Positions 1 through 64,000 of a stretch of DNA of 64,000 nucleotides are shown here, one piece after another. The notes beneath the pieces were generated by a model. That model worked only from the letters and a program-made list of their open reading frames with translations, was not told the DNA's origin and did not search any database. This stretch comes from Candidatus Gottesmanbacteria bacterium RIFCSPHIGHO2_02_FULL_39_11. Lineage in GTDB: Bacteria > Patescibacteriota > Microgenomatia > 2-02-FULL-39-11. Position numbers and translations under genes: made by a program. The stretch spans positions 9,522 through 73,521 of the forward strand of contig MFJL01000014.1 of the NCBI GenBank assembly GCA_001779195.1. Direction: 5' to 3'. Positions within the stretch are counted from its first letter, which is position 1. Each line of letters opens with the position of its first letter.

Positions 1-411
1 TGACAGTCCAAGACTTTCCGTCTGTTCATGAATAATAAATGGAATATTTAACAGGTAGCTCACAATTCCAATCGGAAAAGACACGTATCCCCCAAATGTG
101 ATCACACCGTCCGGATGTACTTTAAAAAAATAATAAAATGCCTGTATCAGTCCGATGGGTATTTTTAAAAGAGAAGTAAAAAAAGAAAGACCAAAATGCC
201 TTTCAAATCTTCCGGTTATTATGGAATAAAAAGGAATATTTAATTCTTTAATGGTTTTGTATTCCAAAGAAAGAGAAGAATCGCCTTCTAGAGGATGTAT
301 CCTCCCGACATAAGAGATTTTGCACGTCTCGTTATTTTTGTGCAGTTCTTCAATTACGGCAATTGCAGGGCTGAGATGTCCCCCCGCAATAAGAATTTTC
401 TTTTGTATCAT
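1..411 (-). CDS. murG: MurG, undecaprenyl-PP-MurNAc-pentapeptide GlcNAc transferase (N-terminal part; gene continues beyond the window start)
   Basis: I translated the reverse strand from the ATG at 409-411: MIQKKILIAGGHLSPAIAVIEEL..., a glycine-rich MurG N-terminus. It lies directly downstream of ftsW as in dcw clusters. It is absent from the ORF track because it runs off the window edge. Confidence 0.75.
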   Translation of the reverse strand, partial: MIQKKILIAGGHLSPAIAVIEELHKNNETCKISYVGRIHPLEGDSSLSLEYKTIKELNIPFYSIITGRFERHFGLSFFTSLLKIPIGLIQAFYYFFKVHPDGVITFGGYVSFPIGIVSYLLNIPFIIHEQTESLGLS

Positions 412-412
412 T

Positions 413-1516
413 TTATTTATTGTGCCGGCTTATGTTTAGCATTATACCAGCGGCACTCATGGAGATAAGTAGATGAGATCCCCCGTATGACACAAAGGGA
501 AGAGGAACTCCAGTTAAAGGCAAAAGAGCAACCATTGCACCTAAGTTGATAAAAATCTGCAAACCAAAATAACTTAATATTCCACATGAAAGAAGAAAGC
601 TGAACCGATCCTGTGTTTTTCTCACAATTAAAAACATCCTGTGCAAAAAAAATAGATAAAAAATTACAACCGTCGTTGTTCCGATAAATCCCAGTTCTTC
701 TCCGATAATGGCAAAAATAGAATCTGTGGTTGCCTCTGGCAAAAACTGATATTTTTGTCGGGAAGCTCCCAATCCCATTCCCCAAAAACCACCGGATCCA
801 AATGAAATTAAAATCTGTCTCAGATGGTAAGATTTGCCAAGCGGATCCTGGTTAGGATTTAAAAAGGTCATCATACGGTTGACCCGGTATGGAGAAATAA
901 CCGCAAGAAGAGACAAAACTGCAATAAGTATCGGCAGGAACATAGCAAATTGACGAACCGGTGCTCCGGAAACAAAATATAAGATAACAAACAAGAGACA
1001 CAATATAATTGCAGTCCCTAAATCCGGCTGTAAAACAACTAGCCCTACGATAACTCCCAAAAGAAGCAAAAAAGCTCTGAGTCTTTCCCGTTCTTTGAAA
1101 GAAAACCAGGCCGATAAGTAAATAATAAGTGCAAGTTTGGCAAGTTCAGAAGGCTGGAAACTAAAACTACCAAATCCGATCCACCGGTGTGCTCCCATTG
1201 TTTTTATTCCGATTCCTGGAATAAAAACAGCAATAAGGGTGAGGATCGCACCGACTAAAATAGGAATTGCCAATCGGTAATAGACTTTGTATGAAACCAG
1301 AGAAATTGCAAGCATGGAAAAAATTCCCAGGAAAAACCATACAGATTGCTCTTTTACGTAATGATACTTATCGGCAAAATCGCGGAATGCGGAAACATTT
1401 GAAGAATCAAAAATCATGAGGAGTCCGAAAAGTGAAAAAAGAATGACCGTTGCAAAAAGCCAAAAGTCCATTTTTCCTGTTGCTGTTGATTTTTTCAGAG
1501 AATGGGCGTTTCTCAT
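413..1516 (-). CDS. ftsW: SEDS-family peptidoglycan glycosyltransferase FtsW/RodA
   Basis: 367 aa and polytopic. It carries the SEDS motifs QPSELAKL, PDLGTA, LPEATTDSIF and GVPLPFVSYGGS, and sits in dcw context between mraY and murG. Confidence 0.9.
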   Translation of the reverse strand: MRNAHSLKKSTATGKMDFWLFATVILFSLFGLLMIFDSSNVSAFRDFADKYHYVKEQSVWFFLGIFSMLAISLVSYKVYYRLAIPILVGAILTLIAVFIPGIGIKTMGAHRWIGFGSFSFQPSELAKLALIIYLSAWFSFKERERLRAFLLLLGVIVGLVVLQPDLGTAIILCLLFVILYFVSGAPVRQFAMFLPILIAVLSLLAVISPYRVNRMMTFLNPNQDPLGKSYHLRQILISFGSGGFWGMGLGASRQKYQFLPEATTDSIFAIIGEELGFIGTTTVVIFYLFFLHRMFLIVRKTQDRFSFLLSCGILSYFGLQIFINLGAMVALLPLTGVPLPFVSYGGSHLLISMSAAGIMLNISRHNK

Positions 1517-1528
1517 AAGGAGAATTTA

Positions 1529-2566
1529 TTATTTCATAAAAGCAAACCACAAACCCAGTGTTGCTAAAAGAACTGAAAAAATCCAGGCACGAAAAACAAT
1601 AGTCGATTCATTCCAGCCCTTTTTTTGCCATAAGAGATGAAAGGGAGCAACTTCAAATAATTTTTTACCCCGATATTTTTTACTTAACAGCTGAAGAAGA
1701 GAAGTAAGAATTTCTAAAACATACAATCCTCCGACAACCAAAAGAGAAAAGGGTTTTCCCAAAAGAAGTCCGATAACCGCAAATGTTGCCCCGAAAGAGA
1801 GTGCTCCTACATCTCCCAAAAAAATACGGGCAGGGAAAATATTAAAATAAAGAAATGCAATAACGCCTCCGAGCCATATTGAAATAAAAACGGAAAGAGG
1901 GGTATCTAAAATCGAATGGGAGATTACCCAGAAAGCAGTCAGGGCAATCATAAGGATTCCGCATGAAAGACCATCTAGGCCATCTGATATATTAAACGCA
2001 TTGGCAAACGAGAGAATAACAAAAGAGGCAAATAAAATATATAGAATACCGACATCCCAAACGCCTATAAAGGGTACATTGATAATATGGATATGAAGCT
2101 CAGAATAGAGATAATACGCTGCTATAAGAGAGAGAAAAATCTGTAAGATGAGTTTATGCCGGAGACGAAGTCCGTAAAACTTCTGGTTTCCGGCAAAAAA
2201 AACTTTTCTCACATCATCATACAACCCTATTGCTCCAAATGAAACAAACGTAAACAGGAGTACTTTTATCTCGCTTCCCACATTGTTATATACGGAATGG
2301 ATGGGTATCCAAAAATAATAAAGAATCGGGAATGAAATAAAGAAAAGCAATGTTGTAACTGCAATTACAAGCATCCCGCCTCCTAAGGGGGTTCCTGATT
2401 TCTTCCCGTGAAATGAGTCAAAAATCGGAGTAGGCACATCAAATGCGTCTGTTGTTTTCTGATTTTGCCTCTGAAGTTTGGCATGATACAGGATGTTAAT
2501 AAAAGGGATAAGAGCAATAAAATGTACGATAAAAGAAAGTAATAAAAAACCTATTATAAATGCCAT
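1529..2566 (-). CDS. mraY: Phospho-N-acetylmuramoyl-pentapeptide transferase MraY
   Basis: 345 aa membrane protein with the motifs LYDDVRK, ANAFNISDGLDGL and IFLGDVGALSFG, in dcw context. The HHH motif is degenerate (PFHLLWQ). Confidence 0.85.
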   Translation of the reverse strand: MAFIIGFLLLSFIVHFIALIPFINILYHAKLQRQNQKTTDAFDVPTPIFDSFHGKKSGTPLGGGMLVIAVTTLLFFISFPILYYFWIPIHSVYNNVGSEIKVLLFTFVSFGAIGLYDDVRKVFFAGNQKFYGLRLRHKLILQIFLSLIAAYYLYSELHIHIINVPFIGVWDVGILYILFASFVILSFANAFNISDGLDGLSCGILMIALTAFWVISHSILDTPLSVFISIWLGGVIAFLYFNIFPARIFLGDVGALSFGATFAVIGLLLGKPFSLLVVGGLYVLEILTSLLQLLSKKYRGKKLFEVAPFHLLWQKKGWNESTIVFRAWIFSVLLATLGLWFAFMK

Positions 2567-2577
2567 AAATTTAAATT

Positions 2578-2949
2578 CTAGAACCCAAAAAGTACTAATA
2601 GTCTGGGAAGAAAAATAATAAGAGAAACCCCGATTGCTCCAAATGCAGTTGTAAGCATCATACCTGCCGCGACATCTTTAGCAATTTTTGCCTCTTTCCT
2701 CCACTCAATAGTAATTAAATCCGTCATTTCTTCAATTGAGGTATTTACCATCTCCGTCCCCAGTCCAAATGCAATTGTCATTATAACAACGGCAAACTCC
2801 CCTCTTGAGATTTTTAAAATAATACTTAGAACTAAGGCGACACAGGCAAGGAGCACATGTATCCTAAAATTCTGCTGTGTTTTTAATGCCCAAAACAATC
2901 CGGCAAAGGCGTTTTTAAAAGATAAGTGGTGTTTTTTGAGAAAATGCAT
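2578..2949 (-). CDS. Diacylglycerol/undecaprenol kinase (DgkA family)
   Basis: 123 aa with 3 TM segments and the DgkA-like motif EMVNTSIEEM. Confidence 0.65.
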   Translation of the reverse strand: MHFLKKHHLSFKNAFAGLFWALKTQQNFRIHVLLACVALVLSIILKISRGEFAVVIMTIAFGLGTEMVNTSIEEMTDLITIEWRKEAKIAKDVAAGMMLTTAFGAIGVSLIIFLPRLLVLFGF

Positions 2950-2976
2950 ACGTCTATTATACCTCTTTTCCCGGGT

Positions 2977-3966
2977 TTAATACCTTTTTTTGATTTTGCG
3001 AAATGACTCAACTGCAAGGGTAATAAGATACTTACGATTTACTGGAAGATCGTGAGCATGCATATATTCCAGAGAGTGTCCTCCGAATCCTTTCTTAAAC
3101 AAAGACAGCCCATACCAGGGATGAGTTTTTCGGTCCGTAGGAGCAATTCCCCAAAAATTATATATTTTTTTATTTCTTTTTCTTGCTTCTTTTATGGCTT
3201 CCCACTGAAGTAAGTAATTGACGGGAATTTTCTGGTCCACACTGGCGCTATGATGATAAACAGCCTGATTATTATAGAAAAGTATAAGAGCAGCAGACAA
3301 TAATTTTTTATCAAAATACCCCTTAAATAACAGAATCTGATCTTTTTTTAGAAATTCCATAAACTCATCGACAATCCCGGTATGCTTAGTAAATCCATGT
3401 CTGCTTGCGGTCATCTCATACAGAGTCATAAAATCTTCTAAATCTTTGGGATTTTTGCTTTTTTCGATTTTAACTCCTATTTTTTCCGCCTGACGGATAA
3501 GATACCGGGTGGTTTTGCGCATGCCGGAAAGCAGTTCTTCCTCGGATTTATCCACATTCAAAACCCAGCAATATTCCCCGTCCATGGCATGAATGGGTGA
3601 GGGTCTGAAATGGAAATCCTTAAACAGACGCTCGTTATATTCGGTGTTTGGAATAAGGGGACTCATTCTTATAAAATTTGCACGTTCTTTTTTGGCTAGT
3701 GAAATAAAATAATCAACCCAAATGGATAACGATTCCCTATCCCAGGATGAGAGTATGGGTCCGTGACGGATATGAAGAAATCTTCCGCGCCTGGCATCAA
3801 TTTTTGCGACCTGTGCAACAGAGGTTAATTTATCTTCGGAAAAATTTCCCAGTCTCCATGCTTTTTCGACGATCTCCCCCCAACTCCAGGATTGAAAAAG
3901 GGCAACAGGCGAGTGCTCCCGTATATATGCTTCCCAGTCATTTTCTGAACGTACTTCTTTAATCAT
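2977..3966 (-). CDS. FemAB/FemX-family peptidyltransferase (peptidoglycan interpeptide bridge formation)
   Basis: 329 aa. The N-terminus FQSWSWGEI and overall GNAT-like FemABX architecture match this family. It is embedded in the dcw operon. Confidence 0.6.
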   Translation of the reverse strand: MIKEVRSENDWEAYIREHSPVALFQSWSWGEIVEKAWRLGNFSEDKLTSVAQVAKIDARRGRFLHIRHGPILSSWDRESLSIWVDYFISLAKKERANFIRMSPLIPNTEYNERLFKDFHFRPSPIHAMDGEYCWVLNVDKSEEELLSGMRKTTRYLIRQAEKIGVKIEKSKNPKDLEDFMTLYEMTASRHGFTKHTGIVDEFMEFLKKDQILLFKGYFDKKLLSAALILFYNNQAVYHHSASVDQKIPVNYLLQWEAIKEARKRNKKIYNFWGIAPTDRKTHPWYGLSLFKKGFGGHSLEYMHAHDLPVNRKYLITLAVESFRKIKKRY

Positions 3967-5201
3967 ATTTCTTTCTTTAAGAGACTGATTACTCTCTCTA
4001 TATCATTTGGGGTCAGCCGAAAATAGGTAGGTAAATTTACTATGTGTCTTGAAACTGACTCAGCCCTAGGACAGCTTCCCAATTTATATCCGATACTCGT
4101 ATAGTCAACACCCGCCGGATCTACAACATGATGATACCAATTTCCAAGTACTATTTTCTTTTTCTTTGCACTGAGGATGACATTTGAAGCTTTATCCGTG
4201 ATAACGGGATACCTTAGATAAACTGCTCCAAAAACAGGTTTTAACTGATTTATTTTTGTAATGTCTTTTAAAGACTGGTAATACCTATTCGCTATTTCCA
4301 CTCTTTTATCATTGATCTGTTTTAATTTACTCAGCTGATACAGAAGAAGAGCCGCTAAAGCATTGGGATATTTTAAGGGGAAAACGCTTGGTCTTCCTCC
4401 TGTATATTCTTCTTTATAAACAGGCTTTGACAGCAAATGCAGTTTCAGCAAGATAAATAAAATAACTTTTCCAATAATGAAAGGATACAACGGCAATATG
4501 ATTGAAAAAAAAATGGGATGAACTATCTGTTGAAAAATCCAACCGTAGGAAGGAAAAGATAAGTCTTCATGCATCTTCTTTAAATTTTTTATCTCCGTTT
4601 TAAAATTTGGCTTAATAATTGCAAGTCCTCCAAAAACAGATGAAACAATTTTATCTCTGCCGAAACTGAAGAAGGCTGCGTCTCCGAAAGTACCCAATTT
4701 TCTATTTTCAACCGCAGCTCCCAGACAGTGGGCGCAGTCTTCAATAAGAATTAGATTATGTTTTTTAGCAATAACTGAAATTTCTTTAATTTGTGCAGGA
4801 ATTCCGAATGTATGTTGGACTATGATTGCACGGGTTTCAGATGTAATTTTTTTTTCAAGGTCTGTTGGGTCTACATTAAGTGTGCGATCAATATCAACAA
4901 ATACCGGCTTTACCCCGCACCAAAGAATAGCATCGCAAACTGCAACACAGGTGAATGCCTGAAGAATTACTTCATCGCCCTCTTTAATTTCGAATGATTT
5001 TAAAAGTGCATATAAAGCTGATCTTCCAGAGTTAAAAGATACCGAAGCACCTGCTGCATACTCATGTTTAAACCACGACTCGACTTTGCCGATTGCTGAG
5101 CCGTCTTTCCAGGACCACGGTGAAAACATTACTCTAACTGCTTCCTGTACGTCCTTTTTATCCGTATTGGGAGATAATGATATTGCAATTGGGTTATTCA
5201 T
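3963..5201 (-). CDS. DegT/DnrJ/EryC1/StrS-family PLP-dependent sugar aminotransferase with an inserted hydrophobic segment
   Basis: 412 aa. The PLP-lysine motif is FSFGRDK and the C-domain motif is KYPNALAALLLYQL. A roughly 45-aa hydrophobic insertion (IVHPIFFSIILPLYPFIIGKVILFILLKLHLL) lies between them. Confidence 0.7.
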   Translation of the reverse strand: MNNPIAISLSPNTDKKDVQEAVRVMFSPWSWKDGSAIGKVESWFKHEYAAGASVSFNSGRSALYALLKSFEIKEGDEVILQAFTCVAVCDAILWCGVKPVFVDIDRTLNVDPTDLEKKITSETRAIIVQHTFGIPAQIKEISVIAKKHNLILIEDCAHCLGAAVENRKLGTFGDAAFFSFGRDKIVSSVFGGLAIIKPNFKTEIKNLKKMHEDLSFPSYGWIFQQIVHPIFFSIILPLYPFIIGKVILFILLKLHLLSKPVYKEEYTGGRPSVFPLKYPNALAALLLYQLSKLKQINDKRVEIANRYYQSLKDITKINQLKPVFGAVYLRYPVITDKASNVILSAKKKKIVLGNWYHHVVDPAGVDYTSIGYKLGSCPRAESVSRHIVNLPTYFRLTPNDIERVISLLKKEI

Positions 5202-6805
5202 TTAATTTTTTTCAATAATAATTCCATCTGTCTTTTGGCTTCCCGGCCGCTGAAATAAATCATAATATCCTCTGTGTCATCAAACGGATAGAAATCCAAT
5301 TGTTTTTCATTTCTTAATATATATATTTTATCTTTTTTAATCCTTAAGAATTCTTCCGAATAATTTGAGTTTGTCAGAAAAATACGGTCACATGTTTTTT
5401 CTGCCTCTTTGCTGATTTCTTTATGAATAAATTTTCCCTCTTTATTTAATTCAATAAGGGGACTAAAAACAAACCATTTTTTCCCGTGAAATTGAGATAA
5501 GTATTTTAAGCCGGTTAATACTCCATCCGGATTTGAATTATAAGTATCATCAACTATATGTACTTTACCAAACTTTTTAAGCTTCATCCGATTATCAGGG
5601 AGCGATAAATTTGAAATACCCTGTGCAATATCAGTTAGACTTAATCCTAATTCTGCTGCAACGGAGGCGGATCCTGAGATATTTTGAATAAACTGCTCTC
5701 CGCCAAATGTTGTCACACAGGGAACACATTTCCCTTTCCAACACATTTCAAAAGATAAAGATTCTAATCCTGATTTAATATCTTTTATATCAACACTATT
5801 TTCTTTATTCTGAAGAGAATACCCTCCGTACCAATACTTTTTAATATCTTTCCTGTCCCTACTGACCCACTTGCCAATCTCAGTTAAAGGCTTGCTGCTA
5901 CTGTTTAGAAAAGCCATTCCATTTTGTTTAAGGCATATGAGCAATTCATACTTAGCTCTCATGGTATTTTCAATGGAGCCAAAGAGCTCAATATGCTCTT
6001 CGTTAATTCCGGTTAATACTCCGATTTGAGGATGAATCAAATTACAGAGAGTTTTTATCTCTCCTCTTTTATACGCTCCCATCTCGGCGATAAAAATTTG
6101 AATGTCGGGTGTAAGTTTTCTTAAAATCGTGTTGGCAATTCCGATTTCCGTGTTGTTTGTGCCTTCTGTCTTAAGAACACGGTATTTTTGAGACACGATA
6201 GTTGCTAAAAATTCCTTTGTAGTTGTCTTTCCAAAGCTTCCTGTAATTCCAATAACAACTAAGTTTGGAAAATTTTTAATTTTTTTATGAGCTTTATATA
6301 CGGTGTACTTTACATAGAGGAGACTTGGAATGGATGTAATTAATACAAGGAAACCAGAAAGAATAAATAAAAGATGGTCTAATAAAAATAGGAAAGAGAA
6401 AAAAAAGAAAAAAGATAATGACAATCCAACGAAAATAATTAGTAATCCAAAAATTAAGGTTAAGCTTCGAAAAGTAAATTTAGGTCTTTTAAAATTTTTA
6501 AATCCAAAAAATAAATTGACAACTATTATGAATTGTGTCAACAAGAAAAATAATATGGTTAAAGAAGGTAGATATAAAGGAGAAAAGAAAAATAAAATAA
6601 ATACTATCCATTTAAGAATAACGAAAGGATTTGCTAAAAATCTTTTTCCTTCTTCAGTATGAATGAAAGATACAATCCTGTCCCATCTGTATTCTTTCCT
6701 CTGCCATATATAAACGTTAAAAAGAATTAAGCGAATAAGATCGATGATGATAAGTGCATAAAAAATAGGGACAGAAATAGACACCAAGGTAAGGAAAAAA
6801 TCCAT
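5198..6805 (-). CDS. murF: UDP-MurNAc-tripeptide--D-Ala-D-Ala ligase MurF with an atypical N-terminal multi-TM domain
   Basis: 535 aa. The Mur ligase P-loop GITGSFGKTTTKE and the MurF C-terminal motif DDTYNSNPDG are present. The first ~180 aa are 4-5 hydrophobic helices, including an SFFFFFSFLF run. Confidence 0.85.
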   Translation of the reverse strand: MDFFLTLVSISVPIFYALIIIDLIRLILFNVYIWQRKEYRWDRIVSFIHTEEGKRFLANPFVILKWIVFILFFFSPLYLPSLTILFFLLTQFIIVVNLFFGFKNFKRPKFTFRSLTLIFGLLIIFVGLSLSFFFFFSFLFLLDHLLFILSGFLVLITSIPSLLYVKYTVYKAHKKIKNFPNLVVIGITGSFGKTTTKEFLATIVSQKYRVLKTEGTNNTEIGIANTILRKLTPDIQIFIAEMGAYKRGEIKTLCNLIHPQIGVLTGINEEHIELFGSIENTMRAKYELLICLKQNGMAFLNSSSKPLTEIGKWVSRDRKDIKKYWYGGYSLQNKENSVDIKDIKSGLESLSFEMCWKGKCVPCVTTFGGEQFIQNISGSASVAAELGLSLTDIAQGISNLSLPDNRMKLKKFGKVHIVDDTYNSNPDGVLTGLKYLSQFHGKKWFVFSPLIELNKEGKFIHKEISKEAEKTCDRIFLTNSNYSEEFLRIKKDKIYILRNEKQLDFYPFDDTEDIMIYFSGREAKRQMELLLKKIK

Positions 6806-6808
6806 ATG

Positions 6809-7525
6809 TTAAATAAATTTTTCTACTAATTTGTAAAATTCCTCAGCATTATTAAAAGGAATTCCGTGAGTTCCGTTTGAAATAACTTCAATATGAGAAT
6901 TAATAATTGTTTTTTTCATTTTTCTAGCAATAGAGACTGAAACCATAGAGTCGTCTTCTCCCCAAATCAAAAGTGTAGGGACTTTAATTTTTTTCATAAA
7001 AGGCTCTAAATCCTCCCGTATAACGGATTGAAACGTTTTTTTAAGATTCCCGTCAACTTTTAGATAATCTACGGATCCGCTTAATCGGTATAGTATTTTT
7101 TTAGAAATGGATGAAAAGATGTTTAAGATAGGAAAAGAGAAAATTAGTTTTCCGATTTTACTTAATATTAAGAACAGGTTCCGTTTAAAAGAATTGACCG
7201 GGACAAATCCGGGAGTTCCGGTTAGAACTAAGACAGACAGCCAATCCAGATCATTCCCGGCAAGAAGAATTCCCACTCTCCCTCCGAATGAATGCCCGAT
7301 AAGAACTGCTTTTTTGATTTTTTTCTCCCGGATAAAATTTTCTACATCAAGAGCGTAATCAGCCAAGCTCATCGGTCTATCTAACGGTTTATCCGGTTCA
7401 AATCCAGCAAAACCAAAAACATATGCCAGGTAACCTGCATAGTTAAAACGTTCTTTAAGATCAGTGTATCTGTTGGAACTAACTCTCCAGCCCGGAAGAA
7501 TAATAACACTTGGAAGTTTATCCAT
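6809..7525 (-). CDS. Alpha/beta-fold hydrolase (esterase/lipase-like)
   Basis: 238 aa with the nucleophile elbow GHSFGG. Confidence 0.6.
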   Translation of the reverse strand: MDKLPSVIILPGWRVSSNRYTDLKERFNYAGYLAYVFGFAGFEPDKPLDRPMSLADYALDVENFIREKKIKKAVLIGHSFGGRVGILLAGNDLDWLSVLVLTGTPGFVPVNSFKRNLFLILSKIGKLIFSFPILNIFSSISKKILYRLSGSVDYLKVDGNLKKTFQSVIREDLEPFMKKIKVPTLLIWGEDDSMVSVSIARKMKKTIINSHIEVISNGTHGIPFNNAEEFYKLVEKFI

Positions 7526-7527
7526 AA

Positions 7528-9294
7528 TTATTTAACAGTTACAGACTTTGCAAGGTTTCGGGGCATATCAGGATCAACATTTTTTTCAAGAGCCAAATAA
7601 TATCCCAGAAGCTGACCGATAATAACTGAGGGTATAACAGATGCAACTGACGCATCTGTATAGGGAAGATGGATATCAAAAATATCATGTTTCTGAGGTG
7701 ATATTCCGATAATTTTTCCTCCCCGTGCTTTTAACTCCATAGCCCCGGCCAAATTAGATCCGTGTGTTTCATCCAGCGGTACAAAAGAGATACAAGGAGT
7801 GTCTTTTTCAATAAGAGCAATTACTCCGTGTTTAAGTTCTCCCGCGGCAAATCCTTCCGCATGGATATAAGACGCTTCTTTTATCTTAAGAGCAGTTTCC
7901 AGTGCAATCGGATAGGAAAGTCCCCGGCCGATAACGTAAATATGTTCTTTTGCTGAAAGTGTTTTTGCCAATCGGCTTATAATTTTAAGGTTCTTAGTAG
8001 TTAAAATTTCCTTTGTTGAATCCCGAGCAAGACGAAGATATTTTCTTCCAACTTCAATATTTCCTGAAAGATCATAGGCAATAAGGATAAGGTGTGCCAG
8101 TTTTGCCGTAAATGCTTTAGTTGATACAACGGCCTTTTCAATCCCTGCCGATAAAAGAATAGAGACATCAGACTCCCGGTTAAGAGTAGATCCCAATACA
8201 TTTACCAAGGATGCAATTCTTGCTTTCTTTTCTTTTGCCTTTTTGACGGATTCAATTACGTCGACAGTTTCCCCGGATTGAGAAAGAGCAACCACTAAGC
8301 TTTTATCCGTCAAAAAGTCTGCGAGAAATCCAAATTCGCTTCCTACTGTAAAATTTACATGGTATTTAGCAATTTTGGAAAATAAATAGGTTCCTGCAAG
8401 TGCTGCGTATGCGGCCGTCCCGCATCCTACAAAATAAGTTCCGAAAGATTTTTTAATCTCTTCAGAGAGTACATGAATCTCGCTGTCCTTTTTTTGGATA
8501 ATCCTCTCTAAAACATCAACCTGGTCATGAATTTCCTTTATCATGAAATGAGGATACATTCCTTTAGATACAAGATCCGGTTTCCAGTCAAGTTGTGTAT
8601 ATTGAATACTTTTTTTACTCAAAGAACCATCATAGACACTAACGGATTTATCATCAACCAAAATATAGTCTTCATCTTCCATAAAATATACATCCTGGGT
8701 ATAGGGAAGGACTGCATGAGCATCAGAGGCTAAATAGTTTCCGTCCTTTCCTTTACCAACCACAAGAGGAGAACCGTTTTTAACCGCTGCAAATTTCTTT
8801 GTCTTTGCATCCATCACTATAATGGCATTGAGTCCTTCAAAACGGGAAAATGATTTATGTAAAGCTTCCAATAATGAATCGGAGTTTTTATAGTATTCCT
8901 CCGTCAAATGGAGAGCAACTTCAGAGTCTGTCTCTGATAAAAATGTATGCCCTTTTTCTATGAGTTCTTTCTTAATTTCAGAATAATTTTCTATGATTCC
9001 GTTATGGATTAAGGCAAGAGTGCAATCGCGAGAAAGATGAGGATGAGCATTAGCGAGTGTTACTCCTCCATGGGTTGCCCACCTGGTGTGTCCGAAGGCA
9101 CTATTTGCAGGAGGTAACTGAATTCCTTTCGCATCTGCTATTTTTCCTGTATTTTTTACAACCTCTATTTTATTTTCTTTGATCCATGCAATTCCCCAGG
9201 AATCATATCCTCTATATTCAAGTGTTTTTAACCCTTCTAAAACCATGTCAGGAGCGTTTTCTTTTTTGCCTATGTATCCGAATATTCCGCACAT
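7528..9294 (-). CDS. glmS: Glutamine--fructose-6-phosphate aminotransferase GlmS
   Basis: 588 aa. It has the N-terminal MCGIFGYIG amidotransferase nucleophile, two SIS domains and a C-terminal KSVTVK. Confidence 0.95.
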   Translation of the reverse strand: MCGIFGYIGKKENAPDMVLEGLKTLEYRGYDSWGIAWIKENKIEVVKNTGKIADAKGIQLPPANSAFGHTRWATHGGVTLANAHPHLSRDCTLALIHNGIIENYSEIKKELIEKGHTFLSETDSEVALHLTEEYYKNSDSLLEALHKSFSRFEGLNAIIVMDAKTKKFAAVKNGSPLVVGKGKDGNYLASDAHAVLPYTQDVYFMEDEDYILVDDKSVSVYDGSLSKKSIQYTQLDWKPDLVSKGMYPHFMIKEIHDQVDVLERIIQKKDSEIHVLSEEIKKSFGTYFVGCGTAAYAALAGTYLFSKIAKYHVNFTVGSEFGFLADFLTDKSLVVALSQSGETVDVIESVKKAKEKKARIASLVNVLGSTLNRESDVSILLSAGIEKAVVSTKAFTAKLAHLILIAYDLSGNIEVGRKYLRLARDSTKEILTTKNLKIISRLAKTLSAKEHIYVIGRGLSYPIALETALKIKEASYIHAEGFAAGELKHGVIALIEKDTPCISFVPLDETHGSNLAGAMELKARGGKIIGISPQKHDIFDIHLPYTDASVASVIPSVIIGQLLGYYLALEKNVDPDMPRNLAKSVTVK

Positions 9295-9297
9295 TTT

Positions 9298-10587
9298 TTA
9301 TTTTTTAGAATGTTTATTAGTAACTAACTTAAAGTTTATTTCCGATTTATAAAAGCTGTTATCCGGCACATCGGACTCCACAATTGCGCCTGAGGAAATA
9401 AACGAATTTTTTCCTATTTTTATCCCCGGCATAAGAGCGGCATGTACTCCGACTTTGCTCATCTGCCCTATAATAGATCCCAACTTTACTTTGCCGGTGT
9501 CCAATTTTTGTTTATTGACAGCAGAAGAAACTGACTTTTGGTCCAGTCTAAAATTAGCTGTTGTTGCCATAGCTCCCATACTGACATGATCTGAAATAAC
9601 ACTGTCTCCGACATAGTTATTATGAAAATAACAATTATTCCCGACAACACTTCTTGCCACTTCGCTTGCAAATCCAACAACACTTCCCTCTCCAATAATT
9701 GATTCACGAATTAGAGTATTATTTCCGACAATACAATTTTTCCCTATATACGTAGGACCAATAATAACTGCGTGATCTAAAACTCGTGAACCACTTTCAA
9801 TAATTACCGGACCTCGAATCGTTGCTGACTTTGCAATTTCGCGAGCTTTAATAGTTTGATTGGTAATTTTACTTAAAAAATAAGAGGAAAGAGTTAAAAC
9901 ATCCCATGGATATTTTACATGTCCCCAAAATCCTGTGTAGGAAAGAAAGGATATGTTAGCTTTTTTCCCGATCAAAATCCCAATTGCTTTTTCATATATA
10001 TCATCATTTTTAGATTCTGTGTTTTGCAAAATTTTCAAAAAATCAGACGTGTCTTTAAAATAATCAAAGATAAGACGCACGATATTGCTTCCTCTTTTTT
10101 CTCTTTCAGGTTTTTCAATAATCGAAACGACTTTATCATTTAGAACTTTAAGATACCCTCCCGGAAAATAGTCATTCAGATGTATTCCGGTAAGCATTCC
10201 ATCCTGTACTTTCGGCAAATAATTAACAAAGTCAGAAACTAGCGTGTCTTCAAAAACATCCGACGGTCCAACAATTAAAACCGGATTCCTTTCAATGTAT
10301 TTCTTTGCGGAAAGTACTGCCCCTGCCATGCCCCTCCGGTCTTCCTGCATTACCAGCGTAATTACAACACCGGGAAATTCAGATTTTAACAATTCAAATA
10401 ATGACTTGTTTCGTTCTGATACTACTACTATGATATTTTTAAATCCAAACCGTACTAACTGGGAAAGTGCATAATACGCAAGCGGCTTTCCCAAAAAAAT
10501 AAGAGAATGTTTATCCGAAAGCGGCCACAGGCGAGTAGAATCCCCTCCTGCTAAAAGTAAAACGGTAGGTAATGTATTCATGACCAT
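9298..10587 (-). CDS. glmU: Bifunctional sugar-1-phosphate nucleotidyltransferase / left-handed beta-helix acetyltransferase (GlmU-like)
   Basis: 429 aa. The N-terminal LLAGGDSTRLWPL nucleotidyltransferase motif and C-terminal hexapeptide repeats are present. It sits between glmS and murA. Confidence 0.7.
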   Translation of the reverse strand: MVMNTLPTVLLLAGGDSTRLWPLSDKHSLIFLGKPLAYYALSQLVRFGFKNIIVVVSERNKSLFELLKSEFPGVVITLVMQEDRRGMAGAVLSAKKYIERNPVLIVGPSDVFEDTLVSDFVNYLPKVQDGMLTGIHLNDYFPGGYLKVLNDKVVSIIEKPEREKRGSNIVRLIFDYFKDTSDFLKILQNTESKNDDIYEKAIGILIGKKANISFLSYTGFWGHVKYPWDVLTLSSYFLSKITNQTIKAREIAKSATIRGPVIIESGSRVLDHAVIIGPTYIGKNCIVGNNTLIRESIIGEGSVVGFASEVARSVVGNNCYFHNNYVGDSVISDHVSMGAMATTANFRLDQKSVSSAVNKQKLDTGKVKLGSIIGQMSKVGVHAALMPGIKIGKNSFISSGAIVESDVPDNSFYKSEINFKLVTNKHSKK

Positions 10588-10590
10588 ATT

Positions 10591-11925
10591 TTACTCCTTT
10601 TTTCTGACAATTTTAGCTCCTAAACTCTGAAGTCTTCCCTCCAGATTTTCATATCCGCGGTCGATATGATCGATCCCATAGATAACACTCTCTCCCTGAG
10701 CTGTTAGTGCGGCAAGAACCAGAGTTGCTCCGGCGCGAAGATCGGAAACTTCCAAAACAGCATTGTGAAGTTTAGCAATACCTTTAACTTCGATAGCCTG
10801 ATGGTAATCTTTTCTTTTATCAGACCAGTTAAAATTATAAACCAGGGATGGGTTTGAAATTTTGGGAGAAAAAAAGTGAATATCCGCTCCCATTTTACGA
10901 AGCTCCTCAACATAAGAAAATCTATTTTCATACACAGTTTCATGAATGGTTGAAACTCCCCCGCAATAATTGGCAAGTATTGCCCATGGAGCCTGCCAAT
11001 CTGTCATAAAAGCGGGATATGCCCCGGTTGTAATATGAGTTGCTTTATACGGATATTTTGAAAAAAATCTGATTTTGTCTTTTTCAACTTCCTGCCAGGA
11101 AGCTCCGATTGCAGTTAATGCGTTTAAAAATGTGGTGAGATATTTTTTTTGAGCCCCGACAATCCTCACATCCCCTCCGGTTGATAGTGCAGCAATTGCG
11201 AATGTGACCACCTCATTCCGATCCGGCATAATTGAAAAATCAGCGCCCTGTAGTTCCGAAACTCCTTCAATCAGGATGGTTTTTTTCGCGGTCCGTTTTA
11301 TATGAGCACCCATCTGATTTAAAAGAGAAATAAGATCATCAATTTCAGGCTCTTCTGCTGCATTTTTTAAAATAGTTTTTCCCTTTGCAAGGACTCCTGC
11401 TAAAATAAGAGTTTCCGTACCGGTATGTGTATTGGATACAAAAGTGTAAGTAGTTCCTTTTAGCCCCCTGGGTGCATCTGCTTCAAAATATCCCTCCCTA
11501 TATGAAATTACCGCCCCCATCGCCTTAAGTCCGTCAATATGCCGGTCGATGGGACGTTTTCCGATGCGGCATCCCCCGGGATTGGGTACCCGCGCATGTC
11601 CCAACCGCGCAAGAAGAGGTCCCAGCACCATACTGGCGGAGCGGTATACCCCTCCAATCTCAAAGGGAACAATAAAATCTCTCATACCGTTTCCTTTTAG
11701 AGTCAACCGGTGAGTATATCTCTCTATGGAAACCTTAACCCCCAGTTTTTCAACGATCCGAGCGGTTCCGTAAACTGAGGAAATAAGGGGAATATTTGAA
11801 ACGGTAATATTTTTTTCAGTTAAAAGGCCACACAAAATAACTTTCATGGCCACATTTTTAGCACCGCTCACACAGACTTCTCCGTGAAGGGGATTTCCTC
11901 CGGTGATTACATATTTGTCCATCAT
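10591..11925 (-). CDS. murA: UDP-N-acetylglucosamine 1-carboxyvinyltransferase MurA
   Basis: 444 aa with GGNPLHGEVCVSGAKNVAMK and the active-site Cys context NPGGCRIGKRPIDRHI. Confidence 0.9.
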   Translation of the reverse strand: MMDKYVITGGNPLHGEVCVSGAKNVAMKVILCGLLTEKNITVSNIPLISSVYGTARIVEKLGVKVSIERYTHRLTLKGNGMRDFIVPFEIGGVYRSASMVLGPLLARLGHARVPNPGGCRIGKRPIDRHIDGLKAMGAVISYREGYFEADAPRGLKGTTYTFVSNTHTGTETLILAGVLAKGKTILKNAAEEPEIDDLISLLNQMGAHIKRTAKKTILIEGVSELQGADFSIMPDRNEVVTFAIAALSTGGDVRIVGAQKKYLTTFLNALTAIGASWQEVEKDKIRFFSKYPYKATHITTGAYPAFMTDWQAPWAILANYCGGVSTIHETVYENRFSYVEELRKMGADIHFFSPKISNPSLVYNFNWSDKRKDYHQAIEVKGIAKLHNAVLEVSDLRAGATLVLAALTAQGESVIYGIDHIDRGYENLEGRLQSLGAKIVRKKE

Positions 11926-11927
11926 AG

Positions 11928-12914
11928 TTAAGGAATTATCACAACCTCAGGCTTTAGCCGGACATGATACTTACTGTAGACCTTGCGGGTTATTAACTGT
12001 ATCAATTGTACCATATCAGAGGATTTAGTTTGGGGCTCAACTACAATAAAATTGGCATGGTCAGAAGAGACTGAAGCTCCTCCAATTTTCGTTCCCTTAA
12101 GACCCAGGGAATCAATAAGATATCCGGCTGATGTCGTATATTGGGGAGTCGGAATACGCATGGCATCGCTTTTTTTAATATTTTGAAATGTGCATCCGGC
12201 CGAGAGTACTCCCCACGGCTGAGTGGTCCTGCGGTACTCGGTTACTCGGTTTCCTATTTCCCAAAGATTTTCTTTCTCAGAAGAGGTAAGAGTAATGATA
12301 ACGGAAAGAAGTACGTCTCCGCTTTTTTGAATGATGGATCTGTCATAGTCGAATTTAAAATAGCCTGCTCCAACTGACTTTATTTCTCCTCTGAGGGTTA
12401 GTATTTTAGCAGATCTAATTAAGTCTCCGAAAAAGGTTCCCCATTTCATATTATGTGCGTTCATATAAACAGCCCCGCCTACACTTCCCGGTTGTCCTAA
12501 AAATGTTTCAAGACCGCCAAGCCCCTGATCCAGGGTAAAACGCACTAGACGGTTGACTCCGACTCCGCTGTCGATTTCAAGATATACCGTTTTTTGAGAA
12601 TCTAAAATATCCCGCGCTTTTTTAATTCCCGTCATACCGATCATACGGATATCCTTGGTTTCATTTCTGATAACCAGTCCCTCAATTCCTGCATCTCCTA
12701 TCAGTACATTTGTCCCTCCTCCTAAAATAGTCCACGGAATTCCGATTTTTTGTGCGGATTTGACTGCCTGTGTAAGCTCACCTTGATTTTTAGCACTTAA
12801 AAAAAACTCAGCCGGTCCCCCGATTCTTAAAGTGGTATAAGAAGAAAGAAGTTCGCTTCGCTTAACGGTATTCGGAGCAACTAATTGTACAAGCTGACTA
12901 TATAAATCTTTCAT
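11928..12914 (-). CDS. murB: UDP-N-acetylenolpyruvoylglucosamine reductase MurB
   Basis: 328 aa with the FAD-binding motif TLRIGGPAEFF and a MurB C-terminal domain. Confidence 0.85.
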   Translation of the reverse strand: MKDLYSQLVQLVAPNTVKRSELLSSYTTLRIGGPAEFFLSAKNQGELTQAVKSAQKIGIPWTILGGGTNVLIGDAGIEGLVIRNETKDIRMIGMTGIKKARDILDSQKTVYLEIDSGVGVNRLVRFTLDQGLGGLETFLGQPGSVGGAVYMNAHNMKWGTFFGDLIRSAKILTLRGEIKSVGAGYFKFDYDRSIIQKSGDVLLSVIITLTSSEKENLWEIGNRVTEYRRTTQPWGVLSAGCTFQNIKKSDAMRIPTPQYTTSAGYLIDSLGLKGTKIGGASVSSDHANFIVVEPQTKSSDMVQLIQLITRKVYSKYHVRLKPEVVIIP

Positions 12915-14320
12915 GTTACCTGCACCCCTTTGTATATTTCATCCTGCCACGTGTTTATATCTCCGGCACCCATGGTAATAATAAGTTCTTTTTTTACCTC
13001 ATTATTTTTAATTCCCTTCACTGCATCTGTCGGACGGTTTACTAAATAGGCATTCTTACCATTTTTTACGAGCGCCGCAACAAGCATTTCAGAAGAAACA
13101 GATGTATCTTTTTCTTCCCGGGCAGATGCATAAATGGGGGCGATAAGTATTTTATCCGCCCAATCAAAAGACGTCAGAAACTGCTTAAAAAGTGATTTAG
13201 TACGTGAGTAAGTATGAGGTTGAAAAATGACAGTGATATAAAAATCCGGAAAAAACATGCGTGCCCCCGAGACGGTTGCCGCAATTTCAGTCGGATGATG
13301 AGCGTAATCATCATAGAATCTGAATTTACCCTTTTCTCTTATAAATTCAAAGCGTCTCCTGCTTCCTTTAAACTTTAAAATATTCTCAGATATTTCATCC
13401 CAGGAAAGTCCGACAGTACGACATACGAGACTTGCGGCTAATGAATTGAGGATATTATGCTTTCCCGTCAAATATGTTGATACCTGTGCTACTTTTGCGC
13501 CTGATTTTGTAATATCAAAAGTTGTTTTGCCTTTTTCAAATTTAAAACTACCCACTTGGTACATGGCATTTTTTGAAAATCCATAGGTAAGTATTTTCCC
13601 CTTATATTTTTTAAGGACTTTTAAAACCGAGTTATTATCGCAGCAGCCAATAAGAATTTTTTCACCTTTGAGGTTTTGCGTCAGTTTATAAAATGCATTT
13701 TCAATTTCGGAAACATCTGAATATGCGTCGGGATGATCATATTCAATATTGGTTATAACAAGTATTTCCGGATGCTGCCATAGAAAACGGGGAGTTGAGT
13801 CAAAGCCGGGAGATGTTATGTATTCATCCGCCTCTGCTATAAAATATTTTCCTCTCCCGTAATGTCCGGGTGCGGTAAGATCTAAAATATCTGAAGTACC
13901 AACAACATAGGAAGGATCACACCCCGCATGGGTTAGAATTGAAGCAACAAGTGCGCTTGTTGTTGTTTTTCCATGAGTTCCGGAAATCGAAATGCCGCAA
14001 TATTTTTTCATCTCTTCTCCTAAGGCCTGACCGTGCATAACAACCTTTAATCCTTTTTCTTTGGCTTCTTGCGCTTCACTATTTTTTATTCCTCCATGAG
14101 CACCTGTAACAACAACTAAATCATAATTTTTTGAAATATTCTTTTTGTCAAACCCCCTAACAACCGGAATATGAAATCGGGATAAGATCTTATCGGTGTG
14201 AAAAACGGCCTCGGTATCAGAACCCTTCACCGTGTACCCCTTTTCTTTAAAATAAATGGAAAGTGCCGTCATACCAACACCTTTAATGCCTACAAAATAA
14301 GCTGATTTTTTTTTCATCAT
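12911..14320 (-). CDS. murC: UDP-N-acetylmuramate--L-alanine ligase MurC
   Basis: 469 aa with the N-terminal YFVGIKGVGMTALS motif and the P-loop GTHGKTTTSAL. Confidence 0.9.
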   Translation of the reverse strand: MMKKKSAYFVGIKGVGMTALSIYFKEKGYTVKGSDTEAVFHTDKILSRFHIPVVRGFDKKNISKNYDLVVVTGAHGGIKNSEAQEAKEKGLKVVMHGQALGEEMKKYCGISISGTHGKTTTSALVASILTHAGCDPSYVVGTSDILDLTAPGHYGRGKYFIAEADEYITSPGFDSTPRFLWQHPEILVITNIEYDHPDAYSDVSEIENAFYKLTQNLKGEKILIGCCDNNSVLKVLKKYKGKILTYGFSKNAMYQVGSFKFEKGKTTFDITKSGAKVAQVSTYLTGKHNILNSLAASLVCRTVGLSWDEISENILKFKGSRRRFEFIREKGKFRFYDDYAHHPTEIAATVSGARMFFPDFYITVIFQPHTYSRTKSLFKQFLTSFDWADKILIAPIYASAREEKDTSVSSEMLVAALVKNGKNAYLVNRPTDAVKGIKNNEVKKELIITMGAGDINTWQDEIYKGVQVT

Positions 14321-14976
14321 ATAAAACCGATAATATTATTAAGGATATTTGGCTGTAATCCCTCCCGCCGGTAAGACCAAAGATTTTTGTTGGTATAGGT
14401 ACATATGGAAAGACAATCAATATTAGACCTGAGTAGTCTTTCATCTTTCATTTGTTTTAATGCAATACTTTCCAGGTTTAAAAACCATTTTCCTCCTCTT
14501 TCTTCTGAAATCTCATTTTTAAGAAATCCCAAGTGGCAAAAAATGGAAACTCTCTCCTGTGGAACATCATAGCAGCATATCCGTATATGAGGGCCGATTG
14601 CGGCATAAATATTTTGGGGGTGAGATCCTATTTTTTTCATCATTTGTATGGTACTCGTTACAATTTTTTTTGATAAGCCTTTCCAGCCCGCATGAACAGC
14701 ACCTGCTATTTTCAGTTTGGGATCATATAAAAATATCGGAATGCAGTCTGCGGTTTTAACACCGCTCCATCCTTTTCCTTTTAAGATAATTCCATCTGTG
14801 CCGTTTAACGGATTCGTTTTTGAGTTCTCTAAAACCACATTTCCTGAATGAATTTGCCTAAGATGGATAAAATTTGATTCGCTTCCTTTAATATTTAATG
14901 AGGAAAGAGATTCTCCTTTTGAGAGAAATGCGTGAAAAAACTCAGGAAATTTCTTAATAAGCTCAGATTGGATCAT
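14317..14976 (-). CDS. pgeF: Peptidoglycan editing factor PgeF / YfiH (DUF152, laccase-domain) family
   Basis: 219 aa with the motifs QIHSGNVV, KTADCIPIF, AAVHAGWKGL and IGPHIRICCYDV. Confidence 0.8.
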   Translation of the reverse strand: MIQSELIKKFPEFFHAFLSKGESLSSLNIKGSESNFIHLRQIHSGNVVLENSKTNPLNGTDGIILKGKGWSGVKTADCIPIFLYDPKLKIAGAVHAGWKGLSKKIVTSTIQMMKKIGSHPQNIYAAIGPHIRICCYDVPQERVSIFCHLGFLKNEISEERGGKWFLNLESIALKQMKDERLLRSNIDCLSICTYTNKNLWSYRREGLQPNILNNIIGFI

Positions 14977-16214
14977 ATTCTTTTTCCCAGCGCTTTTTGA
15001 ACCGTTTTTCTTTCATCCCAGCCGTATTCTTTAGTACCAAAGCACATGGACTTTTCATGTCCCTTTCCGCAGAAAAACACAATATCATCCGGTTTTGCCA
15101 GAGTATTAATGGTAAAATCAATCGCTTCGCTCCTGTCGGGAATTCTGAAAAAATAATTTATTTTTTTCGCACGCCTTCTTATTTTTGCACTTTTGCGCAA
15201 CTCCACCATACCTTTGCATGCGGCACCGTTTGCAATCTGACGGATAATTTCCTTAACATCCTCAGTCCTCGGATCCTCTGCCGTAAAGACAGCAAAATCG
15301 GAATAAGTTGCAGCAATCTCTCCCATCATGGATCTTTTTTCCGTATCCCGAAGACCGGCACACCCAAAAACTACAATAACTTTCCTCTTTGTTATATCCC
15401 GTGCGGTAAGCAAAACTTTTTTAAGCGCATCGGGTTTATGAGCAAAATCAATAACTATTTTAAATCCTCGCCGGTTGGGTACTTCCTCCATCCGTCCGGG
15501 GAGGGTAATAAAATTTTTAATTGCTTTTTCTATTGTTTTTACATCTATGCCGTACACTAAAGATACGGCTGCTCCCGCCAGTGCATTTTCTTCATTAAAC
15601 TCCCCTGGAAAGTTAAGCTTTATTTTTAATGTTGACGGATTTACTGACGCATTTTTGCTTTTTCCGAATGTTACTAACTTACCTTTTACTTTACTCTTAA
15701 GATACTGAAAGTTGCGATCATCATAATTTAGTATACTCACCCGGTTATTTTTCAAAATCTTTTCTTTTGCCTCCCTGTATTTTCCAAAAGTACGGTGATA
15801 ATCCAAATGCTCATGAGTAATATTGGTAATAACTCCTGCGTCAATTGGGATCCCCAAAGTGCGGTACTGATCCAAAGCATGAGAGGTAACTTCTAAAACT
15901 ACATACTCCGTTTGAAATTTGAGCGCTTTTTTCAGAAGTTTTTGCAGATGGTAAGAGGAGGGGGTAGTTACATGCAAACCGGTATCAATCGTTTCACCGT
16001 TAATAACGGCTGAAATGGTAGAAATGAGTGCAACTTTTTTTCCGGCAGATTTAAATATTTCATACACAAGGTGAGCAGTTGTTGTCTTCCCGGATGTCCC
16101 GGTAATTCCGATAATTTTTATCCGTTTAGCAGGAAACCCATACAAAACAACTGCCGCAACCGCCCGTATAAAATGTCCGGCGTTTTTAATTTTTCTTACT
16201 AGATATGATTCCAT
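14973..16214 (-). CDS. murE: UDP-MurNAc-L-Ala-D-Glu--diamino acid ligase MurE (short N-terminal domain)
   Basis: 413 aa. It has GITGTSGKTTT, VTTPSSYHLQKLL...LEVTSHALDQYR, DFAHKPDALKKVL and GCAGLRDTEKR. These are MurE-type signatures, not MurD or MurF. Confidence 0.85.
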   Translation of the reverse strand: MESYLVRKIKNAGHFIRAVAAVVLYGFPAKRIKIIGITGTSGKTTTAHLVYEIFKSAGKKVALISTISAVINGETIDTGLHVTTPSSYHLQKLLKKALKFQTEYVVLEVTSHALDQYRTLGIPIDAGVITNITHEHLDYHRTFGKYREAKEKILKNNRVSILNYDDRNFQYLKSKVKGKLVTFGKSKNASVNPSTLKIKLNFPGEFNEENALAGAAVSLVYGIDVKTIEKAIKNFITLPGRMEEVPNRRGFKIVIDFAHKPDALKKVLLTARDITKRKVIVVFGCAGLRDTEKRSMMGEIAATYSDFAVFTAEDPRTEDVKEIIRQIANGAACKGMVELRKSAKIRRRAKKINYFFRIPDRSEAIDFTINTLAKPDDIVFFCGKGHEKSMCFGTKEYGWDERKTVQKALGKRI

Positions 16215-16266
16215 TTATCTTAGTATTGTACCTGAAAATGCAAAATTAGGCTATTTTGAGGAAAAC

Positions 16267-17955
16267 TCAGCCTCCCGAGCTGGGTGATATCCCATAGTAA
16301 GAAAAGAGCTCTTTGGCGATGTTAAAAAAAGTGGGAGCTGCAGTTTCGGACCCCCACTGGGACGTAGAGGGCTCGTTAATGGTGACAAGCATTATAAACT
16401 TCGGATTGTCAACCGGTGCAAACCCCACAAAAGAGGCAATTGTTTTAGTCGGATCATAATGTCCCGCGATGGGTATCTGAGCCGTACCCGTCTTTCCGGC
16501 AATATTAAACCCGGCTGGCTTAAGCCTATGTGCCTCTCCATCATCAACTGCATGCACCATTATCTGAGCAATTTTTGTTGCTGTCTCCTTTTTAAAAACA
16601 GTTCTTATAACGGTGGGCTTCATTTCAATTTCTCTTCCGTTTGAGAGTTTTATCTTTTTAACAAGATAGGGTTTGACCAGTTTTCCTCCGTTGGCAATCG
16701 AAGCAACCGCCCGAACCATCTGAAGAGGAGTTACGGCAATTCCCTGTCCAAATGAAGCAGTAGCAAAATCAATCTGACGCCACTCCCGACCGGAGCGAAT
16801 TGCCGGAGATGACTCATCCTGAAGATCGATATCCGTATTTTCTCCAAATCCAAGATTTTTTATATAGGAAAGAAGTTTTTCACCCCCCAATTTACTTTGA
16901 GCAAAAACCATACCTACATTTGAGGAGTGAACCAGGACATCTGTCATAGAGGTGTAAGGACCATTATACTGGTTATTCCACGTCCTTATGGTATATCCTC
17001 CTATGTTTACCGGTCCATCCTCGTTATAGGTAGTATCGGGTGTGAGTACTCCTTCATTTATCGCAGCTGCCATTACCAAAACCTTAAATGTAGATCCCGG
17101 CTCATAGGAAGACCCTACAACTGAATTGATATAAAACTCTGCAGGATAGTTACCATAATCTGTCGGATCATAAGAAGGATAGGAAACCATACCAAGTATA
17201 GCTCCCGTTTGCGGCTCCATAATAGTTACGGTCCCGCCTTTTGCCTGGTATTCTTCAATGCTTTCCTTAAGCTTTGCTTCAGCTATATATTGAACTGTTT
17301 TATCAATTGTTAAGTATAAATCCCGCCCGTCTTCACTGGGAAGTTCGCTCATTTTTTCAAGCAAAATGGGATTTCCTATAGCATCTTTTTCTTGCTTTAT
17401 CATTCCGTCCCTTCCCCTTAATTGTTCATCATAAAATCCTTCCAGCCCGAAATATCCCTGATCCAAACCTTTTGAATTCTTTCCTACAAATCCAATAATA
17501 TTGGCGGCCATGGATCCTTCGGGATAATACCTATTCGACTCCTCCAAAAACCCGAGTCCTGGTATGGTACTACTTTCTAATTTTTTTATTTTATCTTCGC
17601 TAATTTTGTTAACCAAGGGAGTCCAATTAGAAAGACTGTTACTGAGCTTTCCCGAAAGGGTGGACTCAGGAATTGTCAAAACACCTGATAGTGATTTTAT
17701 GAGATCTGTTTGGTTTTTAATTTTATCCTTTTCTACAAATACCATATACCCCTTGCGGTTCATCACAATGGCCGCTCCATCAGACGAAAAAATTCTTCCC
17801 CTTTTGGCATAAATTGAGCTCGCATGCACGGTTTGATCATCAGCAATTCCTTTTAATCTGTCAAAAGAGAGAATTTGCCAGTAGAAAAGCCGGGCGATAA
17901 CCGCCATAAATCCGAGAACAAAGACGATAAAAACGACGTAGATTCTTTTATGCAT
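16267..17955 (-). CDS. ftsI: Penicillin-binding protein, class B transpeptidase FtsI/PBP2
   Basis: 562 aa with an N-terminal TM anchor and the transpeptidase motifs STFK, SSN and KTGTA. Confidence 0.9.
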   Translation of the reverse strand: MHKRIYVVFIVFVLGFMAVIARLFYWQILSFDRLKGIADDQTVHASSIYAKRGRIFSSDGAAIVMNRKGYMVFVEKDKIKNQTDLIKSLSGVLTIPESTLSGKLSNSLSNWTPLVNKISEDKIKKLESSTIPGLGFLEESNRYYPEGSMAANIIGFVGKNSKGLDQGYFGLEGFYDEQLRGRDGMIKQEKDAIGNPILLEKMSELPSEDGRDLYLTIDKTVQYIAEAKLKESIEEYQAKGGTVTIMEPQTGAILGMVSYPSYDPTDYGNYPAEFYINSVVGSSYEPGSTFKVLVMAAAINEGVLTPDTTYNEDGPVNIGGYTIRTWNNQYNGPYTSMTDVLVHSSNVGMVFAQSKLGGEKLLSYIKNLGFGENTDIDLQDESSPAIRSGREWRQIDFATASFGQGIAVTPLQMVRAVASIANGGKLVKPYLVKKIKLSNGREIEMKPTVIRTVFKKETATKIAQIMVHAVDDGEAHRLKPAGFNIAGKTGTAQIPIAGHYDPTKTIASFVGFAPVDNPKFIMLVTINEPSTSQWGSETAAPTFFNIAKELFSYYGISPSSGG

Positions 17956-18290
17956 TATCGCGTTTTGTATGCAAGAGGGCTCTCCGTAGTTAATGTAACC
18001 AATTGTGTATTTGACAAAAAGCCGGATTCAGATGCTTTTTGCGATACCGAAGAAAGAGCTGAAAATGAGGCAATTTCCTGATCCAGGTCTACAATTTCGG
18101 CGCTGTATTTATTTATTTCCCTGTTTAAAAGAGTCAGTTTTTCTCCGCTGGTTGAGTCATGATTTAAAATAATAACCTGAAGTACAGAAAGACCGATAAT
18201 TAGACAAACCAGTATTGAATTTATTAAAATAAATTTTTTTCTCCCCAACGAAGCATTATTATGACGATAATACTGGGCAGTATATTCCAT
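17955..18290 (-). CDS. ftsL: Cell division protein FtsL-like (small bitopic coiled-coil protein)
   Basis: 111 aa with a single TM (FILINSILVCLIIGLSVLQVIIL) followed by a coiled-coil-like segment. Its position between rsmH and ftsI fits FtsL. Confidence 0.5.
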   Translation of the reverse strand: MEYTAQYYRHNNASLGRKKFILINSILVCLIIGLSVLQVIILNHDSTSGEKLTLLNREINKYSAEIVDLDQEIASFSALSSVSQKASESGFLSNTQLVTLTTESPLAYKTR

Positions 18291-18319
18291 TTTAAATGTA
18301 AAGTGAAAAGCTGTTAGTC

Positions 18320-19222
18320 TTAAATTTTTTGGGCAACTCTCAGTTTTGCCGAGTGCGCTCTTTTATTTTGTTTTACCTCGTTATAATCAGCTTGTATCGG
18401 TCTTTTTGTAACAATTTCTAATCTTCCACCTTCCTCTTCTCTTTTAAAAAACCTTTTTACGATCCGATCCTCAAGTGAATGAAAGCTAATTACTGCAATT
18501 CTTCCGTTTGGATTTAACAGATTGATTGCATCACCTAATGCCTCTTTTAATGCTTCCAATTCTCCGTTTACCTCAATTCTTAGTGCCTGGAAAATCCGGG
18601 CAAGTGTGGCTGTTTTATTGGGATGTTCTTTTTTCAGTACGCTTTCAATAATTTCACTTAATTCCTTCGTCGTTCTAATTTCTGATTTTTTTATGGAACG
18701 GGCGCGAATAACAGCATCAGCAATTGCCCTAGAATTGAGTTCTTCAGCATTTTGTGCAAACAGTTCATATAATCTCTCACTTCTGTAATGATTTATAACA
18801 TCATAAGCAGTCGTTTTACCCTTTTTACTCATTCTCATGTCTAATTCCTCGTCCTTATGGAAACTAAATCCCCGTCCGGAAGAATCGATTTGAAAACTTG
18901 AAACTCCCAGATCAAATAAAATTCCATCAACTCTTTCAAATCCGTTTTCGCGAGCAATCTTTTCAATATTTCTAAAATTTCCTTCACAAATGATTAAGTT
19001 CCTGTTTATATTTTCTTCACGCGCTCTTTTTTTAACATACGTTATTGCTTCTTCATCCTGATCAATCCCAAGTACTTTTCCTCCTCTTTTTATAATTTCC
19101 AGACTGTGTCCGCCTCCTCCGAGTGTTGCATCTATATACTTCTTACCCGGCACAATGCTTAGTAAGTCCAAAACCTTAGTTAACAGAACCGGTGTATGAA
19201 ATGAATTTAGAATCATAGGCAT
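18320..19222 (-). CDS. rsmH: 16S rRNA (cytosine1402-N4)-methyltransferase RsmH (MraW)
   Basis: 300 aa with the motifs DATLGGGGHS and GGRIAVISFHSLEDRIVK. Confidence 0.9.
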   Translation of the reverse strand: MPMILNSFHTPVLLTKVLDLLSIVPGKKYIDATLGGGGHSLEIIKRGGKVLGIDQDEEAITYVKKRAREENINRNLIICEGNFRNIEKIARENGFERVDGILFDLGVSSFQIDSSGRGFSFHKDEELDMRMSKKGKTTAYDVINHYRSERLYELFAQNAEELNSRAIADAVIRARSIKKSEIRTTKELSEIIESVLKKEHPNKTATLARIFQALRIEVNGELEALKEALGDAINLLNPNGRIAVISFHSLEDRIVKRFFKREEEGGRLEIVTKRPIQADYNEVKQNKRAHSAKLRVAQKI

Positions 19223-19250
19223 TGTGATTCTAAACCGTTATTAATTTTTA

Positions 19251-19643
19251 TCACTGTAACTTATCTCTGTATTCTTCCCAGTTAGTCTTATCCCATATTT
19301 CAAAATGATCCCCGGCACCTATTACAAGCACACTCTCTTTCATTTCAGAACGTTTCACCATACGCTCTGGCATCACAAATCTTCCCTGTGAATCAAGTTT
19401 TATAATTTCAGCTTCAGAAAAAGTCTTTCTTCTGATATCCCGAGCCTCTTTGTCATAAAACACAGATCGAGATAATATATCTTTAGAACCTTCCTCCCAT
19501 TCTTTTTCTTTATAGCCGAGTACGCATTCCTCAAATCCTACCGTCAAAACAAAGCGCTCTCCTCCCAGTTCTTTTCTAATCTTAATTGGAAGCGCTATTC
19601 GATTCGTATCTGTAACATTTATCTCAAAAGTACCAAGAAACAT
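19251..19643 (-). CDS. mraZ: Transcriptional regulator MraZ
   Basis: 130 aa and the first gene of the dcw operon. It has duplicated MraZ domains with an N-terminus MFLGTFEINVTDTNRIALP. Confidence 0.85.
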   Translation of the reverse strand: MFLGTFEINVTDTNRIALPIKIRKELGGERFVLTVGFEECVLGYKEKEWEEGSKDILSRSVFYDKEARDIRRKTFSEAEIIKLDSQGRFVMPERMVKRSEMKESVLVIGAGDHFEIWDKTNWEEYRDKLQ

Positions 19644-19674
19644 ATAATTTCACCATTTACCACCATCTATTTCC

Positions 19675-19703
19675 ATATTGCGACAGGAATTGTCATCTGT
19701 CAA
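19675..19703 (-). promoter_or_regulatory. Predicted sigma70-type promoter of the mraZ/dcw operon
   Basis: On the minus strand there is a perfect TTGACA (19698-19703), a 17-bp spacer and CAATAT (19675-19680), about 30 nt upstream of the mraZ ATG. Confidence 0.45.
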
Positions 19704-19711
19704 GAGGGGAT

Positions 19712-19732
19712 CGTGAAAAGAAACGTGAAAAG
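19712..19732 (-). promoter_or_regulatory. Tandem direct repeat (2 x CGTGAAAAG plus-strand / CTTTTCACG coding-strand, 12-bp period) abutting the -35; candidate MraZ operator
   Basis: Exact 9-mer repeats at 19712-19720 and 19724-19732. MraZ proteins bind short direct repeats in their own promoter. Confidence 0.3.
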
Positions 19733-19783
19733 TAAGACAGATGAGTAAAAAACCCTGGAAGCTATGAAGTTGTGAGAGATAAG

Positions 19784-20239
19784 CTAACCTTGAATGGAAT
19801 AAGATTTCCTAAAGACTTTAGGTCCGTCTAGTGTATTAAACTTTAAGGAAAGATCAACGGAGGTAACACCCGCATCCACTACGCAATGTCCGCTTGAGCA
19901 GGTACCCAAAGTAATATCATCGCGGCTGATAGTTTTCTTTCCTTCTGTTGTAATTTTTCCCAAAACTCCCCGGGGAATTCCGGATCCGGTCATATACGAA
20001 ATTTCATATTCAATGGTATCTACATCAGAGGGAACATTGTCAATTGAAAGTTTTACTGCTTTTCCTCCGTTTACCGGAGTTAAATCCACTTCAACATCTG
20101 AGGATATGGTAGGAAGAGCAACTGTCGGAGTAGGAATATCCTCTATTTCCGCAGGCTCTGAACTTCCTTTACGGGTAAACGCGAATACCCCTCCTCCAAC
20201 TACTAATAAGATAAAAACTGCAATGATTACTTTTTTCAT
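19784..20239 (-). CDS. Hypothetical membrane-anchored or secreted protein
   Basis: 151 aa with an N-terminal signal/anchor (MKKVIIAVFILLVVGGGVFA), a Pro/Thr-rich linker and the Cys motif GTCSSGHCVVD. Confidence 0.5.
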   Translation of the reverse strand: MKKVIIAVFILLVVGGGVFAFTRKGSSEPAEIEDIPTPTVALPTISSDVEVDLTPVNGGKAVKLSIDNVPSDVDTIEYEISYMTGSGIPRGVLGKITTEGKKTISRDDITLGTCSSGHCVVDAGVTSVDLSLKFNTLDGPKVFRKSYSIQG

Positions 20240-20402
20240 AAATATTTTTTATGTCATCCCGGACTTGATCCGAGATCCATCATCGGCTTACTAATTGCCT
20301 ATCATAGATTCCCGCCTTCCCATAAAAACTCTAACGAGTTTTCAGGGTAAACGCGGGAATGACAATATATCCATATTTACATACGCCAGGATAATAATCA
20401 AA

Positions 20403-21827
20403 TTATTCTTTCAGTCTTTTCTGAAAATAGGCTGACAAATTGCTTATTTTTATTCTCTGTTGAGTTGCGGTATCTCTTTCTCTTACCGTCACTGTCTCAT
20501 CCTCCAAACTTTGATAATCAATCGTCACACACCAGGGAGTTCCCACTTCATCCTGTGCAAAATATCTTTTTCCTATGTTTCCCCTGGCATCCCAGTTTGT
20601 TTTAATTCCTTGTTTTTTAAGTTTGTGATAAATTTCCCGGGCCTTTGATACAACATTTTCCTTATTGGCAATAAGAGGAAATACAGCAACTGTGTAAGGG
20701 GCGAGGCTTGGCTTAAGGGCAAGATAAATTCTATTACCGTCTTCCCGGTATCCATCGGCTAATATCATAAGAAAAATCCGGTTTATCCCGACCGCCGGCT
20801 CAATCACGTGGGGAATAAACTTTTTCCCGGAGACAGAATCCACATATTCCAAACTCATTCCTGAATGCTTCATATGCTGCTTCAGATCATAATCTGTCCG
20901 GTAGGCAATACCCCACAGTTCTTTCCATCCAAATGGAAATTCAAAATCCAAATCATACGTGTCGCGGCTATAATGACTTCTTTCCTTATCTGTATGCTGA
21001 CGAAACCGAAGTTTAGATTTATCTATACCTAATGTATCGGTTACAAACTTCCACATATCATCTTTCCACTTATTCATAAGGTTTTTCCACTCTGTCGTGT
21101 CCGGATCAAAAAAATACTCAATCTCCGCCTGCTCCAGCTCCAGAGTTCTAAATATAAATTGACCCGAGGTTATTTCATTTCTGAAAGATTTTCCAATTTG
21201 TCCGATCCCGAAAGGAAGTTTTACACGGCTTGAATCCAGAACATTTTTAAAGTTGGTAAAAATTCCCTGAGCTGTCTCTCCCCGCAGATAGAGGATTGAT
21301 TTTTCGCCTTCAACAACCCCCATTTTTGTTTCAAAAAGAAGATTGAATTTCTTAGGTTCTGTAATTTCATTCCCTTCCGGACTTTTAATCTTATTTTTTG
21401 CAATAAAAGTGGCCATCTCAATAACAAGCAAATTCTCAACCTTAAATCCCGGTTCAACACTTTCCGGATGCTTGCCTATCCACTCTTCTATCAAATGATC
21501 TGCCCGGTATCTTTTATGAGTTTTTTTGTCCTCAACAACCGGGTCTGTAAACGACGCAACATGTCCTGAGGCTATCCACGTGGTCGGATGAAGAAGAATC
21601 TGGGTATCAATCCCGACCATATCATCCCGATTGTTAATAAATGTCTCCCACCAGAGATTCCGTATGTTTCTCAAAAGCTCAGCTCCCATTGGGCCGTAGT
21701 CATATGAACTGGCCAGTCCTCCATATATTTCGCTTGTGGGATAAACAAACCCCCGTCTTTTACACAGAGATACAATTTTATCCATAAGATTTTCCATAAG
21801 TGGCGAAAAAACTTTTAATGACCTCAA
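20403..21827 (-). CDS. glyQS: Glycyl-tRNA synthetase, alpha2 (archaeal/eukaryotic-like GlyQS) type
   Basis: 474 aa class II aaRS. The N-terminus VSLCKRRGFVYPTSEIYGGLASSYDYGPMG is typical of homodimeric GlyRS. Confidence 0.9.
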   Translation of the reverse strand: MRSLKVFSPLMENLMDKIVSLCKRRGFVYPTSEIYGGLASSYDYGPMGAELLRNIRNLWWETFINNRDDMVGIDTQILLHPTTWIASGHVASFTDPVVEDKKTHKRYRADHLIEEWIGKHPESVEPGFKVENLLVIEMATFIAKNKIKSPEGNEITEPKKFNLLFETKMGVVEGEKSILYLRGETAQGIFTNFKNVLDSSRVKLPFGIGQIGKSFRNEITSGQFIFRTLELEQAEIEYFFDPDTTEWKNLMNKWKDDMWKFVTDTLGIDKSKLRFRQHTDKERSHYSRDTYDLDFEFPFGWKELWGIAYRTDYDLKQHMKHSGMSLEYVDSVSGKKFIPHVIEPAVGINRIFLMILADGYREDGNRIYLALKPSLAPYTVAVFPLIANKENVVSKAREIYHKLKKQGIKTNWDARGNIGKRYFAQDEVGTPWCVTIDYQSLEDETVTVRERDTATQQRIKISNLSAYFQKRLKE

Positions 21828-21847
21828 GTTTTTTTACTATAATAGTC

Positions 21848-22405
21848 TTAACTAACCCGTGTCAAGAGAGAACTGCTGGATAGGTTTCTCTCAAGTACTC
21901 CCCTTAGGTAGTTTTCCAACTCGTCTCCCGTCATTATTTTTCCCGGAGCTAAATATCCCATTTCCCTAAGAAAAGACAGGGAAAATTGTTCTGATATTGC
22001 CTGAGCCAGTTCCGGATTTTTATCCAGATCCTTAAAGGATCTTTCCAATAAATAAAAAACCGAAGGATATACTTCTTTCTCTGCACAGAGTTTATCAACG
22101 AGTTCAACCAAATGATAGGCATGTGCAACTACGGGGAGATTTGTTTTGAGACACGGATACGTTTCAACTGTCTGAGCTTCCGTAACAATTGAAAATGTTT
22201 TGCCACTCACAATATAGAGAGAAACTTTATTAAAAACTTCCATATGGGGAGATTTTCTGCTGGTAATCTTCCGTATACCTTTTGCTAAAACTACAAGTTT
22301 CCCGTGATATTTGGTAAAAATCGTGATGATCCGGTCCGCCTCACCGTAATTTTTTTTCTTCAGAATAAATCCCTCTGTTTTATAACTTCTTGCGCGGTAA
22401 CCCAT
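21848..22405 (-). CDS. recO: DNA repair protein RecO (short form)
   Basis: 185 aa with the N-terminal OB-fold region YKTEGFILKKKNYGEADRIITIFTKYHGKL. It is shorter than the typical ~250 aa. Confidence 0.6.
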   Translation of the reverse strand: MGYRARSYKTEGFILKKKNYGEADRIITIFTKYHGKLVVLAKGIRKITSRKSPHMEVFNKVSLYIVSGKTFSIVTEAQTVETYPCLKTNLPVVAHAYHLVELVDKLCAEKEVYPSVFYLLERSFKDLDKNPELAQAISEQFSLSFLREMGYLAPGKIMTGDELENYLRGVLERNLSSSSLLTRVS

Positions 22406-22419
22406 GAGGAAATAAAAAA

Positions 22420-24348
22420 TTAATACCTAAGCGTTAGCATCTGATCAGTCAGAAGTGGAATTTTAGCTTTTTCCCCTCCGTTAATAAGGACGGTATATTC
22501 AGGATTATCCGTTCCGGGCTGTTTCTGAATAAGAAGTTTATAGATACCGTTTTTTTGATCTATTTTAGGCAAATTATATTTAACAATTACCTCTGCAGAT
22601 CCCAAAGGTTTGACCGTCATAAAACCTTCAAAAACAGTTTTACCCAGTTCATCATACGTGACGGTTTCTTTTTCTGATCCTTTAAAATCAACTAACGTTG
22701 CGCCTTTTGGAACATACAGTCTTATCCAATTTCTCAGAATTCCGTTTAGACACAACTGACCGGCTTCCAAATTGCAGTTACTTGCTGGGGAGGGGTTTTT
22801 ATAGCTTATAGTTACTGTCTTGGTAGCTGTCCCATCGCCGTTTATTTGTATTTCGTCTTTAACGGACGTTTTTACAAAAAGGTTGGATTTAGCCCCTGCT
22901 AAATTTACATTGGATATATGAAGATAATCTCCCTCTCCCGACTTGATTCTTCCTCCAAAGTTAAGCGCCTCAATACCTTTTTGCGCATCGCGATTGTTAA
23001 AGTAAAAAAGTACATGCTTTTCTTGCGTTTCGTCCAAAAACGTCTGCATCAGAGGTCCCCAATATTTAGAAGGAGATACTCCTAATGCTCTTTGAAGAAT
23101 CTGGTACATGAGAACACTTATAATATCTTTTCTGTCTTCGCGAACATAATTTACTGGCCTGCTTGAATAGTCCTCGAGCTCATAAATTGCTTTTGGACAA
23201 TCGCACCGTTTATCAAGTACGGCTGAAAATGTCCGTCCGTATATAGTAAAGTCTCCCAGTATTTTTATTGTTGAAGCAAGAACATGGGTATCCAGAGCAA
23301 TTATTCCGTCATATTCGGGAAAACTAGGTACAGACTGGGAAACCATATCCGTAAACTGTTTCATGGATTCCTTGTAATCAGGTGAAAGATTACTATCCCG
23401 AAGCTCCAGATTGGTCACATTGATGTGGTATTTAAGTAAAGGACGTGGCGCGGGAAATTTTTTATTTTTGCTCTCATCTAGCTTGTAAATATCATCCGCT
23501 TTCTCAACTTTTAATTTTCCTTTATCAACACTAAATATCCCGTATGCCGTTATAAATCCCCCGGTTGCACGAAGTTCTGCGTCGTTTTGAAAAAGAATCA
23601 GGTATTTTTTACTCTCCCGCACACCCATAAGCTCGGGCAGTTTTTTAAGAAGAGGTTGTGCTTCTACAAAAAGGGATGCGGTACTCTTAAAAAGATCCTT
23701 GCCGGTTCTAAGCTGTTCCCGAACAACGGTATTTCCGATTTTTTCAGGATATTTATCTATATTTACCTGTTCAAGTTCGCGATCAGCAAGAGCTATTTTA
23801 CTTCCGATTTTGTCTACATTCGGAGTCATTTTATCCAATGTCTCAACCGCAGTTTTTATCCGGTCATCTGCGGATCCTGACACAAACGTGGACTTCCCCT
23901 TTAGCCCCAAAAGATCCGAGTAAGGCAGGATGGTCTCAACTGATATTTTTCCGGCTTGGGTGGTTGCAATACCCGCTTTTATAAAATGGTCGGCATCTCC
24001 TACATATCCCCCCAGGAAGGGTACTGCCCTTAGAAAAAGAATCTTATTTACATTTGTCTGCATGGTATTTAAACTGGTTTCCAGTTCTTTAAGTTTGGCA
24101 TCTGAGGTTACCAAATCCTGTGATTTAGCCGCCGCAGCAAGTTCTTTCCCGATTCGCGTGGTTTTTTGGGCGGAGAGATACAGTTCTTTGACCGGGGAAT
24201 AAATGACGACTCCTAAAACAAGCAGAAGAATTAAAAACAAACCCACAACGATACTGACCCATTTAATAATCGGATGATTTTTTTTGGATTTTACTTTTTT
24301 TCCCCTCTCGGTTTGAATTACATTTATTTTTTTAAATCCCGCACTCAT
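22420..24348 (-). CDS. Large N-terminally anchored extracytoplasmic protein, DUF4012-like
   Basis: 642 aa with one N-terminal TM (IIKWVSIVVGLFLILLLVLGVVIY) and a long extracytoplasmic domain. The family assignment is from memory and uncertain. Confidence 0.4.
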   Translation of the reverse strand: MSAGFKKINVIQTERGKKVKSKKNHPIIKWVSIVVGLFLILLLVLGVVIYSPVKELYLSAQKTTRIGKELAAAAKSQDLVTSDAKLKELETSLNTMQTNVNKILFLRAVPFLGGYVGDADHFIKAGIATTQAGKISVETILPYSDLLGLKGKSTFVSGSADDRIKTAVETLDKMTPNVDKIGSKIALADRELEQVNIDKYPEKIGNTVVREQLRTGKDLFKSTASLFVEAQPLLKKLPELMGVRESKKYLILFQNDAELRATGGFITAYGIFSVDKGKLKVEKADDIYKLDESKNKKFPAPRPLLKYHINVTNLELRDSNLSPDYKESMKQFTDMVSQSVPSFPEYDGIIALDTHVLASTIKILGDFTIYGRTFSAVLDKRCDCPKAIYELEDYSSRPVNYVREDRKDIISVLMYQILQRALGVSPSKYWGPLMQTFLDETQEKHVLFYFNNRDAQKGIEALNFGGRIKSGEGDYLHISNVNLAGAKSNLFVKTSVKDEIQINGDGTATKTVTISYKNPSPASNCNLEAGQLCLNGILRNWIRLYVPKGATLVDFKGSEKETVTYDELGKTVFEGFMTVKPLGSAEVIVKYNLPKIDQKNGIYKLLIQKQPGTDNPEYTVLINGGEKAKIPLLTDQMLTLRY

Positions 24349-24364
24349 ATAATATGTTGAGCTT

Positions 24365-25024
24365 TTACACGGCTCCCTTACCGCTAATCATTGCCCAAGG
24401 AGTTTTTAAAAGTATCTTAATATCATACCACATGGACCGTCGTTTTACGTAATCAGCATCCATCGCGATTCTTTTATCAAAATTTACTTCGCTTCGTCCG
24501 GATACCTGCCAATATCCGGTAATTCCGGGACGGATGGAAAGCACCTCGCCGACAAGCTCCCGTGTGTTGGGATATTTTTTTTGCTGATTTTCAAGTTCGT
24601 CCGGATAGTAAGCACGGGGTCCTACAATACTCATTTCCCCTCTTAATACGTTAATAAGTTGGGGAATCTCATCCAGAGAATGCCGTCTCATAATTTTTCC
24701 GATGACAGTTACCCGGGGATCTTCTTTTAATTTATAACTGTTTTTTTTGTACTGCTCATATAGATTTTTCATTTTGGGATCATTCCGCAAAATGGTATGA
24801 GCATGCTCGATCATGGAGCGGAATTTATACATCTTAAAAAGCTTCCCTTTTTTACCCACCCTCTCAGGGGTATCCGCAAATACGGGCCCCGGTGAATTAA
24901 GTTTGATGGCAACAGCCAGAAAAAGACCGATCGGAGAAAATAACAAAAGGAGAAGAGAGGCAACAGCAATATCTACCAGTCTTTTGAATGTGGAATCGTA
25001 GTTTTCACCGTGAAAAAGAACCAT
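24365..25024 (-). CDS. Polyprenyl-phosphate phosphoglycosyltransferase (small bacterial sugar transferase, PglC/WbaP C-domain type)
   Basis: 219 aa with one N-terminal TM and the motifs IVGPRAYYPDEL and PGITGYWQVSGRSEV. Confidence 0.8.
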   Translation of the reverse strand: MVLFHGENYDSTFKRLVDIAVASLLLLLFSPIGLFLAVAIKLNSPGPVFADTPERVGKKGKLFKMYKFRSMIEHAHTILRNDPKMKNLYEQYKKNSYKLKEDPRVTVIGKIMRRHSLDEIPQLINVLRGEMSIVGPRAYYPDELENQQKKYPNTRELVGEVLSIRPGITGYWQVSGRSEVNFDKRIAMDADYVKRRSMWYDIKILLKTPWAMISGKGAV

Positions 25025-25048
25025 TATAAGAATGTTTTTGAGAAATTT

Positions 25049-26131
25049 TTAAACGAGATTTTCATTTTCAGAGTCCGCAAGGTTTTCGACAAGCTTTTTT
25101 ATCTTAGGAACTGAGTTTTTATTGCATACCAGAACCACATCATGGGTATTAATAACAATATACCCATCCAGATCAATTGCAACTACCATTTGGTCAGTAT
25201 AGTTATACACAAGATCATCCTCACAATCCGTCAGAAGTACTTTTCCCCGCGTCACATTTTGGTTTGGAGAAGTCTGCAGAGCCTCTTTTAAGGCCTCCCA
25301 CGCACCTACATCGCTCCATCCTAAATCTTCTGAAAGAACAACAGCGTTTTGTGAATTAATTTTTTCAAGAATGGCGTTATCAAATGAGATTTTCTTAAGA
25401 GTTGGATAAATCTCCGCAAGAACTTTCTGGTAGTTATCAGTACCTACGCTTTCATATATCTTTTTAAGACCGAGAAACATTTCCGGCTGATGCGTCTGAA
25501 ATAGCTTCCAGATAAATGAGGGGGTAGTTACAAAATATCCCAGATTCCATGCATGATTTCCGCTTTTGAAATACTTTTCCGCATCAACCGGGTTTGGACG
25601 GTACGAAAAATTTTGAAATGAGTGAAAATTGAATCCGTTTATTTTAAATTCTGCGGCTCCGTACTCAATCCACCCCAGATTTTGGCTTGCAAACCGGGGA
25701 GACTGACTGATAAATATAATTTTGTCCGGATTTTGTTTTATGTATTCCTCCGAAACTTTCAGAATATTTTTAAATAGGTCGTTTTTCTTAATGAGGTGAT
25801 CGCTCCATAAAATTACCATCGGAGTTTTGGGGTCTTTTTTTAAGAGATTAGCAATTACTAAACCAACCGCCGGACCAACATCCCGCATGGCGGGCTCTCC
25901 GATGACGTTTTTGGGAGGAAGACTGGAAAGCTGAGAAGTAACCATGGACAGGTACCTCTCCCCGGTACCGATATAAATATCTTCCCACTTAAAATCAGGA
26001 AGAAGTCTCTCAACGGCAAGCTGGAGAGTTGATTTATCTCCAATCACCTTTTCAAATTGCTTAGGTGAATGGCGCCTTGAGAGAGGCCACAAACGGGTCC
26101 CTACCCCTCCCGCAAAAATAACTGCTTTCAT
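25049..26131 (-). CDS. manC: Mannose-1-phosphate guanylyltransferase (ManC/GMP-like nucleotidyltransferase)
   Basis: 360 aa with the N-terminus MKAVIFAGGVGTRLWPLSRRHSPKQF. Confidence 0.8.
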   Translation of the reverse strand: MKAVIFAGGVGTRLWPLSRRHSPKQFEKVIGDKSTLQLAVERLLPDFKWEDIYIGTGERYLSMVTSQLSSLPPKNVIGEPAMRDVGPAVGLVIANLLKKDPKTPMVILWSDHLIKKNDLFKNILKVSEEYIKQNPDKIIFISQSPRFASQNLGWIEYGAAEFKINGFNFHSFQNFSYRPNPVDAEKYFKSGNHAWNLGYFVTTPSFIWKLFQTHQPEMFLGLKKIYESVGTDNYQKVLAEIYPTLKKISFDNAILEKINSQNAVVLSEDLGWSDVGAWEALKEALQTSPNQNVTRGKVLLTDCEDDLVYNYTDQMVVAIDLDGYIVINTHDVVLVCNKNSVPKIKKLVENLADSENENLV

Positions 26132-26166
26132 ATTGCTATGCTCTGGTGAAAAAACTTTTAATAAAC

Positions 26167-27303
26167 CTAATTTTTTTTACTATCTTTCCTATAATTTTCG
26201 TAATTTAATTCAACCGTCTGCCTTATACGGGACTTAAATATAGTTTCTGCGAAACGGGCTGCACTGCCTCTGCAGTTTTCTGATGAATACTTTGCCGGGT
26301 TAAACCGTTTTAACTGAACTGCTAAATCACGCACATGGGCTGACTCGTACATTTCTCCTGTGACACCCGGTATTACGGTTTCCTCAAGTCCCCCCTTTTT
26401 GAGTCCCAAAACGGGTTTTCCGCAGCTTTGAGCCTCAACTGCTGTTATGCCAAAATCTTCTTCGCCGGGAAAAATGAGGCAAAGGCTATTTTGATAGTAC
26501 CAGGCAAGCTGTTCATCTGTCAAACGGTTCGTTAAAAATTGGATTGTCGGGCCGGCCCGTAACATAAGATGTCTTCGGTCAATCCCGTCCCCTATAATTA
26601 TAAGCTTCTTTTTAAGAATATTGCAGGCATCTATTGCATAATCTATTCTTTTATAGGGAACCAAACGGGAAACAATCAGAAAATAATCTTCTTTTCCAGA
26701 TTTAGGAGCGACGCTGAATTGCTGCGTATTAACCGGAGGATATACAACGCTGCTCTCTCTCTTGTAGTACTTTCTAATTCTTTGGGACACGGTTTGAGAA
26801 ATTGCGATATAAGAGTCAGGTCTCTGGGCATATATAAAATCGTTTCTTCTTTGGGAGGGAATCACCATTCTGAGTGCAGTACGCGCCAACGGATTTACAT
26901 AGGAAAAACCGGGCTTATCAACGTAGATTTCAAATCCGCTCCACAGATACCGCGTAGGAGTAAGACAGTAACAAATATGCAAAGTACCCGGTTTTGTAAC
27001 TATTCTCTTTCCGTATGAAGACGTGATTGAAATAACTATATTATATTCATCAAAAGAAAAAGATTCGGATGATAAGGGAGATAAAAATGAATAACAAGAA
27101 GGATGTGCTGAAGCAAAGGGAAGCGTTTGAACATAAGAGGGAATAATCTTAAGGGTGGATGTCCAGGGAGTATTTTTCTTGTTATATACTGTTGTAAAAA
27201 TAGGAGCATCCGGCCATATACTGGAAAGAGATGTCAAAATTCTCTCCGCTCCTCCGAATTTGGTAATTTTATCATAAAAAAAAGCAATTCTGTACGAACT
27301 CAT
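26167..27303 (-). CDS. Glycosyltransferase family 4 (GT-B)
   Basis: 378 aa with the N-terminus IAFFYDKITKFGGAER and the E-x7-E motif EDFGITAVEAQSCGKPV. Confidence 0.7.
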   Translation of the reverse strand: MSSYRIAFFYDKITKFGGAERILTSLSSIWPDAPIFTTVYNKKNTPWTSTLKIIPSYVQTLPFASAHPSCYSFLSPLSSESFSFDEYNIVISITSSYGKRIVTKPGTLHICYCLTPTRYLWSGFEIYVDKPGFSYVNPLARTALRMVIPSQRRNDFIYAQRPDSYIAISQTVSQRIRKYYKRESSVVYPPVNTQQFSVAPKSGKEDYFLIVSRLVPYKRIDYAIDACNILKKKLIIIGDGIDRRHLMLRAGPTIQFLTNRLTDEQLAWYYQNSLCLIFPGEEDFGITAVEAQSCGKPVLGLKKGGLEETVIPGVTGEMYESAHVRDLAVQLKRFNPAKYSSENCRGSAARFAETIFKSRIRQTVELNYENYRKDSKKN

Positions 27304-27312
27304 AATAAGGGG

Positions 27313-28449
27313 TTAACTTCCTGCAATCTGCTGGTAAATTTTAAGGGTTTGATGTGCGGTTTTTTTAAAACTGAATCTGTCAATATTTTTTTTAGCTTGA
27401 ATTACTCTTTTTTTATATTCCTCATCCTTCAGACTTAAAGCATTTTTTAATACCTGGGCCATGCTTTCCTTTTTACTTGGATCGAAATAGAGTAAATCAC
27501 CCTTCCAAATTTCGCGAAATACAGGAATGTCTGAAACAACGGGCAAAACACCACAGGAAAGCGCCTCAAATGTAGGAAGTCCGAATCCTTCCATAAGAGA
27601 AGGAAAAACCAAAAGCTTAGCATATTTATAAAGACTTAATAATTGAGAATCATTTGCAAGACCGTAAAAAATTACAGAATCCTGTAAAGATAATTTTTGT
27701 GCAAAGTGAGAAAGCCTTGGATAAAAAAAAGAGTCATCACCTGCAAGTACCAGCTTAATTTTTTTATTTTTAATAAGAAGTTTGAATGCTTCCAAAAGTT
27801 TTTCTAAATTTTTATGAGGATAGGCATTTCCGACATATAAGATATAGGGCATGGAGAAAATAGGTTTGACATTTTTTTGTGAGGAGACTAATGATTTAAA
27901 ATGCTCATCAAGAGCATCATAAGTAACCTCAATTTTGGATGGATTGACTCCGTAATGATCCATAACCTCTTTTTTTGTAGTTTCAGAGATAGTAGTAATA
28001 AAACTTGCATTTCTGATTCCCTGAGAAAGAGAGACTTGGTATCCAAATCTTTTAAGCCGGTACAAAGGATACGCAAGTGTACTTGCCCGCCCGGTATTAA
28101 AATGATCCAAAATAAGGTCATGAATTGTCAAAAGATATCTCCCGCGATAAAAAATAGGCACGTTAAAATAAGGAAAATGAGCAACTGTTACTTTATCTTT
28201 TTTTAAAACGCTTGGAATAACTATCTGTTCTTTAACTCCGTGCCAGGGAAGGTCAACAAGACGTTTAACAAACTGAGATGAAGGAGGAACAAATTCTTCA
28301 AATTCCTTTTTCCGAAGATATATGTAATATTCATTACCTGAAGGAATTTTAGATAATTCCAGTATCAGGTTTCTGATATATCTTCCCACTCCCGTTTGAT
28401 AATAAAGTCTCGAGTCAATTCCGATTCTCATTCCTCTATTATAGTTCAC
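27313..28449 (-). CDS. Glycosyltransferase family 4 (GT-B)
   Basis: 378 aa with the E-x7-E motif MEGFGLPTFEALSCGVLPVVSD. Confidence 0.8.
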   Translation of the reverse strand: MNYNRGMRIGIDSRLYYQTGVGRYIRNLILELSKIPSGNEYYIYLRKKEFEEFVPPSSQFVKRLVDLPWHGVKEQIVIPSVLKKDKVTVAHFPYFNVPIFYRGRYLLTIHDLILDHFNTGRASTLAYPLYRLKRFGYQVSLSQGIRNASFITTISETTKKEVMDHYGVNPSKIEVTYDALDEHFKSLVSSQKNVKPIFSMPYILYVGNAYPHKNLEKLLEAFKLLIKNKKIKLVLAGDDSFFYPRLSHFAQKLSLQDSVIFYGLANDSQLLSLYKYAKLLVFPSLMEGFGLPTFEALSCGVLPVVSDIPVFREIWKGDLLYFDPSKKESMAQVLKNALSLKDEEYKKRVIQAKKNIDRFSFKKTAHQTLKIYQQIAGS

Positions 28450-29702
28450 TTCAGCATATGATCAATCTGATGGGCTAATTTCATCTGGAGAGAATATATT
28501 TCAGTAAACCCGGCACTGGCGTTAACGTTAAACCGATAACCCCCTGTATTGGTAAATGAAGTATGAGCAAGTCCAAAGGGTGATTTTATCGCAACTACGC
28601 TAACGCATCCCTTAAAAAGTCTGACAGTAACTTCTCCTGTTACTTTTTTATTGACAAAGTCGCAAAAAGCATTGATTGAATCCATAATAGGATCATACCA
28701 GAGAGCTCCATAACAGAGATACCCCCATCTGATATCCATCTGAGATTTTAACTCGTTTAACCGCATGGTACAGACATATTTCTCAAGAGCCTTATGTGCT
28801 TCGATGATGACGTGAGCTGCCGGAAGTTCATATACTCCTCCGTTTTTCAACCCTATTAATCTGTCCTCGACCATATGGACAACTCCGACCCCGTGTCTTC
28901 CTGCAACAGTATTCAGGTTCATAATAAGCTTACTAAGGGAAAGATTTTTTCCGTTTAACCTAACCGGGATACCCTTTTCAAATGTAAGTTTTATCAGTTC
29001 TTCCTTATCGGGAGCATTTTTAGGAAGAGTATAGGTTGTCAAAAACTTCTCAACCGGAGAAATTATTTCAGGCTCCTCAATCTCCCCTCCTTCCCAAGTC
29101 ATGCCCCACATATTATCATCAACGCTGTATGGAAAATCTATACTCGCCGGAACCGGGATATGGTGGTTTTTGGCATATGCAATCTCTTCATTTCTGTCCA
29201 TATTCCATTCCCTGACAGGCGCAATAATTTTCATATTAGGATTAAGAGTTAAAATATATCCTTCAATTCTTACCTGATCATTTCCTTTTCCGGTACACCC
29301 ATGAGCTATGCAGTCGGCGCCTTCATGAATACCTACTTCTACTGCTTTTTTTGCCAAAATTGCCCGTCCCATGGGAGTAGAAAGATGGTAATCTCCCTGG
29401 TAGCTTGCATTTGCTTTAATTCCTTTGGATAAATACTCATTCGCAAACTCTTCTCTAACATCCAGTGTAATTGCTTTAACCGCTCCTAATTTTAGAGCTT
29501 TTTTCTTTATTTTTTCTAAATCATCATGCTGTTGACCTAAATTAAGCGTGAGAGCAATAATCTCGGGGGTGTAATGATCGGAAATCCATCTCAGCATTAC
29601 ACTCGTATCCAATCCCCCTGAATACAGAAGTAAAACTTTTTTAACGTCACTGACTTTTGCTTCGTAAGAAGCAACTTTCACATACTTAGTTTTTTCTCTC
29701 AT
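28446..29702 (-). CDS. argG: Argininosuccinate synthase
   Basis: 418 aa with the N-terminal PP-loop KVLLLYSGGLDTSVMLRWI. Confidence 0.9.
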   Translation of the reverse strand: MREKTKYVKVASYEAKVSDVKKVLLLYSGGLDTSVMLRWISDHYTPEIIALTLNLGQQHDDLEKIKKKALKLGAVKAITLDVREEFANEYLSKGIKANASYQGDYHLSTPMGRAILAKKAVEVGIHEGADCIAHGCTGKGNDQVRIEGYILTLNPNMKIIAPVREWNMDRNEEIAYAKNHHIPVPASIDFPYSVDDNMWGMTWEGGEIEEPEIISPVEKFLTTYTLPKNAPDKEELIKLTFEKGIPVRLNGKNLSLSKLIMNLNTVAGRHGVGVVHMVEDRLIGLKNGGVYELPAAHVIIEAHKALEKYVCTMRLNELKSQMDIRWGYLCYGALWYDPIMDSINAFCDFVNKKVTGEVTVRLFKGCVSVVAIKSPFGLAHTSFTNTGGYRFNVNASAGFTEIYSLQMKLAHQIDHMLK

Positions 29703-31050
29703 AAGAGACTCCCAGTTTTTTTAAAATGTTTAAATAATAGTTGTGTTTTTCTTTCCACCAAATTTTACTTTTCTGTGCATTTTTTCTCGCTTTTTTTAAC
29801 ATAAGATTTCCTGTGCCTCCCAGGTGGGTTGATAACTTTATAATTTCCGCTGGATCAAACAGAGGAAGACTACCCAAAGACTTTCCGATTTTTTTATAAG
29901 CGTCCCTAAAGGGCATCCCCTTTTTTACCAGCAAATAAGAAGCATGCACTGCAAAAATTTCAGGCGTGAAAGACTTTTTCAGCATCTGTGTATTCGGTTC
30001 AATTGAATTAATAACTAATTTGCATATGCTTAGCGCATCTTTAACCATTTCAATGCTTTTTATGAAAGGATATTTAGTCTCTGCAAAATCTCCCTGATAT
30101 CCTGAGGGCAATCCGGCAATAATTCCCGCAATACTTTGCTCAAAGGAAATAACAACATGAGTTCTGGCTCTTAAACTCTCCAGAACATCCAAATTTTTCT
30201 TTTGAGGCATGATGCTGGATCCAGTTGATAATGTTTTATCAACATTAAAAAAATTAAATTCGCTTGTTGTAAAAAGAAGAATATCGGAAGCAAACCGGGA
30301 TAGTGTCAGCATAATCTGAAGTGCTGCATGCATAACAATCAAATGAGATTTACCCCGGGAACTTCCCGCATACAAGCTGTTGCTTTGAACCCGTTTAAAT
30401 CCTAAAAGTTTTGCGGTCAATTCTCTATCCAGCACCAAGGGAACACCATAAGAAGCAGCTGATCCCAAAGGAGACTGGTCATTAATTATAAATGCGCATT
30501 TAAGCATGTTCAGATCGTCAGTCAAGCTTTCTGCAAAACTCCCCGACCACATTCCGACTGAGGAGGGCATTGCCTTCTGCATATGAGTGTATCCGGGCAT
30601 GGGAACAAGCTTATATTTATCTGCAAAATCTAAAAAAGAAGAAACTAGTCTATGGCATAAAAATGAAATCTTAAACAGGTTTTCTTTTGTAAAAAGCCTA
30701 AGATCGGTAAGTACCTGGTCGTTTCTGCTTCTGCCTGTGTGGATTTTCTTGCCTAAATCACCTAGCTTTGAGACTAAATAATTTTCAACTTTTGTATGTA
30801 CATCCTCATCGCCCAATTCAACTTTAAACTTTCTCTTTTTCTCGAGTTTTATTATCTCAATAAGAGCATGTTTCAGCTTTTTAAATTCCTCTTTTGTCAG
30901 AACATCTATTTGACAAAGCATTTGAGCATGAGAAATTGATCCTAAGACATCAGGAACAATAAGTACATTATCCAAAAGCGCTGTATCGCCGAAACAATAC
31001 GTTTCAGCCAATTTATTCTGTGAGTAGTCTTTTTGCCATAATTTTTCCAT
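29686..31050 (-). CDS. argH: Argininosuccinate lyase
   Basis: 454 aa with the fumarate-lyase signature GSSIMPQKKN, TGRSRNDQV and an ArgH-like N-terminus (KLWQKDYS...DVLGSISHAQML). Confidence 0.9.
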   Translation of the reverse strand: MEKLWQKDYSQNKLAETYCFGDTALLDNVLIVPDVLGSISHAQMLCQIDVLTKEEFKKLKHALIEIIKLEKKRKFKVELGDEDVHTKVENYLVSKLGDLGKKIHTGRSRNDQVLTDLRLFTKENLFKISFLCHRLVSSFLDFADKYKLVPMPGYTHMQKAMPSSVGMWSGSFAESLTDDLNMLKCAFIINDQSPLGSAASYGVPLVLDRELTAKLLGFKRVQSNSLYAGSSRGKSHLIVMHAALQIMLTLSRFASDILLFTTSEFNFFNVDKTLSTGSSIMPQKKNLDVLESLRARTHVVISFEQSIAGIIAGLPSGYQGDFAETKYPFIKSIEMVKDALSICKLVINSIEPNTQMLKKSFTPEIFAVHASYLLVKKGMPFRDAYKKIGKSLGSLPLFDPAEIIKLSTHLGGTGNLMLKKARKNAQKSKIWWKEKHNYYLNILKKLGVSYERKN

Positions 31051-31100
31051 AAAAAAAGCCCCTTCCGCCTTTCATCAGAAGATGAAAGACTGATAGGGGC
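31051..31100 (-). terminator. Intrinsic terminator of the T-box leader, abutting the argH ATG
   Basis: GCCCCT...AGGGGC stem with an internal 8-bp CTTTCATC/GATGAAAG helix, followed by TTTTTTT (plus-strand A7 at 31051-31057) immediately before ATG at 31050. Confidence 0.65.
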
Positions 31101-31345
31101 GATTAATAAACCGCGGTACCACCCTGTTTCTTTTATCCCATTAAAAAATCCGCCCTGTGGCGGATGCAAACTCGTTTGAGATAAAACTCATTCAAGCGCT
31201 CCGTTTCCGACACGCTTTGTCTTATTTGTACGGTTGACTTCCGTCGTAGTTATTCCTTCGACTTTGCTCAGGATTTTTCCTACGCAGCGTTTCGACATTC
31301 GTGCCGAATCATCTACTGCGGTAGACTTATACGCTTTTGCAATAT
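31051..31345 (-). promoter_or_regulatory. T-box riboswitch leader (tRNA-sensing antitermination) upstream of argH-argG
   Basis: The minus-strand sequence AGGGTGGTACCGCGG (31111-31125) matches the T-box consensus AGGGUGGNACCGCG. The antiterminator 3' strand CGCCCCT overlaps the 5' strand of the terminator hairpin. A stem-III-like hairpin lies at 31148-31165. The segment is GC-rich and about 295 nt long. Confidence 0.7.
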
Positions 31346-31351
31346 GAAATT

Positions 31352-31379
31352 AGTATACATCCTTTTGATAAAAAATCAA
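31352..31379 (-). promoter_or_regulatory. Predicted promoter for the T-box leader / argHG operon
   Basis: On the minus strand TTGATT (31374-31379), a 16-bp spacer and TATACT (31352-31357). It overlaps the stop codon of the upstream GT2 gene. Confidence 0.4.
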
Positions 31380-32278
31380 ATTTTGAAAAGTGAAACCAAT
31401 CTTTTAAACTCAATTGCACCAAGGATTAACCCTTTAACCCACCATGGGTATCTCTTCTGATAATGTTTTTTGTAAAATATTTTCATCACATCAAACCGGG
31501 CATTTGTGGCTTTTATCTTTGTCTCACGTGTTACGTTTGATAGGTCTATGGAATGCTTTTTTATCCCACTGCTCACTCCTTTATAATGCAGAATGGATAC
31601 CTGAGGAATATAGATAATTTTGCCTCCTTTTTCTTTTATGCGAAAGCAGAAATCCAAATCCTCCCCATACCAGAAATAGTCTTCATCCAGCCACCCAACT
31701 CTTTCCCCTGCGCTTCTTCTGATTAGAAGACATGCTCCTACTCCGCTGTCAATTTCATGAACTTTGTCTAAGTCTTTATACCCTAAATGATATCCATTTA
31801 ATAAATTACTATTTGGAAATAGTTTGCTAATCCCTAAAAAGTGGCAGAATGCATTCCATGGAGTAGGAAATCCTCTATGAGATGCATCATCCATCTGACC
31901 ATTTAGCAATACTATTTTAGGCGTTACAACAGCAACATCTGAATGACTGTCCAGATAGGAAACTAATGTTTCAATCGTTTTATCACTAATTACCGTATCA
32001 GGATTTAGAAGAAGAACGTAGTCTCCTTTTGATTTTTTTATAAGAATGTTGTTCGCTTTTGCAAATCCTACATTTATATCGCTTTGAAATACTTCTATAT
32101 CCTTAAAAGTTTTTTTAATGTAATCAAAACTTCCATCTGTTGAGGCATTATCCATTACTAAAATTTCGTACGTTAAATTATTAGGAATGCTTTTTTTAAG
32201 CGAGTCAACGCATTCCTTTATAAGGTTTTTAGAATTAAACGCAACTATAATAATAGATAATTTAAGATTTTTTGCCAT
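31376..32278 (-). CDS. Glycosyltransferase family 2 (GT-A)
   Basis: LSIIIVAFNSKN, DNASTDGS and a DxD-type GT2 fold. The start is adjusted to the internal ATG at 32276-32278 (MAKNLKLSII); the track ORF extends to 32368. Confidence 0.75.
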   Translation of the reverse strand: MAKNLKLSIIIVAFNSKNLIKECVDSLKKSIPNNLTYEILVMDNASTDGSFDYIKKTFKDIEVFQSDINVGFAKANNILIKKSKGDYVLLLNPDTVISDKTIETLVSYLDSHSDVAVVTPKIVLLNGQMDDASHRGFPTPWNAFCHFLGISKLFPNSNLLNGYHLGYKDLDKVHEIDSGVGACLLIRRSAGERVGWLDEDYFWYGEDLDFCFRIKEKGGKIIYIPQVSILHYKGVSSGIKKHSIDLSNVTRETKIKATNARFDVMKIFYKKHYQKRYPWWVKGLILGAIEFKRLVSLFKI

Positions 32279-33458
32279 AATATGCCCCTTCATAAATTCG
32301 ATCCAGATGTGAGGCAATTGTTTTCCAATTGAAGTTTTTTTCAACAAATGCCCGTCCTTCATAGGCAAGTCTTTCTGATAATTTGGGATTGGTTAAGACT
32401 TGAATTGTTTTATGAGCAAGTTCCTCAGGTGTCTCACCAATTAATGCATTTTTCCCGTCAACGGCGTTTAATCCTTCAATCCCAATTGATGTTGTGACGA
32501 CAGGAAGTCCGGATGCCATGGATTCAAGTATTTTATACCGGGTACCTCCCGGGCCGTATATGGGGGCAAGCATTACATCGGCGTTTGAGTATGCATCCGT
32601 AATGTTTTTAATATCAGATGAGACTTTGACCCAATCTGATTCATATTTTTTAAGAGACTCGGGAGCTGATCTTCCGACAATCCAGAGATTTGCCTGGGGC
32701 ATTTCCTTTCTTATAAGCGGCCATATTTTCTGCAAAAGTATCTCAACTGCCTCCCGGTTTTGAAGCCACTTAAACTGACCTACAAAAAGAATTGTTTTTT
32801 TCTTTCCGGTATTTTTTTTGCGGTTTATTTTGAAAAATTGGGCATCCACTCCATTGGGAACTAAATCAACGTTAATTCCCGGAACTAAATCCTCCATTAT
32901 TTTTTTATCAGCTTCAGACATAGCAACTACTCTTTTTGCATCTTTCCAGTATTTTTTTTCAAAATATCTGATTTTTAAGACATCAAAAAGCATGAGTATT
33001 TTTACAGGTAAAAATGTTACGGTTTCCGTATAGTGTTTATACACCAGATATTCAATGGTTTGTTCCACGAGAATTGTCGGCGTTGTGGTTTTTGGGATAT
33101 TGGGAAGCACATAAAATGTCTCAGCGTGGATAAGATCAAACCTCTTATTTTCAACAAGCTTGGCAATCTGAGATCTGACACTTCTTCTAAGATACAGACA
33201 TACAACCAAGGGATAAATGCTGATTGCTGACAATACCAGACTTTTTAACGACCACGGTTTCCTTTTTTGAAAAACATAAACACTTTCACAAAATTTCCTC
33301 AGCTCCTCTATATATTTTTTTTCACTATCATCCCGGATAAAAGAAACAAGGGTAATATGATGTTTGTGGGAAAGATTCTTCAGAAGATTGTATGTCCGTA
33401 TCTGGCCTCCGGAATACAACGGATAGGGCAAATAGGGAGTAAGCATCAGTATCTTCAT
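32262..33458 (-). CDS. Glycosyltransferase family 4 (GT-B)
   Basis: 398 aa with the E-x7-E motif ESMASGLPVVTTSIGIEGL. Confidence 0.8.
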   Translation of the reverse strand: MKILMLTPYLPYPLYSGGQIRTYNLLKNLSHKHHITLVSFIRDDSEKKYIEELRKFCESVYVFQKRKPWSLKSLVLSAISIYPLVVCLYLRRSVRSQIAKLVENKRFDLIHAETFYVLPNIPKTTTPTILVEQTIEYLVYKHYTETVTFLPVKILMLFDVLKIRYFEKKYWKDAKRVVAMSEADKKIMEDLVPGINVDLVPNGVDAQFFKINRKKNTGKKKTILFVGQFKWLQNREAVEILLQKIWPLIRKEMPQANLWIVGRSAPESLKKYESDWVKVSSDIKNITDAYSNADVMLAPIYGPGGTRYKILESMASGLPVVTTSIGIEGLNAVDGKNALIGETPEELAHKTIQVLTNPKLSERLAYEGRAFVEKNFNWKTIASHLDRIYEGAYYGKKS

Positions 33459-33459
33459 A

Positions 33460-36400
33460 CTATCTTTGGGGAAGATCTTTATCCGGTACTAATTGAATAA
33501 GAATATAGTTAGGCAACTCCTGAATAATTTTATATCCTTTTGTGCTTTCTTTATTCAGAGCTTCTCTCATGAGCTGCTGGGTCACATCATCATAATTTAG
33601 GGATACATAATAATCAGCTCCCTTTTTAACAAGGCTGTCAATTGGCTCGGTGAGAACAGGCCATCCCCACCGGTGGGTCTGGTATAAAAACGCGGTATCT
33701 CCATTATAGGGAGCAACCACAAGCGCTTTATCCGGAGTGTATTTTTCAACAGCCAAGCCTGCTTCAATAATTTCAGGATGATTGATATTGTAATAGTCTT
33801 TAATAAAATACCATCCGAACATCAGCATAAAAATAAAACATATCAAAACAAAGGGATAGACAAAAACCCTATTAAATATCTTTCCTGCATGATCCAGAAG
33901 AAAAACTACTCCCTTAGCGGCAAAAATACATAGAATAGGCACTATAAATATCTGATAATAATCATGCCTTACATTTCCCGTTGCAATAACAACAAGATAC
34001 AAAAGTGCTCCGAGTCCCCATATATGAAAAACCCATCCTTCCTTCGGTTTTTTAAACAGGAGTCCCAGAGAAACAAAAACAACGCCCCAGTAGCCCAGAA
34101 TAAGTCTTCCAATTCGGTCTGCAAATATCCAGTAAAACCAGGCACCTTTGAACCGAATTCCGTCTCCGTTTAAAAGCCAAGTATATGCCGGGACTCCTTC
34201 AGGGAAATTGGCAACCCATTTTCTCCATAAGAGAAGTGGAATAAGTGTCGCAAAAAGCGCAATTCCGATTGCAAGCAACGTTGAAAAAGAAAGCTTAAGT
34301 CTTCTGATAAATACATATATAACAACAGGATATAAAAAGAGTGAGATGGGCTTAATTAAAGCAGCTCCGGATGCAAAGAGAAGGGCTAAAATGCCCGTTA
34401 ATATTAATTTAAGAATGATCCTTTTTTCTCTTTTTCCCTTACTGAATAAGGCAAGATGTATGGCAAATGTATCAAAGAAATAAATCATTCCGACAGATAA
34501 AGAAGCCAAAAGGGGTTCGGGCAAAATGACACGGCTGAAAAAAATATTGTATGGAATAACCGCAAAAAATATGGCAGTTAAAACCGATTCGCGTCTTCCT
34601 AAGAATCGTCTGGCAATAAGAAAAAGAAATATAATAGAGAGCAGGCTTGCAAATATGGAAGTCAGACGGCCTGAAATTTCAATCGTGTAACCGACAAAAA
34701 TCTTGTCCGTGACAGTTGAAAAAAAGTTGTACAAAGGAAATTCTACCATCCGGTATCCGTTGGGATTGTCCTTTCCGGATGCTACATTTGAAAGGTCATG
34801 GTAGGTAGGATACAAAAGATTAATTCCGTTTCTGACAAAACTGCGCGTTACCGAGGAAGTATCTGCCTGCCTCCATGAATGCCAGTCAGCAATAGGAGAA
34901 GTGATTTTATAAAGCCTGACGAAAAAAGCTAAGCCTAAAATAACCAGAAGAATAAATAAGTCCCCTTTTATAAAATGAAGAATACGGACCCTCGTACCTA
35001 TAAAAAATTCCGAGAGATCAGGAATGGAAGGCTTATCAACAGGACCTTTATGATCTTTTTTTAGAATCATAAGAGCAGAGAGGATAATTCCGCTTATTGC
35101 CCAAAACGTAAATGCGACTTTGGATGAAACAAATACATCAATATAAACTGCATTTGCAAAAAGCCCCATTGAAAGTCCGATAAATCCTGCAAAAAGAGAG
35201 AAAAATATAGGATCCTGCGCCACTTTAAGGTTTCTCCACACCAGATACATAGCTACGATGACGGTTCCGTAAAAAGCTACAAATCCCAAGATTCCCGTCT
35301 CCCCCAAGGTTCTAAGATAATCATTGTCGGTTGATTCCGCATCGGTAAAATCAGTAACATTTTGCTTATTAAGAGTTGCGTATCCGCTCCCCAGCAGGGG
35401 ATCCCGTTTAAATCCCGCAATAGCCATAGGCCAAAGTGCATCCAGACGTATCGCGGTTGAAAGATCATATCGAAACGCGGTGTTGGAATAGGTTCTATTT
35501 GTTGGAGTTAATACAGAACTGTCTGTAGCTGTTGGAATCAAAAGAGGGACATCCTCGTATACATCGCTCGGCCGACGGAGTGAAGGAGGCATATCACTCT
35601 TTGAGGTAATCTGAGATATGATATCGGAATTATTTTCAAGAAAAAGAGCGTTTTGAGTAGGCCTTTGAGCAAGAGGAGACATAAAAAGTGACTTGATATT
35701 TCCCAGTCTTTCATCCAACTTTAACAGTTTAGTAAACCGTTCAGACAGGTCCCCAAAAGACAGCATAAGAACAATAGATAAGGTAATCACCCCTATCCAC
35801 CGTGCTACCGACCATGCAATCCCCTTCCGATATGCCCATATGAAAAACATAAAAGTCAGTCCTCCCAGATAGGCAAGAAAAGAGATTCGAGAGGCAGTAA
35901 GTATTAGAGTCCAAAAAGCTGCTCCTATAATTACAAAAACACCAGCTCGTAAGTACCACCTCTTTACTGCAAAAAATAGACTCCACAAGAGAATAAGCAC
36001 CATCATGATAAAAGCCGCAAGATCATAGTGACCTCCGAATGTTGAGAGAACCCGGGCATGTTCCGTAAGATACAAAACCCAGCCCTTAGAAAACTCCCGA
36101 TTCATAGTAGAAAAAGCCGGCCAATATAGATATTTTTGACCAAACCCATACACTGCTACACACACAACAGTAGCTAGAAGAATTCCGATTAATATTTTCA
36201 CCTGCTTGAGATTTCTAATCGACGAAAAAAGAATAAAAAACAGTGAAAAATACTCAATACGTCTGAGGTAATGAAGAACCATTTTGCCGATATGTAGAGT
36301 CTGTAAAGGAACTGTTTGGATGACAAAAACAGCCGTAATCATGGTCAAAAACCCGAAAGTAAGATAAATTAAAATTGGTTTAAACAGGGGATAGTCAGAT

Positions 36401-36603
36401 AGCTTTGTTTTTCCCCGAATGAGGTAGAAAAGCCAGAGTAAAATCGCAAAACTTACTATAAAATCCTCAATTCTTACTCGGACTATATATCCGGGAAGAG
36501 CATCTAAAAGAGGAAGCTTAGGCATAAGAGGAATAAAAGCGATCAAAAACGCCGAGAAGGCAAATAAGAGATGGCTATCCAGCCACTTCAAAAGCTTTAT
36601 CAT
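33460..36603 (-). CDS. Fusion membrane protein: N-terminal Wzy_C/O-antigen ligase-like domain plus C-terminal ArnT/PMT-like GT-C glycosyltransferase (GT39/GT83-like)
   Basis: 1047 aa with more than 20 predicted TM segments. The N-half carries the O-antigen ligase/polymerase signature ...DNDYLRTLGETGILGFVAFYG. The C-half carries an ArnT/YkcB-like first loop (HSWRQADTSSV) and GT-C topology. Confidence 0.6.
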   Translation of the reverse strand: MIKLLKWLDSHLLFAFSAFLIAFIPLMPKLPLLDALPGYIVRVRIEDFIVSFAILLWLFYLIRGKTKLSDYPLFKPILIYLTFGFLTMITAVFVIQTVPLQTLHIGKMVLHYLRRIEYFSLFFILFSSIRNLKQVKILIGILLATVVCVAVYGFGQKYLYWPAFSTMNREFSKGWVLYLTEHARVLSTFGGHYDLAAFIMMVLILLWSLFFAVKRWYLRAGVFVIIGAAFWTLILTASRISFLAYLGGLTFMFFIWAYRKGIAWSVARWIGVITLSIVLMLSFGDLSERFTKLLKLDERLGNIKSLFMSPLAQRPTQNALFLENNSDIISQITSKSDMPPSLRRPSDVYEDVPLLIPTATDSSVLTPTNRTYSNTAFRYDLSTAIRLDALWPMAIAGFKRDPLLGSGYATLNKQNVTDFTDAESTDNDYLRTLGETGILGFVAFYGTVIVAMYLVWRNLKVAQDPIFFSLFAGFIGLSMGLFANAVYIDVFVSSKVAFTFWAISGIILSALMILKKDHKGPVDKPSIPDLSEFFIGTRVRILHFIKGDLFILLVILGLAFFVRLYKITSPIADWHSWRQADTSSVTRSFVRNGINLLYPTYHDLSNVASGKDNPNGYRMVEFPLYNFFSTVTDKIFVGYTIEISGRLTSIFASLLSIIFLFLIARRFLGRRESVLTAIFFAVIPYNIFFSRVILPEPLLASLSVGMIYFFDTFAIHLALFSKGKREKRIILKLILTGILALLFASGAALIKPISLFLYPVVIYVFIRRLKLSFSTLLAIGIALFATLIPLLLWRKWVANFPEGVPAYTWLLNGDGIRFKGAWFYWIFADRIGRLILGYWGVVFVSLGLLFKKPKEGWVFHIWGLGALLYLVVIATGNVRHDYYQIFIVPILCIFAAKGVVFLLDHAGKIFNRVFVYPFVLICFIFMLMFGWYFIKDYYNINHPEIIEAGLAVEKYTPDKALVVAPYNGDTAFLYQTHRWGWPVLTEPIDSLVKKGADYYVSLNYDDVTQQLMREALNKESTKGYKIIQELPNYILIQLVPDKDLPQR

Positions 36604-37495
36604 AAAGTTCCTTGCGAGATTTATGCTTAGGTATTATACCAAATAAGATGCTTCTAAGCTTAATTCCTGCTTGTAGCAGAAGCTGAACCGTCTTCTGCTG
36701 CCACCGAGGCTTATATTTCCTGTAAAAATAAAGGATAAATTTAAATTCTTCAATGATTCCCGCGTCCTTGCCTATTCTTGATGAACCACCTTTGTCATGT
36801 ATAATTTGAATAGAAGGATCTAATTTTACCTCATATCCGGCCCATTTTATGCGAAAGCACCATTCTACCTCTTCTCCATACATAAAGAGAGATTCATCTA
36901 ACAGTCCAATCTTATCAACAACCTCTTTCCTAGCCATGAAATATGCTCCACTCACCCAGTCTACGTTCTGAGACTTTTTGTAAAATCCTGAATTTTCCAC
37001 ATGGTATGGCTTTAAAAAGTGATTCAGTAAAGGAATATCATCAACAAAGAACATCCAGTTAAAAACAGAAATTAAAGTAGGGAAAAAACCAGCAGACTTT
37101 TGCAATGTTCTATCTTCATACACGAGTTTTCCCCCGACAACTCCTAGAGATTTATCTTTTTTAAAATCTTCAATCGATTTTTCAATTGCCCGGTCATTTA
37201 CTCTGGCATCCGTATTTAAAAGAAGAATATACTCCCCTTTTGACTTTAAAATTGCCTGATTATTTGCCTTTGCAAATCCCACATTTTCTTTATTTTCGAT
37301 AAGCGTAACTCTAGGAAAGTTCTCCTTTAATGTTTTCAGGCTTTCATCAGATGAAGCATTATCAACAACCATTATTTCGCTCTTGTCTGTTAGATTTGAA
37401 ATTCTTAATGAGTTATATAGAGAATCAAGACAGGATTTAAGAAGAGAGGACGTATTGTAGTTGACGATAACAATAGATAAAAGACGCTTGTCCAC
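36575..37495 (-). CDS. Glycosyltransferase family 2 (GT-A)
   Basis: 306 aa with LSIVIVNYNTSSLL and VDNASSDES. Confidence 0.8.
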   Translation of the reverse strand: MDKRLLSIVIVNYNTSSLLKSCLDSLYNSLRISNLTDKSEIMVVDNASSDESLKTLKENFPRVTLIENKENVGFAKANNQAILKSKGEYILLLNTDARVNDRAIEKSIEDFKKDKSLGVVGGKLVYEDRTLQKSAGFFPTLISVFNWMFFVDDIPLLNHFLKPYHVENSGFYKKSQNVDWVSGAYFMARKEVVDKIGLLDESLFMYGEEVEWCFRIKWAGYEVKLDPSIQIIHDKGGSSRIGKDAGIIEEFKFILYFYRKYKPRWQQKTVQLLLQAGIKLRSILFGIIPKHKSRKELYDKAFEVAG

Positions 37496-37514
37496 ATTAT
37501 TTATTCCACTGCAC

Positions 37515-38108
37515 TTATTGAAATAATCTAGCTCTTCCTAATTTATAATTTAGATCTGTTCTTTTTCTCTTTCCGATTTCTTTTGCAGGCACTCCTGCCA
37601 CAACCGTGCATGGTTCTACATTTTTAGTAACTACTGCTCCGGCTCCTACTATTGCCCCTTTTCCGATTTTAACTCCAGGCAGGATAATAACTCGGGGCCC
37701 TATAAATACATAATCTTCAATAGTTACTTCCCCGTATTCAGCAGAAAAATCAATACTGTCTATATCATGCTGCGAGTTATAAACCATAACCTCGGACGCG
37801 ATTGCCACATGATTTCCGATGGTAAGCCCGGCACGTCCGTCTAAAAATACCCTATTCCCAATAATCGTATCCTCGCCTATTTTTATATTACTCGGTTCGT
37901 AGAAATTAGCTCCCACATGGATACGGGAACCGTGTCCAAGTCTAATACCTGCTGCTTTATAAAAAAGAAGACGGATGCTGTGAACGGGAACATGTCCGAC
38001 AAAACGGAGAATCATCAGTTCAAAATCAAGGAGAATGCTGAAAAAACGATTTTGAATTTTTTTAAGAATTTCCGAATTACTCAGTACTCTTCCGTTTTTA
38101 TCTTTCAT
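37515..38108 (-). CDS. Hexapeptide-repeat sugar O-acetyltransferase (WcaF/MAT-like)
   Basis: 197 aa with left-handed beta-helix repeats (IGNHVAIASEV, IGPRVIILPGVKIGKGAIVGAGAVV). Confidence 0.75.
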   Translation of the reverse strand: MKDKNGRVLSNSEILKKIQNRFFSILLDFELMILRFVGHVPVHSIRLLFYKAAGIRLGHGSRIHVGANFYEPSNIKIGEDTIIGNRVFLDGRAGLTIGNHVAIASEVMVYNSQHDIDSIDFSAEYGEVTIEDYVFIGPRVIILPGVKIGKGAIVGAGAVVTKNVEPCTVVAGVPAKEIGKRKRTDLNYKLGRARLFQ

Positions 38109-38127
38109 ACAATCAAAAGTATACCTC

Positions 38128-39288
38128 TTATTTGGGTTGCGTTGCTACTTCAATTAGAGTTTTAAAAGTTTGTTCACCTCCCAAGTCCCAACTAAACTTT
38201 TTAATCTGCTCAAATCCTTTTTGAATTAGATTTTTCCGATATAGAGCATCGGTTAAGACTTTTTTTATCCCTTCTTCAATACTTGTGCTGTCTGTGGGAT
38301 CGATAAAACAGGCCGCATCTCCTGCGATCTCGGGAAGGCTGCTTACATTACTTAGAACTGCCGGACACCCACATGCTAATGATTCAATTACCGGTATTCC
38401 AAATCCTTCGTACAGACTGGGGAGAATAAAGCAGGAAGCTAAATTATATAGAAGTGATAAATCTTCATCTTCTGCAAAATCCGTAAATATCACCTTTTTC
38501 TCTTCCATGAGATATTTCTTATGGGTCAAAATACCTTCATACATCCATCCTTTTTTTCCGACCAGAAGAAGCTGAAAATTATCAAACTGCCCGGAATTAA
38601 TAATTCTCTCAAAAGCATCCAGAAGCTTTACAATATTTTTTCTGGGCTGAATAGTGCCGACAAAAAGAATAAAGTTCTCACCGACACAGAACTTCTTTTT
38701 AACAGCTTCTTTTTCTTTTTTTAAAACTTCTCTTTTCTTATACAGATTATCATCAAACCCGGGGTAAGTAACTACAATACTGTCCGGGTTTACCTGATAA
38801 TATTTTATAATTTCTTCTTTGCTGAACTGACTGATAGTAAATATTTTCGATGCGTTTTTGACGGAATACGAAGTCCAGTTCTCAAGCTGATAGAGATCTT
38901 TTTTATTAAACAGTTCCGGAAAATGAAAAAAGGAGAGATCCATGATGGAAATCACACTCGGCTCACGCAGGAAACGGGGAGCATAATGGGAAGGTGAAAA
39001 AAAAATGTTTGAGGATCTAAAAAGAGTCAGATGAAACGGAAGAGCAAATTGAGTCCACATTTTAGAAGGACCAAAAACTTTATATTTCCACCAAGGAGCA
39101 GAAGTTGGTAAGTCAGAGAGGGGTTTGTCTTTCAAATAAATCTCAAAACTTACGTCTCTATATGAAGTATTTTTTTCTTTTTTTCTTAACGCATACAGGG
39201 AAGTTATGGTATGAAAAGCATATTGACCTATACCCACTCTTTTTTTAGTATTGGCTTCATTTCCGTCAATTCCTATTTTAATCGTCAT
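38128..39288 (-). CDS. Glycosyltransferase family 4 (GT-B)
   Basis: YEGFGIPVIESLACGCPAV. The start is adjusted to the internal ATG (MTIKIGIDG) so the overlap with the upstream gene is 4 nt; the track ORF runs to 39336. Confidence 0.75.
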   Translation of the reverse strand: MTIKIGIDGNEANTKKRVGIGQYAFHTITSLYALRKKEKNTSYRDVSFEIYLKDKPLSDLPTSAPWWKYKVFGPSKMWTQFALPFHLTLFRSSNIFFSPSHYAPRFLREPSVISIMDLSFFHFPELFNKKDLYQLENWTSYSVKNASKIFTISQFSKEEIIKYYQVNPDSIVVTYPGFDDNLYKKREVLKKEKEAVKKKFCVGENFILFVGTIQPRKNIVKLLDAFERIINSGQFDNFQLLLVGKKGWMYEGILTHKKYLMEEKKVIFTDFAEDEDLSLLYNLASCFILPSLYEGFGIPVIESLACGCPAVLSNVSSLPEIAGDAACFIDPTDSTSIEEGIKKVLTDALYRKNLIQKGFEQIKKFSWDLGGEQTFKTLIEVATQPK

Positions 39289-40400
39289 AGTATGCTTTGG
39301 TAAACTTTTAACGTTTCCTCTGCTGTTTTTTCCCATGTAAATTTTTTAACATGATTTTTTCCTTTTTCAATTAAATTATCCCGCATTTTTTTATCTTCCA
39401 GAACTTCGCTTATGACTTTTTCCAGCTTTTCTTCACTGGTTGGATCAATAAGAATTGCCGCCGCACCACTTACTTCCTTCATGCTTCCTATATTTGACGT
39501 AACAACCGGACACCCGGCACTCATCGCCTCAAGTATAGGTAGCCCAAATCCTTCATACAAAGAAGGGTAAACAAAAAGACTCGCTCCTTTATATATAGCG
39601 GGCATATCCGGTGCGGGTATAAATCCTGTATAGCAAATTTTTTCATTTCTTTCCGCCGCATCCATCCATCCCGGTTTTCCAACAATTACCAGATTATATT
39701 GGTTTATTTTGTTTTGTTTTTTTAAATTTAAAAATGCAGTTATAAGCAAATTAAGATTTTTACGCGGTTCAATGGTTCCTACTGCTAATATGTATTTATT
39801 GGGCAACTCATATTTTACCAGAGTCTTTTTGCTATCTTCGTCGGTAGCCTCACTAAACAGTGAATTAACTCCTGAATAAATAACTGAAATTTTTTTCGGA
39901 TCAATTCGGAATGCTTTGACTAAATCACTTTCTGTAGTTTTGGAGACGCTTATAATTTTATCGCATTCACTTGCAACATGCAGAAGCCTCCGGCTGTGAG
40001 TTTTTATGATATATGCTTGGGAAACTTCGGGAAATTTAAAAGGAACTAAGTCATGAACGGTCGTCACTTTTTTTGCGCTGGCGGGAAATTGTATCCAGTC
40101 TGAAGAATGGTAGACATCATACGTCCCGATAAAAGTTTCAATCTTCGGAAAATGGATGTAGTTTCCTAAAATGTTTGCAAATTTTTCAGGGAGGGAAATT
40201 ACTTTACTCTCAAAGTTTGAAGAAAACTCCGCCAATTCATGTATGAAATTGGAAATTTTTCGGTCTTCTTTTGTAAAAGCAAAAAGCAGGTAATGATTTT
40301 TTTTATCAATTAAAAGAAGGTGACGCACCAGTTCTTTTGTGTATACGGAAACTCCGGTTCCTTCGTATACAATTTGAGAGATATCAATTGCTATTGTCAT
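39285..40400 (-). CDS. Glycosyltransferase family 4 (GT-B)
   Basis: 371 aa with YEGFGLPILEAMSAGCPVVTS. Confidence 0.8.
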   Translation of the reverse strand: MTIAIDISQIVYEGTGVSVYTKELVRHLLLIDKKNHYLLFAFTKEDRKISNFIHELAEFSSNFESKVISLPEKFANILGNYIHFPKIETFIGTYDVYHSSDWIQFPASAKKVTTVHDLVPFKFPEVSQAYIIKTHSRRLLHVASECDKIISVSKTTESDLVKAFRIDPKKISVIYSGVNSLFSEATDEDSKKTLVKYELPNKYILAVGTIEPRKNLNLLITAFLNLKKQNKINQYNLVIVGKPGWMDAAERNEKICYTGFIPAPDMPAIYKGASLFVYPSLYEGFGLPILEAMSAGCPVVTSNIGSMKEVSGAAAILIDPTSEEKLEKVISEVLEDKKMRDNLIEKGKNHVKKFTWEKTAEETLKVYQSIL

Positions 40401-41191
40401 GGTAGTATTGATACTTGAAAAATTTTCCTGTAGACCGGCTCTTCATTTCTTCTTCTTAAAAAAGGGATAAGGAAGAGCATCACTTTCCGATAAAATATAG
40501 CCTTCAGAGGATTTTTAGACATCCACCCTTGCATCAAAACCTCTCGGATCTTAAGACTCTCATTTCCGATTATATTGATTTCTACTTTTTTGTGTGTCAC
40601 AAGGGAAGCATTTTTTATTTCCTTTAGAATTTCCTCAAGAGAGGGTAGCCCGAGTCCGATCTGCTCTTGTAAAAAATGATAATGCTTATGATGAATTCTT
40701 TCATATTCATAATCTAACCTCTCATCCTGCTCCTGGGCCTTTTTACCTGCAGGAACACCGATAAAAAACATCTTTTTGGCAACTCGCATCATTTCTTCAA
40801 CTGCTTTTGACCGGTTACCGGTACTTATATGCTCAAGCGTATCTGTTGAAACAACTACATCATATGAATTATCAGGAAAAGGAATTCCGATTGCAGAACC
40901 TTTTACCTGTTTTAAATTCGGATGATAGGGAGGATAAAATTCTATGTCCAAACCCGTAACCGGACGCCTGATATAAGGGGCGATACCCAACCCTCCGGAT
41001 CCTACATCTAAAATTGAAGGATTTCCCGGAAGTTTTTTTATAGAATCAACGATGGGAAGATACCGTAAAGCGACCTCGGGATGCCAGCGGTAAAATATAA
41101 AGAAGCCCGTTATATAAGCCAGTAAATCAGATTCTATCATAAATATATATAAAGCCCACCCCGGGATAGTTTTTGATACCTGTATTTTCAA
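40397..41191 (-). CDS. Class I SAM-dependent methyltransferase with an N-terminal membrane segment
   Basis: 264 aa with the SAM motif ILDVGSGGLGIAP and an N-terminal hydrophobic helix. Confidence 0.7.
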   Translation of the reverse strand: MKIQVSKTIPGWALYIFMIESDLLAYITGFFIFYRWHPEVALRYLPIVDSIKKLPGNPSILDVGSGGLGIAPYIRRPVTGLDIEFYPPYHPNLKQVKGSAIGIPFPDNSYDVVVSTDTLEHISTGNRSKAVEEMMRVAKKMFFIGVPAGKKAQEQDERLDYEYERIHHKHYHFLQEQIGLGLPSLEEILKEIKNASLVTHKKVEINIIGNESLKIREVLMQGWMSKNPLKAIFYRKVMLFLIPFLRRRNEEPVYRKIFQVSILP

Positions 41192-42530
41192 ACCCTAGTG
41201 ATAAAAGATATTTTCTCGTTTTGCCAGTAGGATCCGTAAGACCGGTCAGGTACTCAAAGAGATATACGCGATCTTTACCTTGGACAAACGGAACCATCCG
41301 AACAAGATCCTGTCCGGTTAAAATAAAATGGGGAGCAATACCGCGTGCTTCTACTTTACCGGTCTGATACCAAAGAAAGGGTGCGAAGGGATCAGGAAAT
41401 ACAAAAAGCGCAAGCTTGTTTGAATTACTATTATCATTTTCAACATATGCTACCGCATCCCTCCAGTTCTCTCTTTGCACGGATGGATCTAAATAATACT
41501 GCAACAGCCCGGAAAGTGCGATTACTACAACCAGAAAGATTCCGATAGATTTTATTTTTTTGGGAAGACACAACAATCCATCTGCTGTTATAAGATAAAA
41601 AAACGGAATCAGAAATAAAAGTCGTTGAGGAGCCAGAATCGGAATAAAAAAGGAAACCAGAAACAAAGAAATAAAAGAAGAAACAAAAAAAATAAAAATA
41701 AAATCAAAATTTTTTTCTCTTATTCTTCTGACAATTCCTAAAGAGAAAAAAATCAGTCCGGGAATTAAAATAAGTCCATATAACAGATGGTCACTGATAC
41801 TTCCTTTTCCGAATGCAAATTTAGCAAACATGAGGGTCACCGCTTTTAAGGGCGCAAAGGAAACGACATCTGTCCATCCTGCAAAAACCCCTCCGGTTCC
41901 GATTTTCAGCTGTTCAATAAATGACGGTATCCACGGAATATAAAAAATAAGACTGCAGATTATACAATATATCCACCGATGCAATAATTTTCTTTCTTTT
42001 AAGAAAATCCACATGCCCTGACCGATAAGAACAAATGGCCAAAAATAAAGAGAGTAGATTAAAAAAACTACGCCTATAAAATAAAATACCCATTTTTTCC
42101 TCAAAAGTAAAAAGCTTGTTAGCAGGGTTAAAAAAACAAACAGCATATACGGTCTTGCTTCCTGCGAGTACCAAATGTGATAGGGGGAAATAGAAAGAAG
42201 AAATGCTGTAAGAATACTTTTATTAATATTTTCTTTTTTAGGTATTAAATATGCGATAAGTAAGATACAGCCCGTCCCAAGAATCACAGATGGTAGCCGT
42301 ATCCAGTTTTCTGTGTGAGAAAATATCATCCCAAAATGCAAAAATATATGGTAGAGGGGCGGGTGAAAATCGGCTGCGAGTTTAAATTGCAAAAATATCG
42401 GCCGTGCAGATTCAATAACCTGTGCCGCCTCATCCAGCCAAAAGGATTGGTTTAAATTGACAAGCCTCAGAATAAAAGCAAGTATAATAACAAACAAAAT
42501 ATAGTATGATTTTTCAATACTTTTTTTCAT
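41127..42530 (-). CDS. GT-C membrane glycosyltransferase, family 39/PMT_2-like (polyprenyl-P-sugar dependent)
   Basis: 467 aa and polytopic, with the first-loop motif NQSFWLDEAAQV typical of ArnT/PMT-type enzymes. Confidence 0.65.
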   Translation of the reverse strand: MKKSIEKSYYILFVIILAFILRLVNLNQSFWLDEAAQVIESARPIFLQFKLAADFHPPLYHIFLHFGMIFSHTENWIRLPSVILGTGCILLIAYLIPKKENINKSILTAFLLSISPYHIWYSQEARPYMLFVFLTLLTSFLLLRKKWVFYFIGVVFLIYSLYFWPFVLIGQGMWIFLKERKLLHRWIYCIICSLIFYIPWIPSFIEQLKIGTGGVFAGWTDVVSFAPLKAVTLMFAKFAFGKGSISDHLLYGLILIPGLIFFSLGIVRRIREKNFDFIFIFFVSSFISLFLVSFFIPILAPQRLLFLIPFFYLITADGLLCLPKKIKSIGIFLVVVIALSGLLQYYLDPSVQRENWRDAVAYVENDNSNSNKLALFVFPDPFAPFLWYQTGKVEARGIAPHFILTGQDLVRMVPFVQGKDRVYLFEYLTGLTDPTGKTRKYLLSLGFENTGIKNYPGVGFIYIYDRI

Positions 42531-43372
42531 TTTGATTTACGTTCCCCAAAAAATGACATTGAAATGCTTCTCCTTATTCCAAGAGAATATATATAAGAAA
42601 AAGGAATCATTCCTATCTCTTTATATTGAAACGCTTTAATAAAACTTATAACCGTTTGAACAGCAAGTGAATAACGAAAAATATTAATTATTTTTCTGAT
42701 AAGATTTCCTGAGATAAATTCATTTTTTCCAATCCATCTTGCTTGTCTGTAGATTTCTTTTAAAGAATCCGGGTTATGATGGTAGCAAATTGCTCCTTTT
42801 GCCAGAGTTGCTTTGATTCCTAATTTTCTAGATAATGTCCAGTCATCTGTAAATCCTATGTCTGAAAATCCTCCGACTTTTTCAAATTCTTTTTTTAAAA
42901 TAGCGCGAAATACAGGAGATTTATCAGAATAATCTTGAGGAATTCTTCTTTTATCTTTTATTCCCTGATAATAGTTCCAGCACCGGGCCCATTTGTTTTC
43001 CCAATTTGACACATACTCTTCTTTTGTAAATGTTCCTTTTGTTTTTTTATTTTCAATAGGCTCAACTAACTTTTTGATAAAGTCGCGATCAAATGTCATA
43101 TCCGCATCCACAAACACCAGAATGTCCCCTTTTGCATGAGAAACTCCTAAATTCCTAGCCGGCCCAGGTCCTTTATGTTCTTGTCTATAATAAGACATAT
43201 CGCACAATTTTTGGATTTTGTCCGCCTGCCAGCGGATTGGATTTTGAGCTTCATTACTTCCGTCATCAACCAAAATTATTTCACTATCAGAATAGGATTG
43301 CATAGAAAGTGAATCCAAACAACTGGTAATGGTTTCCTCCTCGTTATACATAGGAATAATAATTGAGACCAT
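42527..43372 (-). CDS. Glycosyltransferase family 2 (GT-A)
   Basis: 281 aa with MVSIIIPMYNEEETI, VDDGS and DADM. Confidence 0.8.
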   Translation of the reverse strand: MVSIIIPMYNEEETITSCLDSLSMQSYSDSEIILVDDGSNEAQNPIRWQADKIQKLCDMSYYRQEHKGPGPARNLGVSHAKGDILVFVDADMTFDRDFIKKLVEPIENKKTKGTFTKEEYVSNWENKWARCWNYYQGIKDKRRIPQDYSDKSPVFRAILKKEFEKVGGFSDIGFTDDWTLSRKLGIKATLAKGAICYHHNPDSLKEIYRQARWIGKNEFISGNLIRKIINIFRYSLAVQTVISFIKAFQYKEIGMIPFSYIYSLGIRRSISMSFFGERKSK

Positions 43373-43389
43373 GAATATATTGTATCAAG

Positions 43390-44904
43390 TTATCTCTCTT
43401 CAAACGAATAGTAGCAGTAGTGAGTGTTGTCGTAGTAAGGACTTTTTGAAATATCAGTCTTAAAGTTTCTTTTTAAGAGCATTGCATCTCCCTTTTTATA
43501 TACTACAGAATATCGATTATCTTTTAATATCCAATCGCTTACAAAACGTTTCATTTCTTCATAACTTAACGGAGCATAAGCATTAGGTTGGTCGTGAAAG
43601 TCGAGAATAATATAATCACTATTTAATCCGTATGGTAAGCGATACGCGCTGTTTCTCTCCGTCAGATGAGGAAGAAGATTATTCTGAGCTGCAACTGATA
43701 CACCTGTGGGAACTTGTGATATAACCGCATCGTTATTTCTCATCCACTCTTCCCTCTCATAAAAGTTTCTTTTTAAGAAACTGTGAACGGGAGCTGTGAG
43801 AATAACATCCTGCATAAGAGTTGCCAATATTAAAAAAATTCCGATGAAAATAAAAAATACTTTTTTCTTTTTGTTTGAAATTTTTTTTCCTAACTTTCCC
43901 GAAGCATAAACTGAACTGACAGCAAGAAGCATTGCTCCCGTTGCAGCATTATGATTTATGAGCATCCATTTGGTTATCTGAGGACCTTCGTATAAAAACC
44001 TGAAAGAAAAATCAGCAAGTAATGGAATAAGAATAAAAAGAGGAGAAAAAACGGGAAGTGTAATAAATGTAAAAAAAGAAGTGATTATCGTATGTATTTT
44101 TAAAGGATTCCCTATTAGCCCTTGCAAAACTTTTAGCGGGTCTGTAAATAAAATATGTATTAGTCCCAGAGGACTCGTGGATCCACCCACAGATTTAAAA
44201 TGAGTAAAATGACCATATACACCTTTAATAGAATAAAGAGGCACCAGAACATATACCAAAAGAATAAATACGCAAAATCCTAAAATTCCAGTTACTCCTC
44301 CCCGAATTCTCCATCCTTTTCTGAATAACAGTCCGATTCCAATGGCACTTACCAGTAAGGCCATATCCTCTTTAATGGTAAAAAGTGCAAGAATGCAAAA
44401 CCAGTAAATAAGTCTTTTGTCTTTCTCAATGGCCAAATATAAAAGAGAAATAAAAAAAGGAGCAAAAGTTACCTGATGGAATTCATTTAAAATTGCAAAC
44501 TGAGTACCTATAAAAAAAAGGTATGCAAAAACTATTGCCAGTGACAAAAAAACATGCCGGGTAATTTTTCTAGATAATAAATACAGAGGGAGGGCGGAAA
44601 ACACCATCCAGAAAGACTGAAAAATCAGAATTATCCGAACATTTTCCCAAATGCGATAAAGAGGCGCCAAGAGGTATAAAATAGGCTGAAAATGATCTTC
44701 AAGAAGCCAAATACAGCCGGCTGAACTATATGGGAAAATACCCCGGCTTATTTTCCAGATGGCTTCATCAAAATACCCCAGATCGAGTCCAAATGTCATA
44801 TACCGGTTATGTGTCTGGACTGAAATAAAAGAATAAATAAAAGACATTGTCCCCAAAAAGACAAACAGAATGAAAAACTCACTGATCTGATGTATTCTTT
44901 TCAT
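43390..44904 (-). CDS. Polytopic membrane protein, DUF2079-like (putative GT-C-type glycosyltransferase)
   Basis: 504 aa with about 11 TM segments, an FGLDLGYFDEAIW N-terminal loop and a C-terminal soluble domain. The family call is uncertain. Confidence 0.45.
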   Translation of the reverse strand: MKRIHQISEFFILFVFLGTMSFIYSFISVQTHNRYMTFGLDLGYFDEAIWKISRGIFPYSSAGCIWLLEDHFQPILYLLAPLYRIWENVRIILIFQSFWMVFSALPLYLLSRKITRHVFLSLAIVFAYLFFIGTQFAILNEFHQVTFAPFFISLLYLAIEKDKRLIYWFCILALFTIKEDMALLVSAIGIGLLFRKGWRIRGGVTGILGFCVFILLVYVLVPLYSIKGVYGHFTHFKSVGGSTSPLGLIHILFTDPLKVLQGLIGNPLKIHTIITSFFTFITLPVFSPLFILIPLLADFSFRFLYEGPQITKWMLINHNAATGAMLLAVSSVYASGKLGKKISNKKKKVFFIFIGIFLILATLMQDVILTAPVHSFLKRNFYEREEWMRNNDAVISQVPTGVSVAAQNNLLPHLTERNSAYRLPYGLNSDYIILDFHDQPNAYAPLSYEEMKRFVSDWILKDNRYSVVYKKGDAMLLKRNFKTDISKSPYYDNTHYCYYSFEER

Positions 44905-44922
44905 ACTTGAAGATTATCACAT

Positions 44923-46485
44923 ATGAAATTAACTACCAAAATAATTTTCGGCTTAATTCTGATACTGGGAATATTCTTAAGAACTTGGAACTTTCAAAGT
45001 TTATTTTATTTTGCAATTGATGAAGAAAAAGCAAGCTTTATAATTTCAGATATTGCAAGCGGGTCCCATTTTCCCAGTGTTGGACATCCTTCATCTGTCG
45101 GATTTAGACTGGGCCCCTTACAGTATTATCTTATCGCTCCTTTCTTTAAACTGTTCGGCACAAGCCCGATTGTCTGGGGATATATAGGAATTGGAGTGTC
45201 TGTATCTTCGATAATTCTTATTTTTAAGTTGGGATCGGCAGTAAATAAAAGAGTAGGTCTTCTATCTCAATTTCTCTATGCAGTTTCATATCTTAACACT
45301 CTGTATGACAGACGCGGATGGCAGCTGACTTTCCATTCAAGTATTTCACTTTTCATTATTCTCTTTTTGTACAAATTAAAACAAACTAAAAAAATACGTT
45401 TTTTGTACCTTCTCACGTTACTTTTGATTTGCTCTACTCAGTTTGAAGTGGCTACATTTATTTTTGTCCCTTTTGTGATCATATCATTCTTTATTTTTCG
45501 CATACCGCTCCCCAAAAAACACGTGATGGTTAATATCATTATTTTTATAATCTCTTTTACTCCCCTTTTGTTTTTTGATCTAAGACATAGTTTCCTAAAT
45601 GCCCGCTACTTAGTCAATTATTTTATTCCGGATGCCCAAATCAGAATCGTAAAAAATAAACCTCTTGAAAATGAGCGCTTGGTATATCTTGCACATAATT
45701 TAATTCCGAATACGTTTACGCGGCTTATAAGCCCTGGAAATGAAAAAAATGTTGCACTACAGTATGCTAACTGCCCCCAATACCTGGTGTATAAACAAGA
45801 AAAAATTAATCCTCTCATTCGTTTTTTGGTAATAGGAATATTTATCGGATTTTTTATTTTCATTATTAGACTTAGAAATAAAAACTTAGAAGAATATCTA
45901 ATACCTAAGTCTATCTTTTTGTATTTCTTCCTTTTATTTGCCGCAACTTCTTTGTATACCTATCTCTTTCACGGAGAAATGGCTGAATATTATATGCAAA
46001 GCGGGTTTGCGTACTTTTTTATAATTACTTCTTATGTTTTAGTAAGAATACTTACGTCACGTTTTAAAATAGTTGCTATCTTATTTTTAGCTTACTTTCT
46101 TTTTTCAAATTCTTCTTCCATTTTTCAAAGTTTTAACCCGTACGGATATACAGATAAACTGAATGCTGAAAAATGGATTATCTCTCAAATCGGGAGCGCA
46201 TCGTTTACTTTAAGCTCTGTCCAAACCTGCTGGTATTCAGGAGGATACCGGTATCTTTTCACCTATCTGGGCAAGGAACCCGCATCAAGCTATATGGATC
46301 AGTATCTTGAAGAATATTATAAACCGCAACAAAAAGAGATACCGAAGTATAAAGTAATTCTTTTAACCCCCGAATTAATAGGTAACAATCCAGATGGATA
46401 TGAAGAATTCAAAAAAAATACTGAAAGAAATTCCGTTTCGTTTAGAAAATTTGGAGCTATTGAAGTATATATTGAGAAGATTTAA
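44923..46485 (+). CDS. GT-C-like membrane glycosyltransferase, paralog A (same family as 47287-48732 and 55547-57109)
   Basis: 520 aa. The N-terminal loop FAIDEEKASFIISDIASGSHFPSVG...LGPLQYYL and the C-terminal SGGYRYLFTYLGKEPASSYMDQY are both shared with 55547-57109. Confidence 0.55.
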   Translation: MKLTTKIIFGLILILGIFLRTWNFQSLFYFAIDEEKASFIISDIASGSHFPSVGHPSSVGFRLGPLQYYLIAPFFKLFGTSPIVWGYIGIGVSVSSIILIFKLGSAVNKRVGLLSQFLYAVSYLNTLYDRRGWQLTFHSSISLFIILFLYKLKQTKKIRFLYLLTLLLICSTQFEVATFIFVPFVIISFFIFRIPLPKKHVMVNIIIFIISFTPLLFFDLRHSFLNARYLVNYFIPDAQIRIVKNKPLENERLVYLAHNLIPNTFTRLISPGNEKNVALQYANCPQYLVYKQEKINPLIRFLVIGIFIGFFIFIIRLRNKNLEEYLIPKSIFLYFFLLFAATSLYTYLFHGEMAEYYMQSGFAYFFIITSYVLVRILTSRFKIVAILFLAYFLFSNSSSIFQSFNPYGYTDKLNAEKWIISQIGSASFTLSSVQTCWYSGGYRYLFTYLGKEPASSYMDQYLEEYYKPQQKEIPKYKVILLTPELIGNNPDGYEEFKKNTERNSVSFRKFGAIEVYIEKI

Positions 46486-47183
46486 TTTTTAACTGCAACT
46501 ACAAAAAATTGTTTTCCCAATAGTTTTTGCAGAACAGGTAATTTCAAATAAAATCTTAAAAGAGGCGGCCAGAGAGGAAGCCATTTAACTTTGGTACTAT
46601 ACGGCAAAAAGGGATACCGATAGTCGCCTATTTTATACCCAATTGTGGTTAAGGCTTCAGTAAGACTTAAAAAAGTAATCGGCACCTTATGATCAAAAAA
46701 ATCCCAATAAGCATTTCCCACAAGTCCTATATCCGGCTGCATAATAAGCAAACGTCCGCCGCTTCTTAATGCCTTAAATGCCTCAGACAAGAGTCGAAAA
46801 ACATCTTCTTTACTGTCTAAATGTTCCAAAAGATTACTCATGAAAAAAACATCAACAGATTTTTCCTTAAACTTGGAATGGAGCTCCTTTACAGGCGCAA
46901 TGATTGCTTTCACATTTGAGAAAGCAACTTTTCTAACATCTGTATTAATATCCAATGCAATTTTTTCTTTTGCGTCAATGTTATTGATAAACTCACATAG
47001 ACCTGCCCCCACGTCTACGACACGATCCGAATTTTTTATATAATTCTGTAAAAATTCTCTGCATAAAATCTTCCATAGTTCACTTTTTCTTATTCTTTCA
47101 TATGAGGTGAATCTGCTGTCGTATAATTTTTTTATATCCAGGGACATATTTGGGAGTTTAACTGAAAAACTGATAATATACAA
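46482..47183 (-). CDS. Class I SAM-dependent methyltransferase
   Basis: 233 aa with VVDVGAGLCEF and LLIMQPD. Confidence 0.7.
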   Translation of the reverse strand: MYIISFSVKLPNMSLDIKKLYDSRFTSYERIRKSELWKILCREFLQNYIKNSDRVVDVGAGLCEFINNIDAKEKIALDINTDVRKVAFSNVKAIIAPVKELHSKFKEKSVDVFFMSNLLEHLDSKEDVFRLLSEAFKALRSGGRLLIMQPDIGLVGNAYWDFFDHKVPITFLSLTEALTTIGYKIGDYRYPFLPYSTKVKWLPLWPPLLRFYLKLPVLQKLLGKQFFVVAVKN

Positions 47184-47286
47184 TTGTTTCAGTAGTTTTA
47201 AAATATTAATTAATAGTTTACAACACCTAAATGGTTATCGGAGAAGTTTCGGAAAAGAGTAAGATTATATATATTTACTGTAAAAA

Positions 47287-48732
47287 ATGAACAGAAATAA
47301 AATTTTACTATTATTAATTCTTCTTATTGCTTTATTTTTCAGATTTTATAATAGTCAGAACAGATACGGAATTGGTTACGATGGAAGTCGCGATGCATTA
47401 GTTGCGTTTGAGTCAGCAAGACAGCTGCAGTTACCTCTTACCGGGTCCTTTTCTTCAATCGGACCGATTACGTTTGGACCACTCTACTACTGGTATATTA
47501 CTCTCTCTACTCTTCTTCCAACCGTATGGGGACCATGGGTAGCAATAAACGTTGCAAGTTTTCTGATGGTATTTATCATGTATAAAACCGGCAAATTATT
47601 AATTAACGAATCATTTGGAATTATACTGGCTTGTGTTACAGCGCTATCTCCGGCTCAGATTATATCAGGAACTCAGCTTCAGCAACACGCATTAATTGGA
47701 TTTCTTTCATCCGTTGTTATCTATTTCTTTGTCAAACATTATTATCAAAGATTTAGTACATTTGAATATATACTCTGGGGATTTTGCTTGGGAAGTGCTA
47801 TTAATTCTCACTATCAAGCAGTTTCTCTTCTGACTCTTCCCTTGCTTGCTGTTATTTTTTTTAAAAGGAAAAAATTTATCTTTACCTTTATATTAGGCCT
47901 TTTTATAAGTTTTATTCCTTTTTTAATTTTTGAGCTTACAAATCATTGGTTTAATACACGAAATATCCTTGACTATATTTTAATCGGGCAATATAGAGTC
48001 TGGACAAGCAATAGATGGATTATTTTTTTGGGAAATTTTATTCCACAGTTTTGGTCTTATGTTACTGGAATACCTATATTTTTATCTTCAATTGCATTTT
48101 TTTCTTCAGTTCCTATTATTCTTTATTTGTATATTAAAAAAGTACTTTCTAAACCTTTTTTCGTAATCTTATTAAGCTTTTTGGCACTGCTAACAAGTTT
48201 AAGATATTACCGAGGAGAAAAATTTTTTGGATATCTACAATTTTTTCACCCCTATATTTTTATTTTTACCTCTTTAGTTTTATATCTCCTTGTCCGAAAG
48301 TTCAAAATGAGCGTTTTACCTACTCTTATAATAATTGGTTATATCATTTTAGTTGTTCCATCTTCTTTTTCCTCTGTATCTTCAGATTCATTTAATCAAA
48401 TTACAAAGCGCAGGGTAGAACTGCTTTCTTCGCATTATCCTAATCAAGTTTTTACACCATATGAATGTAAAGGAGCTTACAATGCAAAAAATGATATCCA
48501 GGGACTTACTCTCATGCTGTTTATGAATAAAAAATTCAGTAATAACGGAAGAAAAATAGCTCTTTATAATAAAGAGTGTGATTTTTTTGGAGGAAAAAGA
48601 TTAGATCTTAACCTGATAGACTTAACTGATAGTTCAGCCTCAGGAAGACTAGCCGAAGGAGAATTATATCCCATGACCCCATACACGGTATGGGATGAAA
48701 CTGCCAGATGGTACTTTAGAGAAGAACCATAA
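47287..48732 (+). CDS. GT-C-like membrane glycosyltransferase, paralog B
   Basis: 481 aa and polytopic. It has YGIGYDGSRDALVAFE...LPLTGSFSSIGPITFGPLYYW, which is similar to the first loops of 44923 and 55547. Confidence 0.5.
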   Translation: MNRNKILLLLILLIALFFRFYNSQNRYGIGYDGSRDALVAFESARQLQLPLTGSFSSIGPITFGPLYYWYITLSTLLPTVWGPWVAINVASFLMVFIMYKTGKLLINESFGIILACVTALSPAQIISGTQLQQHALIGFLSSVVIYFFVKHYYQRFSTFEYILWGFCLGSAINSHYQAVSLLTLPLLAVIFFKRKKFIFTFILGLFISFIPFLIFELTNHWFNTRNILDYILIGQYRVWTSNRWIIFLGNFIPQFWSYVTGIPIFLSSIAFFSSVPIILYLYIKKVLSKPFFVILLSFLALLTSLRYYRGEKFFGYLQFFHPYIFIFTSLVLYLLVRKFKMSVLPTLIIIGYIILVVPSSFSSVSSDSFNQITKRRVELLSSHYPNQVFTPYECKGAYNAKNDIQGLTLMLFMNKKFSNNGRKIALYNKECDFFGGKRLDLNLIDLTDSSASGRLAEGELYPMTPYTVWDETARWYFREEP

Positions 48733-48794
48733 CATCTTAACCGAATGGCCAAAGATGTTTGATCAACATAAAACCTGTTACAAAATTAAACCCA

Positions 48795-49502
48795 TTAATT
48801 AAAAAATCTATAATAAAATATTGCTTTTATTGCTTCTATAGCATCCATTGCAGTAAGCTTTTTTCCCGATAAATGATTCCTTCCTTTATAGGTTATAGGA
48901 ACTTCAATAATCTTCACCTTGTTTTTGATAAGTTTTCCAGTTATTTCCGGCTCTAAGTCAAAGTGATTTGACCGAATGGGATGTTTTCGAAAGATTTCAA
49001 TCGGAACTACCTTATACCCGGTTTCCATATCAGTTAAAGAAACATCATATAGAAAAGCTGTAAAAAGAGTCAGAAATTTATTTCCGACATAGTAAAAAAA
49101 GGGAATCGATACATCTTTATGCGCAAATCGGGATCCGTATACGGCAATCTTTTTATTCTTCAAATTTTTAAAAGGAGATATTAATGCCGGGATTTCTAAG
49201 GGATTATATTCAAGGTCTGCATCCTGAATGAGAACATAATCCCCCGTTGCTTTATCAACTCCGCTTCTTATCGCGGCGCCTTTACCTTTATTAATAGTAT
49301 GAGTAACGACGGTAATTTTTGTTTTTGCTTTTTTAAGTTTATTTTTTTGTCCGATTATTTTTTCTGACGTTCCATCTGTTGACGCGTCATCAACTATAAT
49401 TATTTCTTTCTTACAGGGCAGTTTTAACAGGGAAAGTTTTTCTATAACCTCAGAAACAGTTCTCACTTCATTATACACAGGAACGATTATGGAAAGCTTC
49501 AT
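48795..49502 (-). CDS. Polyprenyl-phosphate sugar synthase (GT2, DPM1/ArnC/GtrB-like)
   Basis: 235 aa with MKLSIIVPVYNE, IIIVDDASTDGT and QDADLEY. Confidence 0.75.
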   Translation of the reverse strand: MKLSIIVPVYNEVRTVSEVIEKLSLLKLPCKKEIIIVDDASTDGTSEKIIGQKNKLKKAKTKITVVTHTINKGKGAAIRSGVDKATGDYVLIQDADLEYNPLEIPALISPFKNLKNKKIAVYGSRFAHKDVSIPFFYYVGNKFLTLFTAFLYDVSLTDMETGYKVVPIEIFRKHPIRSNHFDLEPEITGKLIKNKVKIIEVPITYKGRNHLSGKKLTAMDAIEAIKAIFYYRFFN

Positions 49503-49528
49503 AATACTTCTTTATACACGAACAGACC

Positions 49529-50929
49529 TCATTTGAGCAAGATAGGTGAATATAATGTACTCCCGCTCGATTCTTTCTGATATACGACAGTAAGTCCGGA
49601 ATTATTAAAATATTCCCGAAATGCTTTCTCGTCAAACAAAGCAACCTGTATTTCCTTATCGTCTTTATTTATTACTACTTTATTTGAAGATTGAATTATA
49701 TCTCTTTTTTTATCCGCTTCTCCTATCCAATATTTGGCAATGTCAGCGCGTCTTTTGATCCAGTGATTATCCTGATCGAATTTAACGGTAATAATTGATG
49801 CGTAGACCCAAATTAAAATTGCAAAAAGACAAATAATCTGATATTTCAGGGATTTGAGTGAAATTTTTATTACCGGATAAAATATCAGAATAAGAAACGG
49901 CAGGAGAGAAATACTTCCATGGTGAGGGGCAATATGAGACGGAATGATAACAATGGGCGAAAGAGATATAAGGAGCCAGAACAGAAGAAATAGAATGGTT
50001 ACATAATCTCTTTTATGAATCATGTGTTTTTTAAATAAAATAAATAAAGGAAAAAGGGCAACCGCAAAGACAGACACTGTATTTAACATCCATACAGCGG
50101 TCTCTGTGTGGAATGTATTCACAAATTCGGGCCGGATCATCCAGTATTTTAAAAAGTTATCCTTAACTGCCTCGGGCCAGTTCAAAAAATAAAGAAGAAA
50201 AAAACGGTAAGAAGAAATAATACTTTGATTCAAAGAGACGGGGTAGCTTGCCAAATCGGATCTGAAAACGGATCTAAGCATGCCGTATCCCAACATAATA
50301 ATTCCCAGGGAAACAAATAATCTTTTTCCGAGCTTTAGACTGTTTTTCCCTTTGGTTAAGAGTTCAAAAATAAACAGTACGAAAGGCAATAAAAAAGTAA
50401 ATTCATTTGTCAGCAAAGCTAATAGGAAAATAAAACACAGGCTGAATGTTCTGACTGATGAAGGCTTAAAATAAATAAAAATATAAAAACAAAGAAAAAA
50501 CAAAAATGCTCCGATACTATATGAGCTGTTGGCAAGCCATGAAAGGGTATTATAATGAACCGCACTTGTTCCGTACCATAGCAATATTATTAGTCCTCCC
50601 CTGGAAGATTTAAGAATCTTTTTAGATATTTTATAGACCAGAAAAATAGAAAAAATAAAAAACGGCCACAGAAAAAGGTGAAAGGCCGGAGCATTCCACC
50701 CGAAAATACTTCTCCCTAACCAAAAAAATGTTTCAGATCCCAAAGGCCGATAAAACTGAACATCCGGCCGGGGTATAAAAAAATGAAAAAAATCAGATAC
50801 TTTTATTACATGGGATATTTCTAAAATAAAAAAATCATCCTGGGAAAAGTAAACGGATAAAAGAGGAGAAAAAAGTAAAAAAGACTGGACGATTATTAAA
50901 ACAAACAGTAATTTTTTCTTCACAAGCAT
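49529..50929 (-). CDS. Polytopic membrane protein, putative GT-C glycosyltransferase (QDDF-motif family), tandem paralog 2
   Basis: 466 aa. The N-terminus LLSVYFSQDDFFILE parallels the adjacent gene's PSFSTYFHQDDFTHM. Confidence 0.45.
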   Translation of the reverse strand: MLVKKKLLFVLIIVQSFLLFSPLLSVYFSQDDFFILEISHVIKVSDFFHFFIPRPDVQFYRPLGSETFFWLGRSIFGWNAPAFHLFLWPFFIFSIFLVYKISKKILKSSRGGLIILLWYGTSAVHYNTLSWLANSSYSIGAFLFFLCFYIFIYFKPSSVRTFSLCFIFLLALLTNEFTFLLPFVLFIFELLTKGKNSLKLGKRLFVSLGIIMLGYGMLRSVFRSDLASYPVSLNQSIISSYRFFLLYFLNWPEAVKDNFLKYWMIRPEFVNTFHTETAVWMLNTVSVFAVALFPLFILFKKHMIHKRDYVTILFLLFWLLISLSPIVIIPSHIAPHHGSISLLPFLILIFYPVIKISLKSLKYQIICLFAILIWVYASIITVKFDQDNHWIKRRADIAKYWIGEADKKRDIIQSSNKVVINKDDKEIQVALFDEKAFREYFNNSGLTVVYQKESSGSTLYSPILLK

Positions 50930-50934
50930 GTTAT

Positions 50935-52383
50935 TCAGTATCCTAGAAATTTTGAGGAGTCAAATTCCAATACTAACTTTGACTTTTTAACATCCGGAGG
51001 CAAATCTTTTACATCTTCAAAATAACTTTGAATTTTATTGTCGTTATATAGAATATTTATAGCTGCTCCGTTTCCCAAAGCCTGATAAATTTGTTTTGCC
51101 GAACCATATTGAGGAATTTTTATTTCTCCGTTTTTGAAATAAATTATTGAGTCATCAGGCAGTATTGGATATTTTAATCTAAGTGCAAAAAGTGTTTTTT
51201 CAGCCTGCCGCGCGCTTAGTATAACCCAGTGGGTACGCCTTGCAAGAAGAATTGAATTACTCGCATGTACCAGATAAAACACAATCATCAAAAAAGAAAT
51301 TATCTTGAATAGTCCTTTTTCTTTAAATGCAGATGAAAGAACAGATCCTAAATAAATGGATAAGCCTGCCAATGCTAAAGCCTGCTCTGTTGCAAGTTTA
51401 TGAAGAGGAAAAATAATAAGAGGTAAAAGGGCAATTACAAACCAGAATAACGAATAAAAAAGAGTATATATGCTTCCTTTCACATATTTAATTGACCAAA
51501 TCATGAGAAAAAATAAAAGAACTGCAAATACTCCGAAAAAAATAAAGAATACCGAAGAATTTGCTCCTGCTACCTGATGCCAGACCGGACTGATTTTTAA
51601 ATGGGGAAGCAAAAAATCTATAAAAATGTTTGGTACGGAAAGCGCCCATAAAAAATACCAAAAAAGAATTTGAAAAGTTGCTTTTCCGATAATGACTTTA
51701 TAAGAAGATGATGAAGCAAAACCGTAAAATATGGCATGCGCCAGAAAATATATTACACTTAAGAGAATAAAGATTCCTAGTTTCTTAAACTCTGATTTTG
51801 ACGGAATTTTTTTCTTCTCGTAGATATAGGTAAGAATTAAAATTCCGGGAAGCACTACTGCAGTTTCTTTCGACATAAGGGCCAGAATAAAAAATAGAAT
51901 ACTTCTTCCTGTTTTATTGGTTGCCAATGAGTATACGGATAAAAGACCAAAAAAGACCAAAAAAAGCTCATGACAATAAGCAGGTGAAAAAAGAGGAGCA
52001 ATATGAGTACTGTTTACTGCATAAAATAAAGATGAAAAAATTCCTGCTTGTGAGCTTTTAGTCAGATACGTACTTAACCGATATAAAATAAGAATATTTA
52101 ATATAAAAAGAATAAAATTGACTGCATGATAGGGAAACGGATTTAATCCGAAAAAGTGTTTTAAAAAATAAAAATATACCTGTGTAGGAATGGGGCGGTA
52201 AAAAGGAAAATCGCCCTTCGCAAACAAATTAAAAGAAGAAATCACTTTTGAAAAAGTGTCGCTGTATGTCATGTGAGTAAAATCATCCTGGTGGAAATAG
52301 GTACTAAAAGATGGAAAGAAAAGAAAAAAAGAAAGAAGAATAATAACGGAAAGAGGGGCTATAATTCTTAAGGAGACTTTCAT
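50935..52383 (-). CDS. Polytopic membrane protein, putative GT-C glycosyltransferase (QDDF-motif family), tandem paralog 1
   Basis: 482 aa with more than 10 TM segments and YFHQDDF in the first extracytoplasmic loop. Confidence 0.45.
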   Translation of the reverse strand: MKVSLRIIAPLSVIILLSFFLFFPSFSTYFHQDDFTHMTYSDTFSKVISSFNLFAKGDFPFYRPIPTQVYFYFLKHFFGLNPFPYHAVNFILFILNILILYRLSTYLTKSSQAGIFSSLFYAVNSTHIAPLFSPAYCHELFLVFFGLLSVYSLATNKTGRSILFFILALMSKETAVVLPGILILTYIYEKKKIPSKSEFKKLGIFILLSVIYFLAHAIFYGFASSSSYKVIIGKATFQILFWYFLWALSVPNIFIDFLLPHLKISPVWHQVAGANSSVFFIFFGVFAVLLFFLMIWSIKYVKGSIYTLFYSLFWFVIALLPLIIFPLHKLATEQALALAGLSIYLGSVLSSAFKEKGLFKIISFLMIVFYLVHASNSILLARRTHWVILSARQAEKTLFALRLKYPILPDDSIIYFKNGEIKIPQYGSAKQIYQALGNGAAINILYNDNKIQSYFEDVKDLPPDVKKSKLVLEFDSSKFLGY

Positions 52384-53417
52384 ACCTTCTCTATTATTTT
52401 TTTATATTCCGAGGAAATGGTATCCCAGCTGAATTTTTCAGCCTGCCTGCGCGGTTTATTTTCCCAATCATTTTTCAGAGCTTTTATTAAGACGTCGGAA
52501 TATTTAACCGGATCTTCTACATCCGTATATAATCCCGCATTCCTTACAATCTCTCTTCGGCTTTGATCATCGGGGGCTACAACCGGAATATTGGATGCCA
52601 GAGCTTCCAAATAAACCAGACCAAATGCTTCCGATTCTTTGGAAGGGAGGGAAAATACCTGCGCGGTTTTATAATAACGGGTGATATCATTATGGCTTAC
52701 TTTTTTTATGATCTTAAACCTTCCCGGAATTTTTGACTGTGCTTGGTTGTATAAATTTTCATATAAGGGGCCGTCTCCTATCAGAAGCAGTGAGGTGTTG
52801 ACAATACCTGAGACCGCATCAATCAAAAGGCCGATACGTTTATAAGGTAGGAGAGCACTTACGCAAAGAATAACCGGAAGTCGTAATCCTGTATCAATTG
52901 GCTTAAGCGAAGGGTTAAACTGACTTAAGTCTACACCGTTTGGAATATAGACTGTCTTTTGAAATGGAAATTTTTCTTTTACCCATGATAAAGCTTTTTG
53001 CGATAAAGCGACAAATATATCCGGTTTTCCAAACTGTATGTTTATCTTATCATCACGGCCAATTCCGGCGTGCCCGCAAATTAGTATTTTAGAATGAGTA
53101 ACAAATCTGACTACTCTGCAAACAATAACTTGTGATCCTCCGTTTATTGGAACAATCCAATCATATTTATTTTTTAATAGATACGAGAAACATCTCAAAC
53201 TAAAAAGTAAAAGAAAAAAATCGTAAAGAAGTGATTGATTCTTTATATAAGGTATACCTGTAATCTGGTTTACTGTATATTTTTTATCTGTTTTTTTTCC
53301 TATTTGAAAAACATCAACATCATAAGAACCTGAAAATCTTCCTGCTATTTCATCTACAAAAACTTCGGATCCTCTTTCAACTATCCCGTTGTATATATTG
53401 AGAAAAGCAATTTTCAT
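52380..53417 (-). CDS. Glycosyltransferase family 4 (GT-B)
   Basis: 345 aa with SEAFGLVYLEALASNIPVVAPD. Confidence 0.75.
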   Translation of the reverse strand: MKIAFLNIYNGIVERGSEVFVDEIAGRFSGSYDVDVFQIGKKTDKKYTVNQITGIPYIKNQSLLYDFFLLLFSLRCFSYLLKNKYDWIVPINGGSQVIVCRVVRFVTHSKILICGHAGIGRDDKINIQFGKPDIFVALSQKALSWVKEKFPFQKTVYIPNGVDLSQFNPSLKPIDTGLRLPVILCVSALLPYKRIGLLIDAVSGIVNTSLLLIGDGPLYENLYNQAQSKIPGRFKIIKKVSHNDITRYYKTAQVFSLPSKESEAFGLVYLEALASNIPVVAPDDQSRREIVRNAGLYTDVEDPVKYSDVLIKALKNDWENKPRRQAEKFSWDTISSEYKKIIEKV

Positions 53418-53430
53418 ATGTAATTTTTAT

Positions 53431-54252
53431 TCAAAAAATCATTCTCTTTACCATTTTAACTGGCGTTAGGATTGCAGATTCAATAGTGTATACGGTTGAA
53501 CGCTTAGTATGAACATCAGAGACAAACGTGGGATGTTTTTGATTAAAAATATCAGGAATTTTAACAGTATCAGGAAACGATCTGCCCCATTCAATTTTAT
53601 ATTTATTTCTGTGAAATGTCGTTTGAATATTTGCACCGCTTGATGACCTTTTCAGGTACATCGCATGCCACAATTTACCCGTCGTAAAATAAAACAAATG
53701 CGGTGAATGATGGATAATTTCCCTGCCTGATTTATCATAATACCCCTCATAGGGATAGCTCCCTGAAACTCTGATACCGTTTATATTTTTCTTATTAATA
53801 AGCCTTACTACGATGTGCCCTTTTTTTCCAAAAAGATGATAAGGACCAACGTCTGGATTTTGAAAATGGTATATGTCTCCCAGTAAATCATATCTTCCTA
53901 CAACAATCCCTTCCAGAGTCTCTCCTTTTGTTGTTATTACATTTTTAATTTCTTCACATAAGAAACTAGGGTAGATTTCATCCCCGTCCACTACCCAAAA
54001 CCAATCAGTTGTTGTCTTATCTACCTGCTCTTCTCGTATGCGTGCTATATCTATAACATCACGGACTTCCCTTTCATAAAATTCTATTTTTTTTGAGTTA
54101 AAAGATTTAATAATTTTTATCGTATTATCTGTTGAACCGGTATCTGCAATAAAGATTCTGTCAGCATAGGGAAGAACAGATGATATGGAATACCAAATAA
54201 AACGGTCTTCATTTTTAACCATCATGTGGACGGTTAACTGATTATTTTTCAT
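53431..54252 (-). CDS. Glycosyltransferase family 2-like (GT-A)
   Basis: 273 aa with MMVKNEDRFI and ADTGSTDNT. Confidence 0.6.
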   Translation of the reverse strand: MKNNQLTVHMMVKNEDRFIWYSISSVLPYADRIFIADTGSTDNTIKIIKSFNSKKIEFYEREVRDVIDIARIREEQVDKTTTDWFWVVDGDEIYPSFLCEEIKNVITTKGETLEGIVVGRYDLLGDIYHFQNPDVGPYHLFGKKGHIVVRLINKKNINGIRVSGSYPYEGYYDKSGREIIHHSPHLFYFTTGKLWHAMYLKRSSSGANIQTTFHRNKYKIEWGRSFPDTVKIPDIFNQKHPTFVSDVHTKRSTVYTIESAILTPVKMVKRMIF

Positions 54253-55537
54253 GATGATGGCGACGTAAAGAATAAATGCTCAAATAAGAAGTTAAAAATA
54301 CGGTAGCTGCAAACGCAAGTATTAAGGATAGAGCCGGACCCATCCTTCCGTATCTGGGTATAAAAATAAGGTTTCCGACAATCACAATTATCAGTTGCAA
54401 CACACTGTTTATGGTGAGTATTTGAGGTTTTTTGACGTAATATATCGCAACCGCAACAGCGGGAATGGATGCCGTGAAAAAAATCTGGCTTACTAAGAGA
54501 AGTTGAAAAACTCCTACGGAATCCTTTGCTTTTTCTCCGAAAAGAATTGTAATAAAAGGATTCGCAATAACTATTAATACTAAAATGGTTACTATAAGAC
54601 CAAGAGTTGCTAAAATTATTTTTAATAAATAATCTTTAAATTCGTTTTTAGTAGCAATTCCCGATATCCGGGGAGCAATAACTGAAGTAAAGCTTCCGGC
54701 AAGAAGAGGATATATAGAAATCACCCGGGAGGCTGTAGCATATATTCCAGTTTCAACTGAGTTTGTAAATGCAATAAGCATCAGAGTATCGAGCCTGCTT
54801 GAAACTGCCGTCAGGGATCTGGCTATACCTAAAAATTTTGAAAATTTTAGGAGCTCCCCAAAATCCTTTGAACTGGGAGATGATTTTAAAAATCTGGTTC
54901 CGATAAATGCCAATGCTACAAAGGCGGTAAGTATCATACTGGCAATTTGTGTCCATATAACGGAAGTTAAGTTGACAAAAGACAAAAGAATAATAAGAAT
55001 CAAAAAAATAAGTCTTAGGATACTACTCAGTGCCGAAAGGACTGACGCTCCAACAAATCTTTCTTCAGCTGAAAGAATATACGAGAAAAAATTTAAGATC
55101 GTAAGTCCAAATATCCCCACCGTGATAACCCGAACAAGCGGAGTAAGAGAAGGATTATGAAAAAAATTACCTGCTAAAAAATTAGACAGAATTAAAATTA
55201 AAAAACATAATACTAAAACAATTCCTGACTGATACAAAAATGAAGTTTTTATAAACGTATTGAAACGATCACGGTTATTTTTAAGGGAAGGTAGAAAGCG
55301 AGCAAGAGAAGCCCCGATTCCTACATCAGAAACATCGCAAACCAGTATAAAGAGTGAAAAAATAGCAGAATAATATCCAAAATCCGATAGTGAGATAACC
55401 CGGTACAACACAACAGTGAAAATAAAAGCAAAAACCGCCGAAATCATATTTCCCATAAAAACCAGATAAGTATTACGGGCTGTTTTTGAAAGCAATAATT
55501 TGCGGATCAAACTGCTTGTTTTTTGATACATATTCAT
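54242..55537 (-). CDS. wzx: MOP-superfamily polysaccharide flippase (Wzx-like)
   Basis: 431 aa with 12-14 TM segments and Wzx-like spacing and size. Confidence 0.65.
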   Translation of the reverse strand: MNMYQKTSSLIRKLLLSKTARNTYLVFMGNMISAVFAFIFTVVLYRVISLSDFGYYSAIFSLFILVCDVSDVGIGASLARFLPSLKNNRDRFNTFIKTSFLYQSGIVLVLCFLILILSNFLAGNFFHNPSLTPLVRVITVGIFGLTILNFFSYILSAEERFVGASVLSALSSILRLIFLILIILLSFVNLTSVIWTQIASMILTAFVALAFIGTRFLKSSPSSKDFGELLKFSKFLGIARSLTAVSSRLDTLMLIAFTNSVETGIYATASRVISIYPLLAGSFTSVIAPRISGIATKNEFKDYLLKIILATLGLIVTILVLIVIANPFITILFGEKAKDSVGVFQLLLVSQIFFTASIPAVAVAIYYVKKPQILTINSVLQLIIVIVGNLIFIPRYGRMGPALSLILAFAATVFLTSYLSIYSLRRHHHEK

Positions 55538-55546
55538 AATTTGCCT

Positions 55547-57109
55547 TTATGGAGTTTTAGGAGAAAGAATATAGACATATATTGAATTAAATTTCCTTTG
55601 GTTAACCACGTCGTAGTCTGCAAGGTATTTCAACTTTTCCTCTTCCCATCCGCTGATTTCAGAAAAAGTGCTTCTGGGATCAATTAGAGAAAGCAGGACA
55701 AGAGAAGGGTCATTCGCACTGCTTTCTTTTTGAGAGTAAAGCCATGAAAAATAGGAGTCCATATAAGAGGACTGAGGAGTTTTATGATAATAGTCGAATA
55801 AATATCTGTACCCGCCGAATTTTTCACATCCTCCGATTGCCTGCAGGATATACGGCTTGTTTCCGACATTTTCTTTTACATAATGAATCATTTGTATTTT
55901 TTCCCGATATTGAAACGTTTTCTGCGCCGTAAAAAGAGTGCCTAAATTTAAACCGACAAAAGATATGAGTATAGATGTACTTATGATAAGACCGTGATGC
56001 TTACGATCAATGTATGAAAGTGCTAAGGCAAACGCAATTGAGAACCAGGGAAATAAATATAAATAATAATATTCAAAAACAGTTCGGTTATAGAATAGCA
56101 GGACTCCCAAAGTGGCGACAAAAACAGAAGAAATAACTTGAAAACTGAATTTCTGCCTGTGGTGGCGGATAGCAATTAAGAAAAAACATGCCAGAAGAAG
56201 AAATCCGGATAAGACTGCCTCAATATTTGGAGATTTGACAAAACGTATCAATTCCTTACATTGTCCGGATTCAACGGATAAATCAGGAAAAAAGGGAACC
56301 CAGACAATTCTTCCGATAAGAGAAATAAACTCCGAAAACCGCTCTCCCAGAGCCGGGATATTCAGAGATCCGCTTGCTCTGAGAATAAAATTTGCCAATG
56401 CGGATAAGTTCTGATAATTATGCCGGGTGTCAAAAAGGACTACCGGGACAAAACTCAGAATCAAAACAAGCAAGCTTATTTTTAATTCTCCCCTATCTAT
56501 GTGTCTGCGGTTGCCAATGACGAAATATAAAATAACCGGAAGAAAAACGAGGATGGAAAGATGGCACTGAAGTGCGACTGCAAAAACAAAACTTAGATGA
56601 ATTAAAGAATGCTTTTTTTGTTTTAAAAAGCGATAAAGAAAAAAACCAATAAGAAGAGACAAAAGCGGAATCGGCGTCGGATTCCAATACTGTCTTTCAT
56701 AGAATGAAATTAAAAAAGATGACGCGTAAAAAACGCCAGCGAAAACCGCAACTTTATTTGAGAACATTTTTCTGGATATTAGAATTACGGCAAGCGTCGT
56801 CCCTACGCCCCAGAGCGAGGCTAACACGGACCAGCCGATCGGATCTCCCCCGAAAAATACATACGTTAAGGCGGTGAGATAGCTGAAGAGGGGACCCAGA
56901 TATAAGCCGGTATCTGAAGCATTAACCCCTATTAGGGGAAAATGAAGACCGGTTGCTATATTCCCCGCTATAAAAGCCTGGTATTCCTGATCCATGCCAA
57001 ACGAAGTCCATTTTTCGAGATTATAAAACCTGAAAAAAGCAGAAAGAGCTAAAACACAGAAGCATAATAAAATGAAGATACGGTTTTTCTTATCATTTAA
57101 TTTTTGCAT
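55547..57109 (-). CDS. GT-C-like membrane glycosyltransferase, paralog C
   Basis: 520 aa. FGMDQEYQAFIAGNIATGLHFPLIG...LGPLFSYL and the C-terminal GGYRYLFDYYHKTPQSSYMDSY are both shared with 44923-46485. Confidence 0.55.
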   Translation of the reverse strand: MQKLNDKKNRIFILLCFCVLALSAFFRFYNLEKWTSFGMDQEYQAFIAGNIATGLHFPLIGVNASDTGLYLGPLFSYLTALTYVFFGGDPIGWSVLASLWGVGTTLAVILISRKMFSNKVAVFAGVFYASSFLISFYERQYWNPTPIPLLSLLIGFFLYRFLKQKKHSLIHLSFVFAVALQCHLSILVFLPVILYFVIGNRRHIDRGELKISLLVLILSFVPVVLFDTRHNYQNLSALANFILRASGSLNIPALGERFSEFISLIGRIVWVPFFPDLSVESGQCKELIRFVKSPNIEAVLSGFLLLACFFLIAIRHHRQKFSFQVISSVFVATLGVLLFYNRTVFEYYYLYLFPWFSIAFALALSYIDRKHHGLIISTSILISFVGLNLGTLFTAQKTFQYREKIQMIHYVKENVGNKPYILQAIGGCEKFGGYRYLFDYYHKTPQSSYMDSYFSWLYSQKESSANDPSLVLLSLIDPRSTFSEISGWEEEKLKYLADYDVVNQRKFNSIYVYILSPKTP

Positions 57110-57212
57110 ATCTATTTAGCTTTTGTTTTATATATTTTTTGATATAGTCTGCTAGATTGCATTAGCTTAAATACTATATTATAACGTCTTGACCAAGTTC
57201 AAAAGTATTATT

Positions 57213-57815
57213 ATGAAGTCAAAAACGGTAAAACTTACGTCCAAAAAGAGCTTTCTCAGCTTCTATCTCGATAACTTTACTATCAGCTTATCACATCTTG
57301 AGACAAAAAATATAGAAAAAATAATTGATCAGTTGGTACTTTTGAAAAAAAGAAAAGGGAGATTATTTTTGATAGGTATTGGGGGAAGCGCTGCCAACTG
57401 CAGTCACGCGGTTAATGACTTCAGAAAAATCGCAAAAATTGAAACCTATGCGGCCTCTGATAACATTGCGGAGCTTACTGCCCGGATAAACGATGAGGGA
57501 TGGGACGGAATATTTTCTTCTTATCTTGAGGGGAGTCATCTTTCGAAAAATGATATGGTTTTTATTCTGTCAGTAAGCGGTGGAGACCTTATAAAAAATA
57601 AAAGCATAAATATAGTTCATGCTATTTTATATGCCAAAAAAATCGGATCGACCATCCTAGCAATTGTCGGTGCGGGAGGAGGATTCACTAAAGAGTCTGC
57701 AGACTACGTAATCGAAATTAAGACTGAAAGAAATGAACTGATAATTCCCTTTGCAGAAAGCATGCAAAGTGTCATTTGGCATGCGATTGTGAATCATCCT
57801 AAACTTACAAGTTAA
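57213..57815 (+). CDS. gmhA: SIS-domain sedoheptulose-7-phosphate isomerase (GmhA-like)
   Basis: GRLFLIGIGGSAANCSHAVNDFRKI. The start is placed at the ATG at 57213 (MKSKTVKL); the track ORF begins upstream at a TTG. Confidence 0.7.
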   Translation: MKSKTVKLTSKKSFLSFYLDNFTISLSHLETKNIEKIIDQLVLLKKRKGRLFLIGIGGSAANCSHAVNDFRKIAKIETYAASDNIAELTARINDEGWDGIFSSYLEGSHLSKNDMVFILSVSGGDLIKNKSINIVHAILYAKKIGSTILAIVGAGGGFTKESADYVIEIKTERNELIIPFAESMQSVIWHAIVNHPKLTS

Positions 57816-58806
57816 TTGCCGAGTCTTTAATATAATGACTTAAACAGCTGTGGTAGTACTCCTTTGTGGCTTTAAGTCCTTCCCTTAATGATACTTCAGG
57901 ATTCCAGTTAAATTTATTTCTGAATTTCCTGTCATCAATATATACATTTCCGACTTCAATCTTTTTCCTGTCTTTCGGCCACTGCATTTTTTTTATCTTT
58001 CCGCCTACTATTCTCTCGATTGATTTGGCTATTGTATAAACAGTTGGAAAATCTGATGAGCTTACAAAATAAACCTCCCCCTTGCCCCTTTTTCCAATTG
58101 TCCTTAGGAGAGCATCAACTACATCTTCAATATATAAGACAGACCGATGCTGATTACCAGATCCGTAGAGAGGGATCGGTTTACCCGACAAAGCAAGACC
58201 GATAAAGTAGTTGATAAAACCAAACTCACTTGATGAAATGACAGCCCGGGGCCCGTATACATTTGGAAGTCGTATGGAAGTTGTATTTATTCCATATACC
58301 CGTGAATATATTTCCATATACTTCTCTCCCAGGCTTTTATGAGCTGAATATATATCGCATGGAAACTCGCAGTGCAGTTCGGTAATGGGATTAATTTTCA
58401 TTTTTCCCACCTGGGTAGATGTTGCAGTATATATGACCTGTATTTTGGGGTTATACTTCCGAACGGATTCCAACAGCACAAGTGTCCCCCGGGCATTTAT
58501 GTCTAAATCCATAAAGGGGTCTTCCATAGAACCTGGATGAGAAGTATGAGCCGCACAATGAAAAATAATATCAGTATTCGTTAGAATTTTCGCAAGCACT
58601 TTTTCGTTTCTAATATCGTGATTTAAAAAAATAACTTCTTTTTGAATGGGTTTTATATTGTATAAATTCGCTCCCGAATGAAAGTCGCAGTTGTCTAAAA
58701 TAGTGACATTAGCACCTTTTTTAAAACAAGATAAGGCTAAATTGCTTCCAATAAATCCAATACCTCCTGTAATAAGTATTTTTTTACTTTGAAACATTTT
58801 TTCCAT
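57805..58806 (-). CDS. NAD-dependent nucleotide-sugar epimerase/dehydratase (extended SDR)
   Basis: 333 aa with the Rossmann motif ILITGGIGFIGSNLA and the catalytic YSAHK. Confidence 0.8.
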   Translation of the reverse strand: MEKMFQSKKILITGGIGFIGSNLALSCFKKGANVTILDNCDFHSGANLYNIKPIQKEVIFLNHDIRNEKVLAKILTNTDIIFHCAAHTSHPGSMEDPFMDLDINARGTLVLLESVRKYNPKIQVIYTATSTQVGKMKINPITELHCEFPCDIYSAHKSLGEKYMEIYSRVYGINTTSIRLPNVYGPRAVISSSEFGFINYFIGLALSGKPIPLYGSGNQHRSVLYIEDVVDALLRTIGKRGKGEVYFVSSSDFPTVYTIAKSIERIVGGKIKKMQWPKDRKKIEVGNVYIDDRKFRNKFNWNPEVSLREGLKATKEYYHSCLSHYIKDSAINL

Positions 58807-58828
58807 TTATAAAGCTAGGGCAGATATT

Positions 58829-60415
58829 TTACCTGATAATAGACTCATGATTCTTTTTATCCGATTTGAACCTAATAATCAAATAAATAAGAAGCATCAT
58901 GCATAAAACATACATGGTGAGATAAAAAATAAGAAAATAACCTTTGGTAAACCACGGTTTATACTGACTGGCTTCCACTAAAAAACGGCTTACCGGAAGA
59001 ATATCATAATAGGAAGAAAGAAGAGTATATAATCCGTAAATGCTGAAAATAACCGTTAGTACGGCAATCAATTTTATAAACCCTTCTTTCACCTTTTTAA
59101 ATTTTTCGGGAATCAAAGAGTTCCATCCCTTAAGAAATAAATAGGTAAGAATCGTAACCACGGGAAAATAATACCTTCCCTGTATTCCCAATTGAAACCC
59201 AGACTGATACCAGCTTAACCAGTCGAAAACAGAAATTCCGGCATAAAATATCCATGCGATCCCGATTAAAAAAATTATGCTTTGTATGTGCCTGTTTACT
59301 TGCGACCGGTTCCTTATAAGCTTAAATAAAGATAGTCCCAGTCCCACAATTGCAAGTATAAGTATGCGGTTAATTATCCGGTGAATACCTCTGGGATAGG
59401 TTACACCCAGCCATTTGTATATTCCGAAATACCATGGCAATACTTCCGTATAAGTATGAGAGAGAGTATATTCCCGGGTATATTTTAAAAGGCTTTGCAA
59501 ATTTAAATGGTTAATTATCGTTTGAATTAAAACAAACGAGCCAAAACCTATTCTATAGAAAATATATAAAAGAACGACACCAAATACCCCAAACAAACTG
59601 ATATATAACCATTTTTTTTCTGTCTTTAAATCTCTTATTGCAATAGCCAAAATCAAAATGACGGTTATCGGAATAGTTATAATAAATTGAGGTTTTGAAT
59701 AGATGCATAATAAAAGAGTGATAAATAAATTTGCCGTGTTTCCGACTGTAAAAGAATTTTTTATGATATGGACGATCCAATATATAAATATCGTAAACAG
59801 AAGATTACCCAAGGCGTCACTGTTTACTCCCACATTGGCAAAAATAAGCATAGGTTGAAATCCTACCAGTATGGGAAATATGAATTGCTCCAAATGTCTT
59901 TTTGGAAATAATAACCTTCCAAGTTTATAGCTTACTGCAATAAACATCATAAAAAGTAAAAGAGACCATATACGTACTGTAAGAACCCGAGTAAAAATAT
60001 CGGAAGTATAAAACAAACGGTATATTAAACTTCCCGGAATATAATATAAAATCGGATATCGGGATGCTTCAATGCGGACAAAGGTTGATTTATCTTTATG
60101 GGTGTTTACAGCAGAAATACTTGCCTCATGATAACCAATCAGGCTATCGGAATAAGGAATACGGTATTCCGGATGAAAAGTAAAACGGTTATTGCCGGAA
60201 TTGTCCCGGTGCGTTCCTAAGAGTACTTCTGAAGTGTATATTTCTTTTGACAAATCTAACTCTTCGCCCTCTGAGTTTCTTCCTTTTTCTGCCACAAATG
60301 CCACTTGGCCAAAGTGAGACTGTTCATCGGGAGTATGAAATATAGGAACAAGACACACCCAAATAAATGCATTTAAGAAAGCCGTAAAAAAAAATATGGT
60401 ACCAGCATTTCTCAT
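58829..60415 (-). CDS. Polytopic membrane protein, DUF2142-like (putative GT-C glycosyltransferase)
   Basis: PIFHTPDEQSHF first loop and more than 10 TM segments. The start is adjusted to MRNAGTIFFF (ATG 60413-60415), which gives an ATGA overlap with the upstream GT2; the track ORF runs to 60514. Confidence 0.45.
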   Translation of the reverse strand: MRNAGTIFFFTAFLNAFIWVCLVPIFHTPDEQSHFGQVAFVAEKGRNSEGEELDLSKEIYTSEVLLGTHRDNSGNNRFTFHPEYRIPYSDSLIGYHEASISAVNTHKDKSTFVRIEASRYPILYYIPGSLIYRLFYTSDIFTRVLTVRIWSLLLFMMFIAVSYKLGRLLFPKRHLEQFIFPILVGFQPMLIFANVGVNSDALGNLLFTIFIYWIVHIIKNSFTVGNTANLFITLLLCIYSKPQFIITIPITVILILAIAIRDLKTEKKWLYISLFGVFGVVLLYIFYRIGFGSFVLIQTIINHLNLQSLLKYTREYTLSHTYTEVLPWYFGIYKWLGVTYPRGIHRIINRILILAIVGLGLSLFKLIRNRSQVNRHIQSIIFLIGIAWIFYAGISVFDWLSWYQSGFQLGIQGRYYFPVVTILTYLFLKGWNSLIPEKFKKVKEGFIKLIAVLTVIFSIYGLYTLLSSYYDILPVSRFLVEASQYKPWFTKGYFLIFYLTMYVLCMMLLIYLIIRFKSDKKNHESIIR

Positions 60416-61374
60416 CTGATTTGCTTGATTCGTATACGGAAATGAAGTCCGTTTGCGATATAACCCAATCCGAACACAATTTTTGATAGTCTTTCTGCAA
60501 CCCAGTTCTGCCATCTTGGATAGGTAACAAAAGTAACCCCAGAGTACACAATATGAATAAACACATATCCTGCTGCTAAAAAAACTGACATAATTTGACT
60601 TAGATGGGCTTTCCTCCTATTTTGCATATCAAACCACGCGCATCCGCCTGCATAAGACCTTTGAAGAATATAGGAAAGAGTTTGCTTTTTATCAGAGACT
60701 TCATGAAAAACTGATAATTTAGGTGAGTAGAAAATTTTTGCTGTATTATTTGTATACTCGAAGAGTCGGTAGAACAAATCCGTTTCTTCATGAAGATATA
60801 AATTTTTTCCTTTCATTCCCAGCCGCTCATCAAAACCTCCTATCTCCATTAAGGTATTCTTTTTAATTATCATGTTTGAACCGGTTAACGACTCACCTTT
60901 TTTTAAATATCTTTCTTGAGAACCCAGAATTTTTTTCGACATTACTGCGTATTTCGCCTTAAACCAATCCGGCTTTTTTCCACCAGCAAAAAAAGGTTTT
61001 TCCGGACCTCCCAACGCTATTAAGGAATTTCGGTATTTGCTAATTATATACATTGCATTTGATAACCAGTTTTTAGGAATCCTTACATCATCGTCCAGAT
61101 AAGCCACATACTTTCCATGAGCATATTGGTATCCTAAGTTTCGTGAAGCAGATAATCCTTTTCGGTCATCTACAATATACTGAAACAAATTTGAAGAAAA
61201 CTCATGTTGAAATGATTTGACAACTATGGGTGTTTGATCGGTTGATCTATCGTCAATCACAACAACCTCATACCCATCTGACTTACTGGTTTGTTTCATG
61301 ATGGATTTAAGACACTCTCCAAGTAAATTTGCCCGGTTGTATGTACAGATAACAATGGAAATTTTGGGGGTCAT
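60412..61374 (-). CDS. Glycosyltransferase family 2 (GT-A)
   Basis: 320 aa with ISIVICTYNRANLLGECL and VVIDDRSTDQT. Confidence 0.8.
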   Translation of the reverse strand: MTPKISIVICTYNRANLLGECLKSIMKQTSKSDGYEVVVIDDRSTDQTPIVVKSFQHEFSSNLFQYIVDDRKGLSASRNLGYQYAHGKYVAYLDDDVRIPKNWLSNAMYIISKYRNSLIALGGPEKPFFAGGKKPDWFKAKYAVMSKKILGSQERYLKKGESLTGSNMIIKKNTLMEIGGFDERLGMKGKNLYLHEETDLFYRLFEYTNNTAKIFYSPKLSVFHEVSDKKQTLSYILQRSYAGGCAWFDMQNRRKAHLSQIMSVFLAAGYVFIHIVYSGVTFVTYPRWQNWVAERLSKIVFGLGYIANGLHFRIRIKQIR

Positions 61375-61394
61375 ATTATTTCTAATCTGTTCTT

Positions 61395-62438
61395 TTATCT
61401 ATAAAGCAATCTCTTTATTCTCCCTTCTAATAAATGAGGCAAACTGTTTTCATTTTTAAGAATAATTGAGCTTTTTTGACCGGAATTATTGTCTTCTTTC
61501 CATTTTTTAATATACTCGGAAAATAAAGGGAAAAACTGATACTTTTCCAAAATAAGTTCTCGTGCTTTACATATTGTTTTCTGATTACGCTTCCACAGAT
61601 TACTATGAATAATCCGATTAATGGTATCAGGACATTTGGGATCTTCGATATCTATTTTAATATAGGAGGACTCAGGAAAATAATTTGAAATATTAGTGCA
61701 GCCATAATATATGGGCATAGTATAGGACAGATAAGCATCTGCAAGCTTTTCACTCCAGTAGTCAGGTCCGGCAAAGTTCTCAACAACCAGACTATATCGA
61801 TAAGGAGAGAGTGCTTCCCATTTATCCTGTGCGACTGATGAATACCCTTCGGCATATAAAGCTTTTTTCAACTCTTCTTTCTCCTGTTGTGTCTTAACAT
61901 GCAGTTTTCTTTCATAATAATTTAAAGTTGCAGTAATATCGCATGCGGACTTGTGTGAAATATTTTTTAAAAAATTTAATCTTTTTTTATGTCCCTCAAA
62001 AATATTTTTTTTGCTTGTAACCCAACAAAGTAATTTATTTTTTTTCGGCATCGGTTCTTTTCTCAAAAAATCATAAGACCGGTTTATATGCCAAGGCAGT
62101 CCTGTCTGGGTATGAATATACCTTTCCCCAACCAAGTGAGAATCAGTTGTGTACACACGGGAATAAATGCCGCAAGGTTTATAGGTATGCCTGAAAAATT
62201 CGTTCGGGGGCTCCTGATGAATTAACCATAAGTTTTTTTCATTGCAATAAACTCCCGCATCCCGGGTTATTGAGTTTAAAACAAGTACATAATCACAATT
62301 ATCTCCCTCGTCAAATGTAAATTGGATTCCACCCCATACTCCCTTTCCCTGTGGTGTTTGGTTAAGCATGTCAGGCCAATCCCAGCTTTTAATTATTCTT
62401 ATGACTATCTCCTTATTTTTCTTTATATCTGTATCCAT
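61395..62438 (-). CDS. GT10 alpha-1,3/4-fucosyltransferase (FutA/FucT-like)
   Basis: YRYSLVVENFAGPDYWSEKLADAYLSYTMPIYYG closely parallels the Helicobacter FucT motif YKFNLCFENSQGYGYVTEKIIDAYFSHTIPIYWG. Confidence 0.75.
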   Translation of the reverse strand: MDTDIKKNKEIVIRIIKSWDWPDMLNQTPQGKGVWGGIQFTFDEGDNCDYVLVLNSITRDAGVYCNEKNLWLIHQEPPNEFFRHTYKPCGIYSRVYTTDSHLVGERYIHTQTGLPWHINRSYDFLRKEPMPKKNKLLCWVTSKKNIFEGHKKRLNFLKNISHKSACDITATLNYYERKLHVKTQQEKEELKKALYAEGYSSVAQDKWEALSPYRYSLVVENFAGPDYWSEKLADAYLSYTMPIYYGCTNISNYFPESSYIKIDIEDPKCPDTINRIIHSNLWKRNQKTICKARELILEKYQFFPLFSEYIKKWKEDNNSGQKSSIILKNENSLPHLLEGRIKRLLYR

Positions 62439-63298
62439 GATGATGGAAATAAATCTTTAGTTGAAACTTTTAGTTTATAAAACCAATTTCTCGGAGCAAT
62501 CACTATAGATGATGCGTTTGGATTAAGCCACCCTACCCACCAACTAAAGGTACTATTTGTAAGAATATGATGCTTGCACAGACTTCCCAGAATCAGATCC
62601 TCTTCAACCCGATCCGGATAATTTATGTCAACATACGTAGCCGGATAAGACAAAATAATATTATTTTTTACCCATTCAATATCATCTGAGAAAAGAAAAA
62701 AATGAGGGTTCTTAACTCTCTTTCGAATAACTGAAACAGCTTGGTGTATATAGTCTGCCCCTATAAAACCGTGTCTTCGGCTGATTATGTGATTGGTAAC
62801 ATAATCTCCCCGTCTAATATTTATTGAAATGGAATTCACATCTGAAATATACTCTCGAAGTTCTTTACTCTCAGAAGATAACTTCTCGTTTAACCGAAGT
62901 TCCCGTCTAAGAATATTTGCAATACTTAAAAAGTATTTTTCACTCTGAAAGTAACCGATAAGATATGAATTATCGCGAATCCTCTCAAAGCTCCGATCGT
63001 AGTGAAAACTTTTTTCATAATATATATTCGAAAATAACGGAAACAGTATATGGTGAATATACGGGTGGTAATCCTGGGGAAAAAATCTCGAAAACTTTAA
63101 ATATTTTTTAAGATCACTCCCCTTTGATATTTCAGCCTGGATATTGAATTTATCCAGAAGAAATATCCGGTATGTCTTTCTCTGAAGTTCCGTAATATCA
63201 AGTTTTAACGAGGTCCCGAATTTTATCGACAGCATCCTTCCCGCCGCATACTGAAACAGTTGATTTCCCAGTCCACCGGTTATTCGGATAATAATCAT
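62423..63298 (-). CDS. GT11 alpha-1,2-fucosyltransferase (FutC/WbsJ-like)
   Basis: GT11 motifs ITGGLGNQLFQYAAG, INIRRGDY, FLFSDDIEW and NSTFSWWVGWL. Confidence 0.8.
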   Translation of the reverse strand: MIIIRITGGLGNQLFQYAAGRMLSIKFGTSLKLDITELQRKTYRIFLLDKFNIQAEISKGSDLKKYLKFSRFFPQDYHPYIHHILFPLFSNIYYEKSFHYDRSFERIRDNSYLIGYFQSEKYFLSIANILRRELRLNEKLSSESKELREYISDVNSISINIRRGDYVTNHIISRRHGFIGADYIHQAVSVIRKRVKNPHFFLFSDDIEWVKNNIILSYPATYVDINYPDRVEEDLILGSLCKHHILTNSTFSWWVGWLNPNASSIVIAPRNWFYKLKVSTKDLFPSSWIQI

Positions 63299-64000
63299 AT
63301 AGAATTATTTATGTGATTCCTATAGCTTGTGAGTCTTTGTGACACCTCTCTGTCAAAAATAGATTCATCATCTATGTTTTCATATATTTTCTTCCCAAAA
63401 ATTACGTTTTTAACCTTTCCCAGAGAAAGAAAATACTGATTATTCCACAGTTTTGAATCTGTTTTTTCTTCCATTTCTCTTTCTTTTCTGAAATTTATAA
63501 GCGTCGTGAGAGGCTTTGATTCAAGTTTCCCTATTATATCGGCTAATCCGTATATAGGATCCGAATTATGAAAAAAATTTTTCCTTGCCCAAATATTTAA
63601 GACAGAGTAATTTCCTGATTTAGATGCTGAGGCACTGATGAGTTTAAATTCTGTGTACGTTTTTATTGTATCTATATATTTGTACCAGTCCGCCCAAAGC
63701 TCAGAGGGCAATCTATATGGCTGAAGCATATAAATGGATTTTTTTGCAAGTGCTGCTTCAATAAGTGTTGTACTAAATGAAGAAACTATAATATCACTTC
63801 CCAAAATCCACTCACGAACTGTATATGTTTTCAGAACATGAATTCTGTCACTTATATTGGACTGCATCATGTGAAGCTTCTCCTTAAAATAGGATAGACT
63901 AAATGTAGGACGGGGACGAAGAATTACTTCGACATCATCTGCACCTTCTCTGACAATCCGGTCCAGCCACCTGATAACCTCTTCAAAACTTTTCTCACAA
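63295..64000 (-). CDS. TagB/TagF-like polyol-phosphate (glycerophospho)transferase or capsule phosphotransferase (C-terminal part; gene continues beyond the window end)
   Basis: The reading frame stays open upstream of the annotated Met to position 64000. The RPRP...SDIIVSSFSTTLIEAALAKKSIYMLQPY pattern resembles the TagF catalytic region. Confidence 0.35.
   Translation of the reverse strand, partial: CEKSFEEVIRWLDRIVREGADDVEVILRPRPTFSLSYFKEKLHMMQSNISDRIHVLKTYTVREWILGSDIIVSSFSTTLIEAALAKKSIYMLQPYRLPSELWADWYKYIDTIKTYTEFKLISASASKSGNYSVLNIWARKNFFHNSDPIYGLADIIGKLESKPLTTLINFRKEREMEEKTDSKLWNNQYFLSLGKVKNVIFGKKIYENIDDESIFDREVSQRLTSYRNHINNSI

Follow-up and report, generated by a model that had tools for sequence, protein, structure and literature searches.

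Results

Organization and setting of the locus

The stretch analyzed here, referred to as the window, comprises 64,000 nt from Candidatus Gottesmanbacteria bacterium RIFCSPHIGHO2_02_FULL_39_11 (assembly GCA_001779195.1, contig MFJL01000014.1, positions 9,522-73,521, forward strand). Candidatus Gottesmanbacteria is an uncultured, tiny CPR groundwater bacterium with a genome of roughly 1.1 Mb. A surface-glycan locus of more than 40 kb was found that starts at 22420 and runs on beyond the window for 10 kb or more (Table 1; genes are named below by their first coordinate). The initial annotation had placed this locus at 31376-64000 (about 33 kb, running beyond the window), with an initiating phosphoglycosyltransferase (PGT) and manC upstream in the arg operon. 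Its gene coordinates agreed with the ORF layout, the continuation was borne out, and a Bac_transf PGT and a ManC-like gene were found; however, the locus begins at the DUF4012 gene, and argG/argH is an insertion within the glycan locus rather than its operon. The DUF4012 gene is the conserved terminal gene of the locus and lies next to the PGT gene in GCA_016186795.1 as well. All 29 of 29 consecutive ORFs were glycan-related, as had been claimed for nearly every gene from 31.4 kb onward, and thus clustering by chance is of no concern. The locus directly adjoins the peptidoglycan/dcw gene cluster, with FtsW, MraY, Mur ligases, GlmS/U, MurA/B and PBP2 encoded in the adjoining 20 kb. Peptidoglycan genes are present in this organism, and no LPS genes are in view.

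Table 1. Genes of the glycan locus in the window, with the matches on which each assignment is based.
Feature	Coordinates	Strand	Basis
DUF4012 membrane-anchored protein	22420-24348	-	Pfam DUF4012, E 3e-21; one N-terminal TM
Small monotopic initiating PGT (Bac_transf)	24365-25024	-	PF02397, E 5e-61; one TM
ManC-like NDP-sugar pyrophosphorylase	25049-26131	-	NTP_transferase and ManC_GMP beta-helix domain (Pfam)
GT4; GT4	26167-27303; 27313-28449	-	Glycos_transf_1, E 2e-21; E 3e-31
GT2; GT4	31376-32368; 32262-33458	-	Pfam
Two-domain fusion, 1047 aa: WaaL/Wzy_C-like (~1-520) and ArnT/PMT_2-like GT-C (~545-1047)	33460-36603	-	Wzy_C 56.4 bits; PMT_2 24 bits, sub-threshold
GT2; WcaF-like hexapeptide O-acetyltransferase	36575-37495; 37515-38108	-	Pfam; NCBIfam WcaF-family subfamily, E 4e-27
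GT4; GT4; SAM methyltransferase	38128-39336; 39285-40400; 40397-41191	-	Pfam (Methyltransf_11 for the last)
GT-C, ArnT/PMT_2-like	41127-42530	-	PMT_2 21.7 bits (under cut-off); TIGR03663, E 3e-9
GT2	42527-43372	-	Pfam, E 6e-32
GT-C, DUF2079 family	43390-44904	-	PF09852, E 9e-54
GT-C, 55547 paralogue	44923-46485	+	BLASTP E 1e-43 and hhalign 100% to 55547; no Pfam match
SAM methyltransferase	46482-47183	-	Methyltransf_11
GT-C, distant paralogue of 55547 and 44923	47287-48732	+	hhalign 99% to 55547, 95.5% to DUF2142 family
Soluble GT2, DPM1/AglJ/GtrB-like candidate polyprenyl-phosphate sugar synthase	48795-49502	-	PDB and NCBIfam matches; no TM
Two paralogous GT-C	49529-50929; 50935-52383	-	Invariant QDDF motif after TM1
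GT4; GT2	52380-53417; 53431-54252	-	Pfam
Wzx-type (MOP superfamily) flippase	54242-55537	-	Polysacc_synt, E 4e-27; about 10 TM
GT-C, PMT_2 family	55547-57109	-	PF13231 43.2 bits, cut-off 26.1
SIS-domain sugar-phosphate isomerase-like protein	57189-57815	+	Pfam; NCBIfam GmhA 51 bits
SDR NDP-sugar dehydratase/epimerase	57805-58806	-	Pfam; dTDP-glucose 4,6-dehydratase 154 bits, cut-off 365 (NCBIfam)
GT-C, DUF2142 family, 528 aa	58829-60415	-	Homologues carry PF09913, sometimes PF13231
GT2; GT10-like; GT11	60412-61374; 61395-62438; 62423-63298	-	Pfam
TIGR04396/BFO_1060-like transferase, C-terminal part of 438 aa	63295-64000	-	Full-length protein match

Cytoplasmic enzymes, flippase and sugar supply

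The estimate of about ten soluble GT2/GT4 enzymes was matched by Pfam (GT2 at 31376, 36575, 42527, 48795, 53431 and 60412; GT4 at 32262, 38128, 39285 and 52380), as were the two SAM methyltransferases (40397 and 46482), the O-acetyltransferase (37515) and the Wzx flippase, which is the only flippase in the locus. The true start of GT2 31376 is probably later than annotated, and the adjacency of GT2 42527 to the DUF2079 gene and 41127 is kept in the related loci L009 and L014. For the proposed GmhA, the SIS domain was recovered but the GmhA call was weak, with its score set against cut-offs of 209-320 bits; similarly, the proposed epimerase is an SDR protein, but its top score was to an NDP-hexose 4,6-dehydratase, well under the cut-off. 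Fucosyl capping had also been suggested. Membership in GT10 (61395; 34.6 bits, cut-off 23.9) and GT11 (62423; E 3e-35) was upheld, but putative fucosylation is read from this family membership only, and no GDP-fucose pathway was found within the window. A TagF-like phosphotransferase identity for the 63295 protein was not supported: it gave no Glyphos_transf match and is instead like a BFO_1060/TIGR04396 transferase, with an ulosonic-acid branch encoded next to it. Past the window end are encoded an FkbM methyltransferase, a transketolase-like protein, a PseF-like cytidylyltransferase, an aldehyde dehydrogenase, a KdsC-like phosphatase, an SDR protein and a NeuB-like synthase.

Nine GT-C membrane proteins and a candidate donor synthase

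All nine membrane proteins listed as GT-C-like were polytopic, with 7-19 hydrophobic segments each. Five of the nine had no Pfam match even at E = 10, and thus their initial assignment to GT-C was non-trivial; it proved right, as every one was linked to GT-C, rather than to transporters, by Pfam, paralogy, Pfam matches of orthologs, profile-profile links or structure. For example, 41127 was related to the C-terminal domain of 33460 (hhalign 93.8%) and its ortholog in GCA_016186795.1 passes PF13231, the deep profile of 43390 (A5; 6996 relatives in the representative library) matched that of the 50935 family (A1) at 89.6% (E 2e-6), and 58829 matched the same family at 87% (hhalign). The 561-aa ORF of 58829, reaching 60514, is probably over-extended, the NCBI protein being 528 aa. 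An acidic motif directly after TM1 was present in each GT-C family (D33/D34, D30/E31, D41, D573/D581, LDE, IDEE, MDQE), including a conserved WLDEA in 41127, an invariant D41 in 43390, a conserved IDEE in 44923 and an invariant PDEQ in 58829. These motifs coincide with the published position of the GT-C catalytic loop, which sits directly after TM1 (PMC11127046, PMC9574508).

The proposed DPM1-like synthase signature is present in 48795. In the PDB it matched best, across its whole catalytic domain (residues 1-214), the Dol-P-Man synthase of Pyrococcus (5mlz, E 5e-16), with ArnC and GtrB next, and its best NCBIfam matches were AglJ (E 2e-30), PpgS and a Dol-P-hexose transferase. By these matches, 48795 is closer to Dol-P-Man, Und-P-Ara4FN and Und-P-Glc synthases than to any other GT2 class.

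The 33460 fusion protein

The 33460 fusion is the most distinctive part of the locus and is highly conserved, with more than 120 clusters at 50% identity or above over the full length and a mean column identity of 63% (alignment A3). By Foldseek on the AlphaFold model (pLDDT 76), its halves independently matched WaaL (7tpg_B, TM-score 0.65 on target) and ArnT/ALG12/STT3 (ArnT 5f15, E 8e-7). The N-terminal domain is like WaaL/PglL-type proteins (Wzy_C family; PDB 7tpg) in that it passes the Wzy_C Pfam threshold and superposes on WaaL as a model; no significant overall sequence alignment with E. coli WaaL was obtained, and an LTASR motif with invariant R239 aligns with LTQTR (R215) of that protein. 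It differs from WaaL in its fusion to a complete ArnT-like GT-C domain, in the lack of any lipid A-core pathway in view and, putatively by motif spacing, in an invariant Asp426 that stands in place of His338, so the chemistry of this domain may differ.

Conservation across the lineage

The locus was syntenic in five other assemblies (four Gottesmanbacteria-type and one more distant Patescibacteria MAG) at 40-57% amino-acid identity. Gene order was kept at this identity in L008-L010 and a 1.12-Mb Gottesmanbacteria contig; it was looser in L011, and the more distant MAG carries a looser version of the locus. Since this order is conserved across Gottesmanbacteria-type genomes, the locus is lineage-typical, and its earlier description as an island, in the sense of a strain-specific acquisition, was not upheld. 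The GT-C gene count varied from 6 to at least 9, the pattern expected of glycan diversification on a fixed scaffold; 47287 has tandem duplicates in L010 and L011, and GT2 synthase-like genes are interspersed with GT-C genes in relatives too (three copies in L011).

Discussion

A two-stage model and its alternatives

We favor, at about an even chance, a conserved surface glycoconjugate locus combining cytoplasmic lipid-linked assembly, flipping, ligation and extensive extracytoplasmic elaboration by GT-C enzymes. What the analysis shows directly is how the proteins are assigned to families and folds, how the genes are ordered and that the lineage conserves them; the donors, step order and acceptor we infer as follows. 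At the cytoplasmic face, the small PGT 24365 would prime polyprenyl phosphate, the soluble GT2, GT4, GT10 and GT11 enzymes would lengthen the primer to an oligosaccharide, and the methyltransferases and acetyltransferase would modify it, with sugars supplied by the ManC-like, SIS and SDR enzymes and the ulosonic-acid branch just past the window. At the outer face, after export of the lipid-linked glycan by 54242, the WaaL-like domain of 33460 would transfer or polymerise it onto an acceptor, and eight ArnT/PMT-type GT-C domains would then add more sugars from polyprenyl-monophosphate donors made by 48795 and possibly other GT2s. The likeliest acceptor would be a wall-associated polymer, an S-layer protein or a pilin. 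The sugars named (mannose, fucose, heptose, ulosonic acid) are putative identities. All gene classes required by this scheme are present, in several co-directional blocks; no Wzz-type co-polymerase or LCP ligase was found within the window. No GtrA-, SMR- or MATE-type flippase dedicated to polyprenyl-P-monosaccharides was found in the locus. Its sole Wzx-type flippase would have to handle both kinds of substrate, unless a second flippase gene lies at another site, as that for CflA does in Lactococcus (PMC9574508).

Several other readings were weighed. Mycobacterial PimE, MptA, MptB and EmbC build a long branched glycan on a flipped anchor from polyprenyl-P-sugar. It is unlikely, in our estimate, that the locus makes such a lipomannan/LAM-type lipoglycan, on a GT4-made cytoplasmic glycolipid anchor that is flipped and then extended and branched by GT-C enzymes, with PGT and Wzx serving a separate or capping unit. 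Six GT4 genes, a soluble 48795 (in this like the mycobacterial Ppm1 catalytic domain), a ManC-like enzyme that could provide GDP-mannose, and a GT-C count better suited to polymer construction than to side-chain decoration are consistent with it, as are structural matches to AftA, AftB, AftD, EmbB and PimE. However, these matches rank under ALG12, PMT, STT3 and ArnT; the GT87, Arabinose_trans and AftA families had no Pfam match in the locus; DPA pathway genes (UbiA-type DPPR synthase, DprE1/2) were absent from the window and fetched flanks; and no phosphatidylinositol-related gene is in view. Comparably doubtful is a lactococcal-type route, of the kind that PMC9574508 describes in L. lactis with WpsA/B, WpsG (Wzx family) and the GT-C enzymes WpsI/WpsJ. 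Here a polyprenyl-monophosphate sugar from 48795 would itself prime cytoplasmic GT2/GT4 elongation and, after Wzx export of the resulting polyprenyl-P-oligosaccharide, GT-C enzymes would transfer or polymerise it en bloc onto a PGT-started second polymer. This would account for the single Wzx-type flippase and for a PGT alongside a polyprenyl-P synthase-like GT2, but eight GT-C domains far exceed the needs of en bloc transfer, no GacJ/WpsB-like small activator was identified, and no rhamnan module (RmlABCD, ABC transporter) is in view.

The clustering of independent systems, such as some of the GT-C enzymes acting like PMT to O-mannosylate pilin, S-layer or secreted proteins beside an unrelated Wzx/Wzy-type exopolysaccharide, is likewise improbable. 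The PMT_2 matches, a weak match to bacterial Pmt (NF058602) and the several transcription units on both strands would agree with it, as would the BFO_1060-like transferase and ulosonic-acid branch, which we take to recall the general O-glycosylation system of Tannerella; yet that Pmt match scored 40 bits where the cut-off is 800, and relatives keep the entire gene order together as one block, which argues that the locus is one functional unit. A horizontally acquired, ordinary O-antigen or capsule island, with transporters or Wzy polymerases as the polytopic proteins, is very improbable and already contradicted by the results: the locus is a little poorer in GC (33-36%) than the 20 kb upstream (37-41%) and five polytopic proteins lack Pfam matches, but by profile and fold all the polytopic proteins belong to GT-C, and synteny is conserved across the lineage. 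MFS transporters appeared only as low-probability Foldseek noise.

Comparison with known systems

No description of the locus was found in the literature searched; its machinery is of a known kind, unusually rich in GT-C enzymes and lineage-conserved. The initial comparison with LAM/arabinogalactan assembly was apt, as is one with three-component extracytoplasmic glycosylation. Like the mycobacterial LM/LAM and arabinogalactan systems (Ppm1, PimE, MptA-C, EmbA-C, AftA-D), the locus devotes a large investment to extracytoplasmic glycan, with many GT-C enzymes that would be fed by polyprenyl-P-sugars after cytoplasmic GT4 steps and a synthase-like protein free of TM helices. Unlike them, it belongs to another phylum with a small genome, has a PGT, Wzx and WaaL-like module and no decaprenyl-P-arabinose pathway, and its GT-C proteins are not in GT87, GT53, GT85 or GT89 by Pfam. 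With the three- and four-component GtrA/GtrB/Gtr*, CsdA/CsdB/CflA and GacI/J/K/L systems (PMC11127046, PMC9574508) it shares a candidate GT2 polyprenyl-phosphate sugar synthase and polytopic GT-C with an acidic post-TM1 loop, adjacent synthase and GT-C genes, and mutually highly divergent GT-C sequences. By contrast, it has eight or nine GT-C rather than one per system, lacks their flippase types, encodes a 48795 without the C-terminal TM helices of GtrB, and carries its GT-C genes inside the main assembly locus, not in an accessory or prophage module. Loci for rhamnose-rich cell-wall polysaccharide (cwps/PSP) in lactococci and streptococci (PMC9574508, PMC10821137) are similar in their monoderm-type setting, Wzx-family flippase, conserved scaffold with a variable region, and GT-C enzymes, which either act on lipid-linked oligosaccharides as polymerases or transferases (WpsI, WpsJ) or carry out side-chain decoration; the Gottesmanbacteria locus differs in lacking a rhamnan module and an ABC transporter, in its larger number of GT-C enzymes and in the WaaL-like/ArnT-like fusion, which is absent from cwps/PSP systems.

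Gene content and extent of the glycan locus

The host is a groundwater bacterium of the Microgenomates, within the candidate phyla radiation (CPR). Three proteins encoded in the window were 100% identical to Candidatus Gottesmanbacteria proteins at NCBI (locus tags A3D77_02365, A3D77_02435 and A3D77_02470). GC content ranged from 33 to 41% along the window, and tRNA and Rfam scans of it detected no feature. The ORF coordinates of the initial annotation agreed with the ORF map, and its claim of a block dense in glycan-related genes held for all 29 of 29 ORFs. By Pfam analysis, this main block encodes six GT2 and four GT4 proteins (about ten soluble transferases had been predicted), a Wzx-type flippase (54242; Polysacc_synt, E 4e-27), and the three modification enzymes expected, namely two Methyltransf_11 proteins and a hexapeptide acetyltransferase that is WcaF-like by NCBIfam. 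An SIS protein, an SDR, a GT10-like enzyme and a GT11 enzyme were also assigned.

The locus extends past the window end, as had been proposed, and was also found to take in genes on the far side of argG and argH. An initiating phosphoglycosyltransferase (PGT; 24365, Bac_transf E 5e-61) and a ManC-like protein are indeed encoded beside the arg genes; their placement in an arg operon did not stand. In a Gottesmanbacteria relative (assembly GCA_016186795.1), GT2, GT4, GT4, ManC, PGT, DUF4012 and RecO genes are contiguous with no argGH between them; thus, argGH is an insertion inside the locus. The DUF4012 protein, encoded beside the PGT at one end of the locus in both genomes, had no NCBIfam match and may act as a co-polymerase or anchoring factor. 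The first 20 kb form a peptidoglycan/division cluster, and the whole window is therefore devoted to envelope biogenesis. This cluster appears complete and directly abuts the glycan locus; its FemAB-family and DegT proteins may point to modification of the stem peptide or of a sugar.

Coordinates of features in the window and on related contigs
Feature	Sequence	Position	Content
Peptidoglycan/division cluster	window	413-17955	FtsW, MraY, FemAB-family protein, DegT aminotransferase, three Mur ligases, GlmS, GlmU-like protein, MurA, MurB, PBP2
Glycan genes across argG/argH	window	22420-28449	two GT4, ManC-like pyrophosphorylase, Bac_transf PGT, DUF4012 protein
DUF4012 protein	window	22420-24348	642 aa, one N-terminal TM
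argG and argH	window	28446-31050	inside the glycan locus of this genome
Main glycan block	window	31376-64000	29 ORFs
GT2 ORF	window	31376-32368	start probably over-extended
Methyltransferase ORF	window	40397-41191	start probably over-extended
Methyltransferase ORF	window	46482-47183	start probably over-extended
DUF2142-family ORF	window	58829-60514	start probably over-extended; probably 58829-60415
Gap between 43390 (-) and 44923 (+)	window	44904-44923	18 bp
Genes past the window end	contig and sister contig		rest of 438-aa protein, FkbM methyltransferase, transketolase-like protein, PseF-like cytidylyltransferase, aldehyde dehydrogenase, KdsC/KDN-9-P-phosphatase-like HAD, SDR, NeuB-like synthase, another GT2
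Acid-sugar genes	L003	1-7956	
Acid-sugar genes	L002	1-10004	
507-aa and 486-aa ORFs	L009	13464-16444	
DUF6798 polytopic protein	L014	1-1667	

Polytopic proteins of the GT-C type

Nine polytopic proteins had been proposed to be GT-C glycosyltransferases. This count was right, and becomes ten by domain, as 33460 has two. Hydropathy analysis gave 7-10 segments in the eight single-domain proteins and 19 in the fusion 33460, and the AlphaFold models of 50935 and 33460 were helical bundles. The direct Pfam threshold was passed by three of the nine (33460, Wzy_C, 56 bits; 43390, DUF2079, E 9e-54; 55547, PMT_2, 43 bits). Protein 41127 was sub-threshold for PMT_2 at 21.7 bits, and 44923, 47287, 49529, 50935 and 58829 had no Pfam match even at E = 10.

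Paralogy and profile comparison connected most of these proteins to one another. One paralogous group consists of 55547, 44923 and 47287 (BLASTP to 55547 E 1e-43 and E 5e-10, hhalign 100% and 99%, for 44923 and 47287, respectively). A second is the pair 49529 and 50935 (phmmer E 1e-28), many of whose homologues have PF13231. Members of the 58829 family carry PF09913 (DUF2142), often together with PF13231. The 41127 ortholog in GCA_016186795.1 has PF13231, and 41127 aligned with the C-domain of 33460 (hhalign 93.8%). A deep profile of DUF2079, of which 6996 relatives were found in the representative library, matched the 50935 family (89.6%, E 2e-6) with the same core aligned, K-E motif included. 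The deep alignment was required for this link, as hhalign with shallow alignments connected DUF2079 to no other family; even the deep profile gave no hhalign link to the DUF2142 family.

The AlphaFold model of 50935 (pLDDT 91.5, pTM 0.92) matched AglB, STT3, ArnT, DPY19, Pmt4, AftA and EmbB by Foldseek, and that of 33460 matched ArnT, ALG12, STT3 and WaaL at probability 1.0; the remaining seven proteins are tied to GT-C by profiles only. Sequence searches of the PDB up to E = 10, using single GT-C proteins and profiles of the 50935, 58829/DUF2142, 33460 and 43390/DUF2079 families (A1, A2, A3 and A5, respectively), returned nothing, and the link to solved GT-C enzymes was obtained only by structure prediction and fold search. 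The catalytic loop of GT-C enzymes lies directly after TM1 (PMC11127046, PMC9574508). Acidic residues directly after TM1 are conserved in each family, including D33 with D34 (A1, invariant), D30/E31 (A2), D573/D581 (A3) and D41 (A5), and LDE, IDEE, D..SRD and MDQE are conserved in orthologues. N-terminal positive charges suggest that these loops face outward. Thus, TM number (about 7-13 helices in the superfamily), a post-TM1 acidic residue and similarity to solved enzymes, as in the GT-C superfamily, are all present among the locus proteins. By HMM analysis no polytopic protein was assigned to transporters or unrelated families, and Pfam, profiles and structure placed them in GT-C; the possibility that they are transporters was contradicted and rejected.

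The candidate donor synthase and the fusion protein

A lipid-linked donor synthase had been predicted at 48795, and its signature was detected. This 235-aa GT2 has no TM helices, and its best PDB match was the Pyrococcus Dol-P-Man synthase 5mlz (E 5e-16, over the whole catalytic domain), followed by ArnC and GtrB (sll0501). The best NCBIfam matches were AglJ (E 2e-30), PgfS, ArnC, PpgS and a haloarchaeal Dol-P-hexose transferase, all below equivalog cut-offs. These matches support assignment to the polyprenyl-phosphate sugar synthase class, at the level of class and not of a given sugar. The adjacent DPM1/GtrB-like GT2 gives only indirect support for lipid-phosphate-linked sugars as candidate donors of the GT-C proteins.

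The architecture of 33460 (1047 aa) is the most conserved component of the locus. More than 120 database clusters among 834 matches had at least 50% identity over full length; source-named clusters among the matches were Gottesmanbacteria, Microgenomates or Patescibacteria, and alignment A3 (36 sequences) had a mean column identity of 63%. Wzy_C scored 56.4 bits (Pfam cut-off 31.7), and in the AlphaFold model (pLDDT 76) the N-terminal half matched WaaL 7tpg_B (TM-score 0.65 on target, Foldseek probability 1.0). Protein 33460 thus resembles the O-antigen ligase family (Wzy_C, WaaL/PglL) by both Pfam threshold and fold, and its Wzy_C domain fits a ligase or a polymerase alike. The C-terminal half matched ArnT (E 8e-7, TM-score 0.59 on target), ALG12 (0.63), STT3, AglB and PglB.

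The conserved Arg/Arg/His catalytic set of E. coli WaaL is R215, R288 and H338. The LTASR motif of 33460, with invariant R239, aligns with the R215 motif. For R288 and H338 the counterparts would be R386 and D426, judged solely from motif spacing; over that region the pairwise alignment scored no higher than shuffled sequences. At residues 421-441 of the protein, within the Wzy_C domain, an invariant AESTDNDYLRxLGETGxLG is found; the E. coli WaaL His338 region reads VHLHNEIIEAGSLKGLMG. Asp426 appears to stand in place of His338. This reading is a lead only, because hhalign of the N-domain against the single E. coli WaaL sequence gave no alignment and the pairwise alignment did not exceed shuffles.

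Sugar-supply and terminal genes

Several initial labels for sugar-supply and terminal enzymes required correction. Protein 57189 is an SIS protein; its GmhA match was weak (51 bits vs cut-offs of 209-320), and a firm GmhA assignment was rejected. The predicted SDR epimerase is an SDR, closest to dTDP-glucose 4,6-dehydratase (154 bits vs a cut-off of 365). For fucosyl capping, GT10/GT11 family membership was upheld and is its sole basis, with no Gmd or Fcl in view. The full 438-aa protein at 63295, labeled TagF-like, had no Glyphos_transf (PF04464) match at E = 10, and a TagF-type CDP-glycerol glycerophosphotransferase was rejected; its matches, to TIGR04396 (E 1e-22) and to the BFO_1060 family (E 4e-20), fell short of the cut-offs. 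The genes past the window end would amount to an ulosonic or nonulosonic-acid-type branch, of which the NeuB-like synthase scored 305 bits (vs a cut-off of 400). On the two contigs reaching there (L003 and L002), the NeuB-like, KdsC/KDN-9-P-phosphatase-like HAD and PseF-like genes occur together, oddly joined with a transketolase-like protein, an aldehyde dehydrogenase, an SDR and FkbM methyltransferases.

Conservation of the locus in relatives

A4, an alignment narrower than A1, was scanned against species-representative genomes, and five loci were retrieved, four of them syntenic (L008-L011). Compared gene by gene with the window, L008-L010 share 40-57% amino-acid identity, and L011 shares less. 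The fifth (L012, Bryobacteraceae) is a distant TPR-type relative with no synteny. In L009 the order is GT11, GT10, GT2, DUF2142, 55547-like, Wzx, GT2, GT4, 50935-like, 49529-like, synthase-like GT2, two further ORFs, 44923-like, DUF2079, GT2 and 41127-like. The locus covers about 45 kb of the 1.12-Mb GCA_016186795.1 contig, reaching from a cytidylyltransferase to DUF4012 and RecO. A strain-specific island acquired by horizontal transfer was contradicted by this synteny in L008-L011 and GCA_016186795.1, and was rejected.

The GT-C complement varies, with about six genes in GCA_016186795.1, at least nine in the window genome, and eight in a 21-kb stretch of L009 that ends inside the 41127-like gene. 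L010 and L011 have 47287-like genes duplicated in tandem as well as further GT-C-like ORFs, and three copies of a synthase-like GT2 are scattered among the GT-C genes of L011. Relatives also have extra genes within the locus, namely the 507-aa and 486-aa ORFs of L009 and the DUF6798 protein of L014; these were negative by hhalign to GT-C profiles. These comparisons suggest a scaffold shared by the lineage on which the GT-C set diversifies, as opposed to a strain-specific island.

Pathway model and alternatives

A two-stage pathway is the best-supported model for the locus, all functions being predicted. The PGT would start a lipid-linked glycan, which would then be lengthened on the cytoplasmic side, exported by the Wzx-type flippase, and transferred or polymerised by the WaaL-like domain; eight ArnT/PMT-type GT-C domains would then elaborate it outside the membrane with polyprenyl-P-sugars from 48795. 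This model joins Wzx/Wzy logic with three-component logic (reviewed in PMC11127046, PMC9574508). An initiating PGT and a flippase are present, as in Wzx/Wzy-dependent pathways, and so is a candidate GT2 polyprenyl-phosphate sugar synthase resembling DPMS, ArnC and GtrB, as in Gtr-type systems. No Pfam match to a Wzz/PCP chain-length regulator was found anywhere in the window, and no ORF of the tightly packed locus encodes a GtrA, SMR or MATE small flippase, 54242 being its sole MOP/Wzx-type protein. An LCP ligase is likewise missing from the locus. Genes for this ligase, for a flippase dedicated to polyprenyl-P-sugars and for a Wzz-type regulator may each lie in another part of the genome; the gene of the Lactococcus flippase CflA lies away from its glycosylation locus (PMC9574508).

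Rival readings are a lipoglycan resembling LAM, a polyprenyl-monophosphate-oligosaccharide route of the lactococcal type, and several independent systems that are co-located. The initial annotation had likened the locus to mycobacterial arabinogalactan/LAM assembly or protein O-mannosylation. The locus differs from mycobacterial arabinan/mannan systems in both GT-C family and decaprenyl-type (DPA) supply: among locus proteins there was no Pfam or NCBIfam match to GT53, GT85, GT87 or GT89, 41127 scored only 17 bits against the mannosyltransferase NF052499, and no UbiA or DprE genes were found in the window. As to protein O-mannosyltransferases (GT39/bacterial Pmt), the locus proteins passed neither PF02366 nor NF058602 (55547, 39.8 bits vs a cut-off of 800) and gave PMT_2 matches only. 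A more ambitious reading, which we regard as rather unlikely when taken as a whole, is that these ultra-small CPR bacteria build a major envelope glycopolymer largely outside the membrane by at least eight polyprenyl-P-sugar-dependent GT-C enzymes, with assembly organised around 33460 as a bifunctional enzyme not described before. In it, 33460 would couple WaaL-like en bloc transfer to ArnT-like lipid-P-sugar glycosylation, with Asp replacing the ligase His, and a genome of roughly 1 Mb would have arrived, by independent evolution, at a logic equivalent to that of mycobacterial LAM/arabinogalactan. If so, strain-specific surface glycans would be set by the variable GT-C complement, with possible consequences for attachment to hosts or escape from phages in an episymbiotic way of life.

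Much of bacterial diversity belongs to the CPR/Patescibacteria, whose genomes are minimal and many of which probably live attached to hosts; to our knowledge, their cell-surface chemistry is essentially undescribed. The locus makes up ~4% of the genome, assuming about 45-50 kb against the 1,118,283-bp contig of a relative, and conservation of such a share in a 1.1-Mb genome points to a surface glycan of central importance to the lineage. The component superfamilies are known and the pathway logic has precedents. New are the apparent density and diversity of GT-C proteins gathered in a single conserved locus in a CPR genome of about 1 Mb (as judged from this locus), five GT-C families without a current Pfam match in these proteins, and the conserved WaaL-like/ArnT-like fusion. 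Targeted full-text literature searches found no description of the locus, which we consider a solid lead into the surface biology of the CPR, open to experiment and with functions that are all predicted. The soluble DPM1-like synthase, the five Pfam-missed families and the highly conserved fusion are testable parts that could widen the GT-C enzyme catalogue and provide markers or targets for lectin- or antibody-based enrichment of uncultured cells.

Gene starts, spacing and database labels

The MAGs with two of the syntenic loci, L009 (CAZJBV010000002.1) and L010 (CAZYQZ010000006.1), are titled 'uncultured Gammaproteobacteria', and their locus is of the Gottesmanbacteria type in order and identity; these labels are probably wrong. 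Several strand switches occur in the locus, with 44923, 47287 and 57189 on the + strand. The gap between the divergent GT-C genes 43390 and 44923 leaves so little room that one promoter or more must be located within an adjacent coding sequence. In four genes (Table) the start of the longest ORF is probably set too far upstream: gene calls for the source contig give methyltransferases 40397 and 46482 lengths of 247 and 221 aa, and in 31376 the GT2 domain detected by Pfam does not start until residue 38. The real start of 58829 is probably M34, giving 528 aa, the length also recorded at NCBI.

What the first reader, a model, noticed from the sequence alone, without database searches (positions are those of the whole stretch)
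33460..36603. 1047-aa fusion of an O-antigen ligase/polymerase-like (Wzy_C) domain to an ArnT/PMT-like GT-C glycosyltransferase
This is a single ORF with no internal stop.
- N-terminal half (~520 aa, ~12 TM): carries the Wzy_C/WaaL/PglL-type signature (...NDYLRTLGETGILGFVAFYG). This is the domain used by O-antigen ligases and protein O-oligosaccharyltransferases.
- C-terminal half: looks like a YkcB/ArnT-type GT39/GT83 enzyme (HSWRQADTSSV first loop, polytopic).

A covalent fusion of a ligase/O-OTase-like module with a polyprenyl-P-sugar transferase would couple glycan transfer and elaboration in one polypeptide. I am not aware of a characterized example.
Basis: partly seen in the sequence, partly recalled or inferred. 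Interest (0 to 1): 0.7.

Follow-up and report, generated by a model that had tools for sequence, protein, structure and literature searches.

The report
Fused Wzy-like polymerase and GT-C glycosyltransferase

Summary
The ORF is real: minus strand, 33460-36603, 1047 aa, no internal stop. It is not an assembly artefact, because more than 120 full-length protein clusters (50-81% identity) and 26 other species-level genomes carry the same fused gene.

About 50 other Microgenomates genomes encode the two halves as adjacent, often overlapping genes inside the same syntenic ~16-gene glycan cluster. Fused genes form one exclusive clade, so this is a single lineage-specific fusion of a conserved gene pair.

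The ligase/O-oligosaccharyltransferase reading is not supported. The two diphosphate-binding Args are kept (R239, R386), but the signature catalytic His is an invariant Asp (D426; 154 of 155 sequences). That is the pattern reported for Wzy-type and SEDS polymerases.

Best reading: a Wzy-type polymerase coupled on the outer membrane face to a polyprenyl-phosphate-sugar GT-C, acting on one conserved glycopolymer. I found no literature on it. It is moderately interesting: a new variant of known kinds.

The parts
33460..36603 (-). Whole fused ORF, 1047 aa plus stop
   Evidence: identical protein P0001 in NCBI
35053..36603 (-). N module, aa 1-517: 12-TM Wzy_C-superfamily (GT-C_B, WaaL-like) fold, N-in/C-in
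35272..35922 (-). Pfam Wzy_C match (aa 228-444), with a ~70-aa insertion in the large outer loop
35887..35889 (-). R239 codon. Equivalent to EcWaaL R215 (Pfam profile position 16), a proposed Und-PP phosphate ligand
   Evidence: R or K in 153 of 155 homologues
35446..35448 (-). R386 codon. Motif-level equivalent of EcWaaL R288; second proposed diphosphate ligand
   Evidence: motif only; the pairwise alignment is not significant; 157 of 157 conserved
35284..35337 (-). ESTDNDYLRTLGETGILG motif (aa 423-440). D426 occupies the position of the WaaL/PglL catalytic His
   Evidence: Pfam ruler gives profile position 130 for both EcWaaL H338 and query D426. Invariant positions have identical spacing: H338-N339-x9-G349-xx-G352 in the WaaL family and D426-N427-x9-G437-xx-G440 here. 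D in 154 of 155 sequences. Translation checked
34963..35052 (-). Cytoplasmic linker (aa 518-547), the fusion junction. Basic, and the least conserved region
   Evidence: conservation 0.34 against 0.63-0.70 elsewhere. It corresponds to the N-gene tail, the stop and the GT-C gene start of split orthologues
33793..34962 (-). GT-C_A membrane module (aa 548-937), ArnT/PMT-like
34858..34887 (-). First outer loop motif DWHSWRQADT (aa 573-582). D573 and D581 are candidate catalytic acids
   Evidence: D573 136/136, R578 136/136, Q579 136/136, D581 135/136; position relative to TM1; translation checked
33463..33792 (-). C-terminal extracytoplasmic alpha/beta domain (aa 938-1047) carrying the invariant APYxGDTAFLYQ...GWP motif
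36575..37495 (-). Upstream GT2; overlaps the fusion start by 29 nt. Conserved neighbour, fused directly to the GT-C orthologue in P0125
37515..40400 (-). Conserved neighbours: hexapeptide acyltransferase (37515-38108), GT4 (38128-39336), GT4 (39285-40400)
40397..43372 (-). Methyltransferase (40397-41191), second PMT_2-type GT-C (41127-42530), GT2 (42527-43372); recurrent upstream part of the cluster
31376..33458 (-). Conserved downstream GT4 (32262-33458; its start lies 1 nt after the fusion stop) and GT2 (31376-32368)
22420..28449 (-). Distal conserved part of the cluster: GT4, GT4, ManC-like nucleotidyltransferase, priming Bac_transf phosphoglycosyltransferase (24365-25024), DUF4012 protein (22420-24348)
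54242..55537 (-). Wzx-type flippase (Polysacc_synt). Candidate flippase for the pathway, but outside the conserved synteny

Best explanation
The protein is a two-enzyme membrane machine made by fusing two neighbouring genes of a conserved Microgenomates surface-glycan cluster.

Proposed pathway:
1. The cluster's Bac_transf phosphoglycosyltransferase primes undecaprenyl phosphate. The flanking GT2 and GT4 enzymes, acyltransferase and methyltransferase build an Und-PP-linked oligosaccharide, which is then flipped outward (inferred from gene content).
2. The N module is a 12-TM WaaL-like GT-C_B fold. R239 and R386 would hold the diphosphate, and D426 would act as the base in place of the ligase His. 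It acts as a Wzy-type inverting polymerase on that Und-PP-linked unit (inferred from fold plus the residue pattern).
3. The C module is an ArnT/PMT-like GT-C_A fold with D573 and D581 in its first outer loop. It uses a polyprenyl-monophosphate sugar, plausibly mannose given the conserved ManC and the PMT-family similarity. It adds a residue to the same glycan, either creating the polymerase's acceptor or decorating the chain as it grows (inferred by family analogy).

Both active sites face outward, and the roughly 30-aa linker is cytoplasmic. The fusion hard-wires a partnership that relatives achieve with two adjacent, often overlapping genes, which may be translationally coupled.
For: SHOWN
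- The ORF and its domains.
- The fused gene recurs in >120 protein clusters and 26 other genomes.
- The halves are adjacent genes with 4- or 8-nt overlaps, or separated by a single in-frame stop, in ~50 other genomes.
- All 27 fused loci form one exclusive clade.
- The 16-gene order is syntenic in all 17 of the 20 inspected loci with enough flanking DNA; the 3 short contigs (L028, L046, L079) show only part of it, in the same order except L046.
- Polar residues in both halves are near-invariant across ~155 and ~136 sequences.
- D426 sits at the EcWaaL H338 position by the Pfam ruler and by identical spacing of four invariant positions.
- R239 aligns with R215, also in hhalign.
- The window contains a PGT, ManC and Wzx.
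- The topology is 12 TM, a basic linker, then GT-C TM1.

FROM LITERATURE
- O-antigen ligases have two Args plus a His. SEDS and the Wzy-type families of the same clan have Asp or Glu aligned with that His. GT39/GT83 use lipid-P-monosaccharide donors, and clan GT-C1 uses lipid-PP-oligosaccharide donors. Low sequence diversity goes with a fixed donor and acceptor (PMC10920833).
- His-to-Ala inactivates PglS (PMC12800693).
- Adjacent GT-A/GT-C pairs and a polymerase followed by a GT-C occur in Gram-positive wall polysaccharide synthesis (PMC9574508).
- The GT2::GT-C fusion P0125 links the upstream GT2 to the GT-C module.
Against: - There is no biochemical data for any member.
- The His-to-Asp mapping rests on Pfam coordinates and motif spacing. 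Profile-profile alignment to a WaaL family profile was not significant (probability 0.5%), and the pairwise alignment did not exceed shuffles.
- Wzy polymerases are normally hypervariable, whereas this module is 35-60% identical across class-level lineages.
- No Wzz-type co-polymerase and no GtrA-type flippase was found in the window. The only Wzx lies 18 kb away, outside the conserved synteny.
- The upstream GT2 has no clear TM segment, unlike GtrB/ArnC-type polyprenyl-P-sugar synthases.
- PMT_2 is below Pfam's cut-off in this particular protein.
- One contig (L083) has the GT-C orthologue with no adjacent Wzy-like gene.
Confidence: 0.45

Rival explanations
1. Polymerase plus final transferase. 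The N module polymerises the Und-PP-linked repeat unit. The GT-C module then transfers the finished chain en bloc to its final acceptor (another wall polymer, peptidoglycan, a lipid or a protein). This would resemble L. lactis WpsI followed by the GT-C WpsJ, or an OST-like enzyme.
Confidence: 0.2
2. The N module is a WaaL/PglL-like ligase or protein O-oligosaccharyltransferase that transfers an Und-PP-glycan en bloc (for example to an S-layer protein or pilin), using Asp instead of His as the base. The GT-C elaborates or primes the acceptor, in the way the glycosyltransferase domain of Brucella WadA prepares the ligase's acceptor.
Against: The defining catalytic His is absent: Asp in 154 of 155 sequences and never His. 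Characterised ligases and O-OTases keep it: EcWaaL H338 is invariant in its family, as are PglS H324, WadA H605 and CmWaaL H313 (PMC12800693, PMC9938171, PMC10920833). The organism is a CPR bacterium with no lipid A-core acceptor expected (general knowledge).
Confidence: 0.2
3. Artefact or degenerate fusion. Either the ORF results from an assembly or sequencing error joining two genes, or one module is catalytically dead and serves only as a scaffold.
For: The two halves are separate genes in most relatives, some in the same frame and separated by one stop codon.
Against: Fused ORFs occur in 27 species-level genomes from independent studies and in >120 protein clusters, and they form one clade. 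The candidate catalytic residues of both halves are essentially invariant in fused and split forms.
Confidence: 0.02

Closest known systems
Wzy-type bacterial polysaccharide polymerases of CAZy clan GT-C1 (GT125-GT129), and SEDS polymerases (GT119)
   Same: GT-C_B fold. One or two conserved Args for the Und-PP diphosphate, and an Asp or Glu where ligases have His (PMC10920833). The cluster includes a priming PGT and many GTs, and a Wzx is present in the window.
O-antigen ligase WaaL (GT121; PDB 7TPG/7TPJ) and the O-oligosaccharyltransferases PglL and PglS
   Different: The catalytic His is replaced by an invariant Asp. No sequence-level match to any PDB chain. Profile-profile alignment to enterobacterial WaaL is not significant. 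No lipid A-core is expected in this organism.
ArnT (GT83; PDB 5EZM/5F15) and protein O-mannosyltransferases (GT39)
   Different: The loop motif is D-W-H-S-W-R-Q-x-D-T rather than the PMT 'DE' motif. About 12-14% identity. Acceptor and sugar are unknown. Here it is covalently tied to a Wzy-like module.
Brucella WadA (GT25 + GT121 bimodular O-antigen ligase)
   Same: A characterised single polypeptide that joins a glycosyltransferase acting on the acceptor to a Wzy_C-superfamily module, with coupled action (PMC9938171, PMC10920833).
   Different: WadA's glycosyltransferase is a soluble cytoplasmic GT-A-type domain, so its two sites lie on opposite membrane faces, and its ligase keeps the His. 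Here both modules are polytopic GT-C enzymes facing outward, and the His is Asp.
Lactococcus lactis WpsI / WpsJ, and three-component GT-A + flippase + GT-C glycosylation systems
   Same: Extracytoplasmic polymerisation followed by, or combined with, a GT-C transferase acting on the same wall polysaccharide. Genes are adjacent in one cluster (PMC9574508).
   Different: These are separate proteins. The PSP pathway uses monophosphate-linked intermediates, whereas this cluster has a Bac_transf PGT implying diphosphate-linked units. No homology was established here.

Membership tests
Wzy_C superfamily (Pfam PF04932; GT-C_B / CAZy clan GT-C1) | Significant match to the Wzy_C profile | tested here: met
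   56.4 bits against a 31.7-bit cut-off, aa 228-444; also met in split orthologues
Wzy_C superfamily (Pfam PF04932; GT-C_B / CAZy clan GT-C1) | About 12-TM WaaL-like fold with a large outer loop before the last three helices | tested here: met
Wzy_C superfamily (Pfam PF04932; GT-C_B / CAZy clan GT-C1) | Conserved Arg residues that bind the Und-PP diphosphate | tested here: met
   R239 corresponds to EcWaaL R215 (Pfam ruler plus hhalign). R386 resembles R288 at motif level. Both are conserved
O-antigen ligase / O-oligosaccharyltransferase (GT121; WaaL, PglL, PglS, WadA) | Catalytic His near the end of the large outer loop (EcWaaL H338, CmWaaL H313, PglS H324) | tested here: not met
   Position occupied by D426: Asp in 154 of 155 homologues, never His
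O-antigen ligase / O-oligosaccharyltransferase (GT121; WaaL, PglL, PglS, WadA) | En bloc transfer of an Und-PP-glycan to lipid A-core or a protein Ser/Thr | not testable with these tools
   Requires biochemistry
Wzy-type polymerase (BP-Pol, clan GT-C1) | Asp or Glu aligned with the ligase His, plus one or two Args | tested here: met
   D426, R239, R386; rule taken from PMC10920833
Wzy-type polymerase (BP-Pol, clan GT-C1) | Genomic context of a Wzx/Wzy pathway: priming PGT, repeat-unit GTs, Wzx flippase, Wzz/PCP co-polymerase | tested here: inconclusive
   PGT and GTs lie in conserved synteny. Wzx is present but 18 kb away and outside the conserved block. No Wzz/PCP found in the window
Wzy-type polymerase (BP-Pol, clan GT-C1) | Assignment to a CAZy BP-Pol family HMM (GT122-GT135) | not testable with these tools
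   CAZy/dbCAN HMMs are not available here. The E. coli K-12 WbbH control gave no Pfam hit
GT-C_A, ArnT/PMT-like (GT83/GT39; Pfam PMT_2/PMT) | Profile match to PMT_2 or PMT | tested here: inconclusive
   This protein scores 24.0 bits against the 26.1-bit cut-off. Orthologues pass: PMT_2 at 1.3e-17 and 5.5e-15, PMT at 2.5e-12; precomputed PF13231/PF02366 in many homologues
GT-C_A, ArnT/PMT-like (GT83/GT39; Pfam PMT_2/PMT) | GT-C_A fold with an outer C-terminal domain | tested here: met
GT-C_A, ArnT/PMT-like (GT83/GT39; Pfam PMT_2/PMT) | Conserved acidic residue in the first outer loop after TM1 | tested here: met
   D573 136/136 and D581 135/136; loop position from the AF2 secondary structure. 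Residue-level equivalence to ArnT or PMT residues is not established
GT-C_A, ArnT/PMT-like (GT83/GT39; Pfam PMT_2/PMT) | Polyprenyl-monophosphate-monosaccharide donor | not testable with these tools
   Inferred from family precedent only (PMC10920833)
Oligosaccharyltransferase (GT66; STT3/PglB/AglB) | STT3 profile match and WWDxG / DxD motifs | tested here: not met
SEDS peptidoglycan polymerase (FtsW/RodA; GT119) | FTSW_RODA_SPOVE profile match and closest fold | tested here: not met

The most novel reading that the evidence does not exclude
The Wzy-like / GT-C pair, covalently fused in Gottesmanbacteria, is the core of an undescribed 'common antigen' pathway of Microgenomates. In this reading a polymerase hands its Und-PP-linked product directly to a GT-C that serves as the final attachment enzyme. 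The GT-C would replace the LCP- or WaaL-type ligases used by other bacteria, and the pathway would build an envelope polymer central to the episymbiotic lifestyle of these ultra-small cells.
Probability: 0.2. Interest if true: 0.7.

Novelty: new variant of a known kind. Interest (0 to 1): 0.45.

Why it matters
A stable natural fusion, backed by a conserved and often overlapping gene pair in hundreds of genomes, is strong genomic ('Rosetta stone') evidence. It indicates that a Wzy-like polymerase and a GT-C transferase work as one physical unit on the outer face of the membrane. That kind of coupling is hard to show for Wzy enzymes, which are poorly understood.

The finding also flags a 16-gene, class-wide conserved glycan cluster in Microgenomates, organisms whose envelopes are essentially uncharacterised and which cannot yet be grown alone.

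The single-chain form is a convenient target for expression, cryo-EM and in vitro reconstitution. It also corrects the database name 'O-antigen ligase family protein', which is probably wrong for this family.

Tried and rejected
- Sequence searches of the protein and of its family profile against all PDB chains gave no hits, even at E<=10.
- NCBIfam gave no hit.
- hhalign of each half against single E. coli WaaL or ArnT sequences gave probabilities of 0.7-6%, unusable for residue mapping.
- A local pairwise alignment of EcWaaL against the N-half scored no better than shuffles (48 against 44.6 +/- 7.6). It paired D426 with the non-conserved H324, so I disregarded it.
- Profile-profile alignment of A1 against a 26-member WaaL family profile was not significant (probability 0.5%), although it did pair R239 with R215.
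- E. coli K-12 WbbH, intended as a polymerase control on the Pfam ruler, has no Wzy_C hit, so there is no control.
- The AFDB50 fold search, meant to look for the double architecture outside this clade, was unavailable.
- Literature searches found nothing relevant: Wzy_C+PMT_2; O-antigen ligase+CPR; Patescibacteria+O-antigen ligase; Microgenomates+glycosyltransferase; CPR+Wzy.
- A search for a second Wzy_C-like paralogue in the window found none.
- GtrA, Wzz and LCP proteins were not found among the window ORFs scanned.
- A frameshift or assembly artefact is rejected on recurrence and monophyly.
- An OST or SEDS identity is rejected on motifs, Pfam results and fold ranking.
Full report
**Observation**

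The window carries one uninterrupted 1047-codon ORF at 33460-36603 on the minus strand. An identical protein is already in NCBI as 'hypothetical protein A3D77_02365 [Candidatus Gottesmanbacteria bacterium RIFCSPHIGHO2_02_FULL_3...]'.

Pfam finds Wzy_C (PF04932) at aa 228-444, at E 3.8e-15 and 56 bits against a 31.7-bit cut-off. It finds PMT_2 (PF13231) at aa 623-793, at E 5e-5 and 24.0 bits, just under the 26.1-bit cut-off. NCBIfam has nothing.

**Is the fusion real?**

Yes.
- More than 120 protein clusters at 50-81% identity cover 100% of the query. Many have precomputed PF04932 plus PF13231/PF02366.
- In a scan of one genome per GTDB species, at least 555 loci encode a relative.
- Of the 80 loci kept, 26 have a single ORF spanning both halves.

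Sequencing error or frameshift is therefore excluded as the explanation.

**The key context: a lineage-specific fusion of a conserved gene pair**

In about 50 of the 80 loci the same two halves are two adjacent genes. These loci come from Curtiss-, Beckwith- (including the complete genome CP011210.1), Woese-, Roizman-, Pace-, Chisholm- and Shapirobacteria. Each has a Wzy_C-like gene (~480-570 aa) immediately followed by a GT-C gene (~475-500 aa).
- The two genes show 4- or 8-nt overlaps, gaps of a few nucleotides, or in several lineages the same frame separated by one stop codon.
- Among 1.84 billion representatives, only two further full-length fusion representatives appear. Many N-only and C-only proteins appear.
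- In a neighbour-joining tree of the GT-C halves, the 27 fused genes (including the window's) form one exclusive clade.
- The ~30-aa linker (aa 518-547) is basic and the least conserved region, at 0.34 against 0.63-0.70 elsewhere.

**Gene neighbourhood**

The pair sits in a syntenic, same-strand cluster. All 17 of the 20 inspected loci with enough flanking DNA show it; the 3 short contigs (L028, L046, L079) show only part of it, in the same order except L046. The order is:

(GT2) - PMT_2-type GT-C - (methyltransferase) - GT4 - GT4 - hexapeptide acyltransferase - GT2 - [Wzy-like | GT-C] - GT4 - GT2 - GT4 - GT4 - ManC-like - Bac_transf priming phosphoglycosyltransferase - DUF4012

- In this window argG and argH are inserted into the cluster.
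- A Wzx flippase lies at 54242-55537, outside the conserved block.
- A peptidoglycan/dcw cluster occupies 413-19222.
- No Wzz, LCP or GtrA protein was detected among the window ORFs scanned.

**Structure**

An AF2 model built from 46 homologues has mean pLDDT 78 and pTM 0.65. The membrane cores are confident, but several outer loops of the N-half are not.

| Search | Target | Score |
|---|---|---|
| Foldseek | ArnT | TMt 0.62 |
| Foldseek | WaaL | TMt 0.64 |

Sequence searches against PDB chains find nothing.

The helix pattern gives a 12-TM N module (N-in, C-in), a cytoplasmic linker, then the GT-C module. The first loop of the GT-C module (DWHSWRQADT) and its C-terminal alpha/beta domain lie outside. 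Both catalytic sites therefore face the outer side of the membrane. This is an inference from topology.

**Ligase or polymerase?**

I used Pfam Wzy_C coordinates as a common ruler. E. coli WaaL 205-354 maps to profile positions 6-146, and the query 228-444 maps to profile positions 5-148.
- EcWaaL R215 and query R239 both fall on profile position 16. hhalign pairs them as well.
- EcWaaL H338 and query D426 both fall on profile position 130.
- The spacing of invariant positions is identical. It is H338-N339-x9-G349-xx-G352 in a 26-member WaaL family alignment and D426-N427-x9-G437-xx-G440 in the query family.
- R386 (AIRLDALW) resembles EcWaaL R288 (GARLAMYE) at motif level only.
- Across ~155 fused, split and distant homologues, position 426 is Asp in 154 and never His. 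R386 is invariant, and R239 is Arg or Lys.

The literature gives the rule.
- O-antigen ligases have two Args that bind the Und-PP phosphates and a His proposed to activate the acceptor.
- SEDS polymerases have an essential Asp aligned with that His.
- O-oligosaccharyltransferases keep the His, and PglS H324A is inactive (PMC12800693). Brucella WadA keeps it as H605 (PMC9938171).

The N module therefore fails the defining test for a ligase or O-OTase and fits the polymerase pattern.

Caveat: the mapping rests on the Pfam ruler and motif spacing. Profile-profile and pairwise alignments to WaaL were not significant.

**The GT-C half**

Orthologous stand-alone genes hit PMT_2 and PMT robustly. The fold is closest to ArnT and PMT. 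There is no STT3 hit and no WWD or DxD motif. D573, R578, Q579, D581, E621, R794, N877, H880, D881, Q884 and D969 are essentially invariant, which argues for an active enzyme.

By family precedent, GT39 and GT83 enzymes use lipid-monophosphate monosaccharides, whereas clan GT-C1 enzymes use lipid-diphosphate oligosaccharides (PMC10920833).

One relative (P0125, locus L083) fuses the orthologue of the upstream GT2 directly to the GT-C orthologue. This is a second hint that this GT-C works with a GT2-made donor, as in GT-A plus GT-C glycosylation systems (PMC9574508).

**Most likely mechanism (confidence about 0.45)**

1. The cluster builds an Und-PP-linked oligosaccharide on the cytoplasmic face, and it is flipped outward.
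2. The N module polymerises it. R239 and R386 hold the diphosphate, and D426 acts as the base.
3. The GT-C module adds a sugar from a polyprenyl-phosphate donor to the same glycan. The sugar is plausibly mannose, given the conserved ManC. The addition either creates the acceptor or decorates the chain.

The unusually high conservation of the module and of its cluster suggests one fixed polymer shared across Microgenomates. That would be comparable in logic to the enterobacterial common antigen (PMC10920833 links low sequence diversity to a fixed donor and acceptor).

Rivals:
- The GT-C is the final en bloc transferase, like L. lactis WpsJ after the polymerase WpsI (0.2).
- Artefact or a dead module (0.02).

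**Novelty**

Both modules belong to known superfamilies. Fusion of adjacent operon genes is a common evolutionary event. A characterised bimodular glycosyltransferase plus ligase (WadA) already exists.

However, I found no description of a Wzy-like::GT-C (GT-C_B::GT-C_A) fusion, of the conserved pair, or of this Microgenomates cluster. Databases label the proteins 'O-antigen ligase family protein', 'glycosyltransferase family 39 protein' or hypothetical.

I rate it a new variant of a known kind, with interest about 0.45.

Noticed in passing
P0135, P0169, P0182 (representatives); L074 4074-7262; L079 317-3409: Many homologues of the Wzy-like module are 1000-1270 aa because they carry a different C-terminal extension. 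In three of the proteins scanned (P0135, P0169, P0182) it contains a calcineurin-like phosphoesterase (Metallophos) domain. In L074 and L079 such a long gene is followed by the separate GT-C gene, but no Metallophos hit was found in those two. A phosphoesterase tied to an Und-PP-using enzyme could recycle the lipid carrier; this was not examined further.
   Followed up: partly
L083 819-3218 (protein P0125): An alternative fusion: the orthologue of the window's upstream GT2 (36575-37495; 37% identity over its full length) is fused directly to the GT-C orthologue, and no Wzy-like gene lies between them on that 4.6-kb contig.
   Followed up: partly
L076 9065-11850: Two tandem copies of the GT-C gene follow the Wzy-like gene in one genome.
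   Followed up: no
window 28446-31050: argG and argH (argininosuccinate synthase and lyase) are inserted in the middle of the otherwise conserved glycan cluster in this genome. None of the 80 related loci has them there.
   Followed up: partly
window 22420-24348: A 642-aa DUF4012 protein ends the conserved cluster next to the priming phosphoglycosyltransferase in most lineages. Its function is unknown; it is a candidate co-polymerase, export or anchoring component.
   Followed up: no
window 43390-52383 and 58829-60514: A second, more variable region is packed with polytopic membrane proteins. These are a DUF2079 protein plus five large ORFs with no Pfam hit (44923-46485 +, 47287-48732 +, 49529-50929, 50935-52383, 58829-60514). 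Alongside them lie a DPM1-like GT2, methyltransferases, a Wzx, another PMT_2 GT-C (55547-57109) and GT10/GT11 fucosyltransferase-like genes. The ORFs without hits are probably further GT-C or Wzy-like enzymes.
   Followed up: partly
window 35554-35724 (aa 294-350 of the fusion): The large outer loop of the N module is modelled with very low confidence (pLDDT <50) yet is well conserved (0.64). It includes a near-invariant SKSDxPPxxxRPSDV stretch, which may be a functional element that folds only with substrate or a partner.
   Followed up: no
window 413-19222: The dcw/peptidoglycan cluster has extra genes: a FemAB-family transferase and a DegT-type aminotransferase between mraY and a Mur ligase, a DAGK_prokar (undecaprenol or diacylglycerol kinase-like) gene next to mraY, and an alpha/beta hydrolase.
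   Followed up: no
L005, L009, L011, L012 and other loci: Many MAG records that carry this Microgenomates-type locus are titled 'uncultured Gammaproteobacteria' or 'Pseudomonadales'. L056 is labelled Omnitrophota. These record titles look like placeholder or wrong taxonomy.
   Followed up: no
window 32262-32368: The listed TTG start of the GT2 ORF 31376-32368 overlaps the upstream GT4 by 107 nt. The true start is probably the internal Met just before 'AKNLKLSIIIVAF'.
   Followed up: no

Follow-up and report, generated by a model that had tools for sequence, protein, structure and literature searches.

Five genes (A to E) in a 64,000-nucleotide stretch of DNA from an uncultured groundwater bacterium of the CPR, Candidatus Gottesmanbacteria (the window), are predicted from sequence and structural models to encode intact, divergent GT-C-fold glycosyltransferases that form two branches of the PMT_2 family. 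This family also holds ArnT, PMT and TMTC. The best explanation, to which a probability of about 0.75 was assigned, is that the enzymes transfer sugars on the extracytoplasmic side of the membrane within a glycan locus. As membrane glycosyltransferases of an already known GT-C/PMT_2 kind, they would be useful to have placed and would not be surprising biology. All five open reading frames were found exactly as listed in the first-pass annotation:

A: 44923..46485, + strand; 520 aa, predicted GT-C (PMT_2-type), core gene (ORF)
B: 55547..57109, - strand; 520 aa, predicted GT-C (PMT_2), core gene (ORF and Pfam PMT_2)
C: 47287..48732, + strand; 481 aa, predicted GT-C (PMT_2-type), accessory gene (ORF and hhalign)
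D: 49529..50929, - strand; 466 aa, predicted TMTC-like GT-C without TPR, accessory gene (ORF and hhalign)
E: 50935..52383, - strand; 482 aa, predicted TMTC-like GT-C without TPR, accessory gene (ORF and AF2/Foldseek)

Pairwise comparisons were carried out in BLASTP with composition-based statistics. A and B are paralogous along their full length (27% identity in 519 aligned columns, E 1e-46), and so are D and E (24% in 434 columns, E 8e-20), which had been described as adjacent paralogs and are separated by 5 bp. C matched A over the N-terminal 260 residues (26% identity, E 2e-10) and B with an E of 2e-6. In hhalign, C matched the A/B family profile at 99.1% probability over residues 2-355, i.e. 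the membrane domain, and D matched the E-family profile at 100%. Three unrelated polytopic proteins of the same window (Wzx, FtsW and MraY) scored <1% each against the family profiles, so hydrophobic composition alone does not explain the matches. By both methods, the similarity among the five proteins was far beyond chance and not of the low-complexity hydrophobic kind that had been raised as a possible refutation. The D/E pair had been set apart from A/B/C; profile-profile comparison joined the groups (96% probability, E 1.5e-9). Roughly half of the homologs sampled from the family alignments match PMT_2 (11 of 20 in the A family and 11 of 24 in the E family, with many C-family members also matching), and A/B/C and D/E are therefore two branches of one PMT_2 family.

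AF2 models of A (pLDDT 88.8, pTM 0.89) and E (pLDDT 89.3, pTM 0.91) were compared to the PDB using Foldseek. The significant matches were exclusively GT-C enzymes: AglB (7e-7), PglB, STT3, ArnT (7e-6), ALG12 and Pmt4 for A, and STT3 (2e-4), AglB (8e-4), ArnT (8e-4, TM 0.50), DPY19 and EmbA for E. Transporter folds were found at probabilities of 0.2 or less only. The TM-scores lay in a moderate range (0.4-0.55) and cannot tell ArnT/PMT apart from OST or ALG enzymes. B exceeded the Pfam PMT_2 threshold directly (6.4e-11; 43.2 bits, cut-off 26.1). Individually, A, C, D and E had no match to Pfam, NCBIfam or PDB sequence models, and their family assignment therefore rests on profiles, orthologs and predicted structure. 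The GT-C identity proposed earlier was thus borne out by fold matches for A and E, by PMT_2 for B and the sampled A and E homologs, and by profile homology for C and D.

The sole PDB match of the broad A/B/C family profile at E<=0.01 was ArnT (E 0.007), and the alignment placed the first-loop acidic motif on the D-E of ArnT PDEGRYA. This motif occupies the GT-C catalytic position, as had been supposed; it lies directly after TM1, where the first extracytoplasmic loop starts, and its Asp varies little or not at all in each of the three family alignments. The first-loop acidic position is a catalytic or metal site across GT-C enzymes, and D55/E56 of ArnT, D77/E78 of Pmt1 and the DD motif of TMTC have been equated as the active site (PMC7801869).

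The motif strings previously read in A (FAIDEEKASFI, GSHFP, LGPLQYYL) and B (FGMDQEYQAFI, GLHFP, LGPLFSYL) were all found. The GGYRYLF...SSYMD block, which had been ascribed to A, B and C, was found in A and B only; C has a different C-terminal domain that is conserved in its own family. The block is predicted to sit in a C-terminal extracytoplasmic domain private to A and B. The positions are as follows:

A first-loop acidic motif D33-E34-E35: 45019..45027, + strand, confirmed by translation
A C-terminal block GGYRYLFTYLGKEPASSYMD: 46240..46299, + strand, in the predicted extracytoplasmic domain
B first-loop acidic motif D40-Q41-E42: 56984-56992
B GGYRYLF...SSYMD block: 55757-55816
C first-loop motif D32-G-S-R35-D36-A37: 47380-47397

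A features ca. 11 TM helices and a C-terminal alpha/beta domain of ca. 110 aa. Its acidic motif begins the first helix after TM1 in the AF2 model; in an alignment of 20 A-family sequences, D33 and E35 never vary, and conservation of E34 reaches 90% or more. Invariant in the C-terminal block are G440, G441, R443, Y444, L445, Y457 and D459. Orthologs of A are 44-75% identical, some being named “glycosyltransferase family 39 protein”; those of B (40-44% identical) lie downstream of Wzx in the related loci L007, L008, L014 and L015. Full-length homologs sharing 30-55% identity make up the C family; many of them have PMT_2 matches and GT39 names, and a [DE]xxR[DE][AV] first-loop motif is conserved throughout. 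The first loop of the A/B/C branch bears a signature resembling that of ArnT (D-E-E-K-A in A, D-Q-E in B, [DE]xxR[DE]A in C).

The QDDF openings of the other two proteins were also recovered (VYFSQDDF in D, TYFHQDDF in E), along with these motifs:

E motifs: DD 52282-52287, YRP 52192-52200, KET 51862-51870 and PLHK 51397-51408, - strand
D motifs: DD 50834-50839 and YRP 50744-50752, - strand
D substitutions: N-E for K-E (TNEF, 50399-50410) and PSHI for PLHK (49931-49942), - strand

The D/E branch bears the TMTC motif set: loop 1 holds DD and YRP, KET precedes TM6 and H-K precedes TM10. A small C-terminal alpha/beta domain takes the place of the TMTC TPR repeats. The E family numbers 987 clusters at 50% identity with E<=1e-30; among 151 representatives, conservation was 95% for D33, 97% for D34, 97% for R63, 99% for E173 and 95% for H328. 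Neither of the basic residues K172 and K329 (E numbering), conserved in 75-86% of the family, is present in D. Its N-E/no-Lys signature is a minority type in the family and is kept in the L009 ortholog (39% identical). D may use a different donor or have lower activity.

The core and accessory pattern was established over nine loci. A and B were found in every related locus covering their position and are conserved core genes. C was restricted to the window, L008 and L013, the last of these having a duplicated C. Two loci, L013 and L014, have E but not D, and L089 has D but not E (order: GT4, D, DPMS-like GT2). C, D and E are strain-variable gain/loss cassette genes beside that GT2. Orthologs of each paralog occupy the same locus position in other Gottesmanbacteria, and the clade of each paralog with its orthologs had high neighbor-joining bipartition support (A 90, B 99.7, C 100, D 99.7, E 100). 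Since each paralog clades with orthologs from other genomes, the duplications are older than those genomes. The earlier claim of a lineage-specific expansion stood as to duplication and divergence, which are real; the duplications are old, not recent or genome-specific.

The five genes lie in a conserved cell-surface glycan locus of ca. 40 kb. The remaining genes considered were:

Initiating phosphoglycosyl transferase: 24365-25024, - strand; Bac_transf 5e-61, WbaP/EPS sugar transferase models; upstream in the glycan region
GDP-mannose pyrophosphorylase ManC: 25049-26131, - strand; TIGR01479 GMP_PMI 1.3e-66; upstream in the glycan region
Wzy_C and PMT_2 GT-C fusion, 1047 aa: 33460..36603, - strand; Wzy_C 3.8e-15 (residues 228-444), PMT_2 5e-5 (residues 623-793)
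F, PMT_2/Agl23-like GT-C, 467 aa: 41127..42530, - strand; WLDE after TM1; PMT_2 2.5e-4, TIGR03663 2.7e-9
G, DUF2079 polytopic membrane protein, divergent from A: 43390..44904, - strand; Pfam DUF2079 9e-54
MT2, SAM-dependent methyltransferase, cassette neighbor of A: 46482..47183, - strand; Pfam Methyltransf_11 4e-9
Soluble DPMS/AglJ/PpgS/ArnC-like GT2, 235 aa: 48795..49502, - strand; PDB and NCBIfam matches
GT4, core operon between E and B: 52380-53417, - strand; Pfam Glycos_transf_1
GT2, core operon between E and B: 53431-54252, - strand; Pfam Glycos_transf_2
Wzx-type flippase, core operon between E and B: 54242-55537, - strand; Pfam Polysacc_synt
H, candidate further GT-C, 561 aa, ca. 11 TM: 58829..60514, - strand; TPDEQSH after TM1

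From B down to the DPMS-like GT2, gene ends overlap or are 5-27 bp apart, and the gene order of the GT4/GT2/Wzx block is conserved in related loci. MT2 was found in six of eight related loci. The DPMS-like GT2 was present in all related loci, always flanking the C/D/E cassette. Its top PDB match was Pyrococcus DPMS (5mlz, 2e-15), which aligned across the entire catalytic domain; ArnC and GtrB came next. The best NCBIfam models were AglJ (2e-30), PpgS and Dol-P hexose transferase, all well under their equivalog cut-offs. This enzyme is proposed to make the lipid-P-sugar donor, and lipid-phosphate-sugar donors are consistent with a polyprenyl-phosphate-sugar synthase-like GT2 adjoining C, D and E. 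The window yielded no GtrA/GtcA-type flippase for lipid-P-monosaccharide, the Wzx/MOP protein being the sole flippase present.

The first reading had missed no fewer than three additional GT-C-type genes of the locus, plus one candidate (H). F, which lies beyond the range first noted, overlaps a GT2 (42527-43372) by 4 bp, scored 78% probability against the A profile in hhalign and has orthologs in six related loci. G, which we take to be GT-C-type from the Pfam clan of DUF2079, occurs in five related loci and is absent from L008 and L015. The fusion has orthologs (55-63% identical) in L008, L009, L012 and L015; Wzy_C is a domain of the O-antigen ligase/polymerase type. H had no Pfam, NCBIfam or PDB match and could not be linked by hhalign to either the A or the E profile; its orthologs adjoin B in two loci (L007 and L015), whereas in L008 another gene stands between.

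From this gene content, we infer the following order of steps. The phosphoglycosyl transferase and the cytoplasmic GT2 and GT4 enzymes would build a lipid-linked oligosaccharide, Wzx would flip it across to the membrane's outer face, and the Wzy_C-type domain would polymerize it or ligate it to an acceptor. In parallel, the soluble DPMS/AglJ-like GT2 would load a monosaccharide, plausibly mannose given ManC nearby, onto polyprenyl phosphate. The GT-C enzymes at the outer face would then pass this sugar from polyprenyl-P to an acceptor (the glycan, a protein or the wall), with the conserved first-loop Asp as a putative catalytic or metal-binding residue. Each might have its own acceptor or linkage; the different linkage specificities suggested previously are plausible. 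A and B would perform core steps, and C, D and E would add strain-variable decorations, akin to those of serotype-converting Gtr or three-component glycosylation systems.

It is possible, if rather doubtful, that some or all of the five are protein O-glycosyltransferases like PMT/TMTC, moving sugar from a polyprenyl-P-sugar donor onto Ser/Thr residues of proteins that are secreted or belong to the S-layer or pili. The nearest named families are protein O-mannosyltransferases (PMT_2, and an NF058602 match for B), but B attained 39.8 bits against the 800-bit equivalog cut-off, and PMT_2 also includes lipid- or glycan-modifying enzymes, e.g. ArnT. None of the five has a PF02366 match or a MIR or TPR acceptor-binding domain. 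The TMTC motif set of D/E (PMC7801869), the family 39 names that NCBI gives to orthologs and ManC in the region favor this alternative, as do streptococcal GtrB and GT-C systems, which glycosylate membrane proteins (PMC12041528); the genes nevertheless lie within a Wzx/Wzy_C/PGT operon of the polysaccharide type, and their variation resembles that of side-chain cassettes.

A role for A and B as oligosaccharyltransferases or ligases acting en bloc, drawing like PglB/AglB on a flipped polyprenyl-PP-oligosaccharide and not on a monosaccharide donor, is unlikely. AglB, PglB and STT3 were the top Foldseek matches of A, but ArnT, ALG12 and Pmt4 scored about equally. The C-terminal extracytoplasmic domain recalls OSTs and both are core genes beside Wzx; however, the GGYRYLF block lacks a WWDYG-type Asp motif, the sequence family is PMT_2 with ArnT its sole PDB sequence match (E<=0.01), and a Wzy_C-type ligase/polymerase domain is already in the locus. 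Still less probable is that D is a non-catalytic or regulatory partner active only as a heterodimer with E, like Pmt1-Pmt2 or EmbA-EmbB. This would account for the tandem (also adjacent in L009) and fits the loss of two conserved Lys in D and its orthologs, but it is weakened by the solitary D in L089 and the solitary E in L013 and L014. D also retains DD, YRP, E and H in its own conserved clade, a pattern that fits an independently functional enzyme. A hydrophobic low-complexity artefact uniting unrelated transporters or other membrane proteins, to which the missing direct Pfam or PDB matches of A, C, D and E might point, was ruled out by composition-corrected BLAST (E down to 1e-46), the hhalign controls, polar and charged loop motifs invariant over 20-150 homologs, and the low Foldseek probabilities of transporter folds.

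The preferred reading, extracytoplasmic sugar transfer by PMT_2-family enzymes, can be set beside known systems. With ArnT (GT83; C. metallidurans 5ezm/5f15) and PMT_2 (PF13231), the GT-C fold is held in common, although of the five only B is above PMT_2 detection. The family D-(E/Q)-E...A-x-I aligns with D-E-G-R-Y-A-E-I of ArnT and LGPLxYY with FEKPPFHMW, and the Arg of the RYA motif (PMC5377068) is kept in the C family. Identity is only ca. 10-15%, however, the YFEKP lysine is not conserved, 11 TM helices are predicted here versus 13 in ArnT, the C-terminal domains differ, and the host is a CPR bacterium with no lipid A genes seen in the window.

With TMTC1-4 (GT105) and their bacterial TPR-bearing relatives, the D/E family has in common a DD motif immediately following TM1, YRP further along loop 1, K-E-T at the loop that precedes TM6, a TM9 rich in Pro and a basic residue ahead of TM10. 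Of the published TMTC motifs M1, M2, M4, M6 and M7 (PMC7801869), on which the likeness is based, DD, YRP and KET correspond to M1, M2 and M4. Distant homologs (P0128, P0131 and P0133) carry the same motifs plus TPR repeats. D and E differ in having neither a TPR domain nor a DUF1736 match; they lack the H-K of SHKSYRP, PLHK...EQ stands where TMTC has ERxxY, and D has N-E, not K-E.

Three-component systems (GtrA/GtrB/Gtr-type; CsbB/GtcA/YfhO; Citrobacter GT136) likewise have a polyprenyl-P-sugar synthase-like GT2 adjoining GT-C transferases that bear C-terminal extracytoplasmic domains (in GT136, a carbohydrate-binding module; PMC11127046) and differ from strain to strain as cassettes within a conserved glycan locus. 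They differ in their GtrA/GtcA-type flippase; here, up to five GT-C enzymes of this family, and nine GT-C-like proteins overall, seemingly share one or two synthases, and the subfamilies, of putative function, belong to PMT_2 as branches and not to Gtr, YfhO or GT136. Mycobacterial LM/LAM/arabinogalactan assembly and the ER-lumen ALG3/9/12/6/8/10 steps use other GT-C subfamilies, and the likeness is one of pathway logic only: serial paralogous GT-C enzymes, among whose kin ALG12, ALG9, AftA and Emb appear as fold matches, act at the non-cytoplasmic face with polyprenyl-P-monosaccharide donors.

Five intact GT-C/PMT_2 paralogs, here termed A–E, are encoded in the window. The ORF listing agrees exactly with the positions that the first-pass annotation had assigned to all five genes, and every motif quoted there was found in the sequences. 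The genes are:

44923–46485, plus strand: A, 520 aa
47287–48732, plus strand: C, 481 aa
49529–50929, minus strand: D, 466 aa
50935–52383, minus strand: E, 482 aa
55547–57109, minus strand: B, 520 aa

They lie in the last of three blocks:

0.4–19.6 kb: dcw/peptidoglycan cluster
After the dcw cluster: genes for a WbaP-type phosphoglycosyl transferase (PGT), the GDP-mannose pyrophosphorylase ManC, and GT4 enzymes, then argG and argH
31 kb to the window end: dense glycan locus

The glycan locus encodes GT2 and GT4 enzymes, an acetyltransferase, two methyltransferases, a Wzy_C+PMT_2 fusion of 1047 aa, F (PMT_2/Agl23-like; 41127–42530, minus strand), G (a DUF2079 protein that we take to be GT-C-type; 43390–44904, minus strand), A, C, D, and E, as well as Wzx, B, and the 11-TM protein H. 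Also encoded in it are an NDP-sugar dehydratase/epimerase, a SIS isomerase, and fucosyltransferase-like proteins of the GT10 and GT11 types. B, Wzx, a GT2, a GT4, E, D, and a 235-aa GT2 form a tightly packed minus-strand run. The argG/argH genes (argininosuccinate synthase and lyase; 28446–31050, minus strand) separate the PGT/ManC/GT4 block from the main glycan locus, all on one strand. The GC content is 33–35% in the GT-C-rich region at 42000–56000 vs. 38–41% at 10000–26000 (dcw, PGT-ManC block); lower GC is typical of variable surface-glycan loci.

Several neighboring genes were also characterized. The fusion (33460–36603, minus strand; ca. 23 TM) has an O-antigen ligase/polymerase-type Wzy_C domain at residues 228–444 and a PMT_2 GT-C domain at residues 623–793, and it is kept at 55–63% identity in the related loci L008, L009, L012, and L015; judged from its domain matches, an en bloc transferase/polymerase joined to a lipid-P-sugar transferase is an unusual architecture. 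H (58829–60514, minus strand; 561 aa, ca. 11 TM) features TPDEQSH directly after TM1. Searches of H against Pfam, NCBIfam, and PDB sequences returned nothing, and hhalign to the A and E profiles did not link it to either family. It is conserved at 37–42% identity beside or near B in L007, L008, L015, and L016, and may be a candidate GT-C family of its own. As listed, the H reading frame shares 103 bp with the upstream GT2, and its alignment to orthologs begins only at residue ca. 26–50, so that a later start is likely. The longest ORF of G starts 18 bp from the divergent start of A (44904–44923). Metagenome gene calls for G use a later start (469 aa vs. 504 aa), leaving a divergent intergenic gap of ca. 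120 bp, the probable site of the A promoter and of that driving the G–F operon. In the dcw cluster, a MurF-like Mur ligase (5198–6805, minus strand; TIGR01143, 7.6e-64) is aligned only from residue ca. 173, the usual N-terminal domain being replaced by four predicted hydrophobic segments in the first ca. 170 residues, which suggests a membrane-anchored MurF. At the end of the glycan locus, a GT10-type gene (Glyco_transf_10, 2e-8) sits beside a GT11-type gene (Glyco_transf_11, 2.7e-35) at 61395–63298 (minus strand), near a SIS (GmhA-like) isomerase and an NDP-sugar 4,6-dehydratase-like gene (57189–58806); the pair points tentatively to fucose in the surface glycan of this CPR bacterium.

Mutual similarity was assessed using BLASTP with composition-based statistics. 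A and B were related over their full lengths (E 1e-46, 27% identity), as were D and E (E 8e-20, 24% identity); A matched C over the N-terminal 260 residues (E 2e-10, 26% identity), and B matched C with an E of 2e-6. In hhalign, the single sequence of C matched the A/B profile with 99.1% probability (residues 2–355 only), and that of D matched the E-family profile with 100% probability. The negative controls Wzx, FtsW, and MraY, all from the same window, gave probabilities below 1%. These scores and controls establish homology among A–E and exclude hydrophobic composition as the source of the likeness, the outcome that the first-pass annotation had named as refuting. A GGYRYLF...SSYMD block had been ascribed to A, B, and C; it is present in A and B, to which this C-terminal domain is private, and absent from C, the C-terminal domain of which is of its own type and conserved within the C family.

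B exceeded the gathering threshold of Pfam PMT_2 (PF13231; 43.2 bits vs. 26.1). Used as single sequences, A, C, D, and E did not match PMT_2 at E≤1, and searches with them of Pfam, NCBIfam, and the PDB found nothing; family profiles, orthologs, and structure prediction were therefore needed. PMT_2 matches at E≤0.01 were obtained for 11/20 A-family and 11/24 E-family members, and PF13231 is carried by many members of the C family. The A/B profile matched the D/E profile with 96% probability (E 1.5e-9). Given these results, all five proteins are divergent PMT_2-type GT-Cs, and A/B/C and D/E, previously treated as separate sets, form two branches within a single family.

Within the first loop, all A-family sequences have D33 and E35, and at least 90% have E34; B-type sequences read D-Q-E at this site (D40 in B). 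In the C family, position 32 is always D or E, R35 is invariant, and D36 is at least 90% conserved, giving the consensus [DE]xxR[DE][AV]. A broad profile comprising A, B, C, and distant homologs was searched against PDB sequences, and ArnT (5ezm) was the sole match at E≤0.01 (E 0.007). In the alignment, the family's D-q-e-r-d-a-l-I lies over D-E-G-R-Y-A-E-I of ArnT, and fylGPlyyY over YFEKPPFHMW. D55/E56 of ArnT, D77/E78 of Pmt1, and the DD of TMTC occupy aligned positions in the active site, and none of the GT-Cs compared lacks the first Asp (PMC7801869). ArnT has two conserved first-loop motifs that its function requires, RYA and YFEKP (PMC5377068). Unlike ArnT (GT83), neither A (DEEKAS) nor B (DQEYQA) has RYA; C (DGSRDA) retains its Arg, but the Tyr is replaced by Asp. 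The YFEKP site reads LGPL or FGPW in A/B/C and lacks the Lys. The RYA-plus-YFEKP signature of GT83 is therefore not carried by A, B, or C.

Motif conservation in the D/E branch was counted over 151 family representatives using E numbering. D33 (95%), D34 (97%), [YFW]62, R63, and P64 (97%), E173 (99%), and H328 (95%) are highly conserved; position 172 is Lys in 75%, His in 12%, and Asn in 5%, and position 329 is Lys/Arg in 86%. E has DD, F-Y-R-P, and K-E-T-A-V-V. D shares DD and F-Y-R-P, with N-E-F replacing K-E-T and P-S-H-I replacing P-L-H-K. The D ortholog in L009 (39% identical) shares these substitutions, so D represents a conserved subtype and not decay. This minority subtype was observed at 49529–50929 in the window, at 15355–16707 and 3862–5166 in L009, and at 452–1867 in L089; in each, the K of K-E-T is N and the K after the conserved His is I, S, or H, all remaining D/E-family motifs being intact. 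A further D-like gene of L009, its third and a more distant one, lies at another site of the locus.

By motif comparison only, DD, YRP, and K-E-T of the D/E family correspond to M1, M2 (partly), and M4 of TMTC (PMC7801869). The TMTC versions read DD and SHKSYRP in loop 1 and KE(T/Q)xxT in loop 3. H-K of the D/E family precedes TM10, at the site of a phosphate-binding Arg in TMTC and OST enzymes. Pfam searches of D and E at E≤1 yielded neither TPR nor DUF1736, and the C-terminal domain of E was modeled as an alpha/beta unit of ca. 70 residues. The distant homologs P0128, P0131, and P0133 combine the same motifs with C-terminal TPR repeats; because of these and the shared motifs, D/E look like a TPR-less branch of a bacterial TMTC-like group. 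That some of A–E carry out protein O-glycosylation in the manner of PMT or TMTC is conceivable, if rather doubtful. The PMT domain PF02366 matched 0/5 of A–E; on the bacterial Pmt equivalog model NF058602, B scored 39.8 bits (cut-off 800 bits), and A, C, D, and E returned no score. The “family 39” names that NCBI gives to orthologs probably stem from PMT_2-type domain matches, not from the Pmt equivalog model.

AlphaFold2 models of A (pTM 0.89, pLDDT 88.8) and E (pTM 0.91, pLDDT 89.3) were built from family alignments and compared to the PDB using Foldseek. At E≤1e-3, A had 19 matches with TM-scores of 0.46–0.54, and 19/19 were GT-C enzymes; they included AglB (7e-7), PglB, STT3, ArnT (7e-6), ALG12, and Pmt4, with AftA and Emb trailing at E 1e-3 to 1e-1. 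E matched STT3 (2e-4), AglB and ArnT (both 8e-4; TM 0.50 for ArnT), then DPY19 and EmbA. Transporter folds appeared at probabilities of ≤0.2 only. TM-scores of 0.4–0.55 do not separate GT-C subfamilies. B, C, and D are tied to the GT-C fold through their sequence homology to the modeled A and E. In the model of A, the first helix that follows TM1 opens with the acidic motif, and in both models the acidic residue(s) lie right after TM1 in the first extracytoplasmic loop, as in GT-Cs; the loop-1 acidic motifs of A–E are conserved and at the canonical position. OSTs head the Foldseek list of A, as they would if A and B were en bloc OSTs, but the sequence family is PMT_2/ArnT and a WWDYG-like motif is absent, making that assignment improbable.

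The 235-aa GT2 at 48795–49502, hereafter GT2(dpms), has as its best PDB match the Pyrococcus dolichol-P-mannose synthase (5mlz; 2e-15 over the whole catalytic domain), followed by ArnC and then GtrB. In NCBIfam, AglJ was best (2e-30), followed by PpgS and Dol-P hexose transferase, with every score under the equivalog cut-off. All of these enzymes make polyprenyl-phosphate sugars. GT2(dpms) adjoins the C/D/E genes in all loci examined, and this DPMS/AglJ/ArnC-like neighbor suggests a polyprenyl-P-sugar as the putative donor of A–E. No match to the GtrA family was found among window ORFs of at least 120 aa. The sole flippase-type protein in the window is Wzx/Polysacc_synt of the MOP superfamily (54242–55537), which could serve either in lipid-P-sugar flipping or in Wzx-pathway flipping.

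Identical copies of A were found on nine groundwater metagenome contigs, Rifle samples among them, and a database entry identical to E is annotated as a hypothetical protein from Candidatus Gottesmanbacteria RIFCSPHIGHO2_02_FULL. A orthologs are 44–75% identical, and some are titled “glycosyltransferase family 39 protein”. A scan of species-representative genomes with A-family patterns, biased toward close relatives by its seeding, retrieved 241 A relatives, with true A orthologs in ca. 6 species. Informative titles were all of Patescibacteria (Gottesman-, Davies-, Roizman-, Woese-, Shapirobacteria, and others) save one “Bacteroidota” (L014) and many “uncultured Gammaproteobacteria”. L011 (GCA_964544585), L013, L014, and many loci from the scan are titled “uncultured Gammaproteobacteria bacterium” (binchicken MAGs) or “Bacteroidota bacterium”; these loci are syntenic with the Gottesmanbacteria locus and 45–55% identical, and the titles look like placeholder or wrong taxonomy. 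The C family is broader, occurring in Gottesmanbacteria, Levybacteria, other Microgenomates, and Parcubacteria. Among 1.84 billion representatives, the D/E profile retrieved 987 clusters (50% identity) when E≤1e-30 was required; relaxing the limit to E≤1e-10 raised the number to 30,825.

Window proteins were mapped onto eight related loci. The conserved order is the Wzy_C-PMT_2 fusion, GT2, acetyltransferase, two GT4, F, GT2, (G), and A, continuing with the DPMS-like GT2, GT4, GT2, Wzx, B, and H. The variable part is the stretch from A to GT4.

Gene content from A to GT4 (MT, methyltransferase, at 46482–47183 on the minus strand of the window; C', second C-type gene)
Window: MT – C – GT2(dpms) – D – E
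L007: GT2(dpms) alone
L015: MT – GT2(dpms)
L008: MT – GT2(dpms) – C
L013: MT – GT2(dpms) – C – C' – E
L014: MT – GT2(dpms) – E
L009: two unrelated genes – GT2(dpms) – D – E
L089: GT4 – D – GT2(dpms), without E

The two tandem C-type genes of L013 (4361–7193) are 45–46% identical to C. In L009, the place of the methyltransferase and C is taken by a 486-aa gene and by a membrane protein of 507 aa that matches Sulfatase weakly (11693–14673). This Wzx/Wzy_C/PGT glycan locus thus has a core-plus-cassette organization in which the accessory genes C, D, and E have come and gone next to the putative donor synthase. An obligate D–E heterodimer is contradicted by the occurrence of D without E in L089 and of E without D in L013 and L014.

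A neighbor-joining tree (31 sequences, 477 columns, 300 bootstraps) supported the bipartitions A (90%), B (99.7%), C (100%), D (99.7%), E (100%), and F (100%), as well as D+E (100%) and A+B+C (93%). Because its clades group orthologs across genomes, every paralog is older than the split of these genomes. Recent duplication is rejected: the paralogs are 24–27% identical, and each clusters with 39–55% identical orthologs of other genomes.

In the proposed mechanism, GT2(dpms) would load a hexose onto polyprenyl phosphate, mannose being plausible given ManC. The GT-Cs would then hand the sugar, on the outer face, to a Wzx-dependent-pathway glycan or to proteins, each with its own acceptor or linkage. 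A weak point of this scheme is that no GtrA-family match was found among the window ORFs of at least 120 aa. Their differing C-terminal domains might bind acceptors, by analogy with a GT136 enzyme that has a carbohydrate-binding C-terminal module (PMC11127046). A more encompassing reading, to which a probability of roughly 0.3 is given, is an extracytoplasmic assembly line like that of the ER lumen, with up to nine lipid-phosphate-sugar-fed GT-C enzymes in a small-genome CPR bacterium. A, B, F, and the Wzy_C-PMT_2 fusion would form its conserved core, and hot-swappable C, D, and E beside the donor synthase would diversify the surface from strain to strain, with a bearing on phage evasion or host attachment. 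The large D/E family (ca. 1000 clusters at 50% identity) would be an uncharacterized, TPR-less bacterial sister of the animal TMTC O-mannosyltransferases, and the GGYRYLF...SSYMD domain of A/B a new acceptor-binding module.

CPR/Patescibacteria are uncultured bacteria with small genomes, and next to nothing is known of their surface chemistry. The literature searches made here turned up no account of GT-C enzymes, their gene clusters, or GT-C/GT39 expansions in these bacteria. This Gottesmanbacterium spends ca. 40 kb on surface glycan, with what appears to be an unusually high number of GT-C (lipid-donor) transferases. The family itself was already known, its orthologs being publicly labeled “family 39 glycosyltransferase”. 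Added here are two PMT_2 branches, each with an explicit, testable motif set; the TMTC-like character of D/E and a conserved D subtype with N-E; the C-terminal domain that only A and B share; and the core/cassette architecture of a CPR glycan locus with up to nine GT-C-type genes. Telling core from strain-variable genes provides targets for heterologous expression and glycan analysis, and cassette variation offers a rationale for strain-level surface diversity. The locus reveals no new kind of enzyme or mechanism. A synthase-type GT2 next to GT-C genes, as found here with matches below equivalog cut-offs, is the arrangement of three-component systems. The likely closest functional analogues are three-component/Gtr-type side-chain glycosylation, together with the mycobacterial and ER-lumen pathways that employ multiple GT-Cs.
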